From assembly GCA_029987235.1 (NCBI GenBank), contig DALTWF010000003.1, positions 2,641-66,640 of the forward strand: 64,000 nt of DNA, read 5' to 3'. Numbering within the stretch: the first letter of the stretch is position 1; each line of letters starts with the position of its first letter. Source of the stretch: Methanocorpusculum sp. Lineage in GTDB: Archaea > Halobacteriota > Methanomicrobia > Methanomicrobiales > Methanocorpusculaceae. Of the stretch, positions 1-64,000 are shown piece by piece. Below the pieces are notes generated by a model. It ran no database searches. It was not told the origin of the DNA and worked only from the letters and a program-made list of their open reading frames with translations. The position numbers were made by a program, and so were the translations under genes.

Positions 1-502
1 CTATCTCCAGTATACACATATTGCAGATGCATGAATTCACAGGTCTTTGTCACAGTTTTGATTAAGATGGAGGGATCTGTCATGAGAATTTGTCAGGATA
101 TTGTTTGTCATATTATATTATGTTTTTTATTGCAATACAATATATTACACAATGTTCCGACCCCAGCAAAATCACCCCGCAAACCACACTCACCCCACCC
201 CCCACCTATATCGCCCCGACCACTGAATTTAAATACTATTTACCCTGTTGTAAAATATGCAATAAAAGCCGAATAACCATTTGGTCCGGAGTTTCAAGAG
301 AGTTCACGAAATACTGTTGATTTATCCCGATTTAATTCAACAGTAATCTTTGCGATTGATTTATTCGCAGATAGGTTTTTCAGAATATGTTCTCATTCAG
401 TAGGCGCAATACGAAACACCCCATCCATTTTCGTGCATTATATAATCTTGCAAAACAAACAATAATGCAAGACAAAAACAACATCATCTGGAGAAAACGC
501 CT

Positions 503-973
503 ATGTCAACCCTGCCCGATTCAGTAACCGCCGCATGCGAAACCCTGCGCCTCCGCCTGCACTTCCGCCACACCCGCAACGGAGAAAGTACCTTCATAGA
601 ATTTGAACAGTTTACCTCCCTCATATGCCCGACCGCAAACAGCCGCGGACTTGCAGACTTATCCCTCCTCTTTATCGACATACCGCAGGACAGAATACTG
701 GAAACCTTAAAACTGGTAAACTACCTCAACGAAGACATCGAATTCGGCAAATTCACCTTCCTCGAAAGTCAGAACAAAATCAGCTACTACCTGACCGCTT
801 TTATCCCCGAAGGAACTACAGAAGACCAGAACTTTGTTATAATCCGCGAACTGATAGAACTCTCCCTGACCTACATAGAAAACGCAAAAGAATCAGTCAG
901 ACTCCTTGCAGAAACCCGGATGACCGCAGAAGAAATATTTGAAAAAAGCACCCTGAAAGGAACCGATGAATAA
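503..973 (+). CDS. YbjN-like (type III secretion chaperone-like) domain protein
   Basis: 156 aa ORF; pattern 'LKLVNYLNEDIEFGKF' resembles the YbjN family. Confidence 0.5.
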   Translation: MSTLPDSVTAACETLRLRLHFRHTRNGESTFIEFEQFTSLICPTANSRGLADLSLLFIDIPQDRILETLKLVNYLNEDIEFGKFTFLESQNKISYYLTAFIPEGTTEDQNFVIIRELIELSLTYIENAKESVRLLAETRMTAEEIFEKSTLKGTDE

Positions 974-1175
974 GCAGGAAATACAATTTAATCTCACCTG
1001 TGCGGTTTACCTGATACTAATGTTTTTAGGAACAGACACATCTTCCGGAGTATTGCTGCTTCTTAGACCCGACATCCCACAACTGATTAGTATTCCAGTT
1101 GTTGTTTTCTTCATCGGCATTGCCATAGTCTTTTGGCGCTATGTTCAATACAGGAAAATCGATGATGAAAACTAA
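966..1175 (+). CDS. small membrane protein
   Basis: 69 aa with two hydrophobic segments; overlaps upstream stop; followed by TCCGG/CCGGA hairpin and T-run. Confidence 0.55.
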   Translation: MNKQEIQFNLTCAVYLILMFLGTDTSSGVLLLLRPDIPQLISIPVVVFFIGIAIVFWRYVQYRKIDDEN

Positions 1176-1418
1176 GCTCCGGACCTGAGAAACCCGGATT
1201 TTTTTCTCCGAAAAAGGGAGTGTGCAGGTGAAATAAAAACTTTAATCACACCAGGCATCGAAAGAAAAGCTTGCGATACTCAGAGACCACCACCACCCAT
1301 AGGTTTGTGAAAAATATGAGTGACTTAATCCGAAACGGTAAACCGATCACCGACCTTTTTCCACCACAACCCCCCCCCCTCCACAGAATATAAATACCCC
1401 ACCAACCCATTATACACT

Positions 1419-2489
1419 ATGAACACTCGCACCCCGACCCTTGCCGCAGCCGCCCTGATAATCATCATCTGCCTGCTGTCAGCCGGCTGCACCACAGCAG
1501 AAGAAAAACAGACACCCAAAGAAGACAAACCCTACCTCGTCATCGACACCGACCCGGGAACAGACGATGCAATAGCATTTTTCCTGCGCGAAACCCTCAT
1601 AGACACACCCTGCATGATTATCGGAACAGCAGGAAACGTCCCGATAGACCTTATACGCGAAAACCTCCTCCTGCTCTCCGACTACCTCGACAGCACCACA
1701 AAAATTGCCTTCGGCGCCTCAACCAGACTAAACGGCGACCCGATATATTATGACGGCTTCTGCGGAGAAGACGGCCTTGGAAACCAGTCAGACTCCTTTA
1801 TACAGTATTCACAGAAAAAACACAACCTTACAAAAGAAGAGATTGAAAACCACTACAACCAGATGGTTACACCATACGATAACATCGACGAAATAGCAGA
1901 AGAACTCATGCAGCATAACCACATCACCTACGTCCTCCTCTCCCCCTCAACAACACTCGCCACCCTGCTTATGAAATACCCGCAACTGAAAGAAAAAATA
2001 GACAAAGTCTACATAATGGGCGGAGGATTTTCCATCACCAACGCACCCCACAATGCCGAATTCAACATGGCAGGAGACCCGCAAGCAGACAAAATTGTAT
2101 TCAGCTCCGGCCTTGACATCACCCTGCTCCCCCTCGATGTGACCATGTCATACGTAATTACCGAAGAACAACTAAAAGTACTCGAAGAAACCGGAAAATA
2201 TCCGGAAATCATGGGAATACTCAACTACGGACTCCAAGCCTCAAAAGCAACCGGCGAATCGGACGGATTTCAACTGCACGACCCGATAGCCCTGCTGTGT
2301 GCGCTTTCCCCAGCAGATTTCACCTTCAAAGACACAAAAATAAGCATTGACGAATACGGAGCCACAAAAGACCTCGGACCCGATGCACAGGAAGGCTACC
2401 CGATTCACCTGGCAACATCTATGGTTCCGAATACTCTGTACAAAGGATTTCTGAAAGCCTTCGAAATAGAAGGAGTAAATAAAGCCTGA
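1419..2489 (+). CDS. inosine/uridine-preferring nucleoside hydrolase family protein, predicted lipoprotein
   Basis: DTDPGTDDA Asp-rich motif, MGG, AEFN and LHDP motifs; N-terminal hydrophobic signal ending in lipobox LSAGC. Confidence 0.85.
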   Translation: MNTRTPTLAAAALIIIICLLSAGCTTAEEKQTPKEDKPYLVIDTDPGTDDAIAFFLRETLIDTPCMIIGTAGNVPIDLIRENLLLLSDYLDSTTKIAFGASTRLNGDPIYYDGFCGEDGLGNQSDSFIQYSQKKHNLTKEEIENHYNQMVTPYDNIDEIAEELMQHNHITYVLLSPSTTLATLLMKYPQLKEKIDKVYIMGGGFSITNAPHNAEFNMAGDPQADKIVFSSGLDITLLPLDVTMSYVITEEQLKVLEETGKYPEIMGILNYGLQASKATGESDGFQLHDPIALLCALSPADFTFKDTKISIDEYGATKDLGPDAQEGYPIHLATSMVPNTLYKGFLKAFEIEGVNKA

Positions 2490-2666
2490 AAAAATCAGGC
2501 ATCTTTTTTCTGAACGGAAAAAAAGTCACTGACTTTTTTCAAAGACAAAAACAACCCGGTGACATTTTTCAGACCCGAAAAGAACCCGCCCGCATATTTC
2601 CCTGAAAAACCCGTACCATTAACAAGATACATAAGCCATCAGACACCATTAATATAGAGAAACATC

Positions 2667-4397
2667 ATGGCAGAAACTCTTGACATATATGATAAAGTAA
2701 CAGAACTTGCCAGAAGAAGAGGCTTTGTCTGGCCCTCCTCCGAAATCTACGGCTCCGTAGCAGGATTTATCGACTACGGACCGTTAGGCGCAATGCTCAA
2801 ACGCCGCATTGAAAACGTCTGGCGCAGATTCTACGTAGTACAGGAAGGCTACTACGAAATCGAATGCCCGACCGTCGGAATTGAACCAATCTACGTTGCA
2901 TCCGGACACGTCGGCGGCTTCTCCGACAAAATGTTCCAGTGCCCCCACTGCCAGGAATACCTCCGCGCAGACCACGTAGCAGAAGCATTCGGAATCCCTC
3001 ACGCAGGAACCATGTCAAAAGAACAGCTCCGCGACGTCTTAAAAGACAAAACCTGCCCCTCCTGCGGCAAAATCTTAGGCGACCTTGACGTCTTTGACTT
3101 CAACCTCATGTTCACCACCTCAATCGGCCCCGGAGGACAGAGAAAAGGCTACCTCAGACCCGAAACCGCACAGGGAATGTTCGTTGACTTCCCCCGCCTC
3201 CTAAGATTCTACCGCGACCACCTGCCCTTTGGCGCAGTCCAGATAGGCAAATCCTACCGAAACGAAATCTCCCCCAGACAGGGAATGATAAGACTTCGCG
3301 AATTCACCCAGGCAGAAGCAGAAATCTTCGTCCACCCGAACGAAAAGAACCACCCCCAGTTCTTCAGATACGAAAACTACTCCATGCCCCTTTGCGGCAT
3401 TGCACAGCAGGAAAAAAACGCACCTGCAATCATCCGCACCATGCGCCAGGCAGTAGACGAAGGAATCATTGCAAACGAATACGTCGCACACTACGTAGCA
3501 ATGACCCACGACATCCTGACAACCGTCGGATTCAACCCCGACAAAATCAGATTCCGCCAGCACATGCCCGATGAACGCGCCCACTACGCAACAGACTGCT
3601 GGGATGCAGAAGCCTACTCCGAGCGCTTCGGCTGGGTTGAAATCGTCGGAATCGCCGACAGAACCAACTACGACTTAAAAGCCCACTCCCGCGTATCCGG
3701 CGAGAAAAACACCGTATTCGTCCAGTATGCAGAGCCTAAAAAAGTCCACCACAAAGCAGTAGTTCCCAACTTCGGCAAATTAGGTCCGATCTACCGCGGA
3801 AAAGCAAAGGCAATCTCCGAAGCCATGAAAACCACAGAGCCCAAAGAAGACGGAATCCACTTAACCATCGACGGCGAAGAAATCCTTGTCGCACCGGAAA
3901 TGTACACCGTAAAAGACGAAATGGTCGATGTTTTCGGCGAAGAAGTAATGCCGCACGTCATTGAACCATCCTACGGCATTGACAGAATCTGCTACATGGT
4001 CCTTGAACACTCCTTCGCAGAAGACGAAGCAGACGGCGAAACAAGAAACGTCATGCGCTTCAAAAACGCCGTAGCCCCGATTCAGGTCGCAGTCCTTCCG
4101 TTAATGGCACGCGACGGACTTGACGAATTCGCACGCAAAGTCGTCCTCGCACTGCAGGATGAAGGAATCCAGACCGAATACGACGACGCAGGCGCAATCG
4201 GCCGCAGATACAGAAGACAGGACGAAATCGGAACCCCGTTCTGCATTACCATCGATTACGACACCCTTGAAGACGGAACTGTAACAATCCGCGAACGTGA
4301 CTCAATGAAACAGATTCGCGTTTCCTGGGACAGACTGGTAACCGAAATTCCTGCCCTTCTTGCAGGCAAAAAAGAGTTCGCAGAAAACACGTTATAA
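2667..4397 (+). CDS. glyS: glycyl-tRNA synthetase (archaeal/eukaryotic alpha2 type)
   Basis: YLRPETAQG, RNEISPRQGMIRLREF, VIEPSYGIDR, IGRRYRRQDEIGTP motifs. Confidence 0.97.
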   Translation: MAETLDIYDKVTELARRRGFVWPSSEIYGSVAGFIDYGPLGAMLKRRIENVWRRFYVVQEGYYEIECPTVGIEPIYVASGHVGGFSDKMFQCPHCQEYLRADHVAEAFGIPHAGTMSKEQLRDVLKDKTCPSCGKILGDLDVFDFNLMFTTSIGPGGQRKGYLRPETAQGMFVDFPRLLRFYRDHLPFGAVQIGKSYRNEISPRQGMIRLREFTQAEAEIFVHPNEKNHPQFFRYENYSMPLCGIAQQEKNAPAIIRTMRQAVDEGIIANEYVAHYVAMTHDILTTVGFNPDKIRFRQHMPDERAHYATDCWDAEAYSERFGWVEIVGIADRTNYDLKAHSRVSGEKNTVFVQYAEPKKVHHKAVVPNFGKLGPIYRGKAKAISEAMKTTEPKEDGIHLTIDGEEILVAPEMYTVKDEMVDVFGEEVMPHVIEPSYGIDRICYMVLEHSFAEDEADGETRNVMRFKNAVAPIQVAVLPLMARDGLDEFARKVVLALQDEGIQTEYDDAGAIGRRYRRQDEIGTPFCITIDYDTLEDGTVTIRERDSMKQIRVSWDRLVTEIPALLAGKKEFAENTL

Positions 4398-4409
4398 CGC
4401 GTTCATCCG

Positions 4410-6692
4410 ATGAGCTACATTTCGCACAAAAACATACCGGAAAACACCATCGAAGAACGGGCTTATCAGACAGCTGTCGCCCGCCATGCAATGGACGGAA
4501 ACACCCTTGTCGTGCTTCCGACAGGCATGGGAAAAACAGCCGTTGCACTGCTTGTTGCAGCAGAACGCCTTGACAAAGGCAAAATACTGATGCTTGCACC
4601 GACAAAACCTCTTGTCGAGCAGCATCTCCGCTATTTTTCCAAAAATCTCCTCATTGACGAAGAAGACATTGTGATGTTTACCGGCACAATGCCGCCTGAA
4701 AAACGGGCAAAACTCTGGGAACAGGCGAGATTTGTTGCCGCAACGCCGGAGGTTATCAAAAACGACCTTATTGGTGAACGCTATTTCCTAAACGATGTCA
4801 GTCTCTTAATCGTTGACGAATGCCACCGCACGACAGGCGACTATGCCTATGTCTTTATCGGCGAACGCTACAATGAAACAGCGAAAGACCCGCTGCTTCT
4901 TGCAATGACGGCATCCCCCGGCTCCGATCGCGAAACTGTGGCACAGATATGCGCCCATTTAGGCATTACCATTGTAGAGAGCCGTACCGAAGAAGATGAC
5001 GATGTAAGACCCTATGTGCACGAACGCGAACTCGAATATGTGACCGTGGATCTGCCCGAACCGCTCTGGCTTGCCGTTTCCGTTATGAACCGGATGATTG
5101 AAGACAGACTGGGAAAACTTAAAGGTTATAATTTCCAGGTTCCTCCCCGTGACCGGCTTTCAATGAAAGCGTTAAACGCCATTATGGCGCAGATTCAGTC
5201 ACGCATGCAGCAACGAGACGGAACCGCATACCAAGCCGCATCGGTTCATGCAGAAATTATGAAACTGCGGCACGGTGTTATGCTTGCAGAGTCCCAGGGC
5301 TCGACAGCGCTCAAAATCTATCTTGCAAAACTCGAAGCAGAGGGTGCAACCGGCAAAAGCAAAGCATCACTGCACATTTTCGAAGACGAGGGATTCCGCC
5401 GTCTCTTAACACTTTCAGGCACCTGGACCTCTGAAATCCACCCGAAAGCAGACGAAGTCGTAAGAATCGTCCGCGACCAGCTGATGGAATCGGCCGAATC
5501 GAAGATTATCGTCTTTGTTTCCTTCCGCGACGGCGTTTCAATGCTTGTAGACAAACTCAATGAAGCAGGTATTTCGGCCCGCAGATTTGTCGGTCAGGCA
5601 TCGCGCGACTATGAAAAAGGTCTGTCGCAGAAAGAGCAGATTGCAGCAATTAAGGAGTTTCGCGAAGGCGAATATTCTGTTCTGGTATCAACATCGGTAG
5701 GCGAGGAAGGTCTTGACATCCCTTCAACAGACTTGGTCATATTCTATGAATCGGTACCGTCCGAGGTCCGCTCCATTCAGCGAAAAGGAAGAACGGGCAG
5801 AAACACAACCGGTCGTGTCATTGTTCTTGTAACCAAAGGCACGATGGATGAAACCTACAAATTCGTCTCCAATTCGAAAGAAAAGGCGATGCAGAAGAAT
5901 GTGCGCACGATGCGAAGTGGTGACGTGCCGCAGTTTGCAGCAACGGCACCAAAAGAAAGCGACTCCCAGATTTCGCTTGCAGAAGCGGTTTTGCAGGCTG
6001 CAGAAGCCCGCAAAGCAGAGGAGGAGGAGGACGCAGACCGTCCGCAGATTACCGTCGATAACCGTGAAACGCACTCCAAAGTCGCCGAACTATTAAGCAG
6101 TTTCGGGGTAAAAATAACACTTGCCCAGCTTTCCGTCGGCGATTACGCAATAGGCGACCGGATTTTAGTCGAACGAAAGACGATTACGGATTTCGTTGAT
6201 ACGCTGGTTGACCGCGATTTATTCGGTCAGATGAAAGAACTTGCGTCAAACTGCACCCGTCCGGTTCTTATTATCGAAGGCGGAAGTATTTCAGACCTGT
6301 ACAACGTCCGAAACGTCCACCCGAACGCAATAAGAAACACGCTTGCATCAATCGCGGCGGATTTTGATGTATCCGTTCTTTTCACCAAAGATGCGGAAGA
6401 AACCGCCCATATGCTGCATGCGTTTGCAAGACGCGGGGCAGGCGGTGAGAAAAAAGAGCGGTCGCTGCATAAGGGCAAAGCACACAAATCCCTGCATGAA
6501 TCAGCAGAATACGTGCTTTCCGCTTTTCCCGATGTAGGACCGAAAGCCGCCCGCACGCTTCTTGCGCATTTCAAAACGCTTCGGGCGGTTCTTTCCGCAT
6601 CAAAAGAAGAACTCCAAAAAGTTAAGGGTATCGGTGAAAAAACCGCAAATGGTGTATGTCTGGTTGCAGATTTCCTGTGGGAGGAAAAATGA
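4410..6692 (+). CDS. hef: Hef (FANCM-like helicase plus ERCC4 nuclease)
   Basis: PTGMGKT, DECH, QRKGRTGR helicase motifs; GDY...ERK ERCC4 motif; C-terminal HhH pair. Confidence 0.93.
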   Translation: MSYISHKNIPENTIEERAYQTAVARHAMDGNTLVVLPTGMGKTAVALLVAAERLDKGKILMLAPTKPLVEQHLRYFSKNLLIDEEDIVMFTGTMPPEKRAKLWEQARFVAATPEVIKNDLIGERYFLNDVSLLIVDECHRTTGDYAYVFIGERYNETAKDPLLLAMTASPGSDRETVAQICAHLGITIVESRTEEDDDVRPYVHERELEYVTVDLPEPLWLAVSVMNRMIEDRLGKLKGYNFQVPPRDRLSMKALNAIMAQIQSRMQQRDGTAYQAASVHAEIMKLRHGVMLAESQGSTALKIYLAKLEAEGATGKSKASLHIFEDEGFRRLLTLSGTWTSEIHPKADEVVRIVRDQLMESAESKIIVFVSFRDGVSMLVDKLNEAGISARRFVGQASRDYEKGLSQKEQIAAIKEFREGEYSVLVSTSVGEEGLDIPSTDLVIFYESVPSEVRSIQRKGRTGRNTTGRVIVLVTKGTMDETYKFVSNSKEKAMQKNVRTMRSGDVPQFAATAPKESDSQISLAEAVLQAAEARKAEEEEDADRPQITVDNRETHSKVAELLSSFGVKITLAQLSVGDYAIGDRILVERKTITDFVDTLVDRDLFGQMKELASNCTRPVLIIEGGSISDLYNVRNVHPNAIRNTLASIAADFDVSVLFTKDAEETAHMLHAFARRGAGGEKKERSLHKGKAHKSLHESAEYVLSAFPDVGPKAARTLLAHFKTLRAVLSASKEELQKVKGIGEKTANGVCLVADFLWEEK

Positions 6693-7161
6693 GTTTTTTA
6701 AAAGGGATGTGGGAATGGTTCTGCGGAAAGGAAAGTACTGTTACCACACGGCAGTTTTCCAAAATGATGGAAAAAGTCTCGCAGGAAAAACTTTCAGAAA
6801 AGAAGAATAAATAATAGGATTTGGAAATATATGGTTTTCAAATCTCTCATCTAAATATCGTTGAAATTGTGTAATATTTTAGACCTGCACCGTATTTTTT
6901 TCGAGTTTTCAGTTAATTTTCGTATATTAGATATTTTCGTGATTTTCTCCGCGGGAGCGAAACGACCAAGTAGTTGAGCAAGCCGAAGGCTTGCGGTTCG
7001 TGTAATTTTCGTGGGAGAGATATTTAAACTACACTGGAAAAAATAAAAAGAGAGAGGAATAGCCACCCATCCATTTCACTTTCATCAAACCGTACCCTGC
7101 TTCCTCTAAGGTAACTCATATAAAGGATGCAAACACCATAATATAAACAGTATTAATAATT

Positions 7162-7434
7162 ATGAAACTCATCATCAATGAAAAGAGATGCAAGGGTTGT
7201 CTTCTCTGTGCAAAAGTCTGCCCCTACCATATCTTTACCGAAGGAAAGACACCCGGTGCACGCGGTTACGTGATACCGGTTCTTGACCGGCCCGAGCGCT
7301 GCACCAACTGCCGTCTGCAGAAGATGTACCAGCGCCAGTTATGCGGCATGTGTCAAACAATATGTCCTGATCAGGCAATATCCTGGATTGAGGAAAAGCC
7401 CTTTGAGGCACACAAGGCGGTGATTGAATTTTGA
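7162..7434 (+). CDS. korD: 2-oxoglutarate:ferredoxin oxidoreductase delta subunit (ferredoxin)
   Basis: CxxCxxCxxxCP motif plus a second Cys cluster; first gene of the kor operon. Confidence 0.8.
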   Translation: MKLIINEKRCKGCLLCAKVCPYHIFTEGKTPGARGYVIPVLDRPERCTNCRLQKMYQRQLCGMCQTICPDQAISWIEEKPFEAHKAVIEF

Positions 7435-8567
7435 GCGGCAGACTCGAGTTCTTTAACGGAAACACCGCCTGTGCCGAGGGTGCACTCGCCGCAGGATGCC
7501 GCTTTTTCGCCGGATACCCTATAACTCCTTCCACGGAAATTGCAGAACGCATGGCTCTTCGCCTTCCGAAACTGGACGGCACCTTCATTCAGATGGAAGA
7601 TGAATTAGCCAGTATGGCGGCTATTATCGGAGGTTCCTGGGCAGGCGCACGCACAATGACCGCAACTTCCGGACCCGGATTTTCCCTGATGCAGGAAAAC
7701 ATAGGCTATGCTGCAATGACCGAAACACCGTGCGTTGTTGTAAATGTTCAGCGCGGCGGACCGTCCACCGGTCAGCCGACAATGGCAGCACAGGGCGATA
7801 TGCTTCAGGCAAGGTACGGCTCACACGGCGATTATTCGGTTATTGCGCTGTCACCTTCCTCCGTTCAGGAAATGTTTGACTTAACCGTCAGAGCGTTCAA
7901 TCTCGCAGACAAATACAGAACGCCGGTCTTTTTAATGGCGGATGAAACAATAGGTCATATGCGGGAAAAAATCACCATTCCGGACTCGGTCGAAATAATT
8001 CCGCGCCGTGAACTTGCAGAAGGTGAAAATCCCTGCGACGGCGGAGAGTCCGGCGTTCCAGGTTTCGGCACCTTTGGTACCGGACACAATATCCACGTTA
8101 CCGGCTTAACTCACGGGGAAAACGGTTATCCGGCAACAGATTCTGCAGAACTCCATGAAAAAATGGTGCGGCGCCAGGTTGATAAAATCGAAAAGCACGC
8201 AAAAGAAATCGCCGATTTCGATATTGTCAATAAAGACGCCGAATATGTGTTTATCTCATACGGAGCACCGACAAGAACCGTGAGCCAGCTTTTGTACGAC
8301 AAACAGGATAAAAATACCGGACATCTGAATATCCGCACAGTATGGCCGTTCCCTGCATTTGCTTTGGATGAGTTTGCAAATGCAAAGGCGTTTATCATTC
8401 CCGAAATGAACCTTGGTCAGATTGCCAAAGAACTGCGCCAGCACACGAACGTTCCGGTTGTCACTGTGCCGAAATTAGGCGGGGCACTGCACACTCCTGC
8501 CGAACTTGAAAAAGCACTCGGCATCGCTAAAACCGCAAAAAAACCGGTAACGGAGGTCAGATTATGA
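7431..8567 (+). CDS. korA: 2-oxoglutarate:ferredoxin oxidoreductase alpha subunit
   Basis: GYPITPSTE, QMEDE, TATSGPG, QRGGPSTG; TTG start overlapping korD. Confidence 0.9.
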   Translation: MSGRLEFFNGNTACAEGALAAGCRFFAGYPITPSTEIAERMALRLPKLDGTFIQMEDELASMAAIIGGSWAGARTMTATSGPGFSLMQENIGYAAMTETPCVVVNVQRGGPSTGQPTMAAQGDMLQARYGSHGDYSVIALSPSSVQEMFDLTVRAFNLADKYRTPVFLMADETIGHMREKITIPDSVEIIPRRELAEGENPCDGGESGVPGFGTFGTGHNIHVTGLTHGENGYPATDSAELHEKMVRRQVDKIEKHAKEIADFDIVNKDAEYVFISYGAPTRTVSQLLYDKQDKNTGHLNIRTVWPFPAFALDEFANAKAFIIPEMNLGQIAKELRQHTNVPVVTVPKLGGALHTPAELEKALGIAKTAKKPVTEVRL

Positions 8568-9337
8568 GTCTTGAAGACTGGTACCGCCAGGACCGGCTGC
8601 CGCATATCTACTGTGCGGGATGCGGAAACGGAACCGTGTTAAACTGTACCCTTCGCGCGGTGGAAAATCTCGGCTACGACCTCAACGAAACGACCTTTGT
8701 TTCCGGAATCGGCTGCTCTTCGCGTGCCGGCGGTTACACTGCTGCGGACTCGCTACACACAACCCACGGCCGTGCGCTTGCGTTTGCAACGGGCGTTAAA
8801 CTGGTAAAACCAAAGCAGCACGTAATTGTTTTCACCGGCGACGGCGACTGTTCTGCAATCGGCGGAAACCACTTTATTCATGCCTGCAGAAGAAACATTG
8901 ACTTAACCGTTATCTGCATGAACAACAATATTTACGGCATGACAGGAGGTCAGGGAAGTCCGTGTACGCCTTACGGTGCAATTTCGACAACAACACCGTA
9001 CGGAATGCACGAACAGCCCTTTGATTTGTGCCGTCTTGCCGAAGCTGCAGGCGCAAATTATGTCGCACGGTGGACAACGTACCATGTAAAGCGCCTTACC
9101 GATGCAATCGAAACCGGTCTTGAAAACAAAGGACTGTCCTTTATTGAGGCAATGTCTCAGTGTCCGACGTCTTTTGGCAGCAAGAACAAGATGAAGCAGG
9201 TCGGACAAATGATTGAGATGTTCAAAAACAGCACCGTACTGAAGGCAAAAGCGGATGCTGAGGGCTTAAAGCCCGGTCAGTTTGCCGTAGGCGAGTTTGT
9301 GCGGCGGCACAATCCTGCAATGGGGGTGCAGGAATGA
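8564..9337 (+). CDS. korB: 2-oxoglutarate:ferredoxin oxidoreductase beta subunit
   Basis: CAGCG, SGIGC, GDGD...NN TPP-binding motif, YGMTGGQ. Confidence 0.9.
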   Translation: MSLEDWYRQDRLPHIYCAGCGNGTVLNCTLRAVENLGYDLNETTFVSGIGCSSRAGGYTAADSLHTTHGRALAFATGVKLVKPKQHVIVFTGDGDCSAIGGNHFIHACRRNIDLTVICMNNNIYGMTGGQGSPCTPYGAISTTTPYGMHEQPFDLCRLAEAAGANYVARWTTYHVKRLTDAIETGLENKGLSFIEAMSQCPTSFGSKNKMKQVGQMIEMFKNSTVLKAKADAEGLKPGQFAVGEFVRRHNPAMGVQE

Positions 9338-9867
9338 GGCAGGAAATCAGATTCTCCGGCCTTGGCGGTCAGGGAATTATCACCGCTGCTGTTATTTTAG
9401 GTCGTGCTGCTGCGCTTTACACCGACAAATACGTGGTCCAGTCGCAGAGTTACGGTCCGGAAGCACGCGGTGGAGCATCGGCATCTGCCGTCATTATTTC
9501 AGATGAGCCGGTGCTTTATCCGAAAGTAACCGACCCAAAGGTGTTTGCCATTATGTCTGAAGCGGCATTTCAGAAATACGGCAAAACAGCTGGTAAAGAC
9601 GCGGTTATGCTTGTAGACCCGGGATTTGTAACAAGCCGCCCGGACTGCAGATGGATTGAAATTCCGGCAACCGCGCAGGCAAAAGCACAGCTTGGGAAGC
9701 CTGTTTTTGCAAATGTGGTTATGCTTGGAGCGCTTTTGGAGGCAACACATGTGGTTTCCTACGAAGCGCTCGAACATGCAGTTTTGGACAGTGTGCCCAA
9801 AGGAACCGAAGAAGCGAACAAAAAAGCCCTCGCCATCGGCATGCAGCTGGCAAAGGACGCATTATGA
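9334..9867 (+). CDS. korC: 2-oxoglutarate:ferredoxin oxidoreductase gamma subunit
   Basis: GLGGQG, YGPEARGG motifs. Confidence 0.88.
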   Translation: MRQEIRFSGLGGQGIITAAVILGRAAALYTDKYVVQSQSYGPEARGGASASAVIISDEPVLYPKVTDPKVFAIMSEAAFQKYGKTAGKDAVMLVDPGFVTSRPDCRWIEIPATAQAKAQLGKPVFANVVMLGALLEATHVVSYEALEHAVLDSVPKGTEEANKKALAIGMQLAKDAL

Positions 9868-10952
9868 AATTCAGAGAATACGAAGCAAAACAAATCTTTA
9901 GAAACGCAGGAATTCCGGTTCCAAACAGTGTATTAATCACCTCCGCTGATGAAGCAAAAAAAGCGCAGGAACAGGTTGCTGAAAAAGTCGTCTTAAAAGC
10001 ACAGGTTGACGTCGGCGGCCGCGGAAAAGCAGGAGGAATTTTACCTGCAGACGCCGCAACCGTTGAACAAACGGCGAAAGAACTCTTTGCAAAGCAGATT
10101 AAAGGTCTTGCAGTGGAAAAAATCCTGGTTGAGCAGGCACTGTCCATTGAGCATGAGTATTATTTAAGCATCACCGTCGACCGTGCCCGCAAATGCCCGG
10201 TTATTTTATTTTCCGCAGAAGGCGGCGTGGAAATCGAAATTCTCGCAAAAGAACGGCCTGAAGCAATTTCCCGCACCTATGTTGACCCGCAGTTTGAGAA
10301 ACTGCCGGATTTCATAGTCCGCAAGGTAATCGGCAAATCCCCAAAAGAATTAGGCGTATTTGTGAAAAAACTCTATGAAGTCTTCTGCACAAAAGACGCG
10401 GTTCTTGCAGAAATCAACCCGATTGTAAAAACACCGGCAGGATTTTTCGCAGCAGACGGCAAGGTTATTCTTGACGACAACTCGCTTGCACGCCAGGGGA
10501 TTGCAGAAAACCGTGATTTAACCCCGCGCGAGGCTGAAGCGGAAAAGCACGGATTCTCCTATGTGGAACTGGATGGAAACATCGGTGTAATAGGGAACGG
10601 AGCGGGTCTTACCATGGCAACGCTTGACATCATCGCCCATTACAACGGAAAGGCTGCCAATTTCCTTGATGTCGGCGGCGGAGCAAACGCAGAACGGGTA
10701 ACGCATGCAGTAAAACTCGTTTCCTCCATGCCGGGTGTAAAAGTGATTGTGGTAAACCTGCTTGGCGGAATTACCCAGTGTGATCAGGTTGCATTAGGGA
10801 TTATCAATGCAGGCGTGCCGCAGAAAATTATTGTGCGGATGGCAGGAACAAACGAAGCAGAAGGACGCGCAATGCTTGAAAAGGCAGGATATCTCATGAT
10901 TGACTTGATGGATGAAGCACTGCGTGCAGCAGTTCTGGGGGCGGCAAAATGA
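9864..10952 (+). CDS. sucC: succinyl-CoA synthetase beta subunit
   Basis: GGRGKAGG, GNGAGLTMAT, NFLDVGGGA. Confidence 0.95.
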   Translation: MKFREYEAKQIFRNAGIPVPNSVLITSADEAKKAQEQVAEKVVLKAQVDVGGRGKAGGILPADAATVEQTAKELFAKQIKGLAVEKILVEQALSIEHEYYLSITVDRARKCPVILFSAEGGVEIEILAKERPEAISRTYVDPQFEKLPDFIVRKVIGKSPKELGVFVKKLYEVFCTKDAVLAEINPIVKTPAGFFAADGKVILDDNSLARQGIAENRDLTPREAEAEKHGFSYVELDGNIGVIGNGAGLTMATLDIIAHYNGKAANFLDVGGGANAERVTHAVKLVSSMPGVKVIVVNLLGGITQCDQVALGIINAGVPQKIIVRMAGTNEAEGRAMLEKAGYLMIDLMDEALRAAVLGAAK

Positions 10953-11824
10953 TTTACGCAGGAAAAGAGACCGGTATTTTAGTCCAGGGCGCAACAGGTT
11001 CCCAGGGGCGTTTCCATCTGAATCTGATGAATGAATACGCCCGCAAAGTCGGTGGATGCGGCGCTGTTGCAGGAATGACACCCGGAAAAGGCGGTCAGGA
11101 TGTTTTCGACGTACCGGTTTACGACACAGTATCTGAAGCCTGCGATGCGCATGAAATCGGTGCTTCGGTAATCTTTGTTCCGAGCGGAGGATGCGGCGAT
11201 TCGATTATGGAGGCGGCAGACGCAGGAATTCCAACCATCGTAACCATTACCGAACATGTCCCGGTTCACGATGTAATGAAGGCAATCGGCTATGCAGAAA
11301 AATGCGGCTCAAAGGTAATCGGTCCGAACTGCCCGGGAATGCTTATTCCTGATGAGTGTAAACTCGGCATTATTCCGGCAAATCTCTGCAAAAAAGGAGA
11401 TATCGGCGTTGTTTCCCGGAGCGGAACACTTACCTATCAGGTTATTTCCGAACTGACCAATGCAGGCATGGGTCAGTCAGGAATCATAGGAATCGGAGGA
11501 GATTCTGTCATCGGTCAGTCGTTTACCGATGTAATTAACGAATTCCATGCAGACGGCCGCACCAAAGCGGTTGTCTTAATCGGGGAAGTCGGCGGCAATC
11601 TCGAATACGAAGGCGCAAAACGCGCAATCGAACTCGGCATTCCGGTTGTTTCCTATATTGCAGGAATTTCCGCACCGAAAGAAAAACGCATGGGTCACGC
11701 AGGTGCAATTGTGGAAGGGGGCGAAGGTGACGCTGCATCCAAGATTGAACGCCTGAAGACACTTGATATCCCAGTTGCAACACGCCCATCGGAAATCCCG
11801 TCATTAATGAAGGAGGCGAAATGA
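10949..11824 (+). CDS. sucD: succinyl-CoA synthetase alpha subunit
   Basis: QGATG, IGPNCPG, SRSGTLTY, RMGHAGA. Confidence 0.95.
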   Translation: MIYAGKETGILVQGATGSQGRFHLNLMNEYARKVGGCGAVAGMTPGKGGQDVFDVPVYDTVSEACDAHEIGASVIFVPSGGCGDSIMEAADAGIPTIVTITEHVPVHDVMKAIGYAEKCGSKVIGPNCPGMLIPDECKLGIIPANLCKKGDIGVVSRSGTLTYQVISELTNAGMGQSGIIGIGGDSVIGQSFTDVINEFHADGRTKAVVLIGEVGGNLEYEGAKRAIELGIPVVSYIAGISAPKEKRMGHAGAIVEGGEGDAASKIERLKTLDIPVATRPSEIPSLMKEAK

Positions 11825-12633
11825 ATCCGGAAAACCAGTATTCCGTAATGCTTGAATCAGCAGACAAACTGGCAAAATCTGTCGGAGCGGTCGCAATAAT
11901 TTCTTTTGTTCCAAAGGAAAATGACCTCGTTCTTGAAACTCCGGTGGTAAACGTCCTGGATATTCAGCCGGAAATTCTGCGCGACCCATCAATGGAATCG
12001 GTCGTGGAATACTGTACTGACCGGGTAATGGATGCGGTCGTACAGTACCGCATGATGACAAAATCTTCCAGCGGAAACGTTGTTGCGGTTTTCCCGTATG
12101 CAATTCTGATTTATGACATAGAAAACACCGATACGGAACTGTCATTCCTCGATTACAGGGAAATTGCAGACCCGGACGTGCTTCATGCTGTGCTTTCTCT
12201 TGCGCTTGAGATTGCGCACGACGGACGCGAAGGGCGCTCAATAGGAACCGCATTTATTGTCGGCGACATCGAGGAAATCAAGCGCTGGTCGCATCAGGGC
12301 GTTCTCAATCCGTATGAAGGGCACCCGAAGGAGGTCCGAAACATTATGGACGAGGCAAACTGGGAAAGCATCAAGGAATTCGCCCAGCTTGACGGCGCGT
12401 TTATTGTCGGAAAAGACGGAATAGTTGAAGCTGCCGGCCGTTTCCTTGATGCGGACGGTCGTGATGTCGCAGTTCAGTCAGGTCTTGGCGGACGCCATCT
12501 CGCAAGTGCGGCAATTACAAAGGTCACTCCGTCTGTTGGAATTACTGTTTCGGAATCCGGCGGCGTAATTCGCGTTTTCGTTGCAGGAAAAGCTGTTTCA
12601 GTTATCAGAACCGATTTACGGCTTGATTTATAA
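11821..12633 (+). CDS. dacZ: diadenylate cyclase (DacZ-like, DisA_N domain)
   Basis: EGRSIGT, LDGAFI and GLGGRH motifs of the DAC domain; ATGA overlap with sucD. Confidence 0.8.
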   Translation: MNPENQYSVMLESADKLAKSVGAVAIISFVPKENDLVLETPVVNVLDIQPEILRDPSMESVVEYCTDRVMDAVVQYRMMTKSSSGNVVAVFPYAILIYDIENTDTELSFLDYREIADPDVLHAVLSLALEIAHDGREGRSIGTAFIVGDIEEIKRWSHQGVLNPYEGHPKEVRNIMDEANWESIKEFAQLDGAFIVGKDGIVEAAGRFLDADGRDVAVQSGLGGRHLASAAITKVTPSVGITVSESGGVIRVFVAGKAVSVIRTDLRLDL

Positions 12634-12671
12634 TCTATTTTTTGAAAATGAGATAAACGGGTTTTGCCCGT

Positions 12672-13055
12672 TTATTTTGCGACCCAGAGTCCGTGCTTGT
12701 TGCAGTACTCATATGCAACACCGGATTTTGCATCGGTCTTTACGATAAATTCCGGTTTGTCGCCTGCTTTGAGCATCTTTCTGTGAACAATACCGGTGTC
12801 TTCGATAAAGGTAATCCACTCGATGAAGTGGTCCGAGTCCATCGGGTGCTGGACACTGCCGACAACAATCCTGAATCCGCCGTCGATTTTTTCAACTGCA
12901 GGAACGTGCTTTTCCTTTGCTGCATCGGTGGTGTTTGCAATTAACTGTTCCATCGGCTTTCCGCAGCAGATGAATTCCTGTCCTGCACCTGCATGGAGAA
13001 CGTGAATAATGTTGCCGCAGACCGGACACTTGTAAACCTGGTTGTATTTTACCAT
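12672..13055 (-). CDS. dfx: desulfoferrodoxin (superoxide reductase)
   Basis: YKCPVCGN...CCGKPM, EKHVP, HPM...HFI, YCNKHGLW; start moved to the MVKYNQ ATG. Confidence 0.93.
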   Translation of the reverse strand: MVKYNQVYKCPVCGNIIHVLHAGAGQEFICCGKPMEQLIANTTDAAKEKHVPAVEKIDGGFRIVVGSVQHPMDSDHFIEWITFIEDTGIVHRKMLKAGDKPEFIVKTDAKSGVAYEYCNKHGLWVAK

Positions 13056-13144
13056 GCATGAATATTGGTCAACTATCATTAAATAGATTTGGATAGGGGC
13101 ACATTCCGAACGCATTAAGGGGAATAAAACCAAATAAATATACC

Positions 13145-14005
13145 ATGAAATCCTGTTTAATCGTCGAAGGCGGAGGTATGAAATGTGCACACTCTGCGGG
13201 GGTGCTTGACCGTTTCATTGATGAAAATATTACATTCGACGAGGTAATCGGTGTCTCGGCAGGAGCTGCAAATGCGGCCTCATATCTTGCCGGACAGAGG
13301 GGAAGAAACCTGCGGTTTTACACGACCCATATGCATGAACCGGAATATATGGGTGTGAAAAACTTTATTCTTCACGGCCAGTACTTTAATCTGCAGTATA
13401 TCTACGGGACACTGACCAACAAAGACGGAGCAGATGCTATTGATTATCCGGCGGTTTGCAGAAATCCGGCAGAATTATACATTACAGCAACCGAGGCGGA
13501 AAGCGGATGCGCCCGCTATTTTTCCAAAACCGAGATGAATCAGGATGATTATCGGGCGATTATGGCGGGCTGCTGTCTTCCGGTTATGTGCAGACCGATA
13601 GAAATTGACGGGCGGCATTATTATGACGGGGGGGTTGCCGATTCGATTCCGATTGAAAAAGCATTAGCAGACGGCTGCGATAAAATTGTGCTTCTTCTTG
13701 CAAATGAACGGGGATTTGTCCGTCAGCCGCAGAAATACAAGGTGCTGTACCATATTTTACTGCATAAATTTCCGGAGACGGTGAAAAAAATCGATTCACG
13801 ATATCTGCGCTACCGAAAAACACTTGACTTTATTATGCAGCTGGAAAAGGAGGGCAGGGTCTTTGTAATCTGTCCGTCTGATTTGTGCGGGGTGACGACA
13901 AGTTCAATGGATGATTTCGCGCATCAGAAACTTTACGAACAGGGTATCAGGGATTTTGAGTCGGTAAAAGATGCGCTCTATTCCTATCTGAATAAATCCG
14001 AATGA
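13145..14005 (+). CDS. patatin-like phospholipase
   Basis: EGGGMK, GVSAG, DGG motifs. Confidence 0.9.
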   Translation: MKSCLIVEGGGMKCAHSAGVLDRFIDENITFDEVIGVSAGAANAASYLAGQRGRNLRFYTTHMHEPEYMGVKNFILHGQYFNLQYIYGTLTNKDGADAIDYPAVCRNPAELYITATEAESGCARYFSKTEMNQDDYRAIMAGCCLPVMCRPIEIDGRHYYDGGVADSIPIEKALADGCDKIVLLLANERGFVRQPQKYKVLYHILLHKFPETVKKIDSRYLRYRKTLDFIMQLEKEGRVFVICPSDLCGVTTSSMDDFAHQKLYEQGIRDFESVKDALYSYLNKSE

Positions 14006-14031
14006 AAAAAAAAAGTATTGATTAAATCCGT

Positions 14032-14193
14032 TTAGAATACGAGATTTAAGATGTAGATTAAAATACCGAGGATACCTGCGGTAATTAATACGTACGTTGG
14101 TTTGATGTGTATTGCCGTCTTTGTGTCTGCATCATAGTAGGTGACTAAACCTGCTGATGAGGACGGCCCTCTTTCTCCGGTCTTCTTTGCCAT
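14032..14193 (-). CDS. secG: preprotein translocase subunit SecG/Sec61-beta (53 aa, not in ORF track)
   Basis: Translated by hand: MAKKTGERGPSSSAGLVTYYDADTKTAIHIKPTYVLITAGILGILIYILNLVF; SAGLxxYY plus C-terminal TM is the Sec61-beta signature. Confidence 0.9.
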   Translation of the reverse strand: MAKKTGERGPSSSAGLVTYYDADTKTAIHIKPTYVLITAGILGILIYILNLVF

Positions 14194-14243
14194 ACCTTAT
14201 TATATTATTCTTTCAAACATATAAAGCAGAAGGAAAAATCTGC

Positions 14244-15257
14244 ATGGGGCATGAAGAAATCTATTCCGGACTTGCGTTCACCGGTCGCGAATTACTGCCT
14301 GAATCTGTTGATATAGCCGTAAATAACGGCAGAATTACAGAAATCACGCAGGCAGCAGGCGCGCCAAAACATATTATCATCCCGAAATTTTTCAATGCCC
14401 ATACGCATCTTGCAGATACGGTGGCGATGGATTTACCGGTTGACCGGTCTTTAGCTGAACTTGTTGCGCCCCCGAACGGATTAAAACACCGGATTCTCGC
14501 GCAGACCAAAGACTCTGACCTGGTTTCAGCCATGCGCGGTTCAATTGAGTTTATGAAAATGTCAGGTACGGCAGGTTTTGCGGATTTCCGCGAGGGGGGT
14601 ACGCACGGCGTCTCTTTACTGGAGGAGGCGGCGCGCGGTTCCGGGATGGAGGCAGTAATTCTCGGGCGCGACGGCGGAGAATGTGCTGCAGACGGCTGCG
14701 GGCTTTCAAGTGCGCACGGAACGGAAGAGGAGGCGCGCCTTCGCGATAAGGTGAAGAAAGCAGGCGGTATTTTTGCGGTGCACGCAGGAGAGAAAGGCAC
14801 CGATGACATTGAAGACGCGTTTGCGCTTGAGCCGGATTTCATTGTGCATGCAACCCGTTTCAGACCGCAGGATATCAGGCAGACGGCAGATATGCAGATT
14901 CCGGTTGTTGTCTGCCCGCGTTCGAACTGGCAGCTTCATGTTGCGTGCGGCCCGCAGACGCCACCAATAAGAGAGCTGCTTGATGCGGGATGCAAAGTGT
15001 ATTTAGGAACGGACAACTGCATGTTTGTGTCGCCTGATATGTGTGCCGAATGTGCTTTTGTGCATACGGTGTACAATCTCAAATCAGAGGAAATTCTGCG
15101 GGCCGCAGTCTGTGGAGCGGAACTTTCCAGCGGGCAGTGGGCAATTGAGAAAGGAAATCCCGCACGATTTTCGGTGCTTGATATAGGCTATGCAAAAACC
15201 TGGTCAAAGGATATTATTGCCTCGGTTTTTTCCAGAAGGGCGGTGCAAATCCGCTAA
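14244..15257 (+). CDS. metal-dependent amidohydrolase/deaminase
   Basis: NAHTH, HAGE, VHA, CPRSN, LGTD motifs; start moved to MGHEE. Confidence 0.85.
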   Translation: MGHEEIYSGLAFTGRELLPESVDIAVNNGRITEITQAAGAPKHIIIPKFFNAHTHLADTVAMDLPVDRSLAELVAPPNGLKHRILAQTKDSDLVSAMRGSIEFMKMSGTAGFADFREGGTHGVSLLEEAARGSGMEAVILGRDGGECAADGCGLSSAHGTEEEARLRDKVKKAGGIFAVHAGEKGTDDIEDAFALEPDFIVHATRFRPQDIRQTADMQIPVVVCPRSNWQLHVACGPQTPPIRELLDAGCKVYLGTDNCMFVSPDMCAECAFVHTVYNLKSEEILRAAVCGAELSSGQWAIEKGNPARFSVLDIGYAKTWSKDIIASVFSRRAVQIR

Positions 15258-15380
15258 GACGAAGTTTGTCCATTCGCTACATTTAAGAAAAGCAGTTACA
15301 TATATATTAGTATATATGGATAATCAGTTGACTTCGGACTTCCCGAAAAATAGATTTGCCGCAAATGCGGCGTGGGCTTT

Positions 15381-16667
15381 ATGAGTGAAATAGTTTATAT
15401 ATACATATTAGTTTTTGTAGTTCTGCTGTCATTATCAGCATTTTTCTCCGCATCGGAAGTGGCTCTTGTCGGAATCAACCGTGCCAAAGTAAAAGCGCTT
15501 GCTGAAACCGAAAAAAGAGGAAAACTCCTTGATAAATTAAAGGAAAAACCGGACCATTTCCTGATTACGATTCTGATTGGAAACAATCTGGTAAATATCG
15601 GAGCAACCGCTCTTGCAACAAAAATTGCGCTTGATCTTTTCGGTGATGCGGGAGTTGCTGTTGCAACAGGTGTTGTGACTGTACTGGTCCTCATCTTCGG
15701 CGAAATCGGACCGAAAACCTATACCAACCACCATCAGGAAAAAATTGCCCTCCTGGTCTCCCCGGTGATTTACGTACTCACCCTGATTCTTTCACCGGTG
15801 TACTGGATAATGGATAAAATCAAGGGAATCGGAAAAGAAGAAGGCGAGGAATTACCGGCCGTTACCGAAGAGGAAATCAGAGAATGGATTGACGTAGGCG
15901 AAATGGAAGGCGCAATCGAAGAGGAAGAAAAAGAGATGATTTATTCCGTCCTCCGTTTCAACGACACCACCGCAAAGGAAATCATGACACCGAGACCGGA
16001 TGTTACCGCAATTGAAGACATTGTCACCGTTGAAGAAGCGGTAAAATACTTCAGAGACACAGGATTCTCACGTTTTCCAATATATCATGAGAAAATCGAC
16101 AATATAGTCGGTACACTTAATTTCAAGGATGTCTTCAATGCTTATGCTTCAGGAAAACTTAATGCGCCGGTAAAAACCCTGATGATTGACGTATACTGCG
16201 TGCCGGAATCCAAGAAAATCGATGAACTTCTCCGTGAACTGCAGGTACGCCGTCTTCACATTGCCGTAGTTTTAGATGAATTCGGCGGCTTTTCCGGCGT
16301 GGTTACCTTTGAGGATGTCTTAGAGGAGTTAGTCGGCGATATTATGGATGAAACCGATATTGACGAGGTCTCAGACATCATCGAAATCGGCAAAGGCATT
16401 TATATGATTGATGCACAGACCCGTGTCGCTCTATTAAACGAGGAATTCAGCATAACGCTTCCGGAAGACCCGGGAAATTATGAGACCATCGGAGGTCTCG
16501 TATTCTCCAGCCTCGGTCATATTCCCCGTCTCGGCGAGTCAATCACTGTCTGCGAAGAAGAAGAATGCGGACCGGTTACGCTTGTGGTCACCAAAATGCG
16601 GGGCAGACAGATTTTAAAGGTAAAACTGATGATGACCGTAAAAGAAGAACCGGAAAAAACCGAATAA
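15381..16667 (+). CDS. CNNM/CBS/CorC-domain (hemolysin-like) membrane protein
   Basis: FFSASE, GEIGPK, IMTPR, GFSRFP, DEFGG, EDVLEELVG. Confidence 0.9.
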   Translation: MSEIVYIYILVFVVLLSLSAFFSASEVALVGINRAKVKALAETEKRGKLLDKLKEKPDHFLITILIGNNLVNIGATALATKIALDLFGDAGVAVATGVVTVLVLIFGEIGPKTYTNHHQEKIALLVSPVIYVLTLILSPVYWIMDKIKGIGKEEGEELPAVTEEEIREWIDVGEMEGAIEEEEKEMIYSVLRFNDTTAKEIMTPRPDVTAIEDIVTVEEAVKYFRDTGFSRFPIYHEKIDNIVGTLNFKDVFNAYASGKLNAPVKTLMIDVYCVPESKKIDELLRELQVRRLHIAVVLDEFGGFSGVVTFEDVLEELVGDIMDETDIDEVSDIIEIGKGIYMIDAQTRVALLNEEFSITLPEDPGNYETIGGLVFSSLGHIPRLGESITVCEEEECGPVTLVVTKMRGRQILKVKLMMTVKEEPEKTE

Positions 16668-16738
16668 CTTTTTTTTTATTTTTCCGCACCACATATAACA
16701 AACCTAATATCTCTCTGAGTATAAAACTATTTTTACCT

Positions 16739-17785
16739 ATGAATAAAGCACAGAAACGCTGGCTCATACTTTCCATCAGCATCAGCCTTGCTGTCATTCT
16801 TGTCGTTTTATTCATTACGTTTGACCCAGAATCAACGTTTGAGGCACTGCAGAAAGCAAATCCGTGGATTATTGTCCTCGCGTTTGCCATGCACGTTGTG
16901 TCTCTTCTCTTCTGGGCGCTGCGCATCAAGTTGATGTGCCGCTCATTGGGATATAAAATCGGATTCGGGCACACATTCCGGCTTGTCTGCTCAAACATGT
17001 TTATCGCCTCGGTAACGCCGTCCCAGGTCGGGGGAGAACCGGTGCGCGTTTATGAAATCCATAAAGCGGGCGTGCCTGCGGGTGACGCAACCGCGGTTGT
17101 TATTATGGAACGTGTGTTTGACGGGATTGTTTTAGTATTCTGCACCATTATCAGCGTGATTCTGCTTGCTCTGGTCTTTACCTCGATTCAGCTGCCGCAA
17201 GGCTGGATTTACACCGCATACGCAGCGGCAGTGCTGTTTGCCGTCCTTCTCGGGCTGTTTTTTATTATCTCGAAAAAACCGGAGCTTGGCAAAAAACTCT
17301 GCAAAAAAGTCACCGGATTTTTCATCCGGAAATGGGATTTTGAAAAAAACGGAGCGTTTCAGGCAAAACTGGAGGGCGGTGTCGAGAATTTCTATACAAC
17401 ACTCGGACATTTCACCGGAAAATCCAGATCTGGCATGGCTTACGGGATGTTTTTCTCAACCCTGTACTGGATTAACGAATTTATTATCACCTATGTGGTA
17501 ATATTAGGTCTTGGCGTGCCGTTCAGCCTTGAGGCGTTCTTCCTTTCGTTTATCTTCCAGATTCTGATTACGGTCATTTTAATGATTCCGCTGACACCGG
17601 GCGGTGCAGGAATTGCCGAAGTCTCGCTTGCCGGCTTTTACGCATTTATCGTGCCGTCTTCCGTTCTCGGCATTTTCGTTGTGATATGGCGTCTTATTAT
17701 GTATTACTTCAATCTTGCAGTCGGATTTATTGCAAGTCTTCTGATTCTGCACCGTGAGGCAAAAGGAGAACCAAATGGAACCTAA
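16739..17785 (+). CDS. flippase-like lysylphosphatidylglycerol-synthase TM domain protein
   Basis: TPSQVGGEP and PLTPGGAGIAE motifs; multi-TM. Confidence 0.85.
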   Translation: MNKAQKRWLILSISISLAVILVVLFITFDPESTFEALQKANPWIIVLAFAMHVVSLLFWALRIKLMCRSLGYKIGFGHTFRLVCSNMFIASVTPSQVGGEPVRVYEIHKAGVPAGDATAVVIMERVFDGIVLVFCTIISVILLALVFTSIQLPQGWIYTAYAAAVLFAVLLGLFFIISKKPELGKKLCKKVTGFFIRKWDFEKNGAFQAKLEGGVENFYTTLGHFTGKSRSGMAYGMFFSTLYWINEFIITYVVILGLGVPFSLEAFFLSFIFQILITVILMIPLTPGGAGIAEVSLAGFYAFIVPSSVLGIFVVIWRLIMYYFNLAVGFIASLLILHREAKGEPNGT

Positions 17786-18818
17786 ATATAAAAAACTGCT
17801 CTGGATTTCGATAGGTCTTTCACTTGTCGTACTGCTTGTTGTCGTCATATTCACCTTCAATGATGAAACCATTGAAGCGCTCAAAAACCTGCAGCCGCAG
17901 TATCTTTTATTTGCACTGGGGCTGCATATTCTTGCTCTTGTATTCTGGGGTCTGCGCATTCAGGTGCTGTCGCGTTCTCTCGGCTATAAAGTGCCGCTGT
18001 TTCACTGCGTAAACATGGCTGCAGCAGGTCAGCTGCTTGCCTCGATTACACCATCCAACATCGGCGGTGAGCCGATTCGTATTCATGAATTATACAAGGC
18101 AAAAATCCCTCTTGCCGATTCCACAGCAATTGTTCTTGTCGAACGTCTTTTAGAGGCGTTCCTGCTGGTATTTGGTGTTATCGTCGGTATGACAATGTTT
18201 TCACTGATTTACAACAACGGCGAAATACCACAGGCGGTTATCACTGCTGCCTGGTGCGGAACGGGATTTTTCGTTGCCATTCTTGTGGTATTAATTCTGA
18301 TGATGAGAAAGCCGTCGTTTATCAAAAAAGTCGGTCTGAAAATCACCGGTTTAATCACCAAAAAGATGAGTGAGGAAAAGCAGGAAAAGGTAAAAGGCGA
18401 TGTTATAAAGGGAATTGACCAGTTTTATACAACATTCAGTCACTTTGCCGGAAAAGCCCGCTGGGGTCTTGTTGTCGGATTAATTCTCTCGTTTGCTTTC
18501 TGGGCATGTGAGTATTCGATTGCCTCGGTTATTCTTGTCGGTCTCGGCTATCCGCCAAACATTCTGCTTTCGATTGTTTTCCAGTTAATCATCGCGGTAA
18601 TCTTGATGATTCCGCTGACACCGGGAAGCGCAGGAATTGCCGAACTCTGCTATACCGCATTTTATTCCCTGATTATGCCGACTTCGGTTATCGGTCTTTT
18701 CGTGGTTCTGCTGCGTATGATTCTGTATTATTCAAATCTGCTCCTCGGATTTATCGCCAGTTTCATTATTGTAAAACGGGAAGCGGCAAATCAGGAAGTT
18801 ATTCATGAACCGGATTAG
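17775..18818 (+). CDS. flippase-like TM domain protein (tandem paralog)
   Basis: TPSNIGGEP and PLTPGSAGIAE motifs; paralog of the upstream gene. Confidence 0.85.
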   Translation: MEPKYKKLLWISIGLSLVVLLVVVIFTFNDETIEALKNLQPQYLLFALGLHILALVFWGLRIQVLSRSLGYKVPLFHCVNMAAAGQLLASITPSNIGGEPIRIHELYKAKIPLADSTAIVLVERLLEAFLLVFGVIVGMTMFSLIYNNGEIPQAVITAAWCGTGFFVAILVVLILMMRKPSFIKKVGLKITGLITKKMSEEKQEKVKGDVIKGIDQFYTTFSHFAGKARWGLVVGLILSFAFWACEYSIASVILVGLGYPPNILLSIVFQLIIAVILMIPLTPGSAGIAELCYTAFYSLIMPTSVIGLFVVLLRMILYYSNLLLGFIASFIIVKREAANQEVIHEPD

Positions 18819-19629
18819 TCTGTATGACCAAATCCATTACTCGTTTACGAAAAACAAGCGTACCGAAGACTTTTACCGCGGGGTGTATGAAAAAATCCGC
18901 GCCCGCTTTTACGACCGGCGTACAGATACGCTGAAAGTCGGTTCCTTAACGCTTCCTATGCTTTCGCATTCGGCAAAGCCCACGCGTGAAGAGGTGTATT
19001 ATGCAATGGAAATCGTAGATATTCTCTACCCGGGGCTTTTTGGGCGGTATCACTATTCGGATGAGGGACCGTATGAATGGGGGAGTGTTGAGATACGCCC
19101 GGGCGCAAACGTCTTTGACTGCGGGGCGAATCTGGGTATTTTTTCAGTGTTTGCAGCATGGAAGGGTGCAAATGTCTATGCATTTGAGCCGATAGGAGAA
19201 GCACGCAAAATTCTTTATCAGACGATTTCCCTAAACCCAGGACTTCCCGGGAAAATCCATGTCGAGCCGTATGCGGTGGGAAAAGAGGAGGGAACGGCCG
19301 AATTTACCATTCTGGACGGTACACTGGTCGGCTCGTCCATGGTTTTACAGCAGCAGGGAAGGCATGAACATGTACAGATGACGACAATAGACGCATTCTG
19401 CGAAAAAAACAGCGTACACTGTGATTTCATCAAAGCAGACATAGAAGGTGCCGAGCGGCTGATGCTTGAAGGCGCGCAACATACGTTGAAAAACGATGCG
19501 CCGATGCTTTCCGTCTGCACGTATCACCTCCCTGACGACCCTGATGTGCTGAAAAATCTCGTCCGGTGCGCAAATCCGGGCTATGTGTTTGTTGAAAAGT
19601 GGAAGAAGTTTTACGCAGTCTGCAGATAA
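18805..19629 (+). CDS. FkbM family methyltransferase
   Basis: FDCGANLG, YAFEP, FIKADIEGAE. Confidence 0.9.
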   Translation: MNRISLYDQIHYSFTKNKRTEDFYRGVYEKIRARFYDRRTDTLKVGSLTLPMLSHSAKPTREEVYYAMEIVDILYPGLFGRYHYSDEGPYEWGSVEIRPGANVFDCGANLGIFSVFAAWKGANVYAFEPIGEARKILYQTISLNPGLPGKIHVEPYAVGKEEGTAEFTILDGTLVGSSMVLQQQGRHEHVQMTTIDAFCEKNSVHCDFIKADIEGAERLMLEGAQHTLKNDAPMLSVCTYHLPDDPDVLKNLVRCANPGYVFVEKWKKFYAVCR

Positions 19630-19665
19630 CTCTGTTCCTGCGTGTTTTTTTTTCCGCCGTTCTTT

Positions 19666-21030
19666 TTAGATAAACATCAAAATTATATTTGAAACCATAA
19701 TCACCAGAATACACAGCGGTGCGATATATTTTATCATAACCACAAACATCTTTTTCCAGTGAAAAACCTGTCCGTTTGATACGACTTCATCAGTAATGAT
19801 TTTCGTATCAATCACCCAGCCGACAAAGAAACAGCACAGCAGCGCTGCTGTCGGCAGGAGGAAATTACTTACAAACAAGTCAAGTGCATCCAGTATCGAG
19901 TTGCCGAATATGGTGAAGTTTTTCCAGACTGAATAACCGAGATTTACTACTATTGAAAGTAATGCTGCCGCACTGCATATCACAGCAACTGCTTTTTTAC
20001 GGCTCATGCGATATTTTGACTCGAGGACTGCAACGGGAACTTCAATCAGCGAAAACACTGAAAGAAGAGCTGCTAAAAACACAATGACAAAAAATATTGT
20101 CCCTGCAATAATTCCGGAGTTCGGCAGACCAGCAAGGGCCTGAGGAATTTCCTCAAACAATAGTCTGTTGCCGCTCCCAAGTGATTCAGGATTTCCTCCG
20201 GAAAAGGTAAAGACCATCGGAACAATAAGAATCATTGCCAGAAGGGCAGCTCCAGTATCAAAAATTTCAATGGAATGAACAGATGATTCAATATTTTCCT
20301 TCTTTGCAAGGTACATACCGTAAGTGATATAGATACCGCATCCGATACTCAGTGAGAAAAATACCTGCCCGAGTGCCGCAACAACAGCATCAAAAGAGAA
20401 TTTGGAGAAATCCGGTATCAGACAGTAGGCAAGCCCTTCAAGTCCGCCGGGGAGTGTCAGAACATAAACGGCAAGTCCTGCCATGCCAATAATCAGAATC
20501 GGGACAATGACAATACAAACCTTTTCCAGTCCTTTCTGGACTCCAAAGAGAAGAACAACAGCAGATATGGCGAATACAACAAGTGTCCAGAGGATTGGTT
20601 CAAAACCTGTGCTGAGATATTCCGAGAAAAAGGCACCGTTATCGGCTGCAAGTATCTGGCTTGAACCCGACATATAGGCAAAAGCGTATTTTAATACCCA
20701 GCCGGTAATAACTGTGTAGTATGATAATATCAGAAATGAAATAACAACCGGCAGAATCCCGGATATTTTACCTGTTTTTTTATGTTTTTCGCAGAGACAG
20801 AGAAATGCTTCCGATGTGCTTTTCCCTGTTTTACGTCCAATGGCACATTCTGCAATCATCAGGGTGAATCCAAGAGTTACAACAAAGACGAGGTAGATGA
20901 GGACAAAGACGCCTCCTCCGTATTTTGCAGCAAGGTAGGGGAACCGCCAGATATTTGCAAGCCCTATTGCCGCGGCTGATGCGGTGAGAACAAAGCCGAT
21001 TCTGGTCGCAAATTTGTGTGATTCAGCCAT
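19666..21030 (-). CDS. sodium-dependent transporter (NSS/SNF family)
   Basis: AIGLANIWRFPY, GGG, QVFFSLS. Confidence 0.92.
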   Translation of the reverse strand: MAESHKFATRIGFVLTASAAAIGLANIWRFPYLAAKYGGGVFVLIYLVFVVTLGFTLMIAECAIGRKTGKSTSEAFLCLCEKHKKTGKISGILPVVISFLILSYYTVITGWVLKYAFAYMSGSSQILAADNGAFFSEYLSTGFEPILWTLVVFAISAVVLLFGVQKGLEKVCIVIVPILIIGMAGLAVYVLTLPGGLEGLAYCLIPDFSKFSFDAVVAALGQVFFSLSIGCGIYITYGMYLAKKENIESSVHSIEIFDTGAALLAMILIVPMVFTFSGGNPESLGSGNRLLFEEIPQALAGLPNSGIIAGTIFFVIVFLAALLSVFSLIEVPVAVLESKYRMSRKKAVAVICSAAALLSIVVNLGYSVWKNFTIFGNSILDALDLFVSNFLLPTAALLCCFFVGWVIDTKIITDEVVSNGQVFHWKKMFVVMIKYIAPLCILVIMVSNIILMFI

Positions 21031-21136
21031 AGATAATTATTCACATTATTGTTCCTGAGAAATATTATATTTATCTGAATCGTAAACAGAGATGAGGAAA
21101 AATACAGTCTTTCTTTGGTAAAAATACGTTGAAAAG

Positions 21137-21187
21137 TGCGAAGGAAGGGATTTGAACCCCAGAATCACTACTGAACTAGCCCCTGAA
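21137..21187 (-). pseudogene. 3' half of host tRNA-Leu(CAG), split by the provirus (left att site)
   Basis: Minus strand TTCAGGG-GCTAG-TTCAGTAGTGATTC-TGGGG-TTCAAAT-CCCTT-CCTTCGC-A; its acceptor and anticodon stems pair with the half at 55885-55925. Confidence 0.93.
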
Positions 21188-21237
21188 TATACTGCTGTCC
21201 AACGGCATTATATACCACGCACCACCAATATAAGTGT

Positions 21238-22389
21238 ATGACATCTTCGGCAAACATAGATGACTATCCAAAGCTTCTCAACCCTGCCCTAATCCGCGGC
21301 GTATCTGAAAAAAACGCCACTCTCCTGCGCCGTTTCATAGACCGCCAGCGATTGAACGGAGTTAGCCTGAACGCAATAAACACCGGAGTGCACCGCCTCT
21401 CGTCCTGGATACGGACAATAGGAAAAGACGACGCCCTCGAATGGACCATAGAAGACATAGAATCCGCCTACCTGCATAAATCCGACGAAACGTCACGAGG
21501 ATATCGTAGCAATACCACATTAGACGGCGAACTGCGAATATTAAAACAGTTCTGGCACTTCCTGAACCCCGATAAACCACCGGTTACCATCCGCCGCAAA
21601 CCCACCAAACTCAGCATCGCCAACAGCGACATCGCCAGCACGGAACAAATCCTGCAGATGCGTGACGCCGCAGAACGAGCCGGAGACATCCGCGGCGCCG
21701 CCATGATAATGGCCCTTCTTGGCACCGGCTGCCGCGTATCAGAACTCCTCGACGCAAATATAAAGGATTTGACAATCGGCCGCCAATTTGCGATTATTTC
21801 AGTCGATGGAAAAACAGGCCAGAGAAAAGTCCCATTTGTAACTGGCCTCCCCGAACTTCAGCGCTGGGTCAATATGCATCCCGTAAGGTTGCCAGACGGA
21901 ACCGTTGATCCACAAGCCCCGCTTTTTGTAACCTACCAATCCCGAGGCCACACAACCGACCGCCTGAGCAAACGCCGCGCTGACTATATCATGGACAAAT
22001 ACAAAAAGGCAGCCGGAATCCCTGACCACGTCAAAGCTCACCCGCATGCACTCCGGCACCGGGGCGCGACCGAAGACGCCAGGAACCTGACCCAGAAAGA
22101 ACTCTGCCTCAAATATGGCTGGAGCGGCTACAGCGACATGCCGAAACGCTACACCCACACCGACCAGGCCCAACTCGAACGAACCATCCTCGAAGCTGCC
22201 GGCATCCGCCTGCCGCAGGAACCACCGAAAACAAAAACCGTTACCCAGTGCCCCCGCTGCGGAGCGGTAAACCGCGCCGGCGCCATGTTCTGCGACGTCT
22301 GCAGCCTGCCGCTGAATAGAGACTTTGAGATTGACCTCATCAAGACGAAACAAACAATAAGAACAATCGCAGACGATAAACAGGATTAG
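21238..22389 (+). CDS. int: tyrosine integrase with C-terminal zinc ribbon
   Basis: TGCRVSEL, KTG, HPHALRH, YGW, RYTH catalytic set; CPRC/CDVC; TTATATA at 21208-21214 suggests a leaderless promoter. Confidence 0.95.
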   Translation: MTSSANIDDYPKLLNPALIRGVSEKNATLLRRFIDRQRLNGVSLNAINTGVHRLSSWIRTIGKDDALEWTIEDIESAYLHKSDETSRGYRSNTTLDGELRILKQFWHFLNPDKPPVTIRRKPTKLSIANSDIASTEQILQMRDAAERAGDIRGAAMIMALLGTGCRVSELLDANIKDLTIGRQFAIISVDGKTGQRKVPFVTGLPELQRWVNMHPVRLPDGTVDPQAPLFVTYQSRGHTTDRLSKRRADYIMDKYKKAAGIPDHVKAHPHALRHRGATEDARNLTQKELCLKYGWSGYSDMPKRYTHTDQAQLERTILEAAGIRLPQEPPKTKTVTQCPRCGAVNRAGAMFCDVCSLPLNRDFEIDLIKTKQTIRTIADDKQD

Positions 22390-22489
22390 GTTAACATCAC
22401 AAACCTTCATTAACATATGACTTACACTCAGGACAGCCCCACCGCAGTACCGTATGAGTATGCCCAATCCTATTTAACCGAAGATAACG

Positions 22490-22782
22490 CATACTGTTAT
22501 GGCGTTTCCCGTATGGCATCACGGGGGCGCTGTGAAAACAGTATGAATATACATCTAAGATTTACCCTCAACTTGAAACTTACCACTTCAAGCTGTTGTA
22601 ACGTACCGCAGTCGGCTATGATGATATTTTGGGACTTACTCCCAATTATCATTTCCCCGCTGCGTGCGGGCAAACTGTTTTATAGTCGGCTCGCTAATAT
22701 GTTATTGTAAACTCTTAGATTAAGTTCTGAATTGTTTTCACGCGGGTTTTCGGCGGCGGGCTTGGTAACCCGTCATCACCGC
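22490..22782 (+). ncRNA. putative structured ncRNA unit 1
   Basis: Stems 22490-22498/22537-22545 with inner 22499-22512/22521-22533 (several G-U); 22553-22565/22707-22720 enclosing hairpins at 22572-22592, 22621-22652 and 22656-22670; GC hairpin ~22742-22782. Confidence 0.55.
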
Positions 22783-22793
22783 ATTTAAGTACC

Positions 22794-22824
22794 GTTACTT
22801 CCCTATTTTGACATCCTGTTTCGC
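22794..22824 (+). repeat. 31-bp direct repeat, copy 1
   Basis: GTTACTTCCCTATTTTGACATCCTGTTTCGC, identical to 23234-23264. Confidence 0.97.
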
Positions 22825-22948
22825 ATCCGCGCACACCCTCATCACATTATGCAGAATATCAATATCTTCTTATACTCAATGATGTAACCTATAATTACCT
22901 CTGATTTAATCGGATAAATCAGGGGGAGGGACATACCCAATGTTCTTT

Positions 22949-23228
22949 ACAATCATATCAACTATAAGCACAGTAATCTCTGCTGTGTTATTACTTCTTG
23001 ATTTTATCGAGAAGCGGAAACGAAACTAAAACACGGATAGGGGTGAGACCGGTGCTCACCCCCACCGGTATTGTCACAGGCAACTTTTTTAAGTCATTAA
23101 ACCAATAGTAATATACCCTATACCATGTTTTAGGTCTAGAGGTGTGTTCTACTTTCGTTTCGATAGTAGATATGATTGTTCGCACAGGTGTTGTCCGGCG
23201 TGGGAACCGGACACCCAGACACCTGTGT
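22949..23228 (+). ncRNA. putative structured ncRNA unit 2
   Basis: 17-bp closing stem 22949-22965/23163-23179 (1 mismatch); hairpins 22967-22989 and 22994-23014; stem 23017-23034/23144-23161; hairpin 23040-23062; compound hairpin 23182-23228. Confidence 0.6.
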
Positions 23229-23233
23229 CGCAG

Positions 23234-23264
23234 GTTACTTCCCTATTTTGACATCCTGTTTCGC
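23234..23264 (+). repeat. 31-bp direct repeat, copy 2
   Basis: Identical to 22794-22824; 24/31 match to 23687-23717. Confidence 0.97.
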
Positions 23265-23266
23265 TA

Positions 23267-23686
23267 TCATAACCCCTCATTTACATACGTCTTGCATTCT
23301 GGACAGTTCCACCGCTCCGACGTTACACCCTCATAACTCATCTGTACGAGTCTGTGCCGGTTCATCCAGCAGTTCGTGCAGTAGCGCGTATCTCCGTGTC
23401 CTTTTACGAGGATATAAGGGTATTTTTCATTGTAGATTATGTCGCATTCGTGAACCTCAAGCTCTTCTGCTTTTACGCGCAACTGTTTATGCAGTTCTTC
23501 AATTTCATCATAAAGCCTGTTCCGCTCAAGTTTTAACTGTAAAACTTCTTCCGCTAACTTCATACTATCCTGCATCTGCCGGAATGCTGCGTCGCTCAAA
23601 TCCATACATAATTTTTTGAACTCCAACTCCTTAAATGCAACGCTGGAATCAAGTATTTTGGCGGCAATTTCCATCAGGTTAGACAT
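23267..23686 (-). CDS. coiled-coil plus zinc-ribbon protein (accessory gene downstream of the repressor)
   Basis: 139 aa; CTNC...CPEC; starts 1 nt after the repressor stop. Confidence 0.75.
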   Translation of the reverse strand: MSNLMEIAAKILDSSVAFKELEFKKLCMDLSDAAFRQMQDSMKLAEEVLQLKLERNRLYDEIEELHKQLRVKAEELEVHECDIIYNEKYPYILVKGHGDTRYCTNCWMNRHRLVQMSYEGVTSERWNCPECKTYVNEGL

Positions 23687-23687
23687 T

Positions 23688-24002
23688 TTACTTCCCTACT
23701 TTTACACTCTGCCTCGCTCCTTTTCCCGTGTTCACCTGCGACACCGCCGTCCCCGCGTTCTTTACCTCCTCCCGCGCAATTGCGCGCATCATTTCCACCA
23801 TGGCGGCCGGAATTTCACCATCAGCGCCGCACGGATGCGCGCGGGATTCGCGCTCGAGCTTCTCTGCAATCGCGCGCCGTAAGTATTCTGTTGTAGATAT
23901 ATTTTGTAAATCTGCCGCAGAATCAAGCTCTTTTTTCATTGTTTCGCTTACTCTGAAATTAATGGGTATTATACACGGTTCTCCAATTACTCGTTTTGAC
24001 AT
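23688..24002 (-). CDS. ribbon-helix-helix regulator, putative lysogeny repressor
   Basis: INFRVSETMKKELDSAA...STTEYLRRAI RHH pattern; divergent from the early operon. Confidence 0.75.
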   Translation of the reverse strand: MSKRVIGEPCIIPINFRVSETMKKELDSAADLQNISTTEYLRRAIAEKLERESRAHPCGADGEIPAAMVEMMRAIAREEVKNAGTAVSQVNTGKGARQSVKVGK

Positions 24003-24063
24003 ACTATCATTATGATATTAAAACGAATACTTTTATATGTTATGCCACCATAATGATAGTATG
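24000..24063. promoter_or_regulatory. divergent promoter with perfect 15-bp inverted repeats (putative operators)
   Basis: CATACTATCATTATG (24000-24014) and CATAATGATAGTATG (24049-24063), each including a start codon; TTTTATAT at 24031-24038. Confidence 0.8.
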
Positions 24064-24252
24064 ATGATAGTAAAAGCATCAGACGAACCGTACACAACGG
24101 TCGTAGTAAAAATACCGCGCGAAGACATTTTAGCCTTTGACGCGGTCGCAACTGCGCGCAGAACATCTAGAGCCGCATTGATTAGAGAGTGCATCCTGGA
24201 TAAAGTTGAAGAGTGGAACAACAAAACAACCACCAAGGAAGTAACCGCATGA
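24061..24252 (+). CDS. RHH/CopG-like regulator (Cro-like position)
   Basis: VVVKIPREDILAFDAVA...SRAALIRECI; start set by symmetry with the operator. Confidence 0.75.
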   Translation: MMIVKASDEPYTTVVVKIPREDILAFDAVATARRTSRAALIRECILDKVEEWNNKTTTKEVTA

Positions 24253-24899
24253 CAGAAAAAACAGAAAACTACGCCAGCACTTTCACAGACTGCAATCAGG
24301 GAAAGGAAACTGGCACTAAGGTATTGAAATCAGAAGACCTTAAGAATTACGCTTTTGGCGACTCCTTAATCCGTGTCACCATGGAAGATGACAATCCAAT
24401 TTTCCTTGCAAACGATGTTTGTAATGCACTCGGATATCGTAACTCTCGAGATGCACTTTCGATGCATTGTAGCTCCGTAGCAAAACGCGACGTAGATACC
24501 GGCTATGGAGTGAAGGCAACAAACTTCATCTACGAGCCTGACCTGTACGCCCTCATCTTCGGCAGCAAACTTGACACCGCCCGCAGTTTCCAGCGCTGGG
24601 TATTCGAAGAAGTTCTGCCGAGCATCCGCAAGACCGGCGCGTACCGCAAGACCGACATAAACCAAAATGAGGTTTACAACTACAACGAACTCCGCGAAAC
24701 AATGGCACGCATGGAAGCCCGCCTGATGAAGATAGAACGCATCAAGCCCGCAAAAATCCCCGAACCCGCCAACGACCCGATTACAACCATCACCGTATGC
24801 GTAACCCCATTACAGAAAAAGAGGATTGAACTGCGCGCAAAAACGTGTTACATAAGCACATCCGAATACACACGAAAAATCATCGAGAGATATTTATGA
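24249..24899 (+). CDS. Bro-N antirepressor-like protein with C-terminal RHH
   Basis: FLANDVCNALGY...EPDLYALIFGSK...FQRWVFEEVLPSIRKTGAY. Confidence 0.88.
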   Translation: MTEKTENYASTFTDCNQGKETGTKVLKSEDLKNYAFGDSLIRVTMEDDNPIFLANDVCNALGYRNSRDALSMHCSSVAKRDVDTGYGVKATNFIYEPDLYALIFGSKLDTARSFQRWVFEEVLPSIRKTGAYRKTDINQNEVYNYNELRETMARMEARLMKIERIKPAKIPEPANDPITTITVCVTPLQKKRIELRAKTCYISTSEYTRKIIERYL

Positions 24900-25045
24900 A
24901 CCCCCGCAAACCCACCAACAACCTGAACACAAACATCACCGTGTGCGTAACCCCATTACAGAAAAAGAGAATTGAACAGCGCGCAAAAGCGCGTAACATG
25001 AGCGTATCCGAATACGCAAGAAACATCATCGAGAAATCATTATGA
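24896..25045 (+). CDS. small RHH protein duplicated from the Bro-N C-terminus
   Basis: ITVCVTPLQKKRIE shared with the upstream gene; ~100-bp imperfect tandem repeat. Confidence 0.7.
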   Translation: MNPRKPTNNLNTNITVCVTPLQKKRIEQRAKARNMSVSEYARNIIEKSL

Positions 25046-26549
25046 CAAAAACAAAAGCAGACACCAGCAAAGTCCACGCAACAACCACGAAGAGTGACAA
25101 AGCTGGCACAGAAGTATTGGACGCGAAATCCCTTAATTATATCGATGCCGACGAACTCCAGGAAGAACAGCTCCACCAGCGCCTCGGAAACATAAAGAAA
25201 CACCCTATCGCCGAGGTAATCATCGCATGACAGCAAAGACAGCAATCACGCTGGAAATACCCCCCGAAGCACAACTGGCCCTGATACTCGCAATCAGGAA
25301 CGAACTTGAAGTGATGAAAACGCAGCTCGCAGGAAGAGAACTCAACCCGGATGCAAAGACCAGCCTCAAAAAACGCATTGAAGCAACAGAACAGGTCTAT
25401 GACGACATCTGGACGAAGGCATACCAGGAGAAAAGAGGACACACAGCATGAAAGCAGAAATCGAAATCAAGAACTGCCCAAACTGCACGCACTTAGAGAA
25501 ATCAGCATGGGATGAACCATGCTGGAGCTGCCGCCTCATTAACAAACGGACAGAAGACATGTACATGTCAAACTTTCGACCGAAAGAGGAAGCAAAATCA
25601 TGAGACACACAGCCTTTGAACAGACCCTCCTCCACATCCTGGAAAATAGAAAAGGGAAATACGAATACACAAGCGAAGTCGGCCGAAAGCTCCAGATCTA
25701 CCTTACCAAAAGAGAAGACCGCTTCGAGAGACTGACCGAAACACAGGAACAAATCATCGAAGAGATAATCAAACTCATCGAAACCGAAGTGCAGGCAGGA
25801 AGAACCCCATGACAAAAAACAAAGTACTCGCCATAATCAACGAACGAAACGTCAAACCGATTCAGGAACTTCTGTTTCGTGAAGGCGGAAGCGACGAAAT
25901 CTTCTTTGTGAAAGGAGTCAACGACGGACGCATCCTGGTCGTTGACGACAACGGCGCCCCAGTAAACATCCACCTCGAGGTGACACCAGCAGCATGACAA
26001 TATACGCAAAAATAAACGAAAAGAGACAAGACAAAATCATCGGAGTAGACTAACCATGGTCAAAACCATAGACGTAACCCTGCACCTCTCCTACGACGCC
26101 GCAGAAGAACTCATGCTCGCTATTTTCAAACAGGGCGAAATCCTCAAAATCGAGGCGGACGAATGCGCAGAACGCCGCCCGAAAACCGCGACACGCTACA
26201 TGAACACCAGAGACGAACTGATATGCGCACACGTCGCAGTCTCACGCGCAGTAGCCGAAAGCATCAAAAAACTAACCCCAGAACAGGAAACCGCATACCG
26301 CGAAGCAGAACGCATGGCAGGAGGAACAGCATGAACGGACAAACCACCAAAATTACCATCGAAGTAAACCCGGCAACCCTCTACGAGCTCATGTTTGCCC
26401 TGGGCACCCACATCAATTCATTAAACGGACTGATTCAGGAGACCCCCAACGAAGACAGAAAACAACTCCTCACAGAAATCCGCGACAACGTAGCAGCAGT
26501 CAGACAGCAGCTCGAAGACGCACGCAAACTCATGGAGCGCAAAGCATGA
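25042..26549 (+). other. cluster of short overlapping early hypothetical genes (25042-25230, 25227-25451, 25448-25603, 25600-25812, 25809-25997, 26056-26334, 26331-26549)
   Basis: Chained ATGA overlaps; 25448-25603 is a 51-aa CxxC..CxxC protein absent from the ORF track. Confidence 0.65.
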
Positions 26550-26995
26550 CCGTAAGCGAACACCTCATACGCCTCAAAGGGCTCGCCAAAGGTGCTAACG
26601 GCGAACAAACCAAAAAGACAGAACGATTTAACTGCAATCTTCGTGTGACACCCGAAATACGCGCAGAAATCCTCAGCAAGATGGAAGACTACGCAACCCA
26701 AAACATAGCAGACTTCATCCGCTACTGCATCACCCAGACCACCGGCATACAGTTCCCTGAGAAAAAAAGAACGTCACAAAGATTCACCAAAGAATACTTC
26801 ATCCTAAAAGCGTTAAAGGGAGCAAACGGCCGGAGGATTACCTGCAACGAAATCTCTAAAACCGCAAACTTTACTCAAATATCAGTAACCAACACCATAA
26901 ATTCCCTCATCGCAAACGGCGCACCCGTTGAAAGCATCAGAGACACAACCGGCGGCATGCAGTTCCGCTGGACAGAAACTCCGGAGGAAACCTGA
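26546..26995 (+). CDS. RHH plus winged-helix DNA-binding protein
   Basis: NLRVTPEIR...IADFIRYCI followed by ITCNEISKTA...VTNTINSL. Confidence 0.6.
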   Translation: MTVSEHLIRLKGLAKGANGEQTKKTERFNCNLRVTPEIRAEILSKMEDYATQNIADFIRYCITQTTGIQFPEKKRTSQRFTKEYFILKALKGANGRRITCNEISKTANFTQISVTNTINSLIANGAPVESIRDTTGGMQFRWTETPEET

Positions 26996-27354
26996 AATGC
27001 CATGGGAAAAACCTCCACTGACGAAACTATTCCCCCTCTCAGACTGCACCGGATGCCCGCGATACTCAGAAGCATTAAGCACCGAAGGCGGATTCTATCC
27101 AGTCTGTTCAAGACAAGGCGACCTGCACGACATGAACTACTGCCGCATACTCGAATACGGAGGAGCATAATCATGTCCAAAAAATCACTCACCGAAATTA
27201 GTGCCTACATCACCCGTGACGAATTCAACACATTAGCCGAATATGCAAAATTAGTAAAATTATCTATCAGTAAAGTTTGCCGCAATGCAATCCGCGAATA
27301 CATCAACGAGCACCATCTTAAAACCGTAATAAAAACAGCAAAAGAGGAACAGAA

Positions 27355-28338
27355 ATGACCGTATCAGACATGACTCTGAAATTCTCGATAACACGGGTTA
27401 CGGAAAAAGACATCGAGAAAGATTATACCTGCAAGTACTGGAAAGCAAAGACAAGCGTGTTTGACGTAATCGGATACGGCAACACATTCCGCGAAGCAGG
27501 CAAAGACCTCCTCGACAAACTCCGCGAAAAGTTCAGCGAAGGAAACATGAAGCTCGCATCCGGCGAAGCACACCTTAGCGGCGAACTCACAGGGGCGACA
27601 GGCGTCATCACGCTCTGCGCACCGACGAATAGAACCCTCGATGAGTTCTGCGGTATGGATGAGGCTGAACGGGTCGAAAAGTTCGAGCAGTTGGTCAAAG
27701 AAGAAGCGCAGGAACCGGATGCAGACGAAGACGAAGAAGAGGAAGAACCTGAACTGACCACAGAAGACCTCGCAAAACTACCTTGCATGCACTGCGCAAA
27801 TTATGGCGGGTATGACTGGAAAAAGACCCGCATATTATGCAACGGACGCGGATCACTCCCTCCGGAATATGTCAAAGACTGCGACAAAGCAGAACCGGCA
27901 AAAGACGCAGAAGAACCCGCAGAAGAACCGAAATACTACGGCATCAGCATCGACCGCGAAACAAACGCATACTTCGACCCAGACACCGACTCGCTCATCT
28001 ATAACAGCTGGGCGGAAATCAAACCCAAAGACATCGTCTACATCTACTTAAAGAAAGACAAACAAACCGCAGGCGGCTTCATCGGCTATGCAACCGTCGA
28101 AACCGCACGCATCGCCGAAGTCACACCAGGAAGCGTCACAACCCCGTACAAGATGAATAAGTACAGCGACTTCTGCAACGGTCAGAAACACCTAATCCTG
28201 AAACTGAAAGACATTGTCGACTTCAGTCAACACCCGATACCCGTACCGGAGAATCAGACAGCACCCCGCGGCATCAACTGGATTACCCCTGCCTACGCTG
28301 CAGCACTCAATAACGCAATCGAAGGAGGCGCAGAATGA
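27355..28338 (+). CDS. acidic early protein with C-terminal PUA/ASCH-like domain
   Basis: KPKDIVYIY...GGFIGYATV...LKLKDIVDF..PIPV resembles PUA-like folds; fold not verified. Confidence 0.5.
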   Translation: MTVSDMTLKFSITRVTEKDIEKDYTCKYWKAKTSVFDVIGYGNTFREAGKDLLDKLREKFSEGNMKLASGEAHLSGELTGATGVITLCAPTNRTLDEFCGMDEAERVEKFEQLVKEEAQEPDADEDEEEEEPELTTEDLAKLPCMHCANYGGYDWKKTRILCNGRGSLPPEYVKDCDKAEPAKDAEEPAEEPKYYGISIDRETNAYFDPDTDSLIYNSWAEIKPKDIVYIYLKKDKQTAGGFIGYATVETARIAEVTPGSVTTPYKMNKYSDFCNGQKHLILKLKDIVDFSQHPIPVPENQTAPRGINWITPAYAAALNNAIEGGAE

Positions 28339-29159
28339 ACACACCGGTAACAATCAAACACCAGCAAGTCTACTCATGGTCAGTTGCACTCACCATCGCC
28401 GCATCAGCGCTCATGGCGTCAGAGAATAAAGTGGTCAGTAGGCTCGCCGAAGAACTCGCAGATATCGCAATAGACATGACTCACGCAATGTCAACCCCCT
28501 GCTTTGACCCGCAGGCAAACTATCATCCGGAAAAGTCCGAATTCGAGACACTTGCAGACAAAATCGAGCGGATGCACCTGAAAGAAAAACTCGAAAAAGA
28601 GCCGGAGACAGACGTTCCCCATGTACCCGATGAAATATACAACGAGTACATGAACGCACGCAAACAGGCGGCGGAAGAGAAAACGAACGCGAAATCAAAA
28701 GCAGAAACCGCGCGATACCACAACAACCTCAGAGTTAACACCTGGACCTCCGACGAAGTACAGATTCTGCGCCGCACAGAATCAGTGCAAGAAGCATGTG
28801 CAGAGTATCATGCAGTCTATGGCGACAAGAGAAACGACAACGCAATCCGCCAGAGATGGCTCAAAATTCACCCTCCGGAGACGAGACAAAAGGCAGCATC
28901 CGAACCCGAACCCGAACCCGAACCGGAACCCGAACCGCAGGACGAAGAAGATAAAGAAAGCAAAGACGAACCGGAACAGGAAAGACTGCCGAAGAAAGGC
29001 GACCGGGTCCTCTACCACAGGCGCGGCAGTCTCTACGACGGATGCGAAGGCATAGTCAAGAGCGTATCACGCGATACCGCAACCGTGGAGTTTCAGGCAA
29101 GAAACGGCGGCGGAAAGATTCTCCTAAACTCGTTCCGCTACAATCTGGAGATCCTCTGA
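28335..29159 (+). CDS. early protein with Myb-like HTH, PE-repeat linker and KOW-like C-terminus
   Basis: WTSDEVQIL...RNDNAIRQRW; EPEPEPEPEPEP; KKGDRV...G..GIV. Confidence 0.55.
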   Translation: MNTPVTIKHQQVYSWSVALTIAASALMASENKVVSRLAEELADIAIDMTHAMSTPCFDPQANYHPEKSEFETLADKIERMHLKEKLEKEPETDVPHVPDEIYNEYMNARKQAAEEKTNAKSKAETARYHNNLRVNTWTSDEVQILRRTESVQEACAEYHAVYGDKRNDNAIRQRWLKIHPPETRQKAASEPEPEPEPEPEPQDEEDKESKDEPEQERLPKKGDRVLYHRRGSLYDGCEGIVKSVSRDTATVEFQARNGGGKILLNSFRYNLEIL

Positions 29160-29776
29160 TGACCGAAACCGCCCCGCACTATGAAATCACCCTGCCGCCA
29201 GGAGGACCACTGCAGTGCATCGCACAAATCCAGAAAGAGACCGCAGAACTCCAAGCCCAGCGCGACCACCTGCAAAAACTGCTCACGCAGCTTGACGACC
29301 GCATCAAACAGAACAAAGCAGAACAGCTCATGCACGCCCGAGTCATACTAGACGGCAAAGCACCGCACGAAGCCATCGACCTCGTCTTAAACCCCTGCTG
29401 CAAATGGGGCACAGAACGGACCAAACCCGACGTTAAAAAGATGCGCGCACTTTGCCCCGACCTGCTTGAGAAACTCGGCAAAGTCAACGACGCTACCGCG
29501 ATGCGCATCCTTGAAACAGCACACGACGGAGACAAAGGCTTTGTCCAGCGACAGCTCCGCACGATAGACCCAAAGACATACTGGTCAAAAGTGCAGGTGA
29601 ATCTTACGGATCTGACGAAAGAAGAAGAAGCGTTCTGCATCGACAACGGCATTATCACAGTGACTAAGAAAATCATCGGAGAACCAACCGTCATGCCCCG
29701 CGCATTCGCATCAGCACTCAAAAGCCAGAAAAAACCGAAGACACTCAAAGCAGCAGAGGATGATGACGAAACATGA
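29159..29776 (+). CDS. coiled-coil hypothetical protein (recombination module)
   Basis: Start overlaps upstream stop (TGATG); N-terminal coiled coil. Confidence 0.6.
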   Translation: MTETAPHYEITLPPGGPLQCIAQIQKETAELQAQRDHLQKLLTQLDDRIKQNKAEQLMHARVILDGKAPHEAIDLVLNPCCKWGTERTKPDVKKMRALCPDLLEKLGKVNDATAMRILETAHDGDKGFVQRQLRTIDPKTYWSKVQVNLTDLTKEEEAFCIDNGIITVTKKIIGEPTVMPRAFASALKSQKKPKTLKAAEDDDET

Positions 29777-29988
29777 ACACCAAAGACAAAGAGTTCTACA
29801 AACAAGAGCTGCAGCACGTCCGCAACCTGATGACAAACATCCGCAACGCCATGATGAAAGAGACCTCACCCGCCGACGGCTCCCAGAGGGTGAACCACGA
29901 CGCACGAATGCACCAAATCTCAGGAATAATCCGCCATATAGGATATTTAGAAACCTACATCGAAGAATCAAAAATCATGGAGAAATAA
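29773..29988 (+). CDS. hypothetical protein
   Basis: 71 aa; ATGA coupling. Confidence 0.6.
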   Translation: MNTKDKEFYKQELQHVRNLMTNIRNAMMKETSPADGSQRVNHDARMHQISGIIRHIGYLETYIEESKIMEK

Positions 29989-29990
29989 TC

Positions 29991-31274
29991 ATGGAAACCA
30001 CAATAATCCCAATTCAAAACACCGACATGACAGAATTTAGCAACGACGCAATCGAACGCGCCGGAGAACTTCTAGGCTGCCCCCTGGACCGCCCCAGCCT
30101 CATCAGAGCGCTAATCATCCAGCGCGACACAGGCCTCAGCCTTGCCAGAGGCGAACTCTCAATAATCAACTTCGGAGGCAAAAACTGCGTCTTCATCAAT
30201 AAACAAGGCTGGCTCGCCTACGCCGCACGCCAACCTGAATATGACGGCTACACCTGGGGCATCGAAAAACACGGCGACGACTGGCACGCATGGTGCAAGG
30301 TTTTCAGAAAAGACAGAACCCACCAGGTTTATGAAGACGCATGGATGAGCGAAGACAGACAGAAAAGCCCTGCATGGGACAAACTGCCAAAGAGAATGCT
30401 CGTCAAAGTCGCCATCAAACGAGCGCACCAGGCAGCATTCCCCGTCCTGAACGGACTCCTCACCCCAAGCGAAGTCGGACTCGAAGAAGACACACCGACC
30501 CGCATCACACCACAACCTGGAGACATCACCATCGAAGCAGAACCCGCACCACAACCGCAGCCAAAGCCGGAACGAAACCAACCCAAAACACCATACACAC
30601 TCAAACAGGCGCAGGACGCACGGCAAAACATGCTCGACCAGGGAATGACAGACGCAATCTTCAAACCGAACACACCCGGCACCGCCTACATCGACGGAAA
30701 AATCTGGGACGGAGACCTCATCATAGCCGACTTCAACCGACAGAGAGAATCCAAAAAAGAAGCTGAAGAAAAACAGAAAGCACAAACCGAGAAAACCTCA
30801 GAACCTCAGCCTGAAAAAACAGAACCGGCAAAGAAAGAACAAAAACCTGTTGCAGTCCAGCCAACACCGCAAACAGTCGCCCCCGAACAAAAAGAACAGC
30901 CAACAACCATCTGCCCCGTTTGCGGAAACCCAAGCATGACCACAGACGACCTAAAAAGCCTCACCGCAGCAGCCTCTGCGCTCGGAATAGAACCAACCTT
31001 TGACCCTACAATCTGCAAAGAATGCGGGAAAAAATGGTGGGCAGCAGTAAACCCGCAAGAATCCAGACCCGAACCAAAGAAAGAAGAAAAAATACCGCCG
31101 ACTGAAAAACAGACCGCACCAAAACACACCTGTGACCACTGCGGCAAAGAAATGACCACCACAGAATACACCGGAAACAGACTCTTCTCACCACCGGGCA
31201 AAATATACTGCAAAGCCTGCCTGGACAAAATAGAAACACAGTATAAAACCAAGACACAACCCGCAGAGGCATAA
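29991..31274 (+). CDS. RecT/Bet-family ssDNA-annealing protein with long C-terminal extension and Zn fingers
   Basis: GWLAYAARQPEYDG...AWCKVFRKD...WDKLPKRMLVKVA...AFP; C-terminal CxxC pairs. Confidence 0.8.
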   Translation: METTIIPIQNTDMTEFSNDAIERAGELLGCPLDRPSLIRALIIQRDTGLSLARGELSIINFGGKNCVFINKQGWLAYAARQPEYDGYTWGIEKHGDDWHAWCKVFRKDRTHQVYEDAWMSEDRQKSPAWDKLPKRMLVKVAIKRAHQAAFPVLNGLLTPSEVGLEEDTPTRITPQPGDITIEAEPAPQPQPKPERNQPKTPYTLKQAQDARQNMLDQGMTDAIFKPNTPGTAYIDGKIWDGDLIIADFNRQRESKKEAEEKQKAQTEKTSEPQPEKTEPAKKEQKPVAVQPTPQTVAPEQKEQPTTICPVCGNPSMTTDDLKSLTAAASALGIEPTFDPTICKECGKKWWAAVNPQESRPEPKKEEKIPPTEKQTAPKHTCDHCGKEMTTTEYTGNRLFSPPGKIYCKACLDKIETQYKTKTQPAEA

Positions 31275-31276
31275 AA

Positions 31277-31456
31277 ATGAGCTACAAACCAGCACAAAAG
31301 AGATGCTGGGAGTGCACAGTCTACAAGACAGCCGAATCCAGACACCAAACCGACAGACACAGCCCCGGATTCACCCAACCCCCTCTTTTTTGCGAAAAGA
31401 AAGGCTGCTACGTAAACGCAATGTCATACTGCCGCGACGGAGAATGGAAACCATGA
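31277..31456 (+). CDS. small Cys-rich protein (59 aa, not in ORF track)
   Basis: MSYKPAQKRCWEC...FCEKKGC...YC; stop overlaps the next ATG. Confidence 0.55.
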   Translation: MSYKPAQKRCWECTVYKTAESRHQTDRHSPGFTQPPLFCEKKGCYVNAMSYCRDGEWKP

Positions 31457-31713
31457 ACAGACCCCAAACAGACCCTGCAACAAAAACCCTGATACTCTCC
31501 GCAGCCTCCGCACAATGCACAGAACAAGGCTATACAGACGTGATCGGAATACTCATCAAACTATACGGACCTACAAACACATGGAAAGACCACCGAGGCA
31601 AAACCCCCCGCATATCACGGACCCACATCCATACAATATTATTGCATAACGGATTCATCAAAATCGGAGAGACCCGCCGCAAACGCTCACGATACCAGAA
31701 GAGGGAGACATGA
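31453..31713 (+). CDS. small basic wHTH-like protein (paralog A)
   Basis: C-terminal IS..I..IL..NG..I..R...RY pattern shared with paralogs B and C. Confidence 0.55.
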   Translation: MNRPQTDPATKTLILSAASAQCTEQGYTDVIGILIKLYGPTNTWKDHRGKTPRISRTHIHTILLHNGFIKIGETRRKRSRYQKRET

Positions 31714-31994
31714 CCCGGTTTCTACTCTCAAGTGAAAAATGGACTGACGACGACCGCCTTGTCGAAGAAACAGCAAAACAAATCTGCCAAAAGAAAGGCT
31801 GGGTCGACACCAGAGACATCTATGTCGCAGTCGTAGGAGACCTTACCCACCACAAAGGAGACCACACCAACGAAATATCCCTGCGCCGCATATCAATGCT
31901 GCTGCGCTCCGCAGGATACACACCAATTAACCCCCGGAGCCACGGCCGCACAAAGTACAAACTCCCGGAAAAGAAGGAGAAGAACGAGACATGA
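31710..31994 (+). CDS. small basic wHTH-like protein (paralog B)
   Basis: ISLRRISMLLRSAGY...RTKY. Confidence 0.6.
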   Translation: MTRFLLSSEKWTDDDRLVEETAKQICQKKGWVDTRDIYVAVVGDLTHHKGDHTNEISLRRISMLLRSAGYTPINPRSHGRTKYKLPEKKEKNET

Positions 31995-33517
31995 CCAACA
32001 TCGACGCAGAACAAACACCGTCGCAAGGAATATGGCAGCCCCCATACATGGAACTCAAGGCAGATATCGCAGGGTACCGGTTGGAACTCACAGGCGCCAT
32101 AGGTCAATGGCACGACGACGACGGCCTGCGGACATTTGATGCATCAGCAGAGCGCTGGACCCTGTCACGAATAGAGAACGGAACCGCACGCGAGCTTGAA
32201 GTCTATGACATACCCGGGAGCCAGAGAGGAAGAGACGTCTGGCACCACGCCAAAGAAACAATAAGCAAAACAATCACCGACGAAGAACAACTCAGAGAAG
32301 CAGAACTGCAATTTTATCGCAAGATACCTGCAATGAGCGTCAAAGCAACCGAAGCACTGGGAGAACTCTGGTATAAGACCGGAGACGCGCTTAACAAAAT
32401 ATGCGCAAGCTGCGCAAGAACACACGTCGGAGACAAAATCGCCATCCGCGCCATGCTCCTATCCTACGCAGCAACCCGAGTCATAAACGGAGAAGGCATC
32501 CACATCAGCATCAGCGGAAGCGCAGGAACCGGCAAAAGCCACGCCGCCTCCACCGCAGCAAAACACCTCCCAAACGGCGCAGTCGCCGACGCCAGACTCT
32601 CCGACAAAGCGCTCTACTACCACCAGATATACCCCGGCACAGTCCTGCTGATGGACGACCAGGAACTCACCGAAGACTTCCAGGAAGTCCTCAAAGTCGC
32701 CTCCACCGACTGGAGCAAACCGGCAACATACCTGACGGTAAACAACCAAAAACCCCTCGAACTCCACCTGCCTGAACGCTGCCCGTTCTGGATAGTAAAA
32801 GCCAACTTAAACGGCGATGAACAAGTCCTCGACAGACAACTCATAATCTGGACCGACGAAAGCACAGAACAGCTGAAATCCATCCAACAGGCAATCCTGC
32901 AGGCAGCCGCAAACCCCGACCTCCAGATAGGAGAAGGAGACGCACCAGTCTGCAGAGCCATCTGGGACCACATAACCGCCGCAACCGTAATAATCCCATA
33001 CGCAGGCGCGATATGTATGGACATCCACATGGACCCCCGAAACATCAAGCTCCTCATCGCACTGACACAGGCGCACGCGCTGATGGCAGCCCCGGCACGC
33101 GAGACGGAGAACAACGGCCAGACCGTAATCGCCACTATGCAGGACTTCATGGAAGCGGCAAAGATAATCAACCCCCTGCTGGAAAACATAGGAGGAAGCC
33201 AGAAACTGAAACTCAGCAGCGCAGCAGCACGCGTACTGGAATATTTATCAAAGCAGCCGAGCGGCATAATCCCGTTTGCAAACATAAGGAAAGAAACCGG
33301 AATGAGCAAAGGACAGCTCAGCCAGGCAATAAACGGAAGGAACGATCTTAAAACCGAAGGTCTGCTCAAAACATGCCCTGCAATCGAACTCACCGAAGAG
33401 AACATCCCAAAGCAGGGAGGCGGAACATTCAGACAGACATCAATCATCTGGAACGCCGAATCATACGAAGCATGGAGAGCCGCAACCGGCATGTTTTACA
33501 TGGACCTGGAAAAATAA
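31991..33517 (+). CDS. P-loop NTPase replication protein (helicase-like) with C-terminal wHTH
   Basis: Walker A GSAGTGKS, Walker B VLLMDD; lies directly upstream of the iteron cluster. Confidence 0.75.
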   Translation: MTNIDAEQTPSQGIWQPPYMELKADIAGYRLELTGAIGQWHDDDGLRTFDASAERWTLSRIENGTARELEVYDIPGSQRGRDVWHHAKETISKTITDEEQLREAELQFYRKIPAMSVKATEALGELWYKTGDALNKICASCARTHVGDKIAIRAMLLSYAATRVINGEGIHISISGSAGTGKSHAASTAAKHLPNGAVADARLSDKALYYHQIYPGTVLLMDDQELTEDFQEVLKVASTDWSKPATYLTVNNQKPLELHLPERCPFWIVKANLNGDEQVLDRQLIIWTDESTEQLKSIQQAILQAAANPDLQIGEGDAPVCRAIWDHITAATVIIPYAGAICMDIHMDPRNIKLLIALTQAHALMAAPARETENNGQTVIATMQDFMEAAKIINPLLENIGGSQKLKLSSAAARVLEYLSKQPSGIIPFANIRKETGMSKGQLSQAINGRNDLKTEGLLKTCPAIELTEENIPKQGGGTFRQTSIIWNAESYEAWRAATGMFYMDLEK

Positions 33518-33521
33518 AACT

Positions 33522-33827
33522 CGTAAACAGAAAAGCACGGTTTACTGCATAACCGTAAACCGGCAGATCCCTCCTTTTTTTCAAACGAAGCCAAATTATA
33601 CGTTATTTTATACTGGTTTACGGGTTTACGCCAAAAACGACCGAGAGAGGAACTTTAGAGCACCAGCAAAAAAAGTCGGGCATTCCCCTATTTAACGTAA
33701 ACTTATAAAAATATAATTATTATTTTTTTTATTATTACCTTAATTTGTAAACCGAGGCAGATTATGGCAGTTTTTGAGTTTACGCCAAACACGTAAATCA
33801 GGCGTAAACCAGCGTAAACACGTAAAC
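33522..33827. repeat. putative viral replication origin: 12 (C)GTAAAC-type iterons around an AT-rich core
   Basis: Copies at 33522, 33540, 33554, 33616, 33624, 33696, 33746, 33778, 33792, 33803, 33813, 33821 in both orientations; AT tract ~33703-33745. Confidence 0.75.
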
Positions 33828-33910
33828 AACCCACCGAAAAACACCACTACTACCCACAGAGCCTGAACAGACCCTGACAAAATACCCGGTCAAATAAAGT
33901 ATAAAGAGCG

Positions 33911-34501
33911 ATGACAACCAATAAACCCCACATGGACGCAACAACCATCGAAGCAGCGGCCGCCGCACTCATCGCACTTTTGACAACCGTATATGGAATT
34001 TACCAGAAAGTGATGACCGTCATCGCCAACAACAAAACCGCAGCAGCAGAACAAGACAAAGCAACCGCCCTCGCAGCCAAAGACAAAGCCGAATCAGAAG
34101 CTGCAGTCAAGGCCGCAGAATATCAGGCACTCGACGACCTCATGAATCCGTATGTAGAACAGACCGAAGAGCAGACCGCTCTCATTGAAGCCGGCGCCGT
34201 CTCCGATGCCGCATGGAAGATGAGCATCGACACAGTAGAAGAGCTCAGCAAGCGCCTCACCGCAGCAGGAGGACTCGCCAGCATCAACGTCGTCAAAGCC
34301 GTAGTCAACCAGGCAGAAAAAGACAAGCAGGTGGAATATGCCATCCTCTGCACACCCGCAGAAGGAACCGGCAAAACAATCGACGAATACCCCGCAGCCT
34401 TCATCTCCTACGGAACCATCGCCAAGATTGACAAGTGGGGAGTAATCAAAGAAATCGCCCGCGCGCACCAGTGCGGCGACTGGTACTCAATCGCAGGATA
34501 A
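33911..34501 (+). CDS. membrane-anchored coiled-coil protein
   Basis: N-terminal TM AAAAALIALLTTVYGIY then Ala-rich coil. Confidence 0.7.
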   Translation: MTTNKPHMDATTIEAAAAALIALLTTVYGIYQKVMTVIANNKTAAAEQDKATALAAKDKAESEAAVKAAEYQALDDLMNPYVEQTEEQTALIEAGAVSDAAWKMSIDTVEELSKRLTAAGGLASINVVKAVVNQAEKDKQVEYAILCTPAEGTGKTIDEYPAAFISYGTIAKIDKWGVIKEIARAHQCGDWYSIAG

Positions 34502-34503
34502 GA

Positions 34504-34749
34504 GTGCCGAAACCAACCGACACCGCCATCCTGGAAGCAGCCGAAGAGTGCCTGCAGCATAGCAGCACAGGCACCATCGGTCTCCGGGATGTCTTTTATA
34601 CGCTTGAAACCAGACGCAGGAGATACAGAGAACCGGCACAGGAGACAACCAGCCTCATGCAGATCTCACGAACCCTCATCGCCAACGGATACGAACTCGC
34701 AGAACTGCGACCCAAAAGCTACAGCAGATACAGAAAAATCGACCAGTAA
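34504..34749 (+). CDS. small basic wHTH-like protein (paralog C)
   Basis: GTG start; TSLMQISRTLIANGY...RPKSYSRY. Confidence 0.55.
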   Translation: MPKPTDTAILEAAEECLQHSSTGTIGLRDVFYTLETRRRRYREPAQETTSLMQISRTLIANGYELAELRPKSYSRYRKIDQ

Positions 34750-35011
34750 CTCAAGACAGCAAACCAACACCTGCCAGGACGCACCCCCGCCGAAGGGGCG
34801 GCATATCAAATACCGACGGACCAATGTTATGCACCAATCCTGATAATTGGAAATACGTACTTGCATTAACTCCACGACAACACCTCTGGACCACGGTTTC
34901 AAATCACCGTAGACGATACTATAACCCATGCACACGGCACATATCGCATGGGTGAGCGGTCGACGCTGAGATTGACAGCGCAGGACGTTCACGACGTCAC
35001 GACCGCCTGCC

Positions 35012-35302
35012 ATGACAGGCGAAACGATGAAGCTTAAAGGATTCGACAGAAACGGACAGCAAATATCCCGCGTCCATTTCGACTACGCCCGCAGCACCGG
35101 CATCCACAACGGCCTGCTGCTGTACCGGGAAGAAAACCCGCACCCGGTCGCAAGCATAACCGCCACCCTCGGAGACAAAGAAGCCACCCTGACCGAGTGG
35201 AACCCCCGCGAATGCGTAGACGAACCAAAGAAGACCAAACTCCACCACTGGCTCATCACCCAAGAGATACACCCCGACCTGCCGCAAGAGGAAGACAGAT
35301 GA
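35012..35302 (+). CDS. hypothetical protein
   Basis: 96 aa; coupled to the small terminase; start could be 35027. Confidence 0.55.
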   Translation: MTGETMKLKGFDRNGQQISRVHFDYARSTGIHNGLLLYREENPHPVASITATLGDKEATLTEWNPRECVDEPKKTKLHHWLITQEIHPDLPQEEDR

Positions 35303-35748
35303 ACATCACCAAAGCAGAAAAACAATCCAGGATAAATGAAATCTTCAGACTCCTCATCACCCGAACCGACCGCAAAGCAATCCACCGCTATGCAATCCTG
35401 AAAGGCTGGAACATACACCCAAGAACAGTCGACGAATACATCGCAGAAGCCAACAAAGAGATCATCAAAACCGCAGCAGAAAACAGAGACGAAATGCTCG
35501 CACGCGCCACCCTTTGCCTTGACGACCTCTATACAAAATCATACAACATAAACGATTTCAAGACATGCGTCCAGGTAATGGACAGAGTGATAAAACTCCA
35601 CGGACTCGACGCCCCGACGGAGCACAAAGTCACCCTCACTGACATGGACCAGCTGCGTGAAACAATCAACGCAGCCATCAGCGCAGACCCGACCCAGCGC
35701 GACAGAATAACTGCCGCACTTCCCGACATGGACGAAGACGACCAGTGA
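35299..35748 (+). CDS. putative terminase small subunit
   Basis: HTH-like N-terminus, KLHGLDAP motif; directly upstream of the large terminase. Confidence 0.7.
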   Translation: MNITKAEKQSRINEIFRLLITRTDRKAIHRYAILKGWNIHPRTVDEYIAEANKEIIKTAAENRDEMLARATLCLDDLYTKSYNINDFKTCVQVMDRVIKLHGLDAPTEHKVTLTDMDQLRETINAAISADPTQRDRITAALPDMDEDDQ

Positions 35749-37124
35749 ACGAAGCGCTCGCGATAAGAGCCAATATCGACCTGCCAACATACCTCCGGGT
35801 CGCTAACCACGGTCAGTGGAAAAACGCACCGCACCTCAGCCTTCTCTGCAGCGCTCTCCACGAAATAGACGCAGGACAGACAAAGCGCCTCATCGTAAAC
35901 ATGCCGCCAAGGCACGGAAAGAGCGAAGTCATCTCAAAAGGGTTCCCCGGTTGGTATTTGGGACGCCATCCCGACCACGAAATAATGCTCACCAGTTACG
36001 GAGCAGAGCTCGCCGAAGACTTCTCACGCATCAACCGGGAGAAGCTCCGCGAGTTCGGGCCGGAGATATTCGGAGTGACAATAAGCAGAGCGTCCGCAGC
36101 CGTAGGACGCTGGGGCATAACAGGACACAAAGGAGGACTCGTCGCCGCAGGAGTCAACGGCCCGCTCACCGGCAGAGGAGCAAACGTCGCCATCATAGAC
36201 GACCCGATTAAAGGAGCGCTGGAAGCCAACTCCCAGACATACAGACAGCACCTCCTCGAATGGTACCAAACCGTCTTACGCACCCGCCTCGCCCCGGGAG
36301 GCGCAATAATCGTAGTTCAGACGCGATGGGCAAAACAAGACCTTGCAGGCTGGCTCATAGAACAGGCAGCAACCGGAGGAGAACAATGGAAAATCCTCAA
36401 CATGCCCGCGATCTCCGGAGAGGAACCCGACAGCATGAACAGAGCCCCAGAGCAGGCACTCTGGCCGGACAGATATCCGCTGCAGTACTTGAAAGACATC
36501 AAGCAAACCCTGACACCATACCAGTGGTCCGCGCTTTACCAGCAGCAACCGATTGATTACGAAGGAGCACTCTGGAAATTTGACACCATAGACGCGCACC
36601 GCGTCCCCGCCGGTTCCACCCCCGCAGGATTCAAGAGGATAGTGGTCGGGGTTGACCCGGCAGTGACATCCGGAGCCAGCAGCGACGAAACCGGCATCAT
36701 CGTCGCAGCAAGCGACAACACCGGCCACTTTTACATACTGGACGACCGCAGCGGGAAATATACCCCGAACGAAATGGTCCGCACATACACCGCAGCATAC
36801 TGGGAGCACCAGGCAAACGACGTCATCGCAGAAAACAACCAGGGAGGAGATCTCATCGAAGCACTGACCCACAACTATGACCGCCGGGTGAGATACAAGG
36901 CAGTAAGAGCCACCCGCGGCAAGCGCATCCGCGCAGAACCAATTGTCTCGCTTTACGAACAAGGTCTGGTCCACCACGCAGGAAGATTCGATCAGCTCGA
37001 AGAACAACTCGTGACATGGAACCCGATGAGCACAGACAGCCCCGACAGGCTCGACGCGCTCGTCTGGGCACTGACCGACCTCAGCACAAAAACACCGGCA
37101 TATCAGCCGCCAATCGTATTATGA
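35745..37124 (+). CDS. terL: terminase large subunit
   Basis: MPPRHGKS, IIDDP, QTRW, GVDPA, DRLDALVWA. Confidence 0.95.
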   Translation: MNEALAIRANIDLPTYLRVANHGQWKNAPHLSLLCSALHEIDAGQTKRLIVNMPPRHGKSEVISKGFPGWYLGRHPDHEIMLTSYGAELAEDFSRINREKLREFGPEIFGVTISRASAAVGRWGITGHKGGLVAAGVNGPLTGRGANVAIIDDPIKGALEANSQTYRQHLLEWYQTVLRTRLAPGGAIIVVQTRWAKQDLAGWLIEQAATGGEQWKILNMPAISGEEPDSMNRAPEQALWPDRYPLQYLKDIKQTLTPYQWSALYQQQPIDYEGALWKFDTIDAHRVPAGSTPAGFKRIVVGVDPAVTSGASSDETGIIVAASDNTGHFYILDDRSGKYTPNEMVRTYTAAYWEHQANDVIAENNQGGDLIEALTHNYDRRVRYKAVRATRGKRIRAEPIVSLYEQGLVHHAGRFDQLEEQLVTWNPMSTDSPDRLDALVWALTDLSTKTPAYQPPIVL

Positions 37125-38479
37125 ACGACAACACCAGCACCACCATCGCAGACCGCATAAAAGGTCTGTTTAAGAAACAACCGACAGAGATCAAAACAAA
37201 CGGACAGGTCACCCTTGCCACCGCAAACGAAGTCAGCACCTGGAACAGCCTGCTGCAAAGAGGAGAAGCACAGCACCAGGAAGTCTCCAAAAAATATCGG
37301 ACGATATACAGGAGCGGCGGCATCGTAAGAGCAGCCATTGACGCATACATCCTTTTCATCTTTTCAGGAGGATGGCAGATGGCAAGCGATGACGAACACC
37401 GCGACACCCAACAACTTATCCAGGATAACTTTTTTAGTAAAACCGGGGCATTTAACACAACCATCCAGCAGATGACACAGGACGCCATCTGCATCGGCGA
37501 CGGTTACGCGAAGATTCTCACCGGAGCCGGACAACTCACCCGCACCCCAGTCGCACTGCAGCACATCCCGGCCGAGAGAGTAAAACCCCACATTGATAAC
37601 ACATACTCAATCCTCTGGTATGATGTTTACAACAAGGACGGCAGCGCCATCCTTGAGAGGATAAAACCCGAAGACATGCTGCACGTTTGCCTGCAGCCAA
37701 GCGGAGGTGAAATATTCGGAGTCGGGCTGCTCGAAAGTGCATGGGACGAAATCCGCCACGATATCGAAGTCGCAGAAGGAAGCGCGGCCGCCATCCGCCG
37801 TCACGGATTCGGCATCTGGCACGCCAAGGTCAGCAGCACCGACCCGGAGACCACAATCACCGAAAAAGACGTCGATGCTGTACGCCAGAACATGAAATCC
37901 CTCAGCAGCAGAACAGAAATCGTGACGAGCAGCAACGTCGAAATCTCAGCACTGAACGAAGCAGGACAGATAAACGTCGGCGCATACGCAGACTGGAGCA
38001 TCGCAAGGCTCTGCACCGCGCTGGGGATGCCAGGAGAACTTCTGGGACTCCGCCAGGGAACCACCGACGCCACCGCAGTCAGCCGAATCGAGAATTTCTA
38101 TAAGAAGATACAGACTTACCAGGAACTGCTCGCACAGGCAATAAACACGCAGTACATCGACCGCATCCTTTCAAGCACCGGCAAAGTTCCAGGGAGCGTC
38201 TGGATTGAATACGCAGACCCAAGCCCGGAGGACAACATCAAGCGCGCTTCTTACGTCTCAAGCATAGCAGCCATCACCCCCGGTGACCCGTTCGGGATAA
38301 TGAGTCAGCAGCAGATCCAGACCTACCTCGGCATCGACCACGACCAGTGGGCAAAGGACGAAGAGTTCATGGAAAGCGAAACCAACGACGCAGCAATGGC
38401 AGCACTGGAGAACCTCACGTCAAAAGACGTTTCATCGCAGACGGAGGACAAAGCAGATGCCAGAGAGGAGAACCAATAA
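37121..38479 (+). CDS. portal protein
   Basis: Position after terL; ICIGDGY, FGVGLLE, ALGMPGELLG patterns; 452 aa. Confidence 0.85.
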   Translation: MNDNTSTTIADRIKGLFKKQPTEIKTNGQVTLATANEVSTWNSLLQRGEAQHQEVSKKYRTIYRSGGIVRAAIDAYILFIFSGGWQMASDDEHRDTQQLIQDNFFSKTGAFNTTIQQMTQDAICIGDGYAKILTGAGQLTRTPVALQHIPAERVKPHIDNTYSILWYDVYNKDGSAILERIKPEDMLHVCLQPSGGEIFGVGLLESAWDEIRHDIEVAEGSAAAIRRHGFGIWHAKVSSTDPETTITEKDVDAVRQNMKSLSSRTEIVTSSNVEISALNEAGQINVGAYADWSIARLCTALGMPGELLGLRQGTTDATAVSRIENFYKKIQTYQELLAQAINTQYIDRILSSTGKVPGSVWIEYADPSPEDNIKRASYVSSIAAITPGDPFGIMSQQQIQTYLGIDHDQWAKDEEFMESETNDAAMAALENLTSKDVSSQTEDKADAREENQ

Positions 38480-38810
38480 GAACCCCTCTCTTTCATCCAG
38501 GAGAAACCTCTGGCGCAGCAAGACAGAGGAGGCAAAATACTCAAGAGAGGCCCGGGCATTCATAGCAGACTATGGAGCGCGCCTGCAGGAAGCCCTGAAG
38601 ATATACAGCAGAGAAGACGCAGACGGGAACGTCACCATCGACATGGCTGGATTTCAGGAAAGGATGGAGCAGATAAAGACCGTTCTCCTTGCGCAGACAG
38701 GCGCAACCATAACCAAGGAACACGCCAAGGCAGGTCTGACTCTTGGCATAGAATACGCAGAACGAAGCCTCAAAGACGCAGGAGTAGAAGATGCCAAGTC
38801 CGCAGTATAA
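38457..38810 (+). CDS. head morphogenesis-associated protein (probable separate N-terminal MuF part)
   Basis: Helical 117-aa ORF between portal and MuF. Confidence 0.55.
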   Translation: MPERRTNKNPSLSSRRNLWRSKTEEAKYSREARAFIADYGARLQEALKIYSREDADGNVTIDMAGFQERMEQIKTVLLAQTGATITKEHAKAGLTLGIEYAERSLKDAGVEDAKSAV

Positions 38811-39996
38811 CTCAATCGTCTTCACGCAGGAAGACTGGCGCGTGCTTGACGTTTTAGAGACCCGCAACTTTGCCGCGCTCAAAGGAATCACCGACGACAT
38901 GAGTAAGGACATCACTCGCGCGCTGTCCGAAGGAGTCACCGCCGGAAAAGGGATGCCGGACCTGAGCAAGGCAATCTCCGATGCGACCGGCATGGCAAAG
39001 ACCAGAGCAGACCGGATGGCAAGGACGGAGACCATCAATGCCTGCGTCGACGCAGCCCGCAGCAGATACCAGGAACTCGGGGTTAAGGAGTTTGAGTTTG
39101 TCGCAGCCAGCGACGACAGGCTCTGCGACATTTGCGCGAGTTTCAACGGGAAAATATACAAGCTCACCGACGACGCACACCTGCCGCCAATCCACCCGAA
39201 CTGCCGCTGCGCAATAGCACCCATCATCGGAGACAGGAAGGAGGAAATCCTGAAAGAAACCAAAGGCACCGCAGGTGTTTACGCAAGAGGGAATAAACCA
39301 ACCACAGAAAGCAAGAACAACTCCCCAGTAATGAATGATGACCAGTTCACAACCATTCAAAAACTGGTCGCACAGTTATCACCGAATAACACAATAATAC
39401 TGGACGAATCAGTGAAGGATCTTGATTTTAAGGAGGTAAAAACAGTAATAAAAAGCTTGAAGACAATATCCTCAACCGAAACAGGGAGGGAAGCGCTATC
39501 AAAAATAACCAAGATAGACACAACAACAAAACCAGATGTTTATTTAGGGACAAGTTACACAAAGGACGGGAGTCTCATAATTTCAATAAATCACGACAAG
39601 TTTTTAAGTAAAAATATTCGTCAGACTCGGGAGGATTTCCAAAAAGAAACATGTCTTTTCATCCCAAATATGCGTTTTGATTTGGGAGGGAGACATGAAG
39701 GAATACACGCAGATACAATCAGATATTTGCTGAAAGCATACTCAGGAGACACAGCCAAAGTTTATAATGAATGGAAAAAAATAACCTCAACAAATCAAGA
39801 GGAGTGGAAAGGGACAATAATATTTAATCTAATAGAAAAGGCGATGATAGAATCGAACCAAAAAGTCCGAGATATATCATTAAACGCTTTTACAACACCT
39901 GCAGAGGCAATTGTTGAGGCAATACTGGATGTAGAACTTAACAAAGATAAAGCGCAAAGAATATCTATTACATTGAATAGATTATATTATACGTAA
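38791..39996 (+). CDS. MuF/SPP1-gp7 minor head protein with C-terminal HExxH (zincin-like) extension
   Basis: RMARTET, DDRLCDIC, PPIHPNCRC; AT-rich extension containing RHEGIH and AEAIVEA. Confidence 0.85.
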   Translation: MPSPQYNSIVFTQEDWRVLDVLETRNFAALKGITDDMSKDITRALSEGVTAGKGMPDLSKAISDATGMAKTRADRMARTETINACVDAARSRYQELGVKEFEFVAASDDRLCDICASFNGKIYKLTDDAHLPPIHPNCRCAIAPIIGDRKEEILKETKGTAGVYARGNKPTTESKNNSPVMNDDQFTTIQKLVAQLSPNNTIILDESVKDLDFKEVKTVIKSLKTISSTETGREALSKITKIDTTTKPDVYLGTSYTKDGSLIISINHDKFLSKNIRQTREDFQKETCLFIPNMRFDLGGRHEGIHADTIRYLLKAYSGDTAKVYNEWKKITSTNQEEWKGTIIFNLIEKAMIESNQKVRDISLNAFTTPAEAIVEAILDVELNKDKAQRISITLNRLYYT

Positions 39997-40011
39997 GATA
40001 GGAGGAGAAAT

Positions 40012-40155
40012 ATGATTAGGGCATTTGGAGAATGGATTAACTGGGCAATTGAAGATGAAAAAACAGGTTTTTGCGCAGGGGTTAGAGATGATGCGCCAGA
40101 AGGGATAAAGAAACAGTATAAAGAATATCTAAAATCAGTTAATGAAGGACTATAA
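40012..40155 (+). CDS. 47-aa protein, candidate immunity partner of the MuF extension (not in ORF track)
   Basis: RBS GGAGGAG at 40001-40007; MIRAFGEWINWAIEDEKTGFCAGVRDDAPEGIKKQYKEYLKSVNEGL. Confidence 0.7.
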   Translation: MIRAFGEWINWAIEDEKTGFCAGVRDDAPEGIKKQYKEYLKSVNEGL

Positions 40156-40258
40156 CAATATTCAACCACCCTAACCGCACTCATCACCCCCGCTTTTTTC
40201 ACCAATCCCTGCATGCGCAACACAAAATATAACACAGGGAAAGTGCCAGAACATAAAG

Positions 40259-41116
40259 ATGACCGATTCATCAGAAAGGAGAGCCAAGCGATTAGCAAAG
40301 AAGCTCTCCTTCTCCCAGTTGGCAGAAGACACAACAGGCGCCACCCTTAGAGGCGTAGTTCTTCTGGCAGAGGGAGAGTGGCACGATTCGCTGACTCCAT
40401 ATCCCACCATATACACCCCGCAGAACCTCGCGGCATTTACCGTCAAGGACAACGCAGGCTGGAGGACACATGAGTTCTCAAGAGGGATGGACGAATACAT
40501 CGGCGAAGCGACAAACATCCACTATGACGCAGCACAGCGCGCCATAGTAACAGACCTCGTCTTTCACTTAGCCACGCAGGCAAGCCGCGACACATTCGCA
40601 GCAATCAAGCACCGGCAGAACAACGGACACCCCGCCTTCGTTTCAATCGAAATGGAGACCACCGACGTCCCGGGAAGCAGAGGGATGGAAGCGACCAACA
40701 TCGCCATCACTGGGTGGATTGCCACAGACACCCCCGCATGCAGACGCTGCGCTGTTCCTAAACAGCAGACAGCCGCACCGGAGGAAAACAAAGGAGAGAA
40801 ACGCATGACAGACTCCAACACAGACAACAAAGCAGCAGAAACTGCACAGGCCCCGACTGTCGAAGAGCACAAAGCCCTCGCAGCCAGAGTCACCGCACTT
40901 GAAACCTCAATCAAAGCACTGCAGGACCAGTCCGCAGCAGATGCCGAAGCAAAGAAAGCCCTGGCCGCAAAGCTCGACGCAGCAACCGCTGCAGCTGAAA
41001 CCGCAGAGAAACGCCTGAAGGCGCTCGAAGCCAAGCCGCAGCACCAAGCACCACTCGCCGCATCCGCGCCAGAGGTTGAACCAATCGCAGATTACCGCTC
41101 AGAATACAGGTTCTAA
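40259..41116 (+). CDS. prohead protease/scaffold fusion
   Basis: H...IG and VSIE protease-like pattern; Ala-rich coiled-coil C-terminus; upstream of the capsid gene. Confidence 0.7.
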   Translation: MTDSSERRAKRLAKKLSFSQLAEDTTGATLRGVVLLAEGEWHDSLTPYPTIYTPQNLAAFTVKDNAGWRTHEFSRGMDEYIGEATNIHYDAAQRAIVTDLVFHLATQASRDTFAAIKHRQNNGHPAFVSIEMETTDVPGSRGMEATNIAITGWIATDTPACRRCAVPKQQTAAPEENKGEKRMTDSNTDNKAAETAQAPTVEEHKALAARVTALETSIKALQDQSAADAEAKKALAAKLDAATAAAETAEKRLKALEAKPQHQAPLAASAPEVEPIADYRSEYRF

Positions 41117-41118
41117 AC

Positions 41119-42168
41119 ATGACCGCCACATACAACGCAACCGAAGAGCTCGCAAAGACCCTCAAGGTTCTCTGCGCGCCAAACAAATCACAGAGAAACG
41201 CCCTCATCGACAAATACTTCACCGGCCGCAACCTTCCGGTCATGACCGACGAAGGGGTCAAGCAGAAGCACGACCTGCTCCGAAGCGAAACCTTAGACGG
41301 AGCCGCACTCCTGCTCCCGGATTTAGTCCGCACCATCAACAAAGGAGCACAGCCAGCGCTTGCAAGCCTCGGCGACATGTACACCGTCCTCAACACCACC
41401 AGCAACCAGGTCAAGATCCCAAGAGGCAATAAAAACAGCTTTGGGTCTTACGCACCGATTGTCGCAGAAGGAGCCAGCACCGCAGTCAACAACGACCGCA
41501 TCCTCTACTCGATGATAGACATCATCAAGACCCGGACAATCGCAGAAATCACCCGGGAAATGATGCGCGACAGCGAAATCGATATTGTCGCCTACGAAGT
41601 AGAAGCTGCAGGAGCCAGAGCAGCCAACACCATCCAGTCCGTCGCACTGTACGAGATGCAGAACAACGCAGCAGCAACCTCCAGCGAAACCGTCACCAGC
41701 GCAAAGACCCTCAAGGAAGCCATCAACGCAGAAATCGCAAACATCCAGAAGAAAGGATATGTGCCGGACAGAATCATGCTCACCCCCAAAGCAGGAGCAT
41801 GGCTCAGAGACGAGCTCACCCCGGGTTACTACGATGGAAACGACCCGATGAAACTCGGCGCAGTTCCGACCCTTTACGGAATCAAGTGCGTCGTCAACCC
41901 AATCGCACCAGCCACCTACTCCAGCCCCGATTACACTCCTGGAAACGGAACATTTGGAGGCACCAATGGCATCGGCGCCATTGTTTACGCGAAGGACAAA
42001 GCAGTCGCAGTCGCCATGCGGGAGCAGATAGGACTCGACGGAGACTTCAGAGACGTCTATAAGGACCTCGAAGCCATGGCGGTCTCCGCCAGATTCGGAG
42101 CCGGACCGATTCACAAATACGACTCAACCAACGCAGACGAAGCAGCCGCAGTCTACATTTCATACTGA
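41119..42168 (+). CDS. major capsid protein (HK97 fold)
   Basis: VAEG, EITREMMRDS, PTLYGI, RFG motifs; size and position. Confidence 0.88.
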   Translation: MTATYNATEELAKTLKVLCAPNKSQRNALIDKYFTGRNLPVMTDEGVKQKHDLLRSETLDGAALLLPDLVRTINKGAQPALASLGDMYTVLNTTSNQVKIPRGNKNSFGSYAPIVAEGASTAVNNDRILYSMIDIIKTRTIAEITREMMRDSEIDIVAYEVEAAGARAANTIQSVALYEMQNNAAATSSETVTSAKTLKEAINAEIANIQKKGYVPDRIMLTPKAGAWLRDELTPGYYDGNDPMKLGAVPTLYGIKCVVNPIAPATYSSPDYTPGNGTFGGTNGIGAIVYAKDKAVAVAMREQIGLDGDFRDVYKDLEAMAVSARFGAGPIHKYDSTNADEAAAVYISY

Positions 42169-42180
42169 GGAGGTCACACA

Positions 42181-42711
42181 ATGACCATCCTCACCCAGAG
42201 CGGAGGAACACTGACCGCAAACTTCGGCGGCAACGTAACCTGGGCCGCAGATAACAAAACGCAGGACGTCAGAGCCGTCACCATCGGAGGCACAAACAAA
42301 CCGATGCTCGTCTTCGGGATAAGCAACACCAAGAACAGCATCTCAATCACCGTCCCCGCAGGCTACGGAGGAGAACCCGCCGCAGTAATTGTCAACAGCC
42401 GCAAGGTTGAGACCGCCACCCTGAACGCAGCAGCTGCAGCGTCAATCATCATCACCGCACCGACAGCCGGAGATGACATCACCGCCACAGGAACCGCCAC
42501 GGCAAAGGTCCTCGACCAGTACGGAGAAGAGATCACCACCGACACCGTGACCTGGTCCAGCAGTGACAGCACAAAGCTCTCCATCGTCAGCTCCACCGGA
42601 GTTTATACACCGGTCGCAACCGCCACCGAAGTGACCATCACCGCCACACACAGCACCGAAAGCACAATCACCCAGACCGTCAAAGTCAAAGTGACCGTCG
42701 AAGAGCCATAA
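42181..42711 (+). CDS. Ig-like capsid decoration protein
   Basis: DQYG..VTWSSSD..SIVSSTG Big_2-like motif; RBS GGAGGT. Confidence 0.7.
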   Translation: MTILTQSGGTLTANFGGNVTWAADNKTQDVRAVTIGGTNKPMLVFGISNTKNSISITVPAGYGGEPAAVIVNSRKVETATLNAAAAASIIITAPTAGDDITATGTATAKVLDQYGEEITTDTVTWSSSDSTKLSIVSSTGVYTPVATATEVTITATHSTESTITQTVKVKVTVEEP

Positions 42712-42724
42712 GGAGGGAGAACCA

Positions 42725-43126
42725 ATGGCATACTGCACCACTGACGACGTCCGCCTGCTGACCAACATCAGCACCAGCGACATCGACAACACCACCCTCG
42801 CATCATTAATCGAAGTGGCGCAGCGCAGATGTGACGCCAGAATAAAACAGGCCGGACTGACCGCACCCGTGCAGACCGCAGAACCAACACTGCAGGACGC
42901 AGCGGCATACTTCACCGCAGCTTTAATCCTGGCACGCAAAAACACCGATCTCTCCCGCCCGAACTCCCACACTGTACAGGATGCAGCCTTCACCACCAAC
43001 ACCGCAGAGGATATCGCATATCACGAGCGCATCGCAAACACCGCGCTGAAACTGTACATTGAGGGACAACTCGCACAACAAGATATACAGGCAGCGACTC
43101 TTTTTTACAACGTGGAGGGAGATTAA
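42725..43126 (+). CDS. head-tail adaptor
   Basis: MAYCTTDDVR N-terminus typical of adaptors; position. Confidence 0.75.
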   Translation: MAYCTTDDVRLLTNISTSDIDNTTLASLIEVAQRRCDARIKQAGLTAPVQTAEPTLQDAAAYFTAALILARKNTDLSRPNSHTVQDAAFTTNTAEDIAYHERIANTALKLYIEGQLAQQDIQAATLFYNVEGD

Positions 43127-43492
43127 ATGCCCCTCCCGGCAATATTTCTGACACATACCTGCGTCATCACCCAGCGCAAGACAACCCAAGCCGGGGGGGT
43201 CGACGCTTACGGAAATCCAGTCAGAACAGAAACAGCGCTCAGCCAGAGACCCTGCCGGTTTGCGAGACGAACTGCAATCCCGACAGAACAAGGTCAGATG
43301 ATAACAGCAGAGTGCATCCTGGAGCCGACAACCGATGCAGCAGAAGGAGATAAACTCTCCACCACCACTCCAGGGTTTGAGGGAGATTACTGGATAAACG
43401 CAGTGACACAGGTTTACACCGCAAACGGCCGCAGCATAAACCACACGAAGCTGGAGCTCAGAGAGACTGAGCACACGCAAGGAGGAGCATGA
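43127..43492 (+). CDS. head closure protein
   Basis: DAYGNP...PCRF...EGDK; position. Confidence 0.7.
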   Translation: MPLPAIFLTHTCVITQRKTTQAGGVDAYGNPVRTETALSQRPCRFARRTAIPTEQGQMITAECILEPTTDAAEGDKLSTTTPGFEGDYWINAVTQVYTANGRSINHTKLELRETEHTQGGA

Positions 43493-43737
43493 CCGCAACC
43501 GAAATCGACCGTTATATCGGAGAACTCGCAGCAAAACAGGAAATGATCCTGCAGAAACTGCAGCAGACCGACGCCAAGATTGATGAACTCACCAACTCAA
43601 TCCAGGAGCTGAAGATTGCAAAGGCAAAGGACGAAGGAGGAAGGAAAGCAATCGGAGTGTTCACTGCCTTTATTGGCGGCGCGATTGGCGCAGTCACCGC
43701 GATTTTAACGGTTTTAATCACGTATGGAGGCCACTGA
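43489..43737 (+). CDS. coiled-coil protein with C-terminal TM (holin/XhlA-like candidate)
   Basis: 82 aa; C-terminal IGVFTAFIGGAIGAVTAILTVLI. Confidence 0.6.
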   Translation: MTATEIDRYIGELAAKQEMILQKLQQTDAKIDELTNSIQELKIAKAKDEGGRKAIGVFTAFIGGAIGAVTAILTVLITYGGH

Positions 43738-44195
43738 TGGCAGGAACCGGAATCGAAATCAAAGGACTCACCGAAGCGCAGAAAGGGCTGGACAAACAGA
43801 AAAAACAGCTGCAGAACAAAATCCAGAAAGCGCTGCTCCGTGGAGGTCTTGTGTTTGAAGGAGAGGCAAAACGCCTCTGCCCGGTTGACACAGGAAGGTT
43901 ACGCGACAGCATCCAGTCCACCATCCTGAAACAGGACGAGGACGAGACGGTGCTCACTGTAGGAACCGCTGTGGAATATGCCGGTTTCGTAGAATTCGGG
44001 ACCGGCATCCATGCAGAGAACGGGCAGGGACGCAAGACACCGTGGATGTGGAAAGGAGACGGAAAAAAGTGGGGAGGATGGCACAGGACAACCGGACAGC
44101 CTGCGCAGCCTTTCATCCGTCCCGCTTTTGAAGCACGCAAGGACGAAGCAGTCAGAGTTATCGCAGACAGCCTGAAGAAAGGTGGGGCAACATGA
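43737..44195 (+). CDS. HK97 gp10-family neck protein
   Basis: PVDTGRLRDSI, YAGFVEFGT, AQPFIRPA. Confidence 0.9.
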   Translation: MAGTGIEIKGLTEAQKGLDKQKKQLQNKIQKALLRGGLVFEGEAKRLCPVDTGRLRDSIQSTILKQDEDETVLTVGTAVEYAGFVEFGTGIHAENGQGRKTPWMWKGDGKKWGGWHRTTGQPAQPFIRPAFEARKDEAVRVIADSLKKGGAT

Positions 44196-44590
44196 CCGGG
44201 ACAAACATAATCCAACCGGTTATCCGGACAATGCTCCTGAATAACCCGGAAGTCTATGCAGCGACACAGGGTCGCATCTTCGATATTTCTCCACCAGGAA
44301 CCAGACCGCAGCTGCCCGCCATAACCCTGCAGAGGATCAGCGAGACACTCAACCCGCTGACGATGGCACGCAGCACCCGCATCCAGGTCGACTGCTACGC
44401 ATACTCCCACGCAGGCGCAAACGACCTCGCCGAAGCAGTACAAAGAGCGCTGACGAACCGCAGCCTCACGCAGGAAGACCTCGCAGTCTTTAGCATACGA
44501 CCGGGAACAATCATCGATTATTTCACGGTTGACACCCGAACATACAGAACCATGGCAGACTATACGGTCGCATGGAGAACAACAGCATGA
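44192..44590 (+). CDS. tail terminator/completion protein (DUF3168-like)
   Basis: GRIF..LPAITLQRIS..RIQVDCY. Confidence 0.75.
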   Translation: MTGTNIIQPVIRTMLLNNPEVYAATQGRIFDISPPGTRPQLPAITLQRISETLNPLTMARSTRIQVDCYAYSHAGANDLAEAVQRALTNRSLTQEDLAVFSIRPGTIIDYFTVDTRTYRTMADYTVAWRTTA

Positions 44591-45351
44591 CAAATTATCA
44601 GACAACCATCCAGAACCCCGGCGCAATCCGCTGGGGAAGCGCAAAGATTGAGATCAAGAACGACTCAAACGTATGGGTCAACGTAGGAGCACTGAAGAGC
44701 ATCAGCGCCACCACCACCACATCCGGAGAACAGAAGTTTAAGCCCGACAACGCACCACCGATCACCAGAGACCCGACACCGGAAACCTGGGACTGGAGCT
44801 TTGAGTTGCAGGAAGGCTGGAACCCGACAATCATCCAGCTGCTGCGCGGTAATATCGACACCGTCACAACCGCAAGCAACATGACCACCATCGGGGTATA
44901 TGCAGGAACCGGAAACAGACCGCAGCGCAGCATCCGCATCACCAACACCACCCCTGGCATGGCAAACCAGGTCATCACGCTGAACAAAGCCAAGTGCACC
45001 AGCGAGCTGGACTTCTCTTATCCAGCAGACGAAGACGGCACCGTCCCGATTGTTCTCCCGGTAAAGGTCAGCGCAGAGATTGACGGCATAAACGGATTTG
45101 GAACAATCGTGACACCGAACGCAGCTGCAACAGTAACCATCAGCCCGGCATCAGCAACCGTGACGGTTGGAGGAACGCAGCAGCTGACTGTCACCGGAGG
45201 AACGACAACGGTTTACGGTTCCCTTGATGTATCAGTCGCGACAGTAAGCAGCGCAGGATTAATCACAGGAGTCGCAGCCGGAAACACCCTCATCGCTGTA
45301 ACGACCGACAGCGTCACCCGCTACGTTCCGGTCGCAGTAACCAGCTCATGA
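44587..45351 (+). CDS. major tail tube protein with C-terminal Ig-like domain
   Basis: Position; TISPASATVTVGGTQQL...VATVSSAGLITGVAAG. Confidence 0.82.
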   Translation: MTNYQTTIQNPGAIRWGSAKIEIKNDSNVWVNVGALKSISATTTTSGEQKFKPDNAPPITRDPTPETWDWSFELQEGWNPTIIQLLRGNIDTVTTASNMTTIGVYAGTGNRPQRSIRITNTTPGMANQVITLNKAKCTSELDFSYPADEDGTVPIVLPVKVSAEIDGINGFGTIVTPNAAATVTISPASATVTVGGTQQLTVTGGTTTVYGSLDVSVATVSSAGLITGVAAGNTLIAVTTDSVTRYVPVAVTSS

Positions 45352-45707
45352 GCAAGACAACCATCATCCACTGCGAGGAAATCGCAGTGGACTCGGTAAT
45401 TGTGACTCTCGGCCCGGTTCAGGTTGACATAAGCAGGATAAGCGCATACAACACGATCCGCTTTTTCAAAATGATTGAAGATATCACCCGATGCGAAGCA
45501 AAGCCGGAGGAAGCAAGCAAGCTCATCCTCGACATTGCAGCAGAACAGGGAGGAACCATAACCGAAGAGGACATCCTCAAAGCAGGAAACCAGAAACAAG
45601 TCGAAGAGTTCGTCCAGACAATAGCACAATATGTTATCAAAACCTACGCCCCGCTGCAGGACACTATCCGCCCTTTTCTGAATCCGGCGCAGACGGCGCC
45701 GGAGTAG
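45348..45707 (+). CDS. tail assembly chaperone (G)
   Basis: Between tail tube and tape measure; contains the slippery site. Confidence 0.8.
   Translation: MSKTTIIHCEEIAVDSVIVTLGPVQVDISRISAYNTIRFFKMIEDITRCEAKPEEASKLILDIAAEQGGTITEEDILKAGNQKQVEEFVQTIAQYVIKTYAPLQDTIRPFLNPAQTAPE
45671..45703 (+). promoter_or_regulatory. programmed -1 frameshift signal (G-T fusion ending at 46000)
   Basis: In-phase C CCT TTT (45671-45677), 5-nt spacer, 8-bp hairpin TCCGGCGC/GCGCCGGA; -1 frame open to 46000. Confidence 0.85.
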
Positions 45708-45996
45708 AGGAAACACCCGAAGAGATAGACATCCACCGGATAGTGGCGTTTGTATCATTTGCCACAGGCTGGTCCCGAGAATATGTCCTGCATAAACTGA
45801 CCTTTGCAGAGGTAATAAGATATGCAGAATACGCACAGGAATGGACAAAGGAGCAGGCAATCCAACAGGCAATACAGATAGGTCGGTTGTTTACGCCACC
45901 GAAGCGCAAACCCATTCACCATGCTGCTGCACCAGGAACTGAGACAGACCTCGGAGCCAACGGAGGAGCAGACGAACTTATCAGGAGAAATACACC

Positions 45997-47865
45997 ATGA
46001 CCGCAGAAACCGACGCAGGGTCAATAGTTATAAAAATAATCGCTGATACTTCAAAACTTGAGAAAGGAACCACATCTGCGAAAAAGGAGCTGCAGAAATT
46101 TAGTCAGGCAACTAAAGATGCCAGAACCAGCACCAACGGACTCCAGGAACAGATGGACCTGACCGGACAGGCAGCCACCGGTTCATCCCGCAGCATAGAC
46201 ACCCTCACTCAGGCAACCGAAGAAACAGCCGACGCAGCAGACACCGCTCAGATATCTCAGGAAGCGCTGGTCGCTGCACTTGCAAAGCTTGTCGACGAAG
46301 CAAGACAGGCAGGAACACAGACATCCAACGCAGGCGACCAGATAGAAAAAGCTGGCACGCAGGCAGAAAACACAGCCGGAAAAATGGACAAGATGAGAGG
46401 AGCTGCAAGAGAACTGAAAGCAGCCCTCGGCACAATCGGTCTGCTCGCAGTTTTGAAGAAAACAATTGATTATCTCGCCCAACTTGAAGATTCAAGCCGG
46501 AAAACATATCAAAACTTCGCCACGATGTCGCAAAACATCGAGAAAGCGACAACCAATTATAACACATTCAACAGCGCCACCAGAAACCTTGTCGGGGAAG
46601 ACGAAACACAGGAAGGAAATGCTGGTTATTATGTGAATAAGTATTTTGGATATGATACATTCACGAAAGGGTCCGCAGGATATAACATAGGCCAGGCCGC
46701 AATTAATGCAGCACAGACAACCGGGGTCGACGTAGTAACCATCTTATCCAAAACCGCAGAAATAATGGACAAGTATAACCGTGAGAGAGGAACCGAGACA
46801 CAAGTCCTCACGCAACTGCTGCAAATAGCAGACACCATGAACTCGCCGGACGCTTTCTCCGATTTGCTGACCGCATCCACCACTTATGACAAGTTATGGT
46901 ATGGAGAGAAGGGAATCGGTTTATCATACGAACAGATGCTCGCCGTTTTTCAGGCTTGGGGGAAAGACTGGAAGAGTGCCACAGAGGAGTCTGCAGTATG
47001 GCAGAAGGAACTGCAGGACATGCAGAACCAGATCGCCGAAGCTGTAGAAACCCTGCCGGAGATAAGAGGAGATCTGGCAGACGCGCAAAAAGAGAGTGAA
47101 GCACTCCTCGCCGAAAGAAAGGATCTCATCGCCGAAAAAGAAAAACGAACTGCAGAAGGGAAAGACACCGCAAGCATCGTCAAAGAGATCGCAAAAATAG
47201 ATGAAACCATCAAAGAATACGATTCTGAAATCAAAGACCTCAAACTGCAGATACAAGAGATGGAGCTCACAGCCACCCAGAAGCCCGGAGACCTTCTCAA
47301 AGAACTGATAACTGATGCAGGAGTCCTGACCGATGCCGAACTGTACACAAAGTTAAATGTCAAAGATAAGGATGAGTTTATCGAGTCCATAGAAAACCTG
47401 AAGACAATCGATGTAGAGAACTTGCCGGAGGGAGTAGAGACCGCAGTCCTGACACAAACCAGCCTTCTGCAGGACATCGGGGGCTGGATGCAGGATATCA
47501 GCGGAACAATCAAGGCTGCATACTTCTCCCCGGAGAACATCCAGGCTTACAGAACCGAAATATCATCGAAACTCGGCAATATTAACCCTTATGTGCAGGA
47601 AAAAACAAACCCCGCGGCAACCGTCGCAGCATACGGTCAACTTTTGCAGGAATATGAAGATCTGACAAAATCCCGGGACTACGCATATAACGAAACAAAG
47701 TGGGCAGAACTGCTCGCAAAGGTTGACAGATACCTGACACCAGGAGACACCACCAACAACATCTCCGTTTACATCGAAACCCCGCAGCTTGACACCTACG
47801 CAGCACAGAAGACTGCAGAAGCAATCGCAGCACAACAGTCGAAAACCAAAGCAGGAGCATATTAA
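45997..47865 (+). CDS. tape measure protein
   Basis: GSIVIKIIADTSKL N-terminus; long helical Ala/Glu/Thr-rich sequence; position. Confidence 0.85.
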   Translation: MTAETDAGSIVIKIIADTSKLEKGTTSAKKELQKFSQATKDARTSTNGLQEQMDLTGQAATGSSRSIDTLTQATEETADAADTAQISQEALVAALAKLVDEARQAGTQTSNAGDQIEKAGTQAENTAGKMDKMRGAARELKAALGTIGLLAVLKKTIDYLAQLEDSSRKTYQNFATMSQNIEKATTNYNTFNSATRNLVGEDETQEGNAGYYVNKYFGYDTFTKGSAGYNIGQAAINAAQTTGVDVVTILSKTAEIMDKYNRERGTETQVLTQLLQIADTMNSPDAFSDLLTASTTYDKLWYGEKGIGLSYEQMLAVFQAWGKDWKSATEESAVWQKELQDMQNQIAEAVETLPEIRGDLADAQKESEALLAERKDLIAEKEKRTAEGKDTASIVKEIAKIDETIKEYDSEIKDLKLQIQEMELTATQKPGDLLKELITDAGVLTDAELYTKLNVKDKDEFIESIENLKTIDVENLPEGVETAVLTQTSLLQDIGGWMQDISGTIKAAYFSPENIQAYRTEISSKLGNINPYVQEKTNPAATVAAYGQLLQEYEDLTKSRDYAYNETKWAELLAKVDRYLTPGDTTNNISVYIETPQLDTYAAQKTAEAIAAQQSKTKAGAY

Positions 47866-49499
47866 TGACAATCAAAACACAAATCGCAGGGTCACCGCAG
47901 ACCACCACACTGACTGCGTTCACCCTTGGCACCAGCACGACATTAAAAATAAGCAATGTCGCAGCCGTCCCGACACTGGGCAGCCCCAACAGTTCCACGA
48001 ACTACATCACCATAGTGAATGGAACCGGACAGGACGCACCGTTTGCTACGCTTGAATACACAGCAATCAACACCGCACAGCAACAGCTCACCATAAGCAG
48101 AGTCGTCGAGACAAACGCACAGAACGGATATGATTTCCCGACAGGATCAACCGCATTCAGACCATACTGCGCCGCAGACTGCAGCGACATCGCCGCAGAA
48201 ATCGCCGCAAAAGTGGCGGGAGTACAGAACGGAAACGGAGACAGCCTCGTCTCAGGAGGCACAGCCACCATCCCGACCGCAACAAACAACACGCTCGGCA
48301 TGGTAAAGATTGGGTCCGGCATAAACATAAACAACGGAGAAATCTCCGTCACAGGAAGCTCGACGCAGATATATGCTTTCACCATCGGAAGCGGGGCAAG
48401 CACCGACGCCATCACATACTCCGAAGCAGCAGCCAACCTTACCGAAGCGCAGCGCCGGGCCGTAGTAAGGTCACTCGCACATCACGCAATAGTAAACAAC
48501 GGTCAAATCGTAAACTGGCTTTATAACGATAACCTCGGATATACAGCCACAGATTACACAGGAACCGTCAGCACCGGGAACGCAAGCGACCTCACAGGCG
48601 CCGCAGGAGACGTTATGCTGCTCTACGAACCAATCTGGTGGACAGTTAGCCATGTGAACGACGGAAACACCACAATCCGCTTCTCTACGTACAAGTTCAG
48701 TCCGGACGCAGTGACCGCACATCAGTATGGAACCACAATATGCAGCTGGCTCGGCCTCGGTGTTTTTGAAGGGATAATCTCAAGCAGCGCCCTGCGTTCA
48801 ATGAACTCATCAGCGAAACCAACCGCCAGCATCACCAACGACGCAGCATATACTGCCGCAGTATATGGAAGGACAAACGGACACTATAACCAGATGCTCC
48901 CGATGACCTGGACGCTCTACGCAATCCTGCTTTTATTCGAAGGAGGAGACAGAAACACCCAGGCAAAGTGGGGTGCAGGATATACAAAGAGCACAAACAC
49001 CGCAAGCACCAACGTCAACTCCGACTGGTCCGCAGCAGCACCCTGGTGCCATGCGACACCGTACACCGACGGAGTCCACGGAGTCACCGCAGGAGGCATC
49101 CAAAATATGTGGGGCAACGTCTGGATATTTTTAGGAGAGTTCTGGAAAGGAACCAACAACGTCGCACACTTCACCATCACCGGAGGAAGCGACCACGCCA
49201 TGATTTCAACATCCCCGGCATACAGCGGAAGCTGCCAGATGACAGGGGTTAGCGCCGCATACATCAAAGACATAATCGGAAGCGACACAGTCCCGTTCTT
49301 ACCCAGAACAACAGGAGCAGCCGAAACAACATACTGGGCAGACTACTGTTACTCCAACACGACACAGTCAAACTGCGGTATCGTCGGCGGCTACTGGAAT
49401 TATGCCGCGCTTGCGGGCTTGTTCCTTGTGCATGTGTATTACGCGCTCGACCATTCCAATGCGGATCTCGGCGCGCGCCTCCAGATATTGATCGAATAA
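47865..49499 (+). CDS. DGR target: tail fibre/adhesin with C-terminal CLec-fold variable domain
   Basis: ATNNTLGMVKIG fibre motif, GIQNMWGNVW, GGYW...AGLF...GARL end containing the VR. Confidence 0.88.
   Translation: MTIKTQIAGSPQTTTLTAFTLGTSTTLKISNVAAVPTLGSPNSSTNYITIVNGTGQDAPFATLEYTAINTAQQQLTISRVVETNAQNGYDFPTGSTAFRPYCAADCSDIAAEIAAKVAGVQNGNGDSLVSGGTATIPTATNNTLGMVKIGSGININNGEISVTGSSTQIYAFTIGSGASTDAITYSEAAANLTEAQRRAVVRSLAHHAIVNNGQIVNWLYNDNLGYTATDYTGTVSTGNASDLTGAAGDVMLLYEPIWWTVSHVNDGNTTIRFSTYKFSPDAVTAHQYGTTICSWLGLGVFEGIISSSALRSMNSSAKPTASITNDAAYTAAVYGRTNGHYNQMLPMTWTLYAILLLFEGGDRNTQAKWGAGYTKSTNTASTNVNSDWSAAAPWCHATPYTDGVHGVTAGGIQNMWGNVWIFLGEFWKGTNNVAHFTITGGSDHAMISTSPAYSGSCQMTGVSAAYIKDIIGSDTVPFLPRTTGAAETTYWADYCYSNTTQSNCGIVGGYWNYAALAGLFLVHVYYALDHSNADLGARLQILIE
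49374..49478 (+). repeat. DGR variable repeat (VR)
   Basis: 105-nt ungapped match to TR; 13 of 16 mismatches are at TR adenines. Confidence 0.95.
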
Positions 49500-49537
49500 C
49501 AGACACCCCTTTTTTACGGGGGGCATTTTGATATTCA

Positions 49538-49642
49538 AGCAGTATCGTCGGCGGCTACTGGAATTATGCCGCGGGTGCGGGCTTGTTCAATGTGAATGTG
49601 AATAACACGCTCAGCAATTCCAATACGAATATCGGCGCGCGC
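49538..49642 (+). ncRNA. DGR template repeat (TR)
   Basis: 25 adenines, none at third codon positions in the VR frame; AAT/AAC-rich; between target and RT. Confidence 0.95.
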
Positions 49643-49751
49643 CAGCAAAGGATCTAAAAATCAAAATGCGCAAATGCCCCCCTGCCCCTTGGCAAAAATA
49701 CGACCAAAAAAAACAGGGAGCAACCAAAGCTCCCCAATCCTTTGGAGAATT

Positions 49752-50858
49752 ATGGACGACAAAACAGAACTATATAAACAGGTAATCACGACCGACAACG
49801 TCGCGAATTACGGCACAGCTTTTATGGCGCACGTAAACGCAAAACGAGGCAAAAGAAGTTACACACAAGTGCAGGAGTTCGAAGAAAACCTGCGAGACAA
49901 CCTGCACGAACTCATCGACGAAATACAGGCCGGAACTTACCGGACAGGAGATTACATCGTCGAGACCATAAACGATGGAAAGAAACCCCGAATAATAGCA
50001 AAGGTGCCGTATAAAGATAGAGTAGTTCAATGGATGCTCGCGATTTGGTACCAACCCTATTACCTCGAGCTTTTGTCCGACAACACACACGCAGCCATCC
50101 CCGGGAGAGGAATTCACTCCGCGCTCCGACAGGCAGAAGACTACATCCGCAAGGACGGAAACACCTGGGTGCTCAAACTCGACATAAGAAAATACTTCCC
50201 CCACATACACAGAGCGACCCTGCTCGAAATGATAAGGGAGGATATAGAGGACGATAATCTTTTTGAAGTAATCAAGAATATAATCCTCGACGCCCCGGAC
50301 AGCATAGTCGACGACGAAGGAACCGCAGCGCAAGACGGCATCCCGATAAGTAATTACTGGAGCCAGTTTATGGCCAACCGCTATATGGTCGAGTTCACAC
50401 GCTGGATGGAGACCAACGGTTACACGTTCTGCCAGTACATGGACGACATAGTCGTTTTTTCCAAAGATAAAGAACAGCTCAGGCGCGCTAAATTTGAGAT
50501 AGAGTGGTATATGGAACGGAATTTATCTTTGTCACTAAAGGCAAACTGGCAAATATTCAGACCCGCAGACCGCGGTCTGGATTTCGTAGGATATCGGATA
50601 TTCCCGGACAAAACAATCATAAGGAAAGACATTTACCTCAAGATGACCCGCTCACTCCGGGCAATAGCCAAGAAGATATCGGCAGAAAAGACAAAGGAGC
50701 TCACAGAGTCGCAGCGCTGCACCGTAATGTCGTATCTGGGCTGGGTTTGCCATTGTACATCGGAAACAAGGCGATTTATATATTTTAAGTACTTCGCCCC
50801 GATATTAAGCCAAACACACACACCACTTTCACACAAGTTAACAGAGTACTTCAAATGA
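49752..50858 (+). CDS. DGR reverse transcriptase
   Basis: KDRVVQ, GRGIH, LKLDIRKYF, GIPISNYWSQ, YMDD, GLDFVGY; start after GGAGA RBS. Confidence 0.95.
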   Translation: MDDKTELYKQVITTDNVANYGTAFMAHVNAKRGKRSYTQVQEFEENLRDNLHELIDEIQAGTYRTGDYIVETINDGKKPRIIAKVPYKDRVVQWMLAIWYQPYYLELLSDNTHAAIPGRGIHSALRQAEDYIRKDGNTWVLKLDIRKYFPHIHRATLLEMIREDIEDDNLFEVIKNIILDAPDSIVDDEGTAAQDGIPISNYWSQFMANRYMVEFTRWMETNGYTFCQYMDDIVVFSKDKEQLRRAKFEIEWYMERNLSLSLKANWQIFRPADRGLDFVGYRIFPDKTIIRKDIYLKMTRSLRAIAKKISAEKTKELTESQRCTVMSYLGWVCHCTSETRRFIYFKYFAPILSQTHTPLSHKLTEYFK

Positions 50859-51130
50859 AGCAATACATGAATGTATCATACGGAGGATGCGAACCCGCAT
50901 CCATCGAATATGCCACCGACGCGACAATCGTCAACACCGGCATATATTCAAGAACAGAACAGGACGAACACGGAGAAGAACAAACCATCTGGTATGTTAC
51001 GACCCAGTACATTTACTCCCCGCAGGAATACGAACAAATCTATGCCGCAGCGCTCAAACAGGCGCAGGCAGACACAGACGACCTTCTCATCGACTTAGAC
51101 AGCAGACTCAGTGAACTGGAGGGAGCATAA
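50855..51130 (+). CDS. small tail-fibre-associated protein with C-terminal coil
   Basis: 91 aa; coupled to RT; not obviously Avd-like. Confidence 0.65.
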   Translation: MKQYMNVSYGGCEPASIEYATDATIVNTGIYSRTEQDEHGEEQTIWYVTTQYIYSPQEYEQIYAAALKQAQADTDDLLIDLDSRLSELEGA

Positions 51131-51282
51131 TGGCAACACTCTGGGGCAAGAAATACGCAGCAAAGGTCCATGACGGCACGCTTGCATGGCCGGAGGAAGT
51201 CCCCGAAAAAAGACGCTGGGAAACATATAATGCATACGTCGAACTGGGATATAAACCAGATATTGAACCGCCAGAGGAATAA
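51130..51282 (+). CDS. 50-aa XkdX/CD1375-like small tail protein (not in ORF track)
   Basis: MATLWGKKYAAKVHDGTLAWPEEVPEKRRWETYNAYVELGYKPDIEPPEE; TAATG overlap. Confidence 0.6.
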   Translation: MATLWGKKYAAKVHDGTLAWPEEVPEKRRWETYNAYVELGYKPDIEPPEE

Positions 51283-51310
51283 ACCCCCCATTTTTTAAGG
51301 AGGAACATAC

Positions 51311-53119
51311 GTGCTTTATTCACTAAACAAAAGCCAGCTGAACCGGACAAATGCCCCGCAGCAGGGACTTATCATCACAGAACCTGAGCTGACAGACCTT
51401 CTGATAAATACAGACTACGAATTCTCCGCAGAAGGAGCTGCAGAAGGACAGACTTATACATGGACTATTGGCGGTCAGACATACACTGGACAGACCGTCA
51501 CCGTTCGAACACCGACAACTCCGGGAACGCTCGCGGTTTCAGTAACAGATGGGCAGACAACCGCTGAGAAAGAATATTCTGTCCACCAGCCTGGAACCAT
51601 AACTGCCGTCACACTGGATGCCAGCCACGGAGAAGACGGAGCGGTCACCAGAACCATCTCCGCGACGATTTCTGCGACATACCAATACATCGCACAATGG
51701 AAGCAGAGCAACGACGCTGGGCAAACCTGGCAGACCGTAGGAGCCACAACAAACACTGCAACCTGGACAGGACAGGTTACCATTTCAACCGCATCAACGC
51801 TCTTCAAAGTATCCATAATCGGCGCAGGGATAACAGTCGACGCAGCCACTCATGCTGAGTATTTGGCAGACCCGAAGTTCATCACGCAGCCGACAGTGAC
51901 CCCGCAATCCGTGACGCTCGGAAACTCCATAAACTGCTCAGTCGCAGCCGCCAAATATACCCAAAGTTATTCATGGAAAGTCAAAGCGAATGAAGGAGAC
52001 TGGGTCGAGTTTTCAACAAACCTGACCGCAACATACACTCCCCAGACCGCAGGAACGTATCTGTTCAAGGTTGTGCTGACCGGAGCTCAAGGGACAACCC
52101 CTGCAGAAAGTAACATCACGACCACCACCGCAGGAGCTGCGCCGAGCATAACAATCACTGCACCGACAGAGGCAGAGTTCTCCGAAGGTTCAACAATCAC
52201 GTTTGCATGCAGCACGACCGGCGCAGAAGGAGCAACAGTCTCCTGGAACTTCGGAGACGGAACAACCGGGACAGGTACCACAATCGCCCATACATACGCA
52301 GCTGGAGTGAGCGGGAGAAAGACCATCACCGCCACGGTCTCAAACTCGTATGGAACCGCAAGCGACACGAAAGACATCGCACTCACCTCACCCTCATGGG
52401 TTTGGATAACAGAATCCGGGACGCAGTATTCACTCAGCGACAGAACCAGGTTTATTGTTTTAGAAGACGGAATCGACGGCTTCTCAAACAGCACGACAGA
52501 GCTCACGCTGAACGCAAACCCATCCGGCAGAGGAGAGACAATCACAAACGCAACGGTCAAGGCCAGGGACTGTGGCTTCGACATACTGATAATAGGAGCC
52601 AACAGAGAGGACATCATGCAGAAACGCCGCCTGCTTTTGGATATTTTCAATGCACCGGGAACGCTGCAAATCAAGCAGGGAGGGCAGACATATTTCCTGC
52701 ACTGCCGGACCGCAAGAGGATATCCTGCCATAAGAGACGGCACAAGACCTGACAACCATGCACGCGCCAAGGTCGCATCCGTTCGGTTCACCGCTGCAGA
52801 CCCGTATTTTTATGGGCCTGAAGTGTCAGCCACCGCAGGAACCATCCAGGTCGAAGGAGATGCGCCAGCACCCTGCACAATAGTGACCAGCAGCACGACT
52901 GCGAGCTGCACGGCTGGAGGAGTAACGAAGAGCATCACCTCGACAGAGACCGGAATCACCGTCGCGGTTTCTGACACAGATATCACCGCAACAAAGAACG
53001 GAGCCAACAAGATACCGACTTTCACATATAGCAGCAAGTTCTGGATGCTGGAGCCTGGAACCAACACGGTCGCAGGAGTAAGCTCGGTCACGTACAAACC
53101 CAGATGGAGCTCTATATGA
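51311..53119 (+). CDS. distal-tail (Dit-like) protein with N-terminal PKD/Ig domains
   Basis: WNFGDG PKD motif; C-terminal FTAADPYFYG and LEPGTN Dit-like motifs; GTG start with AGGAGG RBS. Confidence 0.75.
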   Translation: MLYSLNKSQLNRTNAPQQGLIITEPELTDLLINTDYEFSAEGAAEGQTYTWTIGGQTYTGQTVTVRTPTTPGTLAVSVTDGQTTAEKEYSVHQPGTITAVTLDASHGEDGAVTRTISATISATYQYIAQWKQSNDAGQTWQTVGATTNTATWTGQVTISTASTLFKVSIIGAGITVDAATHAEYLADPKFITQPTVTPQSVTLGNSINCSVAAAKYTQSYSWKVKANEGDWVEFSTNLTATYTPQTAGTYLFKVVLTGAQGTTPAESNITTTTAGAAPSITITAPTEAEFSEGSTITFACSTTGAEGATVSWNFGDGTTGTGTTIAHTYAAGVSGRKTITATVSNSYGTASDTKDIALTSPSWVWITESGTQYSLSDRTRFIVLEDGIDGFSNSTTELTLNANPSGRGETITNATVKARDCGFDILIIGANREDIMQKRRLLLDIFNAPGTLQIKQGGQTYFLHCRTARGYPAIRDGTRPDNHARAKVASVRFTAADPYFYGPEVSATAGTIQVEGDAPAPCTIVTSSTTASCTAGGVTKSITSTETGITVAVSDTDITATKNGANKIPTFTYSSKFWMLEPGTNTVAGVSSVTYKPRWSSI

Positions 53120-55698
53120 CCCTGACAATCACCTCCCCTTATACGGACAACGGTTATAAAACACAATACCCACACAGCCCGAAATTCCTGGTCGACTATT
53201 CAAACGTGATAACAACAGATATTTATAAGGTAAGGATTGTCCGCATAAATAGTGATTTCACGGAGACCATCATCACAACGGTCAGCTTTAACCCGGACAG
53301 CACGAACCACCAGACGATAGACTCAGGGATATGGATAACCACCGGGTCGACGATATACAACGGGGACGCATACAGATATATTGTGCGGTACTTAGATTAT
53401 GACTACCAAATAATATCAGCAGAGACCGCTGACTGGTTCGAGGTAAGGGGGAAAGCCGGAGCGACCACAAACGACCCAGTCACGGCATACACGCCAGAAG
53501 CAACATACATGATGCTGAACGAACACACGATTCAGGTGACCGTCAGCGAGAACCACACCAGCAGCAGCCCTGGGACGTTCCTGGAAAGCATGGACGGAAC
53601 CCCGCAGATCGTGCTGCAGTATTCCTATTCAGGAAAGGCACAATCAAGCAGTGGGATCATCGACAAACAGAGCTCATCCTATATCGAAATACGCCAGGCA
53701 ACCTCCGAGACAATAGGGCAGATGCACAGAACCTGGGTCCTTGTTTTCAAACAGGCCGGGACATACACCCTCACCCCGCGTGCGACATACTGTACCAGCG
53801 CCACCCAATCTGATATATACACCAGCACCAGAACTGGGTCGTTACTTCAGATAAAGGTATATGGGCCATCGAAGCCACTCCTCAAGATAGACCACGTCAC
53901 CGCAGCGGATGGAACTCACACCACTGGAGACACGACAAACTCAGGGGCCGCACCATTCCAGGTTCAGTTTATAGACAAATCGCTGGACAGCACCATCGGG
54001 GATCCATACCAGATCCCGCAACAGAACATCGTCGTCGAATTCGGAGACCCGGACTCAAAAACGAACATCCTGCAAATAAACAACCCAGGGGCAACAGCAA
54101 TCACCATCCCGACCTCAAGTCTACTGCATTCATACCCTGATTACAGGAGCAGGGGTTGCAGCATCACGGTCACGGATAAGAACGGAGGAATCACCTCCGG
54201 CCGCGTAATATTTGCACCGGACGCAACGCCAAGGGTTATCTCCGGAAGCCCGCCAAAACTGAACAACACCCCGCCCGGGACCACCGTCAGACCAGGAGAG
54301 CAACCCGCGCTGGTGACAGGTCAGGCCTGGGTCGCAGGAGACCCGGAGCCGACCGTGACATGGAAATATACCCTCGGGTCAAGCTCGTATTATACGGGAG
54401 AAAAGGAAGGAACCACGGCAGAGTTGTCCCTTTTAGCATCCGGATCATACACCATAACATGTGAGATCAAAAACAACGCAGGCACCATTATAAACACATA
54501 CTCATGGGCCGTAGTAGTCGACGCAGCCGCAACCAGGGCAGACACCCCGATCACCGGAATAAATGATTTTGAAGTATGGATTTTCAACACCAACGGAGAC
54601 AGGGTCGGCATCCTTGACCCAGCGACCCGCGCGGAGTATATAGACCGGTATGATCATGAAAAATACTGCGAATTTCAAATCCCGATAAATAGCCGGCACG
54701 CTCAATATTTGAGACGCGGAGCGCTCCTGGCTTTTGGATACCAGGGAAAGGCCCGGCTGATGATAGTAAACGAATACATCGAAGACACCGACGGAGGCAC
54801 CCTGACAATCGGAGCCGTCGACGCGGCCGGATCCCTATTCGAAGGCAGAGTCGCAATAATAGCCACCAGTAACAGCTCGGATGCCGGATATGATACCCAG
54901 AAATGCAGCGGAGAGGCCCTCATGCGCTACTATGCTCAGGCAAACTTGAAGGACCCAGGACAGGCCACGAATTACCGGGCCGCGCCAGGTTTCAAAGTAA
55001 TCGGCACGAACCAGGACCGGCCGGTCGGAGCAGACCCGGTCGTCTATTCGGCACGGTTTGAGACCACGGCAGAAATAATGGACGACCTCTGCAGCGCCAG
55101 CGGACTCGGCTGGGACATAACCATGCAGACCCCCGCAGCAGGAGAACCGAAGCTCGTCGTCGGCTGGAAAGTAATCCAGGGAGTGGACCGGACCATCGGA
55201 AACACCGCAGGAAACAGACCGGTTTATTTCACGGAAGACAACTGCACCGCGAAGGTCGGGCCATACTCGGAGTATTTAGGGCCAACGGTTGCAATCACCG
55301 CAGGAGAAGGAGCAGGAAGCTCGCGGGAATACTTGCGCTTTGGAGCGCCGACGGTTTCCGGGTTTGCCAGACGGGAGATCTTCGTCGATGCCAGCGATTG
55401 CAACGGAAGCACGGAGATGGAGCAGAAAGCCTTGTCTGAAATAGAAAGCGAAAAGGAACAGAGCATCACAATCGAGCCAACAGGGCGGCTTTATTCCTTT
55501 GGCACGGATTACACCACCGGAGACTTTGTCACGGTAAAAACAAAGAGCGGCCTGGACGTAAATCTGCAAATAAACCAAGCAACGGCCACGAAGGACAGCA
55601 GCGGAATCCACATCACACTGCAGCTTGGCACGGACCGCAGGAACCAGCAGACCCTCATGCGGAGGATCAGACTGGCCAACACATACGCCAAGAAATAA
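53116..55698 (+). CDS. baseplate/tail-tip protein (ReqiPepy6 gp37-like C-terminus) with N-terminal Ig/PKD domains
   Basis: AGEGAGSSR, GFARREIFVDA, FGTDYTTGDFVTV motifs. Confidence 0.72.
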   Translation: MTLTITSPYTDNGYKTQYPHSPKFLVDYSNVITTDIYKVRIVRINSDFTETIITTVSFNPDSTNHQTIDSGIWITTGSTIYNGDAYRYIVRYLDYDYQIISAETADWFEVRGKAGATTNDPVTAYTPEATYMMLNEHTIQVTVSENHTSSSPGTFLESMDGTPQIVLQYSYSGKAQSSSGIIDKQSSSYIEIRQATSETIGQMHRTWVLVFKQAGTYTLTPRATYCTSATQSDIYTSTRTGSLLQIKVYGPSKPLLKIDHVTAADGTHTTGDTTNSGAAPFQVQFIDKSLDSTIGDPYQIPQQNIVVEFGDPDSKTNILQINNPGATAITIPTSSLLHSYPDYRSRGCSITVTDKNGGITSGRVIFAPDATPRVISGSPPKLNNTPPGTTVRPGEQPALVTGQAWVAGDPEPTVTWKYTLGSSSYYTGEKEGTTAELSLLASGSYTITCEIKNNAGTIINTYSWAVVVDAAATRADTPITGINDFEVWIFNTNGDRVGILDPATRAEYIDRYDHEKYCEFQIPINSRHAQYLRRGALLAFGYQGKARLMIVNEYIEDTDGGTLTIGAVDAAGSLFEGRVAIIATSNSSDAGYDTQKCSGEALMRYYAQANLKDPGQATNYRAAPGFKVIGTNQDRPVGADPVVYSARFETTAEIMDDLCSASGLGWDITMQTPAAGEPKLVVGWKVIQGVDRTIGNTAGNRPVYFTEDNCTAKVGPYSEYLGPTVAITAGEGAGSSREYLRFGAPTVSGFARREIFVDASDCNGSTEMEQKALSEIESEKEQSITIEPTGRLYSFGTDYTTGDFVTVKTKSGLDVNLQINQATATKDSSGIHITLQLGTDRRNQQTLMRRIRLANTYAKK

Positions 55699-55744
55699 CC
55701 TGCAGACGGAGAGGGAAACCACTCCGATTTTTTAAAACAGAAAG

Positions 55745-55826
55745 TGGGAGAGACGGGAGTCGAACCCGCGAACAACTAATGACATGGCCCTGAACCATGC
55801 GCCTTTAACCTCTCGGCAACCCTCCC
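55745..55826 (-). tRNA. virus-encoded intact tRNA-Leu(CAG), 82 nt
   Basis: GGGAGGG-TT-GCC GAGAGGTTAAA GGC-G-CATGG TTCAGGG CCATG-TCATTAGTTGTTC-GCGGG TTCGACT CCCGT-CTCTCCC-A forms a full type II cloverleaf. Confidence 0.95.
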
Positions 55827-55884
55827 AAATATCGCCAATTTGACCGTATTTTTACCAAATATCACGCCGTATGGAGTGTTTATA

Positions 55885-55925
55885 CCCTGAAGCTAGCGCC
55901 GTTGGCCAGGCTTGGCTACCTTCGC
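55885..55925 (-). pseudogene. 5' half of host tRNA-Leu(CAG) (right att site)
   Basis: GCGAAGG-TA-GCCAAGCCTGGCCAACGGC-G-CTAGC-TTCAGGG, then unrelated viral sequence TATAAACAC. Confidence 0.93.
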
Positions 55926-55960
55926 ATTAAAAATGCTCTTTACTATATGCTCTTAAGCAA

Positions 55961-55966
55961 TATAAA
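55961..55966 (-). promoter_or_regulatory. TATA box of the host tRNA gene
   Basis: TTTATA on the minus strand ~36 nt upstream of the tRNA 5' end. Confidence 0.55.
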
Positions 55967-56016
55967 GTAAACGAATTTTACTCCGTACTGAAAAATGAGG
56001 TAAGGGGAAAAACTGC

Positions 56017-57702
56017 TTATTCAGCGTTTTCCTCGTTCCATTTCTTCATTTCGCGCTCACGCAGTTCGCCGCGCTTGATTTTTCCGGAGAAGGATTTCGG
56101 AAGCTCCGTCACGAACTCAATCAGACGCGGATACTTGTACGGTGCGGTCGTATTCTTCACAAAATCCTGAATCTCTTTTACAAGTCTGTCTGAAGGCTTG
56201 TAACCATCATGCAGAACAATAAATGCCTTGATTACGACACCGCGGATGGAATCAGGGCTTCCGACAACGGCAGACTCTTTTACCGCCGGGTGCTCAAGAA
56301 GGGTGGACTCCACTTCAAACGGAGAGATACGGTATCCCGATGACTTGATTACATCATCATTTCTGCCGACAAACCAGAAGTAACCATCCTCATCAATCCG
56401 TGCCTTATCACCGGTATAATACCAGCCGTTCTGGAACTGTTCGGCATTTTCTTCGGGATTATCAAGATATTCACGGATTAATCCTGCCGGTCTCGGATTA
56501 AGGGAGATTGCAATACGGCCGATTTCTCCTTTCGGCACTTCCTTTCCATCATCATCATGGAGTTGAATGTGCCAGCCGGGTACCGGTTTTCCCATAGAAC
56601 CCTGTTTGATTTCCATGCCCGGAAGGGTTGCAATGCAGCAGCAGGTCTCAGTCTGACCATATCCTTCACGGATGGTAATTCCGGTACCCTCGCGCCAGAT
56701 TCTGATAACCTCCGGATTCAGCGGCTCGCCTGCACTGGTACAGGTGCGAAGCTCGTTAAATGAGAATTTCTTGATATCCGCGATAATGAGCATTCTGTAA
56801 ATGGTCGGCGGCGCACAGAACGAAGTAATTCCGTATTTTTCAATGAGCGGCAGAAGCTCTGTTGCAAGGAATTTCCTCCGGTAATCGTAAACAAATATAC
56901 ATGCGCCGCAAATCCACTGACCGAAAATCTTTCCCCATCCGCATTTTGCCCAACCGGTGTCGGAGACGGTGAAGTGAACGTCGTGTTCGGTTAAGTCGTG
57001 CCAGAATTTTGCTGTAACCGTCTGACCAAGCGGATGTGCATAATCATGCAGCACCATTTTCGGATTCTTGGTGGTTCCCGAGGTGAAATAAATGAGCATC
57101 GGGTCAGTGGAAAGAACACGGCGGCCCGCAGTGCTGACGAGTTTTGTTGAAACCGGTGCCGGATAGAGCAGTTCATGCTGGTATCCTATCCAGGGTGCCT
57201 TTAATGGTTCGTGCGGATTGTCGTCAACAATCATGCGCATTTGTAAATGCGGGCAGTTTGATGCGACCTCGTCAACTTTGTCCATATTTTCCGAGTCGGT
57301 AATAACCATCTTAAAGCCGCCGACTTTCATGCGGTAGGCAATATCTTTGACGGTAAGCATGTGGGGTGCAGGGCTATAGACTGCACCGAGTTTCATGATG
57401 CCGAGAACTAATATCCACCATTCCGGAACGCGGGGAAGCATGAGTAAAACGCGGTCTCCTTTCTGGATACCGAATTTCATCAGAATATTTGCCGCTTCAT
57501 TGGAATGAATCATCATGTCCCAGAAGGTGAATTTCTTTTCTTCACCTGCCTGGTTTGTCCAGATCATTGCAAGGTGATTGCGATCCTGTTTGGCCCGGGC
57601 GTCAATCACATCAAATGCAAAGTTGTAATGTTTCGGCACATCTATATGAAACGATTTGTATGTTTCATCATAGTTGCCGATGTTTCCTGTAGGTTCTGCC
57701 AT
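56017..57702 (-). CDS. AMP-forming acyl-CoA synthetase
   Basis: YFTSGTT, EGYGQTE, YYTGD, GRNDDVIK, LPKSFSGKI. Confidence 0.92.
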   Translation of the reverse strand: MAEPTGNIGNYDETYKSFHIDVPKHYNFAFDVIDARAKQDRNHLAMIWTNQAGEEKKFTFWDMMIHSNEAANILMKFGIQKGDRVLLMLPRVPEWWILVLGIMKLGAVYSPAPHMLTVKDIAYRMKVGGFKMVITDSENMDKVDEVASNCPHLQMRMIVDDNPHEPLKAPWIGYQHELLYPAPVSTKLVSTAGRRVLSTDPMLIYFTSGTTKNPKMVLHDYAHPLGQTVTAKFWHDLTEHDVHFTVSDTGWAKCGWGKIFGQWICGACIFVYDYRRKFLATELLPLIEKYGITSFCAPPTIYRMLIIADIKKFSFNELRTCTSAGEPLNPEVIRIWREGTGITIREGYGQTETCCCIATLPGMEIKQGSMGKPVPGWHIQLHDDDGKEVPKGEIGRIAISLNPRPAGLIREYLDNPEENAEQFQNGWYYTGDKARIDEDGYFWFVGRNDDVIKSSGYRISPFEVESTLLEHPAVKESAVVGSPDSIRGVVIKAFIVLHDGYKPSDRLVKEIQDFVKNTTAPYKYPRLIEFVTELPKSFSGKIKRGELREREMKKWNEENAE

Positions 57703-57798
57703 TTTCAATACTATATACTATATTAGAATTGAAAGATTATAAAGGGATTATATGAATCCTGTCAGTGAATTGGTTTTTTTCCGGTCAAAAAAAGAGGG

Positions 57799-58143
57799 TT
57801 AGAAGGGGATTACGCCAAGGTGGCGGAGAATGGTAATTACGTTGAAAATGGTAATTACTGCTGCGACAATATCAAAAACCGTTACACCTTTTGAAAGGAG
57901 TTTTCTGCCTGATGCTTTGAATGATATCACAATTCCGCAAGCAAGAAGAACAACAGTAATTACAAGAAGAATAACCGGTACTGCAGCTATACTCACAATA
58001 TCGCCTGCTCTCATCATGTTTTCAACAACAAGCGTCACAAATGACATAACCAGGGCTGCAATGTCTATAATAATGAGACGACGTGCAATCCTTTTCTTTT
58101 CATCGGTATCAGCCTGCGGATTTGTTTCAGTTTCCAATGACAT
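57799..58143 (-). CDS. small membrane protein
   Basis: 114 aa with three hydrophobic segments. Confidence 0.65.
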   Translation of the reverse strand: MSLETETNPQADTDEKKRIARRLIIIDIAALVMSFVTLVVENMMRAGDIVSIAAVPVILLVITVVLLACGIVISFKASGRKLLSKGVTVFDIVAAVITIFNVITILRHLGVIPF

Positions 58144-58188
58144 GATATGGTATAATGATGTATTATGACATAAGGTTTCTTAAAAAAG

Positions 58189-58983
58189 TTAAAGCCGGAT
58201 AACTCCGGTAAATACAGTCTCTGCTGGGCCGGTCATTAACGGGCTGTCTTTTACAGTGATGTCAAGCGGGCCGCCGACGGTTTTTACATGCACAACATCA
58301 CCGGTGACTTTGCCGCATTTTACTGCAACAAAGGCACTTGCAGTAGAACCTGTACCGCAGGAGAGTGTCTCACCTTCAACGCCACGCTCAAACGTGCGCA
58401 CGGAAATCGAATCCGCGCCGGTAACCTGAACGAAATTCACATTGGTCCCTTCCGGATAGTATTTTGCGCTTCTGATTTCGGGCGCCTCTTTCATGATATC
58501 GATTGCATCCACATCATCGACAAAAATTACCGCATGAGGCACGCCTGTGTTGCAGGAAAAAACCTGATAACCGTTGATTTTTTCGGGATTTCCCGGCTTT
58601 GCCTCGCCCATATCAATTGTTGCCATGAAGTCTCCGTCATTATCGTATCCGCAGCGCACTTTTAAGATTCCTGCTTTGGTCTCGACAAGGAATGCTTTTG
58701 TCTCGGTGTATTTGTTGTCAAACGCATATTTTGCAAGACACCTAATGCCGTTTCCACACATCTCGGCCTCGCTTCCGTCCGGCTGCATAATCATCATCTT
58801 AACTGCCGCCGCAGTGCTTTTTCCGATAAAAAGCACGCCGTCTGCGCCGATTCCGAATTTCCGGTCACAGTAGAGTTTTGCAAACTCCCCTTTCATATCA
58901 TCAGGGATGACAGGACCTTTCATTTCATCGATGAGGATGAAGTCATTGCCGTTTCCGTGCAGTTTTGTAAATGCTATTTCCAT
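58189..58983 (-). CDS. dapF: diaminopimelate epimerase
   Basis: HGNGNDF, EMCGNG, ERG..TLSCGTG. Confidence 0.96.
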   Translation of the reverse strand: MEIAFTKLHGNGNDFILIDEMKGPVIPDDMKGEFAKLYCDRKFGIGADGVLFIGKSTAAAVKMMIMQPDGSEAEMCGNGIRCLAKYAFDNKYTETKAFLVETKAGILKVRCGYDNDGDFMATIDMGEAKPGNPEKINGYQVFSCNTGVPHAVIFVDDVDAIDIMKEAPEIRSAKYYPEGTNVNFVQVTGADSISVRTFERGVEGETLSCGTGSTASAFVAVKCGKVTGDVVHVKTVGGPLDITVKDSPLMTGPAETVFTGVIRL

Positions 58984-59062
58984 ACTATATTATTAGTCGT
59001 GCATAGATTAAAGGACACGCAAATTATCTATTTCTGGAGAGCAAATAATAATCCCGTATTTC

Positions 59063-59704
59063 ATGTATAAAACCAATCGTAATCTGATATTACTTACATC
59101 GATATTTGTCGTATCGCTGGTAATTGCCAATATTCTTGCCGCTAAAGTTGTTCAAATCGGATTTATTGAAATACCGGCAGCAATAATTCTTTACCCGATA
59201 ACCTTTATCTGCACCGATGTTATAAGCGAAATCTGGGGGAAAAAAGATGCGCAGTTTGCCGTGCGGATTGGAATAATCATCCAGATATGCACTCTTATCT
59301 TTATTTACGCAGCAATATTGCTCCCCCCCGCCCCTTACATGGTCGATTTCCAGAAAGAATATGCCGATGTGTTAGGCTCAACCGCGCGCTTTGTTTCAGC
59401 ATCCTTAATTGCAGCAGTCGTGTCACAGCATCTCGATATCTTCATCTTCCATAAAATCAAAGACCGGTTCCCGAAATACAAGTGGATGAGAAATAATACA
59501 ACCATTATTTCCCAGCTTGTTGATACAACACTGTTCATAACGATTGCTTTCTTCGGTTCGGTGCCAAATATTCTTATCATGATAGCGTCGCAGTTCGTCA
59601 TCAAAATGCTGATTGCTATTGCTGATACACCGCTTTTCTATTACCTGACGCGCCACGGTCAAAAAACCGGACCGGATGATTCACAAACGCCTGCAGAAAA
59701 GTAA
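59063..59704 (+). CDS. queuosine/archaeosine precursor transporter (YhhQ/VUT family)
   Basis: YPITFICTDVISEIWG, ASLIA..SQ..D, RNN..SQLVDT. Confidence 0.88.
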   Translation: MYKTNRNLILLTSIFVVSLVIANILAAKVVQIGFIEIPAAIILYPITFICTDVISEIWGKKDAQFAVRIGIIIQICTLIFIYAAILLPPAPYMVDFQKEYADVLGSTARFVSASLIAAVVSQHLDIFIFHKIKDRFPKYKWMRNNTTIISQLVDTTLFITIAFFGSVPNILIMIASQFVIKMLIAIADTPLFYYLTRHGQKTGPDDSQTPAEK

Positions 59705-59725
59705 AGAAAATAAAAAAAAATATTT

Positions 59726-61003
59726 TTAGAGATATTCCTGGTTGTTCATATACGGACGCAGAACCTTCGGGATTTCCACGCGACCGTCTTCAAGCTGATA
59801 GTTTTCCAGAATGCAGCGAAGCGCACGCGATGTAGCAACCGCAGTGCTGTTTAAGGTGTGCAGCCACTGTTTTGATTCAAAGTCATGCGCATCGCGGACT
59901 CTGATGTTTAATCTGCATGCCTGATAGGCAGTGCAGTTGGAACAGGAAACAACCTCACGGTATTCCTGGTCTCTTGGCATCCAGGCCTCGATATCGTATT
60001 TCTTTGCAGCAACCGTTCCGATATCACCGGTGCAGATATTTACAACATGATACGGCAGACCGAGTTTGGTGAAGATTTCCTCTGCATTTGCAAGAAGTTC
60101 TTCATGGAATTTCCAGGAATCCTGGGGCATGCAGTAGATGAACTGCTCAATCTTGGTGAACTGGTGGACACGGAAGAGTCCGCGTGAGTCAAGACCATGT
60201 GCACCGATTTCGCGGCGGAAACAGGGGGAAATACCGACCATTTTCAGCGGCAGGTCTTTTTCCTCAAAGATTTCATCCTGATACATTGCTGCCATCGGAT
60301 GCTCTGCGGTTGCGATAAGGTACTCATCATCATCGGAAATCTTGTACATAACCTTCTCAAAGTCTGCAAGGTCAGTAACCTCCTCGTAGGATTTGCGGTT
60401 AATCATGTACGGCGGAATAATTGGTGTGTAGCCTTTTGCAATAATAGTGTCAAGTGCAAAGCGCTGAAGAGCTAAATCCAGCATGGCAAGGTTTCCTTTG
60501 AGGAAATAGAAACCGGAACCGGAGATTTTGGTTGCGCGTTCGAAGTCAGCCCAGCCGTGTTCTGCTGCAAGTTCCCCGTGGTTTTTGAGCTCATATGAGC
60601 GTTTTACCGGCTCGCCAACGGTTTTTACAATCACATTTTCCGTATCGTCTTTTCCATACGGAACAGATTCGTGCAGGATATTCGGAAGACGCATCAGGTA
60701 GTATTTGATGGTCTTTGATGCTTCTTCCATCTGTTCATCATTTGCCTTAATCTGAGCCGGAAGAGCCTTTGCCTCGGCAAAAAGCGGAGCACAGTCTTTA
60801 CCTTCCTTTTTCCAGGCATTAATGTCTTTTGCAATCTGGTTTCTGCGTGCGCGCAGTTCGTTATTTTTACCCTCAAGTTCGCGTTTGAGTCTGTCCTGCT
60901 CAAGAACAGTGTCAACCCATGCGAGTTTTTCTGTGTCGTGACGTTTTTCCAGGTCGGCACGAACAATTTCAGGAGTTGCCCTGACCATTTTTATATCGAG
61001 CAT
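59726..61003 (-). CDS. serS: seryl-tRNA synthetase (bacterial/standard type)
   Basis: MLDIK, LIATAE, CFRREIG, GLFRVHQF, EVVSCSNC. Confidence 0.97.
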   Translation of the reverse strand: MLDIKMVRATPEIVRADLEKRHDTEKLAWVDTVLEQDRLKRELEGKNNELRARRNQIAKDINAWKKEGKDCAPLFAEAKALPAQIKANDEQMEEASKTIKYYLMRLPNILHESVPYGKDDTENVIVKTVGEPVKRSYELKNHGELAAEHGWADFERATKISGSGFYFLKGNLAMLDLALQRFALDTIIAKGYTPIIPPYMINRKSYEEVTDLADFEKVMYKISDDDEYLIATAEHPMAAMYQDEIFEEKDLPLKMVGISPCFRREIGAHGLDSRGLFRVHQFTKIEQFIYCMPQDSWKFHEELLANAEEIFTKLGLPYHVVNICTGDIGTVAAKKYDIEAWMPRDQEYREVVSCSNCTAYQACRLNIRVRDAHDFESKQWLHTLNSTAVATSRALRCILENYQLEDGRVEIPKVLRPYMNNQEYL

Positions 61004-61140
61004 AGTTGTCTATACTATTTAGCGCTTGTAAGTGATAAAGGTAAAGACTGTATTGCACCCCTGCATAAAAGACATAGAGATTTCAAGAACCCTCATGCAC
61101 AATTTTTTTAATAGTCACGGATATACATAAATAACAGGTT

Positions 61141-63168
61141 ATGTCAGTACCCGCTCTTTCAAACCCGGTAAAAAATACAATGACAGCAGCAACAATATGT
61201 GCCGTACTTGCCGCAGTCTGCAACGGTCTTGAAACCCCGCTGAAAAAACTCTTCATGGATGAAGTCGACACCTTCATGATAATCACCTTCATATTCCTCG
61301 GCACTGCATTAGGAATGGTAATTATTTCGCTGTTTTGCCGAAAAACACCCCTCATCGATAAAACCCGCCATATCAGAAAAAGCGATACACCCATGCTTCT
61401 TGCAATTATTGCAATCACCTTCGCTGCAAATATCTTCTTATGTCTTGCCCTTAAGGAGATTTCGCCCTCAACTGTTTCGGTGCTGATGAGTCTTGAAATG
61501 GTGGCAACTGTCCTTATTTCCATTCCTGTTTTCAAGGAAAAAGTCTCCAAACGGCTCTGGATAGGTATCGTCTTTATCTTCCTTGGAAGTATTGCCCTTT
61601 CCTTTTCCGATGCATCTTCATTTGCACTCAATTTCGGTGCGGTACTTGCACTGCTTGCAGCAGTTATGTACGGTATCAGAGCAAACTGCATGAAAAAAGT
61701 ATCCGGGCGCAACCCGACCGAAGTTACAATCGTCAGGGGTGCCGGAGTTGTCCTTTGCGCGCTTCCAGTCGGAATTCTGCTTGGTGAGTCGATTCCGTCC
61801 CTGACAACCGCTCTTTTGCTCATGCTTACAGGTCTGATTACCAGCGGATGCGTCATGCTTTTTACTCTGTATGCCCAGCGTCAGCTGGGAGCGGCAAAAA
61901 CAGGAGCAATCTACGGAATTTATCCGCTTGTCGGAGCGATTGCATCGTTTATAATCTTCAGCGAAACACCGACAGTAGCATTCTTTGCAGCCCTTATCCT
62001 GATACTGCCAGGTCTGTTCTTCGCCTCAACAACCGACCCGCGCGACAATGAACAGATTGAGTCCATGACACCGGATTATACTCAGTCCCCCTTCTTTTCA
62101 ATGCTTTCGGATAAAGTCATGTCTCTTGCGCGTAATTATGTCACCGCCCTTTGTCTGCTTTTGCTTGCAGTCCCCCTTGTTATTCTGCTGTTTACCTATT
62201 TTGACGACACGGTTTCTTATACGCTGCTTTCGTTTGCCAGATTTGAACTGTCCATGCTGCCGCTTCTCCTTCCAAGCGTGTTTCTTATGCTATGCAGCAT
62301 CATTTTGCTGATTATGCGCAGACGGGCACTTTTCGGAGCATTCTTCCTCGTCTGTTCCTGTATCGGACTCATTTCTGCCATATTCTATGATACTGTATAC
62401 ATAATGGTTGTTTCCGCAACAGCCCTGTTCCTGTTTGCACTGCTGAGTCTACTTTCCGGGGAAAAATCAAAATATCTCATAGCTCTTCTCTCAGCACTCA
62501 TTGGTCTGATTACTATTCTCATTCCGTTTAAGTCCTCTGAAGCCGTAAACGGATGTCTTATCACCGTACTTTGTGTTGTTTCTTTCCTTCTTGGTTATCT
62601 TGCTCTGGTCTCTGTTTCCGAACGTCAGGCGCTACCCCTGAAAAAGTATATCACTGCAGATGGAAAATATGATTTCATCCGCTATGTTCCACCTGCTGCC
62701 TATCTCTTTGCATCGATAGCTTTTGCCATAAATTTATGTTCAAAATTCATGGAAATGGGTGCAGCAGACAGTATTGAAATACTGACGGCAGAACTAATCC
62801 TTGGAATTATGCTTGCTTTGCTCGGGGTGCTTATGCTTCTTATCGGCAAAATGCGACTGAACGGAGTGGTATTTATCGGTATGGCATTCGGATTACTCAT
62901 GAATCTGAGTTATGCAGAAACAGTTCCGTTTATTGTACCGCTGATTTTCTTTGTCCTCGGGTTGTTTGTAGTAACACACCGGTCCCAGAGACTTCTCATG
63001 TCAATATTGTTTATCGATTGCGGATTTGTGGTGCTGCTGAAGAATATGAGTTATGAGTTTCCGAATGTATCGATAGTGCTTACTATCCTGCTTGCATTGT
63101 GCATTTGTATTTCCTTGTATCTTTCCTTTGCCATAGTCTCGGAAAAGCCGAATTTGCCGCTGTTTTAA
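61141..63168 (+). CDS. DMT/EamA transporter fused to an additional multi-TM domain
   Basis: Two EamA-like repeats in the first ~300 aa, then ~350 aa of further hydrophobic helices. Confidence 0.7.
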   Translation: MSVPALSNPVKNTMTAATICAVLAAVCNGLETPLKKLFMDEVDTFMIITFIFLGTALGMVIISLFCRKTPLIDKTRHIRKSDTPMLLAIIAITFAANIFLCLALKEISPSTVSVLMSLEMVATVLISIPVFKEKVSKRLWIGIVFIFLGSIALSFSDASSFALNFGAVLALLAAVMYGIRANCMKKVSGRNPTEVTIVRGAGVVLCALPVGILLGESIPSLTTALLLMLTGLITSGCVMLFTLYAQRQLGAAKTGAIYGIYPLVGAIASFIIFSETPTVAFFAALILILPGLFFASTTDPRDNEQIESMTPDYTQSPFFSMLSDKVMSLARNYVTALCLLLLAVPLVILLFTYFDDTVSYTLLSFARFELSMLPLLLPSVFLMLCSIILLIMRRRALFGAFFLVCSCIGLISAIFYDTVYIMVVSATALFLFALLSLLSGEKSKYLIALLSALIGLITILIPFKSSEAVNGCLITVLCVVSFLLGYLALVSVSERQALPLKKYITADGKYDFIRYVPPAAYLFASIAFAINLCSKFMEMGAADSIEILTAELILGIMLALLGVLMLLIGKMRLNGVVFIGMAFGLLMNLSYAETVPFIVPLIFFVLGLFVVTHRSQRLLMSILFIDCGFVVLLKNMSYEFPNVSIVLTILLALCICISLYLSFAIVSEKPNLPLF

Positions 63169-63481
63169 TCACTTTTTTTATAATATTTTTGTGCCGAAAA
63201 CAGGGTTGTTCTGGAAAACTGAATAATCGCTTTCGTGTTGGAAGTGACGTCAAATTACTACTAAACAGTATACGTGCATCCTGAGGTATTTGAGCACCTG
63301 CAACGAAGAGGGAAATCCTGGCAAAAAAAAACCACATACCAACCCAAAAGTGGTGTTGCACACACACAATTTCCATTGTAATGTAAACTTTATTCTGCTC
63401 CACATAAAAATGAGTGAGTAATACAAACCGGACAAAACACCAGCCAAAAATTTTCAAAAAAATCAGGGAGGAAAAGAGAAG

Positions 63482-64000
63482 TTAGTTATCTTTAGCCCGG
63501 TACTGGTGAACAGTGCCCGCCGCTTCAAGCCTGCCGTCCGGATTTATCCGCGACACCGCCCCATGACCGCAGGCGATTAACAACCGGCGACCGTCCTTAT
63601 TTAATGCCGCCTCCATCTCAAGCGCAAGACGCGTCAGTTCACGCCGTTCAATACGAGCGATGTCGCTGTTTACATTAACCGAACCAATCATAGAATCCGC
63701 AACCGAACAGTAATCCGCACGCGCTTTGGAAAGACTTGCAAAGTTGAACAGCGCATCACTGGTGAAAAGCAGCCCAAGCTTTTCTTCATAAAGAAAAATC
63801 TGCCCCGCGATATGACCGCCGAGACTTTCCCAGATTTCAAAATGCATACCGGCAAAATCAAGCGTGTCAATCACGGAAAAGAGCCCGCGTTTTGCAATTT
63901 CTTTCGTACGGCAAAGCCGTACTGTATCAGGCACATACATCCGGGAAAAAGTATTGATTGCAGTTGTATATGCTTTTTCAAGAAGCTCAAGCGAATTTTC
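63482..64000 (-). CDS. metallo-beta-lactamase-fold protein, C-terminal part (probably truncated by the window edge)
   Basis: GGHIAGQ, LFTSD, CGHG motifs. Confidence 0.6.
   Translation of the reverse strand, partial: ENSLELLEKAYTTAINTFSRMYVPDTVRLCRTKEIAKRGLFSVIDTLDFAGMHFEIWESLGGHIAGQIFLYEEKLGLLFTSDALFNFASLSKARADYCSVADSMIGSVNVNSDIARIERRELTRLALEMEAALNKDGRRLLIACGHGAVSRINPDGRLEAAGTVHQYRAKDN

Follow-up and report, generated by a model that had tools for sequence, protein, structure and literature searches.

Does a provirus that breaks a host tRNA gene repair this gene, or does it bring a substitute? The question is raised by a stretch of 64,000 nt of Methanocorpusculum sp. DNA, hereafter the window (GCA_029987235.1, contig DALTWF010000003.1, positions 2,641 to 66,640, forward strand), from an assembly of 57 contigs that is 81% complete. 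Tyrosine integrases that target tRNA genes in the classical manner, with crossover in the anticodon loop, were reportedly described by Williams in 2002. In the classical type, attP carries the displaced part of the tRNA and an intact gene is re-formed upon integration, which a review on archaeal elements presents as the general rule (PMC8371274).

The provirus and its integrase

The provirus spans 34,697 bp (positions 21188 to 55884) and is inserted in the anticodon loop of the only host tRNA-Leu(CAG) gene of the assembly. Nearly all of its genes are located on the plus strand, and its GC content is 51.3%, compared to 46.7% for the window flanks. Matches to Pfam identified the large terminase (Terminase_6N/6C, 35745–37124), the portal (Phage_portal, 37016–38479), MuF (Mu F, 38791–39996), a Dit-like protein (51311–53119), and a Gp37-like tail protein (53104–55698), in addition to Bro-N, RecT, HK97 gp10-like, tail completion, Ig-like, and reverse transcriptase domains. 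The terminase, portal, and tail genes are those of a head-tailed, siphovirus-like archaeal virus (Caudoviricetes-like), the match of the capsid protein (41119–42168) being weak (E-value of 4e-4).

The integrase gene (21238–22389, plus strand) is intact and encodes a tyrosine integrase of 383 residues (PF00589, E-value of 7e-15) with a C-terminal CPxC...CxxC zinc ribbon. Invariant positions in the integrase alignment include R166, K192, H270, R273, Y305, C338, C341, C352, and C355, and the closest solved chain is that of a Xer-like recombinase (4a8e). The integrase gene is separated from the host tRNA sequence by an attP arm (21188–21237). Similar arms with a TATATA box are present at related loci. 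In the arm of the window, the A/T box TTATATA (21209–21215), located 23 to 29 nt ahead of the ATG codon, is probably the integrase promoter. The open reading frame lies 50 nt from the recombination core, in contrast to the SSV type, in which attP is located inside the integrase gene and this gene is split on integration. No attP or excised form of the window's own virus was seen.

The broken host gene and the viral tRNA

Both halves of the host tRNA-Leu(CAG) gene are on the minus strand and were delimited with a tRNA-Leu HMM, by rejoining, and by comparison with the intact tRNA of a relative, G051. The 3' half (21137–21187) comprises the anticodon loop, the 3' strand of the anticodon stem, the variable arm, the T arm, the 3' strand of the acceptor stem, and the discriminator A (21137). 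The 5' half (55885–55925) comprises the 5' strand of the acceptor stem, the D arm, and the 5' strand of the anticodon stem with the loop. The loop is therefore present in both halves, as CCCTGAA when read on the plus strand (TTCAGGG in the anticodon loop), at positions 21181–21187 and 55885–55891. This duplication is exactly 7 nt long because the neighboring bases differ on both sides; the 7-mer by itself is not significant, with 8 copies in the window for 7.7 expected. Host genes border the locus on both sides, with an SNF-family transporter gene (19666–21030, minus strand; Pfam) downstream from the broken tRNA and an AMP-binding enzyme gene (56017–57708, minus strand; Pfam) as its conserved upstream neighbor, the homologues of which in the genus are 77 to 81% identical and are followed by the tRNA.

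Rejoining of the two halves, which are 34.7 kb apart, generated an 86-nt tRNA-Leu(cag) according to ARAGORN. The tRNA-Leu HMM matched three sequences in the window, a whole viral tRNA, a 3' part (21137–21194), and a 5' part (55882–55925), and revealed no further copy of either half. Nothing tRNA-like was found behind the 5' half, at positions 55827 to 55884. At both junctions, ARAGORN and the HMM detected halves only: the host 5' part is not completed by a viral 3' part, and a functional tRNA is re-formed at neither end of the provirus.

The only tRNA called by ARAGORN in the window is a complete, virus-borne tRNA-Leu(cag) on the minus strand (55744–55826; 55745–55826 in Rfam, 46.8 bits). This tRNA and the rejoined host tRNA share 67% identity. 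The viral tRNA contains an anticodon stem of sequence CATGG/CCATG and ends with a discriminator A, behind which the sequence is T-rich. A gathering run of Rfam on 136 kb gave three tRNAs and missed the L014 host tRNA, which scored 41.1 bits when searched alone. The viral tRNA is co-oriented with the broken 5' half and located 58 nt behind it. The intervening viral spacer (55827–55884, minus strand) contains an A/T box, TAAAAATA, 21 to 28 nt before the start of the viral tRNA and no run of four or more T. The anatomy proposed in the preliminary description of this DNA thus held in each of its parts: the anticodon loop as the only att duplication, distant halves forming a single cloverleaf, a virus devoid of any copy of the 3' half behind the 5' half, and a complete tRNA-Leu with the same anticodon and a different body.

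The 43 tRNAs of the whole assembly (81% complete) include the viral tRNA-Leu(cag) and no second host gene for this isoacceptor; host genes for Leu(tag), Leu(gag), Leu(caa), and Leu(taa) are present elsewhere in the assembly. The viral tRNA was not found in the 44 other genomes of the genus that were searched, the best match (77%) being a Leu(tag) gene. No donor was found in 401 genomes of the order, in which the best matches (83 to 84%) were ordinary Leu(tag/gag/cag) genes, and this donor search returned no match for the spacer.

Upstream from the broken gene, the sequence TTTATATT (55959–55966, minus strand), located 34 to 41 nt before the 5' half, is the probable promoter box of the host tRNA, judging from the consensus for such boxes. 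A similar CTTTAT-type box precedes the 5' half in five related loci (G212, G344, G262, G117, and G186). Inspection of the spacers by eye revealed no promoter motif at a constant distance.

The empty site in virus-free relatives

An intact tRNA gene is present in G051, a virus-free member of the genus. The 41-nt 5' half of the window matches this tRNA exactly, and the rest of the G051 tRNA, read by eye, is identical to the 3' half (97% identity when the flank is included with the 3' half). In four further members of the genus, an intact tRNA-Leu(cag) gene lies behind the same AMP-binding gene and aligns across the break point. In addition, contigs from four DNA runs of one study, derived from a relative that is approximately 96 to 97% identical, lead from the host flank directly into the tRNA 3' half at position 55885; these runs cover a small share of the sequence, on the host side only, and nothing at positions 53000 to 55884. 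The search for sequencing runs containing this DNA returned no RNA run.

Conservation of the layout in the integrase clade

Integrases of the same clade (cut-off, E-value ≤1e-25) were detected in 58 of the 401 genomes of the order. In all 29 loci that were read, the integrase gene adjoins the 3' part of a tRNA-Leu gene broken at the loop. The broken genes encode all five leucine isoacceptors (CAG, 10 loci; GAG, 6; UAG, 7; UAA, 3; CAA, 3). The far junction was sought for 24 further elements, and 20 of these displayed a 5' half followed by a spacer and a complete tRNA-Leu, two of them in Candidatus Methanoperedens genomes. Together with the element of the window, the layout was present in 21 of 25 elements; the far ends of the remaining four (G214, G282, G215, and G177:C10) lie beyond the ends of their contigs. 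Genomes listed as consisting of one contig (G117, G091, G320, and G092) share this arrangement, and so do long contigs of G212 (395 kb) and G115 (192 kb). In the 18 tabulated elements (17 others and that of the window), the spacer is 31 to 114 nt long and the viral tRNA points in the same direction as the host gene. Wherever both junctions were available, the carried tRNA has the anticodon of the broken gene (21/21, five isoacceptors).

Scanning of IMG/VR with a single integrase protein gave one weak match of 19 residues, and scanning with an alignment gave five loci. In five unintegrated (attP) forms, the tRNA, the spacer, the core, and the integrase gene are consecutive, and the anticodon of the tRNA is identical to that of the core (5/5).

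Certain loci displayed peculiarities. The two junction loops of G117 differ at the first base of the anticodon. The junctions of G260 are 105 kb apart, and no tRNA-Leu is present within 60 kb. The two junctions are on different contigs in G059 and in G104, and for G177:C13 their placement relies on BLAST and a single reading.

The cloverleaf is preserved in 23 viral tRNAs, with compensatory changes in 17 of 23 predicted pairs; as judged from their sequences, these tRNAs show compensatory evolution. The anticodon stem differs between the host and viral copies in 18 of 18 pairs, and 14 of the 19 differences in the five most similar pairs fall within the 10 positions of this stem. The related elements form one integrase clade and are evidence of conservation, not of independent origins.

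Proposed mechanism and alternative explanations

The anatomy of the locus, the empty site, the conservation of the layout, the match of anticodons across the five isoacceptors, and the compensatory evolution of the viral tRNAs are shown by the sequences. We propose, with a probability of about 0.8, that integration of the provirus relies on a module of the tRNA-dependent-lysogeny kind, here in an archaeal head-tailed virus. The viral tyrosine integrase would recombine attP with the host tRNA-Leu(CAG) gene, and the 7-nt anticodon loop would be the overlap (crossover) region. Since attP shares nothing with the gene beyond the core, two dead host tRNA halves are left at the ends of the provirus. 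The viral tRNA, being co-oriented and 58 nt from the core, is located after integration directly behind the host promoter and the truncated 5' half. Its expression could start at the A/T box of the spacer or result from read-through of transcription initiated at the host promoter, and the viral tRNA would take over the decoding of CUG. Because of its altered anticodon stem, the viral copy would not serve the integrase as a second target, and precise excision would restore the host gene.

The preliminary description had interpreted the locus as a case of disruption and replacement of the tRNA, in which lysogens may depend on the viral copy. This interpretation is supported by the layout, the empty site, and the conservation in the clade, and it withstood the comparison of the rejoined halves with virus-free relatives and the searches for the viral tRNA in the genus and for a second host gene in the assembly. 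It is not new in principle, since the strategy has been published for bacteriophages. The claim of dependence is weakened by the host tRNA-Leu(UAG), which might read CUG by wobble.

The latter tRNA is central to a different explanation, namely that the viral tRNA is cargo serving viral translation or counteracting tRNA-targeting defenses, and that the broken gene is tolerated because tRNA-Leu(UAG) reads CUG, without any replacement. The host indeed has a tRNA-Leu(tag) gene, CUG represents 29.8% of the leucine codons of the provirus, and phage tRNAs are often explained in this manner according to the discussion in PMC10865867. However, cargo selected for codon usage would not track the target, whereas the anticodon of the carried tRNA matches in 21/21 elements and 5/5 attP forms. 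The 18 tabulated elements all have the tRNA in the orientation of the host gene, with 31 to 114 nt separating it from the core. In addition, the cognate codon of tRNA-Leu(UAG), CUA, represents 1.4% of leucine codons versus 25.9% for CUG in long host open reading frames, and the UAG tRNA is therefore unlikely to be abundant. We consider tolerance of the broken gene without replacement improbable.

The two remaining explanations are far less probable. Split tRNA genes with 5' and 3' halves far apart in the genome exist in Nanoarchaeum, and the halves in the window are likewise distant. Separate transcription, pairing via the flanks, and trans-splicing would be in keeping with cofolding of the halves with 40 nt of flank each, in which the acceptor stem was predicted to pair and the trailer and leader to form a duplex of -17.9 kcal/mol. 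Shuffled leaders, however, gave -14.2 ± 3.0 kcal/mol, with 22 of 200 equally low. Unlike the Nanoarchaeum genes, the halves in the window overlap by the loop, which marks a recombination overlap, and are flanked by viral attP arms; the gene is in one piece in virus-free relatives, and a complete tRNA with the same anticodon is located beside the break in every related element tabulated. Trans-splicing was rejected because the leader/trailer duplex was no better than shuffles and the halves share loop residues; we regard it as scarcely credible. An artefact or a one-off accident, such as a chimeric contig in a metagenome-assembled genome or an infrequent insertion at a secondary site, might be suspected in an assembly of 57 contigs and 81% completeness and for a repeat that is not significant alone. 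Such an origin is made extremely unlikely by the location of both junctions on a single contig, between host genes, by the recurrence of the layout in the single-contig genomes and long contigs cited above, and by the identical loop position of the junctions in 29/29 loci.

Relation to known integration systems

The module resembles the classical type in that the overlap is the 7-nt anticodon loop, surrounded by the symmetric anticodon stem, and in that an intact integrase gene adjoins attP. It differs in that nothing is re-formed. The closest parallel is "tRNA-dependent lysogeny", described for the actinobacteriophages Fionnbharth, LeBron, Gaia, and others (Guerrero-Bustamante and Hatfull, 2024; PMC10865867). 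The window displays the same combination of a virus-encoded tyrosine integrase, an attB site inside a host tRNA gene, a core too short to rebuild the tRNA (8 to 17 bp in the actinophages, 7 bp here), and a carried tRNA with the anticodon of the broken one. Gaia also targets a tRNA-Leu, with an 8-bp core (PMC10865867).

In contrast to the actinophages (PMC10865867), the host is an archaeon, the integrase is of a Xer-like archaeal type with a C-terminal zinc ribbon, and the core coincides exactly with the anticodon loop. The archaeal tRNA, 31 to 114 nt from the core and co-oriented, lands behind the host promoter. The tRNA gene is not rebuilt in any element of the archaeal clade that could be examined, whereas the actinophage groups mix both modes (Table 2 of PMC10865867). 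According to the same source, a mutant of mycobacteriophage Fionnbharth lacking the viral tRNA integrates and yet does not form stable lysogens. Genetics thus established the necessity of the tRNA in the actinophages (PMC10865867); in the archaeal case, the viral tRNA may be required.

The vTRX32-1 group of Rhizobium phages enters a tRNA-Leu gene via a 12-bp motif, thereby interrupting this gene. The phages bring a complete tRNA-Leu of their own that lacks the motif, which the authors suggest prevents self-integration (PMC8631192). These phages are bacterial and podovirus-like (PMC8631192), whereas the provirus of the window is archaeal and siphovirus-like. Its tRNA retains the 7-nt loop unchanged, the difference from the host tRNA lying in the flanking anticodon stem. 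We found no report of such integration in archaea in the open-access literature that was searched, the scope of which did not extend to subscription journals and bioRxiv supplements. The principle is already known from bacteriophages and, on the present data, appears to extend to archaeal viruses.

Implications

Several features of the module can be combined in a more ambitious reading, which we put forward tentatively and consider rather doubtful as a whole. The 7-nt loop would be a re-programmable address for an archaeal integrase clade, with promoter capture, a hidden stem, and stabilised lysogeny. To move to another isoacceptor, a virus would then require no more than point changes in the attP core that are matched in the anticodon of its cargo tRNA. 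The integrase tree requires at least nine isoacceptor switches, and G117 may represent a switch caught in progress. Integration itself would place the cargo tRNA under the host tRNA promoter, and recoding of the anticodon stem would hide this tRNA from the integrase. If this is true, decay of the provirus ends would cost the cell a tRNA, and lysogeny would thereby be stabilised.

The compact module (integrase, attP of about 120 bp, and tRNA) suggests itself for integration vectors in methanogens and as a clean system for studying how tRNA genes are read by a tyrosine recombinase. For genome annotation, provirus finders that rely on a long att repeat or on a restored tRNA will misplace the ends of such elements, and tRNA annotation will label the viral tRNAs as host genes. 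The layout contradicts the general statement, made also for archaeal elements, that integration in a tRNA gene re-forms this gene. It represents a fixed habit of an integrase clade that is widespread in Methanomicrobiales and present in Methanoperedens, and not a sporadic variant.

Disruption of the host tRNA-Leu(CAG) gene without repair

The head-tailed provirus (21188-55884) is located between the two halves of a host tRNA-Leu(CAG) gene, both on the minus strand. The 5' half (55925..55885) comprises the acceptor strand, the D arm, and the anticodon stem and loop. The 3' half (21187..21137) comprises the loop, the stem, the long variable arm, the T arm, the acceptor strand, and a discriminator A. 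The only overlap between the halves is CCCTGAA, corresponding to the loop TTCAGGG; the adjoining bases differ. This heptamer occurs eight times in the window for an expected 7.7. The repeat carries no weight by itself, the meaning being borne by the tRNA halves, which were rejoined in a script and folded as an 86-nt tRNA-Leu(cag).

A tRNA-Leu HMM produced only three matches in the window: a whole tRNA (55745-55824), the 3' part (21137-21194), and the 5' part (55882-55925). Since no further copy of either half was detected in the window by this model, the host gene is restored at neither junction. ARAGORN identified a single tRNA in the window, a tRNA-Leu(cag) on the minus strand (55744-55826). 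This viral copy is the only Leu(cag) among the 43 tRNAs of the assembly, which is no proof of absence since the assembly is 81% complete. ARAGORN, the HMM, and the rejoined halves confirm the break with a 7-nt duplication and the whole viral tRNA-Leu reported in the preliminary description, and its claim that the virus lacks a copy of the 3' half was borne out by the HMM. Its reading of the structure was therefore right for both junctions, the lack of restoration, and the cognate viral tRNA.

The tyrosine integrase gene (21238-22389) starts 50 nt from the core, i.e. the 7-nt anticodon loop present at both ends of the provirus. It is followed by genes for Bro-N, RecT, large terminase, portal, and Mu F-like proteins, a weak capsid match, and genes for HK97 gp10-like, tail completion, reverse transcriptase, Dit-like, and Gp37-like tail proteins. 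The provirus is flanked by host genes, for an SNF-family transporter next to the tRNA 3' half and for an AMP-binding enzyme next to the 5' half. The provirus also harbors a diversity-generating retroelement (49375-50858), consisting of an RVT_1 reverse transcriptase gene (49674-50858), a 105-nt template repeat ahead of it (49539-49643), and a variable repeat (49375-49479) in the 3'-terminal part of a tail-region ORF of 544 residues (47865-49499). The two repeats are 86% identical, with 12 of the 15 mismatches at template A.

Intact sites in relatives and origin of the viral tRNA

The rejoined halves match an intact gene of a relative, as the preliminary description had anticipated. In G051, a genome of the same genus, an intact tRNA-Leu(cag) includes the 5' half exactly and continues into the 3' half (read by eye; 97% in a separate comparison). 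Eleven loci of the genus were read behind the AMP-binding gene. Four of these contained an intact tRNA-Leu(cag), with an alignment across the break point of 81-85%, and no tRNA was found within the stretch fetched at the remaining seven. In several of the latter genomes, matches to the 5' and 3' halves overlap by 7 nt on another contig, indicating that the intact gene lies there. Contigs from four runs of one study, representing a relative that differs at about 28 of 828 bases, span 55885-56712 and extend on the lower-numbered side of 55885 into a tRNA 3' half, leaving the viral side uncovered. In G019, another member of the genus, the 5' and 3' parts of tRNA-Leu(CAG) are each located no more than about 20 bases from a contig end (starts of contigs C3, locus L015, and C62, locus L016), a pattern that would fit a sampled population mixed for insertion at this site.

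The absence of the viral tRNA from virus-free hosts, also expected, was borne out: no match above 77% was found in the 44 other genomes of the genus, the best being a Leu(tag) gene. Among the 401 genomes of the order Methanomicrobiales, the best matches (83-84%) were ordinary Leu(tag/gag/cag) genes, and the 58-nt spacer between the core and the viral tRNA had no match. The viral tRNA is not a host gene.

Unintegrated (attP) forms, all from related elements and none from the virus of the window, were represented by one contig each in the genomes G325 and G361 of the order and by three of five IMG/VR loci. Their order is a whole tRNA-Leu, a spacer of about 50-55 nt, the core, a conserved arm, and the integrase. 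The core matches the tRNA anticodon in all five, one of them GAG. In G325, large ORFs lacking Pfam matches lie beyond the tRNA, and the spacer is visibly homologous to that at the junction of G212. The attP forms and this homology indicate that the tRNA belongs to the virus, within the attP region.

Conservation of the layout across the integrase clade

Homologues of the integrase (E ≤ 1e-25; 31-42% identity) were detected in 58 of the 401 genomes of the order. The integrase-proximal side was read for 29 loci, i.e. all matches listed besides the window's own. Each contained the 3' part of a tRNA-Leu gene, interrupted at the loop of the anticodon and encoded on the other strand from the integrase; the isoacceptors were CAG (10 loci, two in attP form), GAG (six), UAG (seven), UAA (three), and CAA (three). 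Since this junction on its own would also be compatible with a classical tRNA-restoring element, the far ends were also sought, for another 22 elements of the order and two from Candidatus Methanoperedens genomes. The layout, proposed as a search target in other methanogen proviruses, was found in 20 of these 24 (on a separate contig for G059 and G104, and by BLAST coordinates plus one reading for G177:C13); the other four elements ran off their contigs. Reading inward from the host promoter region, each of the 20 far ends has a 5' half that terminates in the loop, a spacer (31-114 nt in the 18 tabulated elements), and a complete tRNA-Leu. The anticodon of the carried tRNA is that of the broken gene in all 21 elements with both junctions, the window's included. 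The rejoined halves were recognised as tRNA-Leu in 17 of the 18 tabulated elements, and the junction loops were identical in 15, with a single-base difference in each of G262, G405, and G117. The layout of the window is no accident.

In the exception, G401 (Candidatus Methanoperedens), the 5' half of the broken host tRNA-Leu(UAA) (locus L190, about 590-650) is longer by some 15 bases in the D-arm region, possibly through an intron or an insertion, and the rejoined halves therefore go unrecognised by ARAGORN. In G260:C1 (397593-502992), a distance of 105 kb separates the integrase-side 3' half from the 5' junction and its replacement tRNA-Leu(UAA), which could reflect a single element of very large size, several elements in an array, or a rearrangement. 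In G059, small ORFs, an ArdC-like antirestriction/metallopeptidase gene, and a glycosyltransferase gene are located downstream of the carried tRNA on contig C30 (L021, 12400-19128). The expected tail gene is absent there and is cut at the start of contig C1 (L017, 1-300), pointing either to a provirus with a large accessory region or to two elements in tandem. The LPG-synthase and FkbM neighbour genes of G059 are on the other side of the tRNA locus than in the window.

Isoacceptor switching in the integrase clade

A tree of 30 integrases required at least nine isoacceptor changes for a possible minimum of four, and sister integrases occupy unlike isoacceptors (e.g. CAG at locus L027 versus GAG at L031). 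The integrases of the window and of G059 form a long-branched pair separate from the rest of the tree. Beyond the order, a scan of all species genomes revealed 80 loci with integrase relatives (26-37% identity). In 40 of these, including Methanoperedens, Methanosarcina, and Methanococcoides records, a tRNA-Leu 3' part adjoins the integrase, with HMM start positions of 20-35.

The junction loops of G117 are not identical, the first anticodon base being C in the 5' half (TTCAGGG; L076, 7326-7412) and G in the 3' half (TTGAGGG; L029). Its carried tRNA is of the CAG type; its integrase and arm cluster with GAG-type elements. Mismatch-tolerant integration, an isoacceptor switch under way, or a later mutation in a dead half could each produce this pattern. 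Two integrase contigs are filed under bacterial MAGs (Oscillospiraceae and Bacteroides). L124 is probably a mis-binned archaeal contig since an archaeal-type Leu 3' part adjoins its integrase; L133 has a whole tRNA-Leu at that place. A C-terminal CPxC...CxxC zinc ribbon, invariant in the integrase clade, follows the catalytic tyrosine (22249-22305 in the window, residues 338-356 of its integrase); such a ribbon is unusual among tyrosine recombinases.

Recoding of the anticodon stem and possible expression of the viral tRNA

The viral tRNA scored 46.8 bits with the Rfam tRNA model, versus 41.1 for the intact host-type gene. Comparison of 23 viral tRNAs revealed two-sided, pair-keeping changes in 17 of the 23 predicted pairs; the anticodon stem was the most variable helix, with no broken pair. 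Host and viral anticodon stems differed in 18 of 18 comparisons. In the five most similar host and viral pairs (G059, G320, G299, G174, and G186), which represent fewer than five independent cases as G320 and G299 are close kin, 14 of the 19 differences fell in the 10 stem positions. The viral tRNA of the window carries the identical 7-nt loop merely 58 nt from the core. These sequence comparisons suggest that the integrase reads the anticodon stem among its cues. A recoded stem would shield the viral tRNA against recombination with the nearby core and against superinfecting viruses.

The viral tRNA might be transcribed from a candidate promoter, the spacer A/T box TAAAAATA, located 21-28 nt ahead of it. 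Alternatively, read-through from the host promoter is possible, given that T runs in the 5' half and the spacer never exceed three and that the viral tRNA is followed by T-rich stretches. Long spacers (G091 and G149) have their own T runs and promoter-like boxes, judged by eye against the archaeal promoter consensus; short ones (31 nt in G186) leave little room for a promoter. Both routes may therefore be in use.

Discussion

The virus integrates at the anticodon loop of the host gene, without restoration and with a cognate tRNA next to attP. The halves could be taken for a trans-spliced split tRNA. This is not supported: the leader/trailer duplex lies within the range of shuffled sequences (22 of 200 equally low), and the loop common to both halves is the footprint of recombination. 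An assembly artefact is excluded since the layout recurs in single-contig genomes. If the tRNA were cargo unconnected with the break, the perfect agreement of anticodons across five isoacceptors would be left unexplained.

The principle is already known from bacteria. In Guerrero-Bustamante and Hatfull (2024; PMC10865867), tRNA-dependent lysogeny is defined by exactly these features, the need for the phage tRNA is proved by genetics, the cores are of 8-17 bp, one case (Gaia) involves tRNA-Leu, and prophage Lj965 is also mentioned. The Rhizobium vTRX32-1 group (PMC8631192) is a further case, for which a self-protection logic was put forward for a 12-bp motif, the same as that proposed here for the anticodon stem. 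The available part of a review of archaeal tyrosine recombinases (PMC8371274) states that integration reconstitutes an intact tRNA gene, and no exception like the present one is mentioned there. We found no report of archaeal tRNA-dependent lysogeny in the open literature, and other papers or supplements could hold one. The new elements are the archaeal setting, the clade-wide fixation, and the occurrence at all five Leu isoacceptors with co-switching of core and anticodon, together with a tight linkage of the tRNA to attP and a recoded anticodon stem.

CUG is the second most used leucine codon of the host (25.9%; 23.5 per 1000 codons) and CUA is rare (1.4%), so that the CAG tRNA is valuable. 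The host tRNA-Leu(UAG) could still read CUG. We infer that the viral tRNA supplies the lost host function.

Follow-up and report, generated by a model that had tools for sequence, protein, structure and literature searches.

What are the two heavily folded units that lie side by side between an integrase gene and a presumed repressor gene in a provirus of the methanogenic gut archaeon Methanocorpusculum? An initial annotation of the window, by which we mean the whole 64,000-nt stretch of contig DALTWF010000003.1 analyzed here, described them as a modular array of non-coding RNAs, each unit followed by an identical 31-nt repeat. Our analysis points to small proteins and to RNAs that would control them. 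We judge, with barely more than even confidence, that the units are type I toxin-antitoxin-like modules in which a putative antitoxin RNA, transcribed from the same strand, would be nested within the mRNA of a putative toxin.

Setting of the units in a provirus

Both units are carried by a provirus of ~34.6 kb, sited between its tyrosine integrase and a ribbon-helix-helix gene (Table 1) whose product is the presumed repressor because of its position. A 139-aa orphan ORF with a coiled coil and two CxxC pairs is coupled to the repressor gene and fills the third interval of the array; its sole match in the protein collection is its own record. Next to the integrase lies a 50-nt remnant of a second allele of this ORF, with 16 codons in which 13 of 15 residues are the same and the changes fall mostly at third positions. 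The carrier genome is 81% complete. Searches through the integrase, the Bro-N protein and the 139-aa gene found no close relative of the provirus. Of four Bro-N matches, the one examined, L047, proved to be an unrelated P2-like phage. In the provirus that comes nearest, G040 (integrase 42%), repressor and integrase are 175 nt apart, with no cassette between them.

The provirus has integrated at a 7-nt core, TTCAGGG, in an anticodon loop, and the halves of the host tRNA-Leu(CAG) stand at its two ends. A whole viral tRNA-Leu(CAG) of different sequence lies ~60 nt inside the right end (halves and whole copy at 21137-21188, 55744-55826 and ~55883-55925, all on the minus strand); it has no promoter of its own by the tRNA-trained model and is therefore probably read from the host promoter. 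A diversity-generating retroelement occupies 47865-50858 (reverse transcriptase 49674-50858, template ~49539-49643, variable repeat ~49375-49479). Its variable repeat lies in the end of a 544-aa probable tail protein and is 85.7% alike to the template, with differences mostly at template adenines. Positions 24000-24063, between divergent ribbon-helix-helix genes, form a strong imperfect palindrome (folding z ~-8 on both strands) that probably represents the operators of a lysis-lysogeny switch. The 3' end of the integrase (22368-22386) and the end of repeat copy 1 (22813-22831) make a 19-nt inverted pair at 79%, which may be chance.

Table 1. Features of the two units and their flanks, in window coordinates
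Feature	Position	Strand	Basis
Tyrosine integrase of the provirus, left flank	21238..22389	+	Pfam Phage_integrase, E 7e-15
Remnant of a second 139-aa gene allele (3' end)	22396..22445	-	78% to 23266-23315; codon table
Unit 1 upstream promoter (predicted), start ~22501	22464..22501	+	score 5.4, top 0.03% of genome positions
Unit 1 mRNA 5' hairpin, ending at Shine-Dalgarno-like GTGA	22501..22531	+	fold
Unit 1 small ORF, 55 aa, ATG 22543; putative toxin	22543..22710	+	
Unit 1 internal promoter (predicted), inside ORF end, start ~22707	22670..22707	+	score 7.9; shuffle p 0.0015
Unit 1 small RNA (predicted), 3' hairpin 22742-22782	22707..22810	+	cofold
Repeat copy 1, coding end of a repressor allele with its stop (AKQDVKIGK-stop)	22794..22824	-	
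Unit 2 upstream promoter (predicted), start ~22887-22889	22852..22889	+	score 5.8; single sequence
Unit 2 5' hairpin	22898-22925	+	fold
Unit 2 hairpin holding GGAGG and start codon together	22926-22948	+	fold
Unit 2 small ORF, 29 aa, ATG 22940, MFFTIISTISTVISAVLLLLDFIEKRKRN; putative membrane toxin	22940..23029	+	
Unit 2 internal promoter (predicted), top-scoring in the region, start ~23115	23078..23115	+	score 9.8; shuffle p 0.0015
Unit 2 small RNA (predicted), 3' hairpin 23182-23228	23115..23250	+	
Repeat copy 2, identical to copy 1; the copies bracket the 440-bp unit-2 cassette	23234..23264	-	
139-aa orphan ORF, coupled to the repressor gene	23267..23686	-	
Third repeat copy, 77%: live repressor 3' end and junction to next start codon	23687..23717	-	
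Ribbon-helix-helix protein, presumed repressor, right flank	23688..24002	-	Pfam RHH_1 above cut-off

Predicted RNA folds with reading frames

The long stems and the 3' GC-rich hairpins are present at the places given in the initial annotation, and folding of the plus strand beats every shuffle (z -3.73 for unit 1, -7.69 for unit 2). The plus-strand bias claimed with them is weak, as the minus strand reaches z -2.46 and -7.56, respectively. G-U pairs are in modest excess on the plus strand of unit 1 (12/101, against 6/88 on the minus strand) and number 11/122 against 9/121 in unit 2. We agree that the unit bodies show no sequence likeness to each other and that a search of Rfam 15 returns no family, its three matches (E 1-6) all lying far below the gathering score.

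The region had also been said to hold no convincing ORF. Each unit has a plus-strand ORF, and its start region is buried in the very stems that had been described. The non-coding reading had named beforehand the finding that would count against it, a conserved coding frame in homologues, and unit 1 has such a frame. The array thus stands as an RNA-level, plus-strand, modular and undescribed arrangement, and falls as a wholly non-coding one: the folds appear to be those of small-protein mRNAs, with one non-coding RNA of ~100-135 nt predicted inside each unit.

Consensus folding of nine unit-1 homologues keeps only the 5' and core hairpins, with 18 pairs, four of which show change on both sides; an earlier consensus from four sequences had 15 of 58 pairs with two-sided change. 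The 5' hairpin has eight consensus pairs over the nine homologues, two with changes on both sides. The pairing arms are too divergent to align, and the long stem gave no covariation count.

A small-protein family in Methanocorpusculum

The unit-1 peptide combines an alternating-hydrophobic N-terminus, a hydrophobic core, MMIFWDLLPIIIS, and a basic tail. DNA, profile and sequence-model searches place its family in 10 of 45 Methanocorpusculum genomes, our own included, and in none of nine genomes of the sister genus; 12 of the 54 genomes matched at E 0.01, and two of these were judged chance. The resulting set holds nine distinct sequences (L003 and L004 are 99% alike), and one metagenome contig repeats L005. 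Searches of the protein collection returned 13 hits of 60 candidates and then 16 of 1095 (own record included), and a word-free search added two members among 10 hits. Outside the genus, none of 356 genomes of the order and no viral contig gave a match. We rejected three matches among 400 at the level of the phylum, all off-frame inside other genes, together with candidates judged chance (L006, L014, L072, L073, L076, L078, P0016 and P0017) and L074, a reverse self-match.

In all nine distinct homologues the frame is open from a conserved ATG, over 52-79 aa. The window ORF is intact, and length differences amount to whole codons. Variable positions in the core number 10 of 14 at third codon positions against three first and two second, in a core picked for these counts after amino-acid conservation had been seen. 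Among the four non-window homologues then known, pS was 0.37-1.00 and pN 0.03-0.13. Constraint is weakest in the window copy (pN 0.23-0.25 against pS 0.19-0.73). The alternating hydrophobic N-terminus is kept among homologues despite DNA changes, and in L045 two paired third positions have changed together, with both residues and the hairpin kept. The C-terminal part of the protein is read in different frames among homologues. On these comparative grounds we regard unit 1 as representing a real and new, so far undescribed family that appears to code for a small protein.

The unit-1 peptide is moderately hydrophobic (19-residue mean 1.30-2.12; LdrA control 1.66) and has charged residues in its core. 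A structure model gives one long helix of poor quality (pLDDT 55), and a clear Shine-Dalgarno-like motif is present in ~6 of the nine homologues. Pfam, NCBIfam and PHROGs hold no family for the peptide, a PDB sequence search gave E 0.19 or worse, and Atlas structure hits were uninformative. We set aside a hydrophobic frame on the minus strand of unit 1: among the four homologues found first, it is open in three but stopped in L005.

Half of the eight non-window homologues lie beside tRNA genes; L068, L070 and L071 lie among ordinary genes, with no mobile-element sign within 1.5 kb. The copy at L075 (~1447-1640, G014:C14) has lost the ribosome site and the ORF and has kept both promoter sites and the small-RNA part, a sequence pattern that looks as an orphan antitoxin would. 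L075 stands in an island like that of L005, and G014 also has an intact unit-1 copy of another type. Short repeated hairpin elements occur in L003 and L004 (~2010-2200, after tRNA-Leu) and in the left part of L005 and L023, in the island around L005. L007 holds two CRISPR-like repeats around one spacer (~245-325), ~150 nt upstream of its unit-1 homologue, and G000:C11 a long AT-rich region (~750-1130), which contains short tandem motifs as well as several palindromes and may be a replication origin or the end of an element.

Anatomy of unit 2

The unit-2 peptide has one hydrophobic stretch (Kyte-Doolittle 19-residue mean 2.34; LdrA control 1.66) and a basic KRKRN end. A small hydrophobic peptide with a basic C-terminus is the textbook shape of a type I toxin (PMC8309996, PMC6563280), and by this analogy unit 2, with its 29 aa, has that shape. 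Unlike unit 1, its predicted internal start lies 86 nt after the stop codon, and the start-blocking arm begins 48 nt into the predicted RNA. No protein homologue was found in 53 genomes, and Atlas hits were all under 0.9. Short DNA matches in 14 of 400 (E 0.002-0.007) were discarded, the six examined being in ordinary genes, as were two weak sequence-model matches among the 53 genomes, both chance. Because unit 2 has no homologue, its reading rests on the anatomy of a single sequence.

Two predicted promoters in each unit

Promoters were predicted with a 38-column model trained only on host tRNA genes (34 of 43 upstream regions), which replaced a first, 14-column model that had mixed two elements. 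The four best distinct plus-strand sites of 22380-23300 are the four predicted promoters of Table 1, so that each unit has one before its ORF and one at or after the ORF end. In L003, L005, L007 and L045 the two predicted promoters likewise rank first and second on the plus strand. The internal promoter of unit 1 is found in 9/9 homologues, with scores of 3.4-19.6. Four later, more distant homologues score 12.1, 14.8, 19.6 and 16.4, within the range of tRNA promoters, with the proviso that the search model that found them already contained promoter columns.

In eight of the nine unit-1 homologues (not in L071) the 5' hairpin has the predicted upstream start at its base, and the stop codon ends at most 7 nt from the predicted internal start in seven of them. 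When the best duplex with the start-codon region is defined without reference to promoters, its first paired base lies at most 4 nt from the internal start in eight homologues and 9 nt away in the ninth. This register is kept over ATG-to-internal-start distances of 163-229 nt, with site shuffle p values of 0.0005-0.0135; the homologues share ancestry and are not independent, and we therefore give no joint p value. In a genome control, 9 of 73 comparable non-homologous candidates came within 4 nt, and 5 of 73 did so with an equally strong duplex. Homologues translate the conserved DNA motif close to the ORF end in differing frames, so its conservation is at the nucleotide level.

The best minus-strand site scores below the internal plus-strand site in 10/10 units. 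No minus-strand promoter shared among the units was found with the tRNA-trained model, by which weak promoters could be missed; L007, L068 and L070 have minus-strand sites scoring 4.2-5.9. Taken by itself, an architecture of two promoters and a small protein seems to us quite probable. Comparison bears out the coding frame of unit 1, its fold, the two promoter-like sites and their register with the blocking arm.

Predicted locking and pairing

The first 35 nt of the predicted unit-1 small RNA are complementary to -10..+23 around the start codon. In unit 2 the predicted RNA pairs through 23144-23161 with 23017-23034 and through 23163-23179 with 22949-22965, the last and first codons. The start region is predicted to cost more to open in the full-length than in the nascent mRNA in 10/10 units (17.0 vs 4.4 kcal/mol in window unit 1); locking is slight in L005 and L069, and the minimum-energy fold of L069 lacks the long stem.

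The predicted small RNAs would bind their own nascent mRNAs at -12.8 to -19.1 kcal/mol, against a non-cognate mean of -5.4. In 8 of 10 rows the cognate RNA has the strongest predicted binding, and a non-cognate one is stronger in the other two. For the window unit-1 arm its own start region is the best in the row (-19.1 kcal/mol), and the window RNA is also predicted to bind L070 mRNA at -15.4 kcal/mol. This cognate diagonal arises because of complementarity in cis, and so speaks of divergence in specificity and is no proof of action in trans. By raw duplex energy the units could not be told from background, and in a genome screen for arm-to-start pairing unit 1 ranked first and unit 2 only 8th of 51.

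Two features of type I systems can be recognized here. Each unit has a small ORF, conserved in frame in unit 1 and preceded by a ribosome site in the single sequence of unit 2, and an mRNA fold that hides the start is predicted. The hydrophobic, membrane-spanning helix and charged C-terminus of such toxins suit unit 2, whereas unit 1 is borderline. A separate small RNA that would pair with the toxin mRNA is a prediction from promoter and complementarity, in 9/9 unit-1 homologues and in unit 2. The usual layout, with the antitoxin on the opposite strand, was not found with the tRNA-trained model, which could miss weak promoters.

We propose a mechanism in which we infer transcription of both RNAs, translation, action in trans, toxicity, the trigger and all of unit 2 beyond its anatomy. 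The upstream promoter would yield an mRNA of ~310-360 nt for a small hydrophobic protein, silent when complete, its 3' part folding back over the start-codon region. From the internal promoter at the ORF end, on the same strand, would come a small RNA of ~100-135 nt that begins with the same blocking arm and, for that reason, could shut nascent or 3'-trimmed mRNA in trans. Should this RNA run down, upon loss of the element or when transcription is shut off in infection, open mRNA would be translated, and the peptide would arrest or kill the cell, so that the provirus is stabilized or superinfection aborted. The self-locked mRNA might be activated by coupled translation in an initial round that precedes synthesis of the arm, or by 3' trimming, which activates aapA mRNA (PMC6733600).

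The two peptide families are unrelated, and if both use this design next to each other, a broader class may have been overlooked, one that could be found by architecture and not by sequence. We offer this extension tentatively, as a possibility that may well not hold.

Alternative readings of the architecture

The same RNA architecture could serve a protein that is no toxin, either a small regulator or a superinfection-exclusion factor tuned by the small RNA. The comparative evidence fits such a protein equally well, the unit-1 peptide is moderately hydrophobic, and three copies lie among housekeeping genes. Methanosarcina mazei, moreover, has pairs of small-protein RNAs and antisense RNAs in which a membrane peptide aids growth under salt stress (10.1101/2025.10.28.685009). 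What makes us regard a non-toxic protein as unlikely is the double lock, by a cis arm and a trans RNA, together with diverged specificity and a copy that has shed its ORF and kept its RNA, all as toxicity would select; the patchy spread and the stacking of two unrelated modules in one provirus weigh on the same side.

The internal promoter carries the distinction between our preferred reading and an mRNA that merely locks itself, in which the internal motif would be an RNA element or inactive and the antitoxin a weak opposite-strand RNA or one encoded elsewhere, as in hok/Sok and aapA/IsoA. A long-distance lock between 5' and 3' ends is a known cis device (PMC6733600, PMC8594479), the motif sits in a hairpin loop in L003, L005 and L007, and weak antisense promoters can escape a model whose training set was strong tRNA promoters; L007, L068 and L070 have minus-strand sites (4.2-5.9). 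Those sites have no common place, however, and in the window and in L045 the motif lies outside that hairpin. It varies in the way TATA boxes do, is accompanied by a second AT-rich element and keeps a fixed spacing to the arm in 9/9 homologues, with scores up to 19.6. We consider self-locking without the nested RNA distinctly unlikely.

Small RNAs might instead be the useful product, as decoys or antitoxins against related modules in the host or in rival elements, with the ORFs of the provirus as decaying passengers. In both window units the internal promoter outscores the upstream one, no other ORF is as relaxed as that of the window, an ORF-less copy exists, and the predicted hold of the window RNA on L070 mRNA (-15.4 kcal/mol) would suit such a role. 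The window ORF is nevertheless intact, its arm matches its own start best in the row, and the 81%-complete genome holds no second target copy; we think this very unlikely.

Repeats and the history of the cassettes

The repeat reported in two identical copies is confirmed (none expected by chance, 100 shuffles); a third, 77% copy at 23687-23717 and the 50-nt remnant at 22396-22445 had been overlooked. Read on the minus strand, both identical copies are ten codons ending in a stop, and 24 of their 31 bases match the repressor's own end. Spacing is cassette-like, at 440 and 453, with inserts of 409 and 422 nt. The repeat had been taken as part of each unit, which is not borne out: it corresponds to the last ten codons of the repressor gene and is missing from 11/11 homologous loci checked, with at least 12 mismatches of 31 anywhere. 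The 81%-complete genome has only three occurrences and, by a crude scan, no repeat (CRISPR) array; viral contigs and metagenomes gave no match. At two mismatches, 3 of 53 other family genomes match, against six for the reversed control, which is chance level, and two of the three are ordinary stop/ribosome-site junctions.

The repeats would accordingly be recombination scars, copies of the repressor 3' end left by incoming cassettes of related viruses. In the simplest history, related viruses would have had modules placed tail to tail with their repressor, and recombination at the end of that gene would have stacked them. Flanked by two perfect copies, unit 2 could still be lost as a 440-bp loop. 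The plus strand of the repeat is rich in pyrimidines, and the repeat may for that reason serve as a terminator; other homologues get a pyrimidine tract from unrelated sequence.

In CreTA systems the flanking repeats resemble the host CRISPR repeat and the inserts are spacer-sized. Here the inserts span 409 and 422 nt, the repeat is a gene end, and the crude scan of the 81%-complete genome saw no array, so we rejected a CRISPR array or CreTA. The broader idea of a purely non-coding RNA array processed at the 31-nt repeats, CRISPR-like or CRISPR-regulated toxin-antitoxin forms included, draws on the strong folds, the identical repeats and a unit-2 ORF known from a single sequence. Set against the conserved unit-1 frame and a repeat that is absent from all 11 homologous loci, coincides with the repressor 3' end, occurs only three times in the genome and matches elsewhere at chance level, we find it highly improbable.

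Integron cassettes end in an attC hairpin with a GTTRRRY core that travels with the cassette. The repeat here begins GTTACTT and homologous units lack it, and we rejected an integron cassette array. A retron-like layout of unit 2 had been raised, too, as speculation; no retron reverse transcriptase stands beside the units, and the sole reverse transcriptase identified in the provirus, 26 kb away, belongs to the diversity-generating retroelement, which has a template and a variable repeat of its own. Elements acting as DNA (retron msr-msd, integron-like cassettes or miniature transposons) are scarcely credible despite the adjoining integrase and the cassette-like spacing of 440 and 453, given that reverse transcriptase, one copy of each unit per genome here, homologues without the repeat, and strand-specific promoters and ORF.

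Discussion

We claim no described family for either unit; the comparisons with published systems draw on the available portions of the papers cited. The Sok antitoxin of hok comes from the opposite strand. Likeness to aapA/IsoA and hok/Sok extends to a small hydrophobic ORF, a long-distance 5'-3' stem that silences the full-length mRNA, a 5' hairpin beside the ribosome site and an expected activation by 3' trimming (PMC6733600, PMC8594479). The IsoA3 antitoxin of aapA is encoded on the opposite strand, whereas the antitoxin predicted here would be same-strand, nested in the 3' end of the mRNA and identical to the cis lock. We found no sequence relation to either system, and the host is an archaeon.

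Unit 1 recalls the Fst/Ldr toxins, through a short stretch in which L and P come after MIFW (5 of 11 aligned residues in LdrA) and through a basic tail. We rejected membership: the profile probability is only 14-23% over 8-11 columns, and the glycine of PxxxG is missing (S, F or Y). Unit 1 also has an extra N-terminal part of 25-40 aa compared with LdrA, and the Ldr antitoxin, Rdl, is on the opposite strand.

The type I modules of Clostridioides difficile and Bacillus subtilis prophages have convergent antitoxins on the opposite strand. Modules of this kind (CD0956.2-RCd10 class, txpA-RatA, bsrG-SR4) occur several per prophage, with prophage stabilization proposed, and their toxins join a hydrophobic N-part to a lysine-rich C-terminus, like unit 2 (PMC6563280). 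Searches of Pfam, NCBIfam and PHROGs gave no sequence match to them.

The C4 RNA of phage P1 and the CI RNA of P4 pair on the same strand. The P1 c4-icd-ant operon and P4 CI RNA resemble the units in that a small ORF that inhibits growth is repressed by a small RNA from its own operon (PMC8198154). The target of C4, an antirepressor control, is downstream of it; the units have no Rfam match, and no unit has a controlled downstream gene. In RalR/RalA of the rac prophage, the antitoxin RNA gene is downstream of the toxin and pairs via a separate complementary stretch, as here, although RalA is encoded opposite to its toxin, RalR, which is a DNase (PMC4041452).

The closest archaeal parallels are spRNA23/asRNA93 and spRNA24/asRNA94 of M. 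mazei, each a small-protein RNA with a regulatory RNA, sP24 being a membrane peptide; overproduction of those proteins improved growth, however, and the partners are called antisense RNAs (10.1101/2025.10.28.685009). Searches of the order and the phylum gave no sequence match to the unit-1 profile outside Methanocorpusculum. A 2025 paper puts type I systems on record only from Proteobacteria, Firmicutes and Tenericutes, to which it adds its own cyanobacterial case (PMC12390103). A 2010 survey held that their apparent absence from archaea may reflect search methods (PMC2887945), and the available portions of PMC8594479 do not mention archaea. In the accessible literature we found no description of an archaeal type I system or of a same-strand internal antitoxin promoter, which supplementary tables or subscription papers could hold. 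The locus most likely carries a toxin-antitoxin device of a kind so far described only in bacteria, with predicted RNAs and a putative toxicity.

The locus provides two concrete candidates that are cheap to test: their start sites are predicted to the base, a mutant lacking the ORF exists in nature, and a specificity matrix is at hand. If our reading is true, a methanogen and its virus would be bound by addiction to an RNA antitoxin, and the same-strand, nested layout of that antitoxin would be one that opposite-strand searches miss. The peptides would then be small proteins acting on the archaeal membrane, and the modules would be of interest as tools for plasmid maintenance in methanogens.
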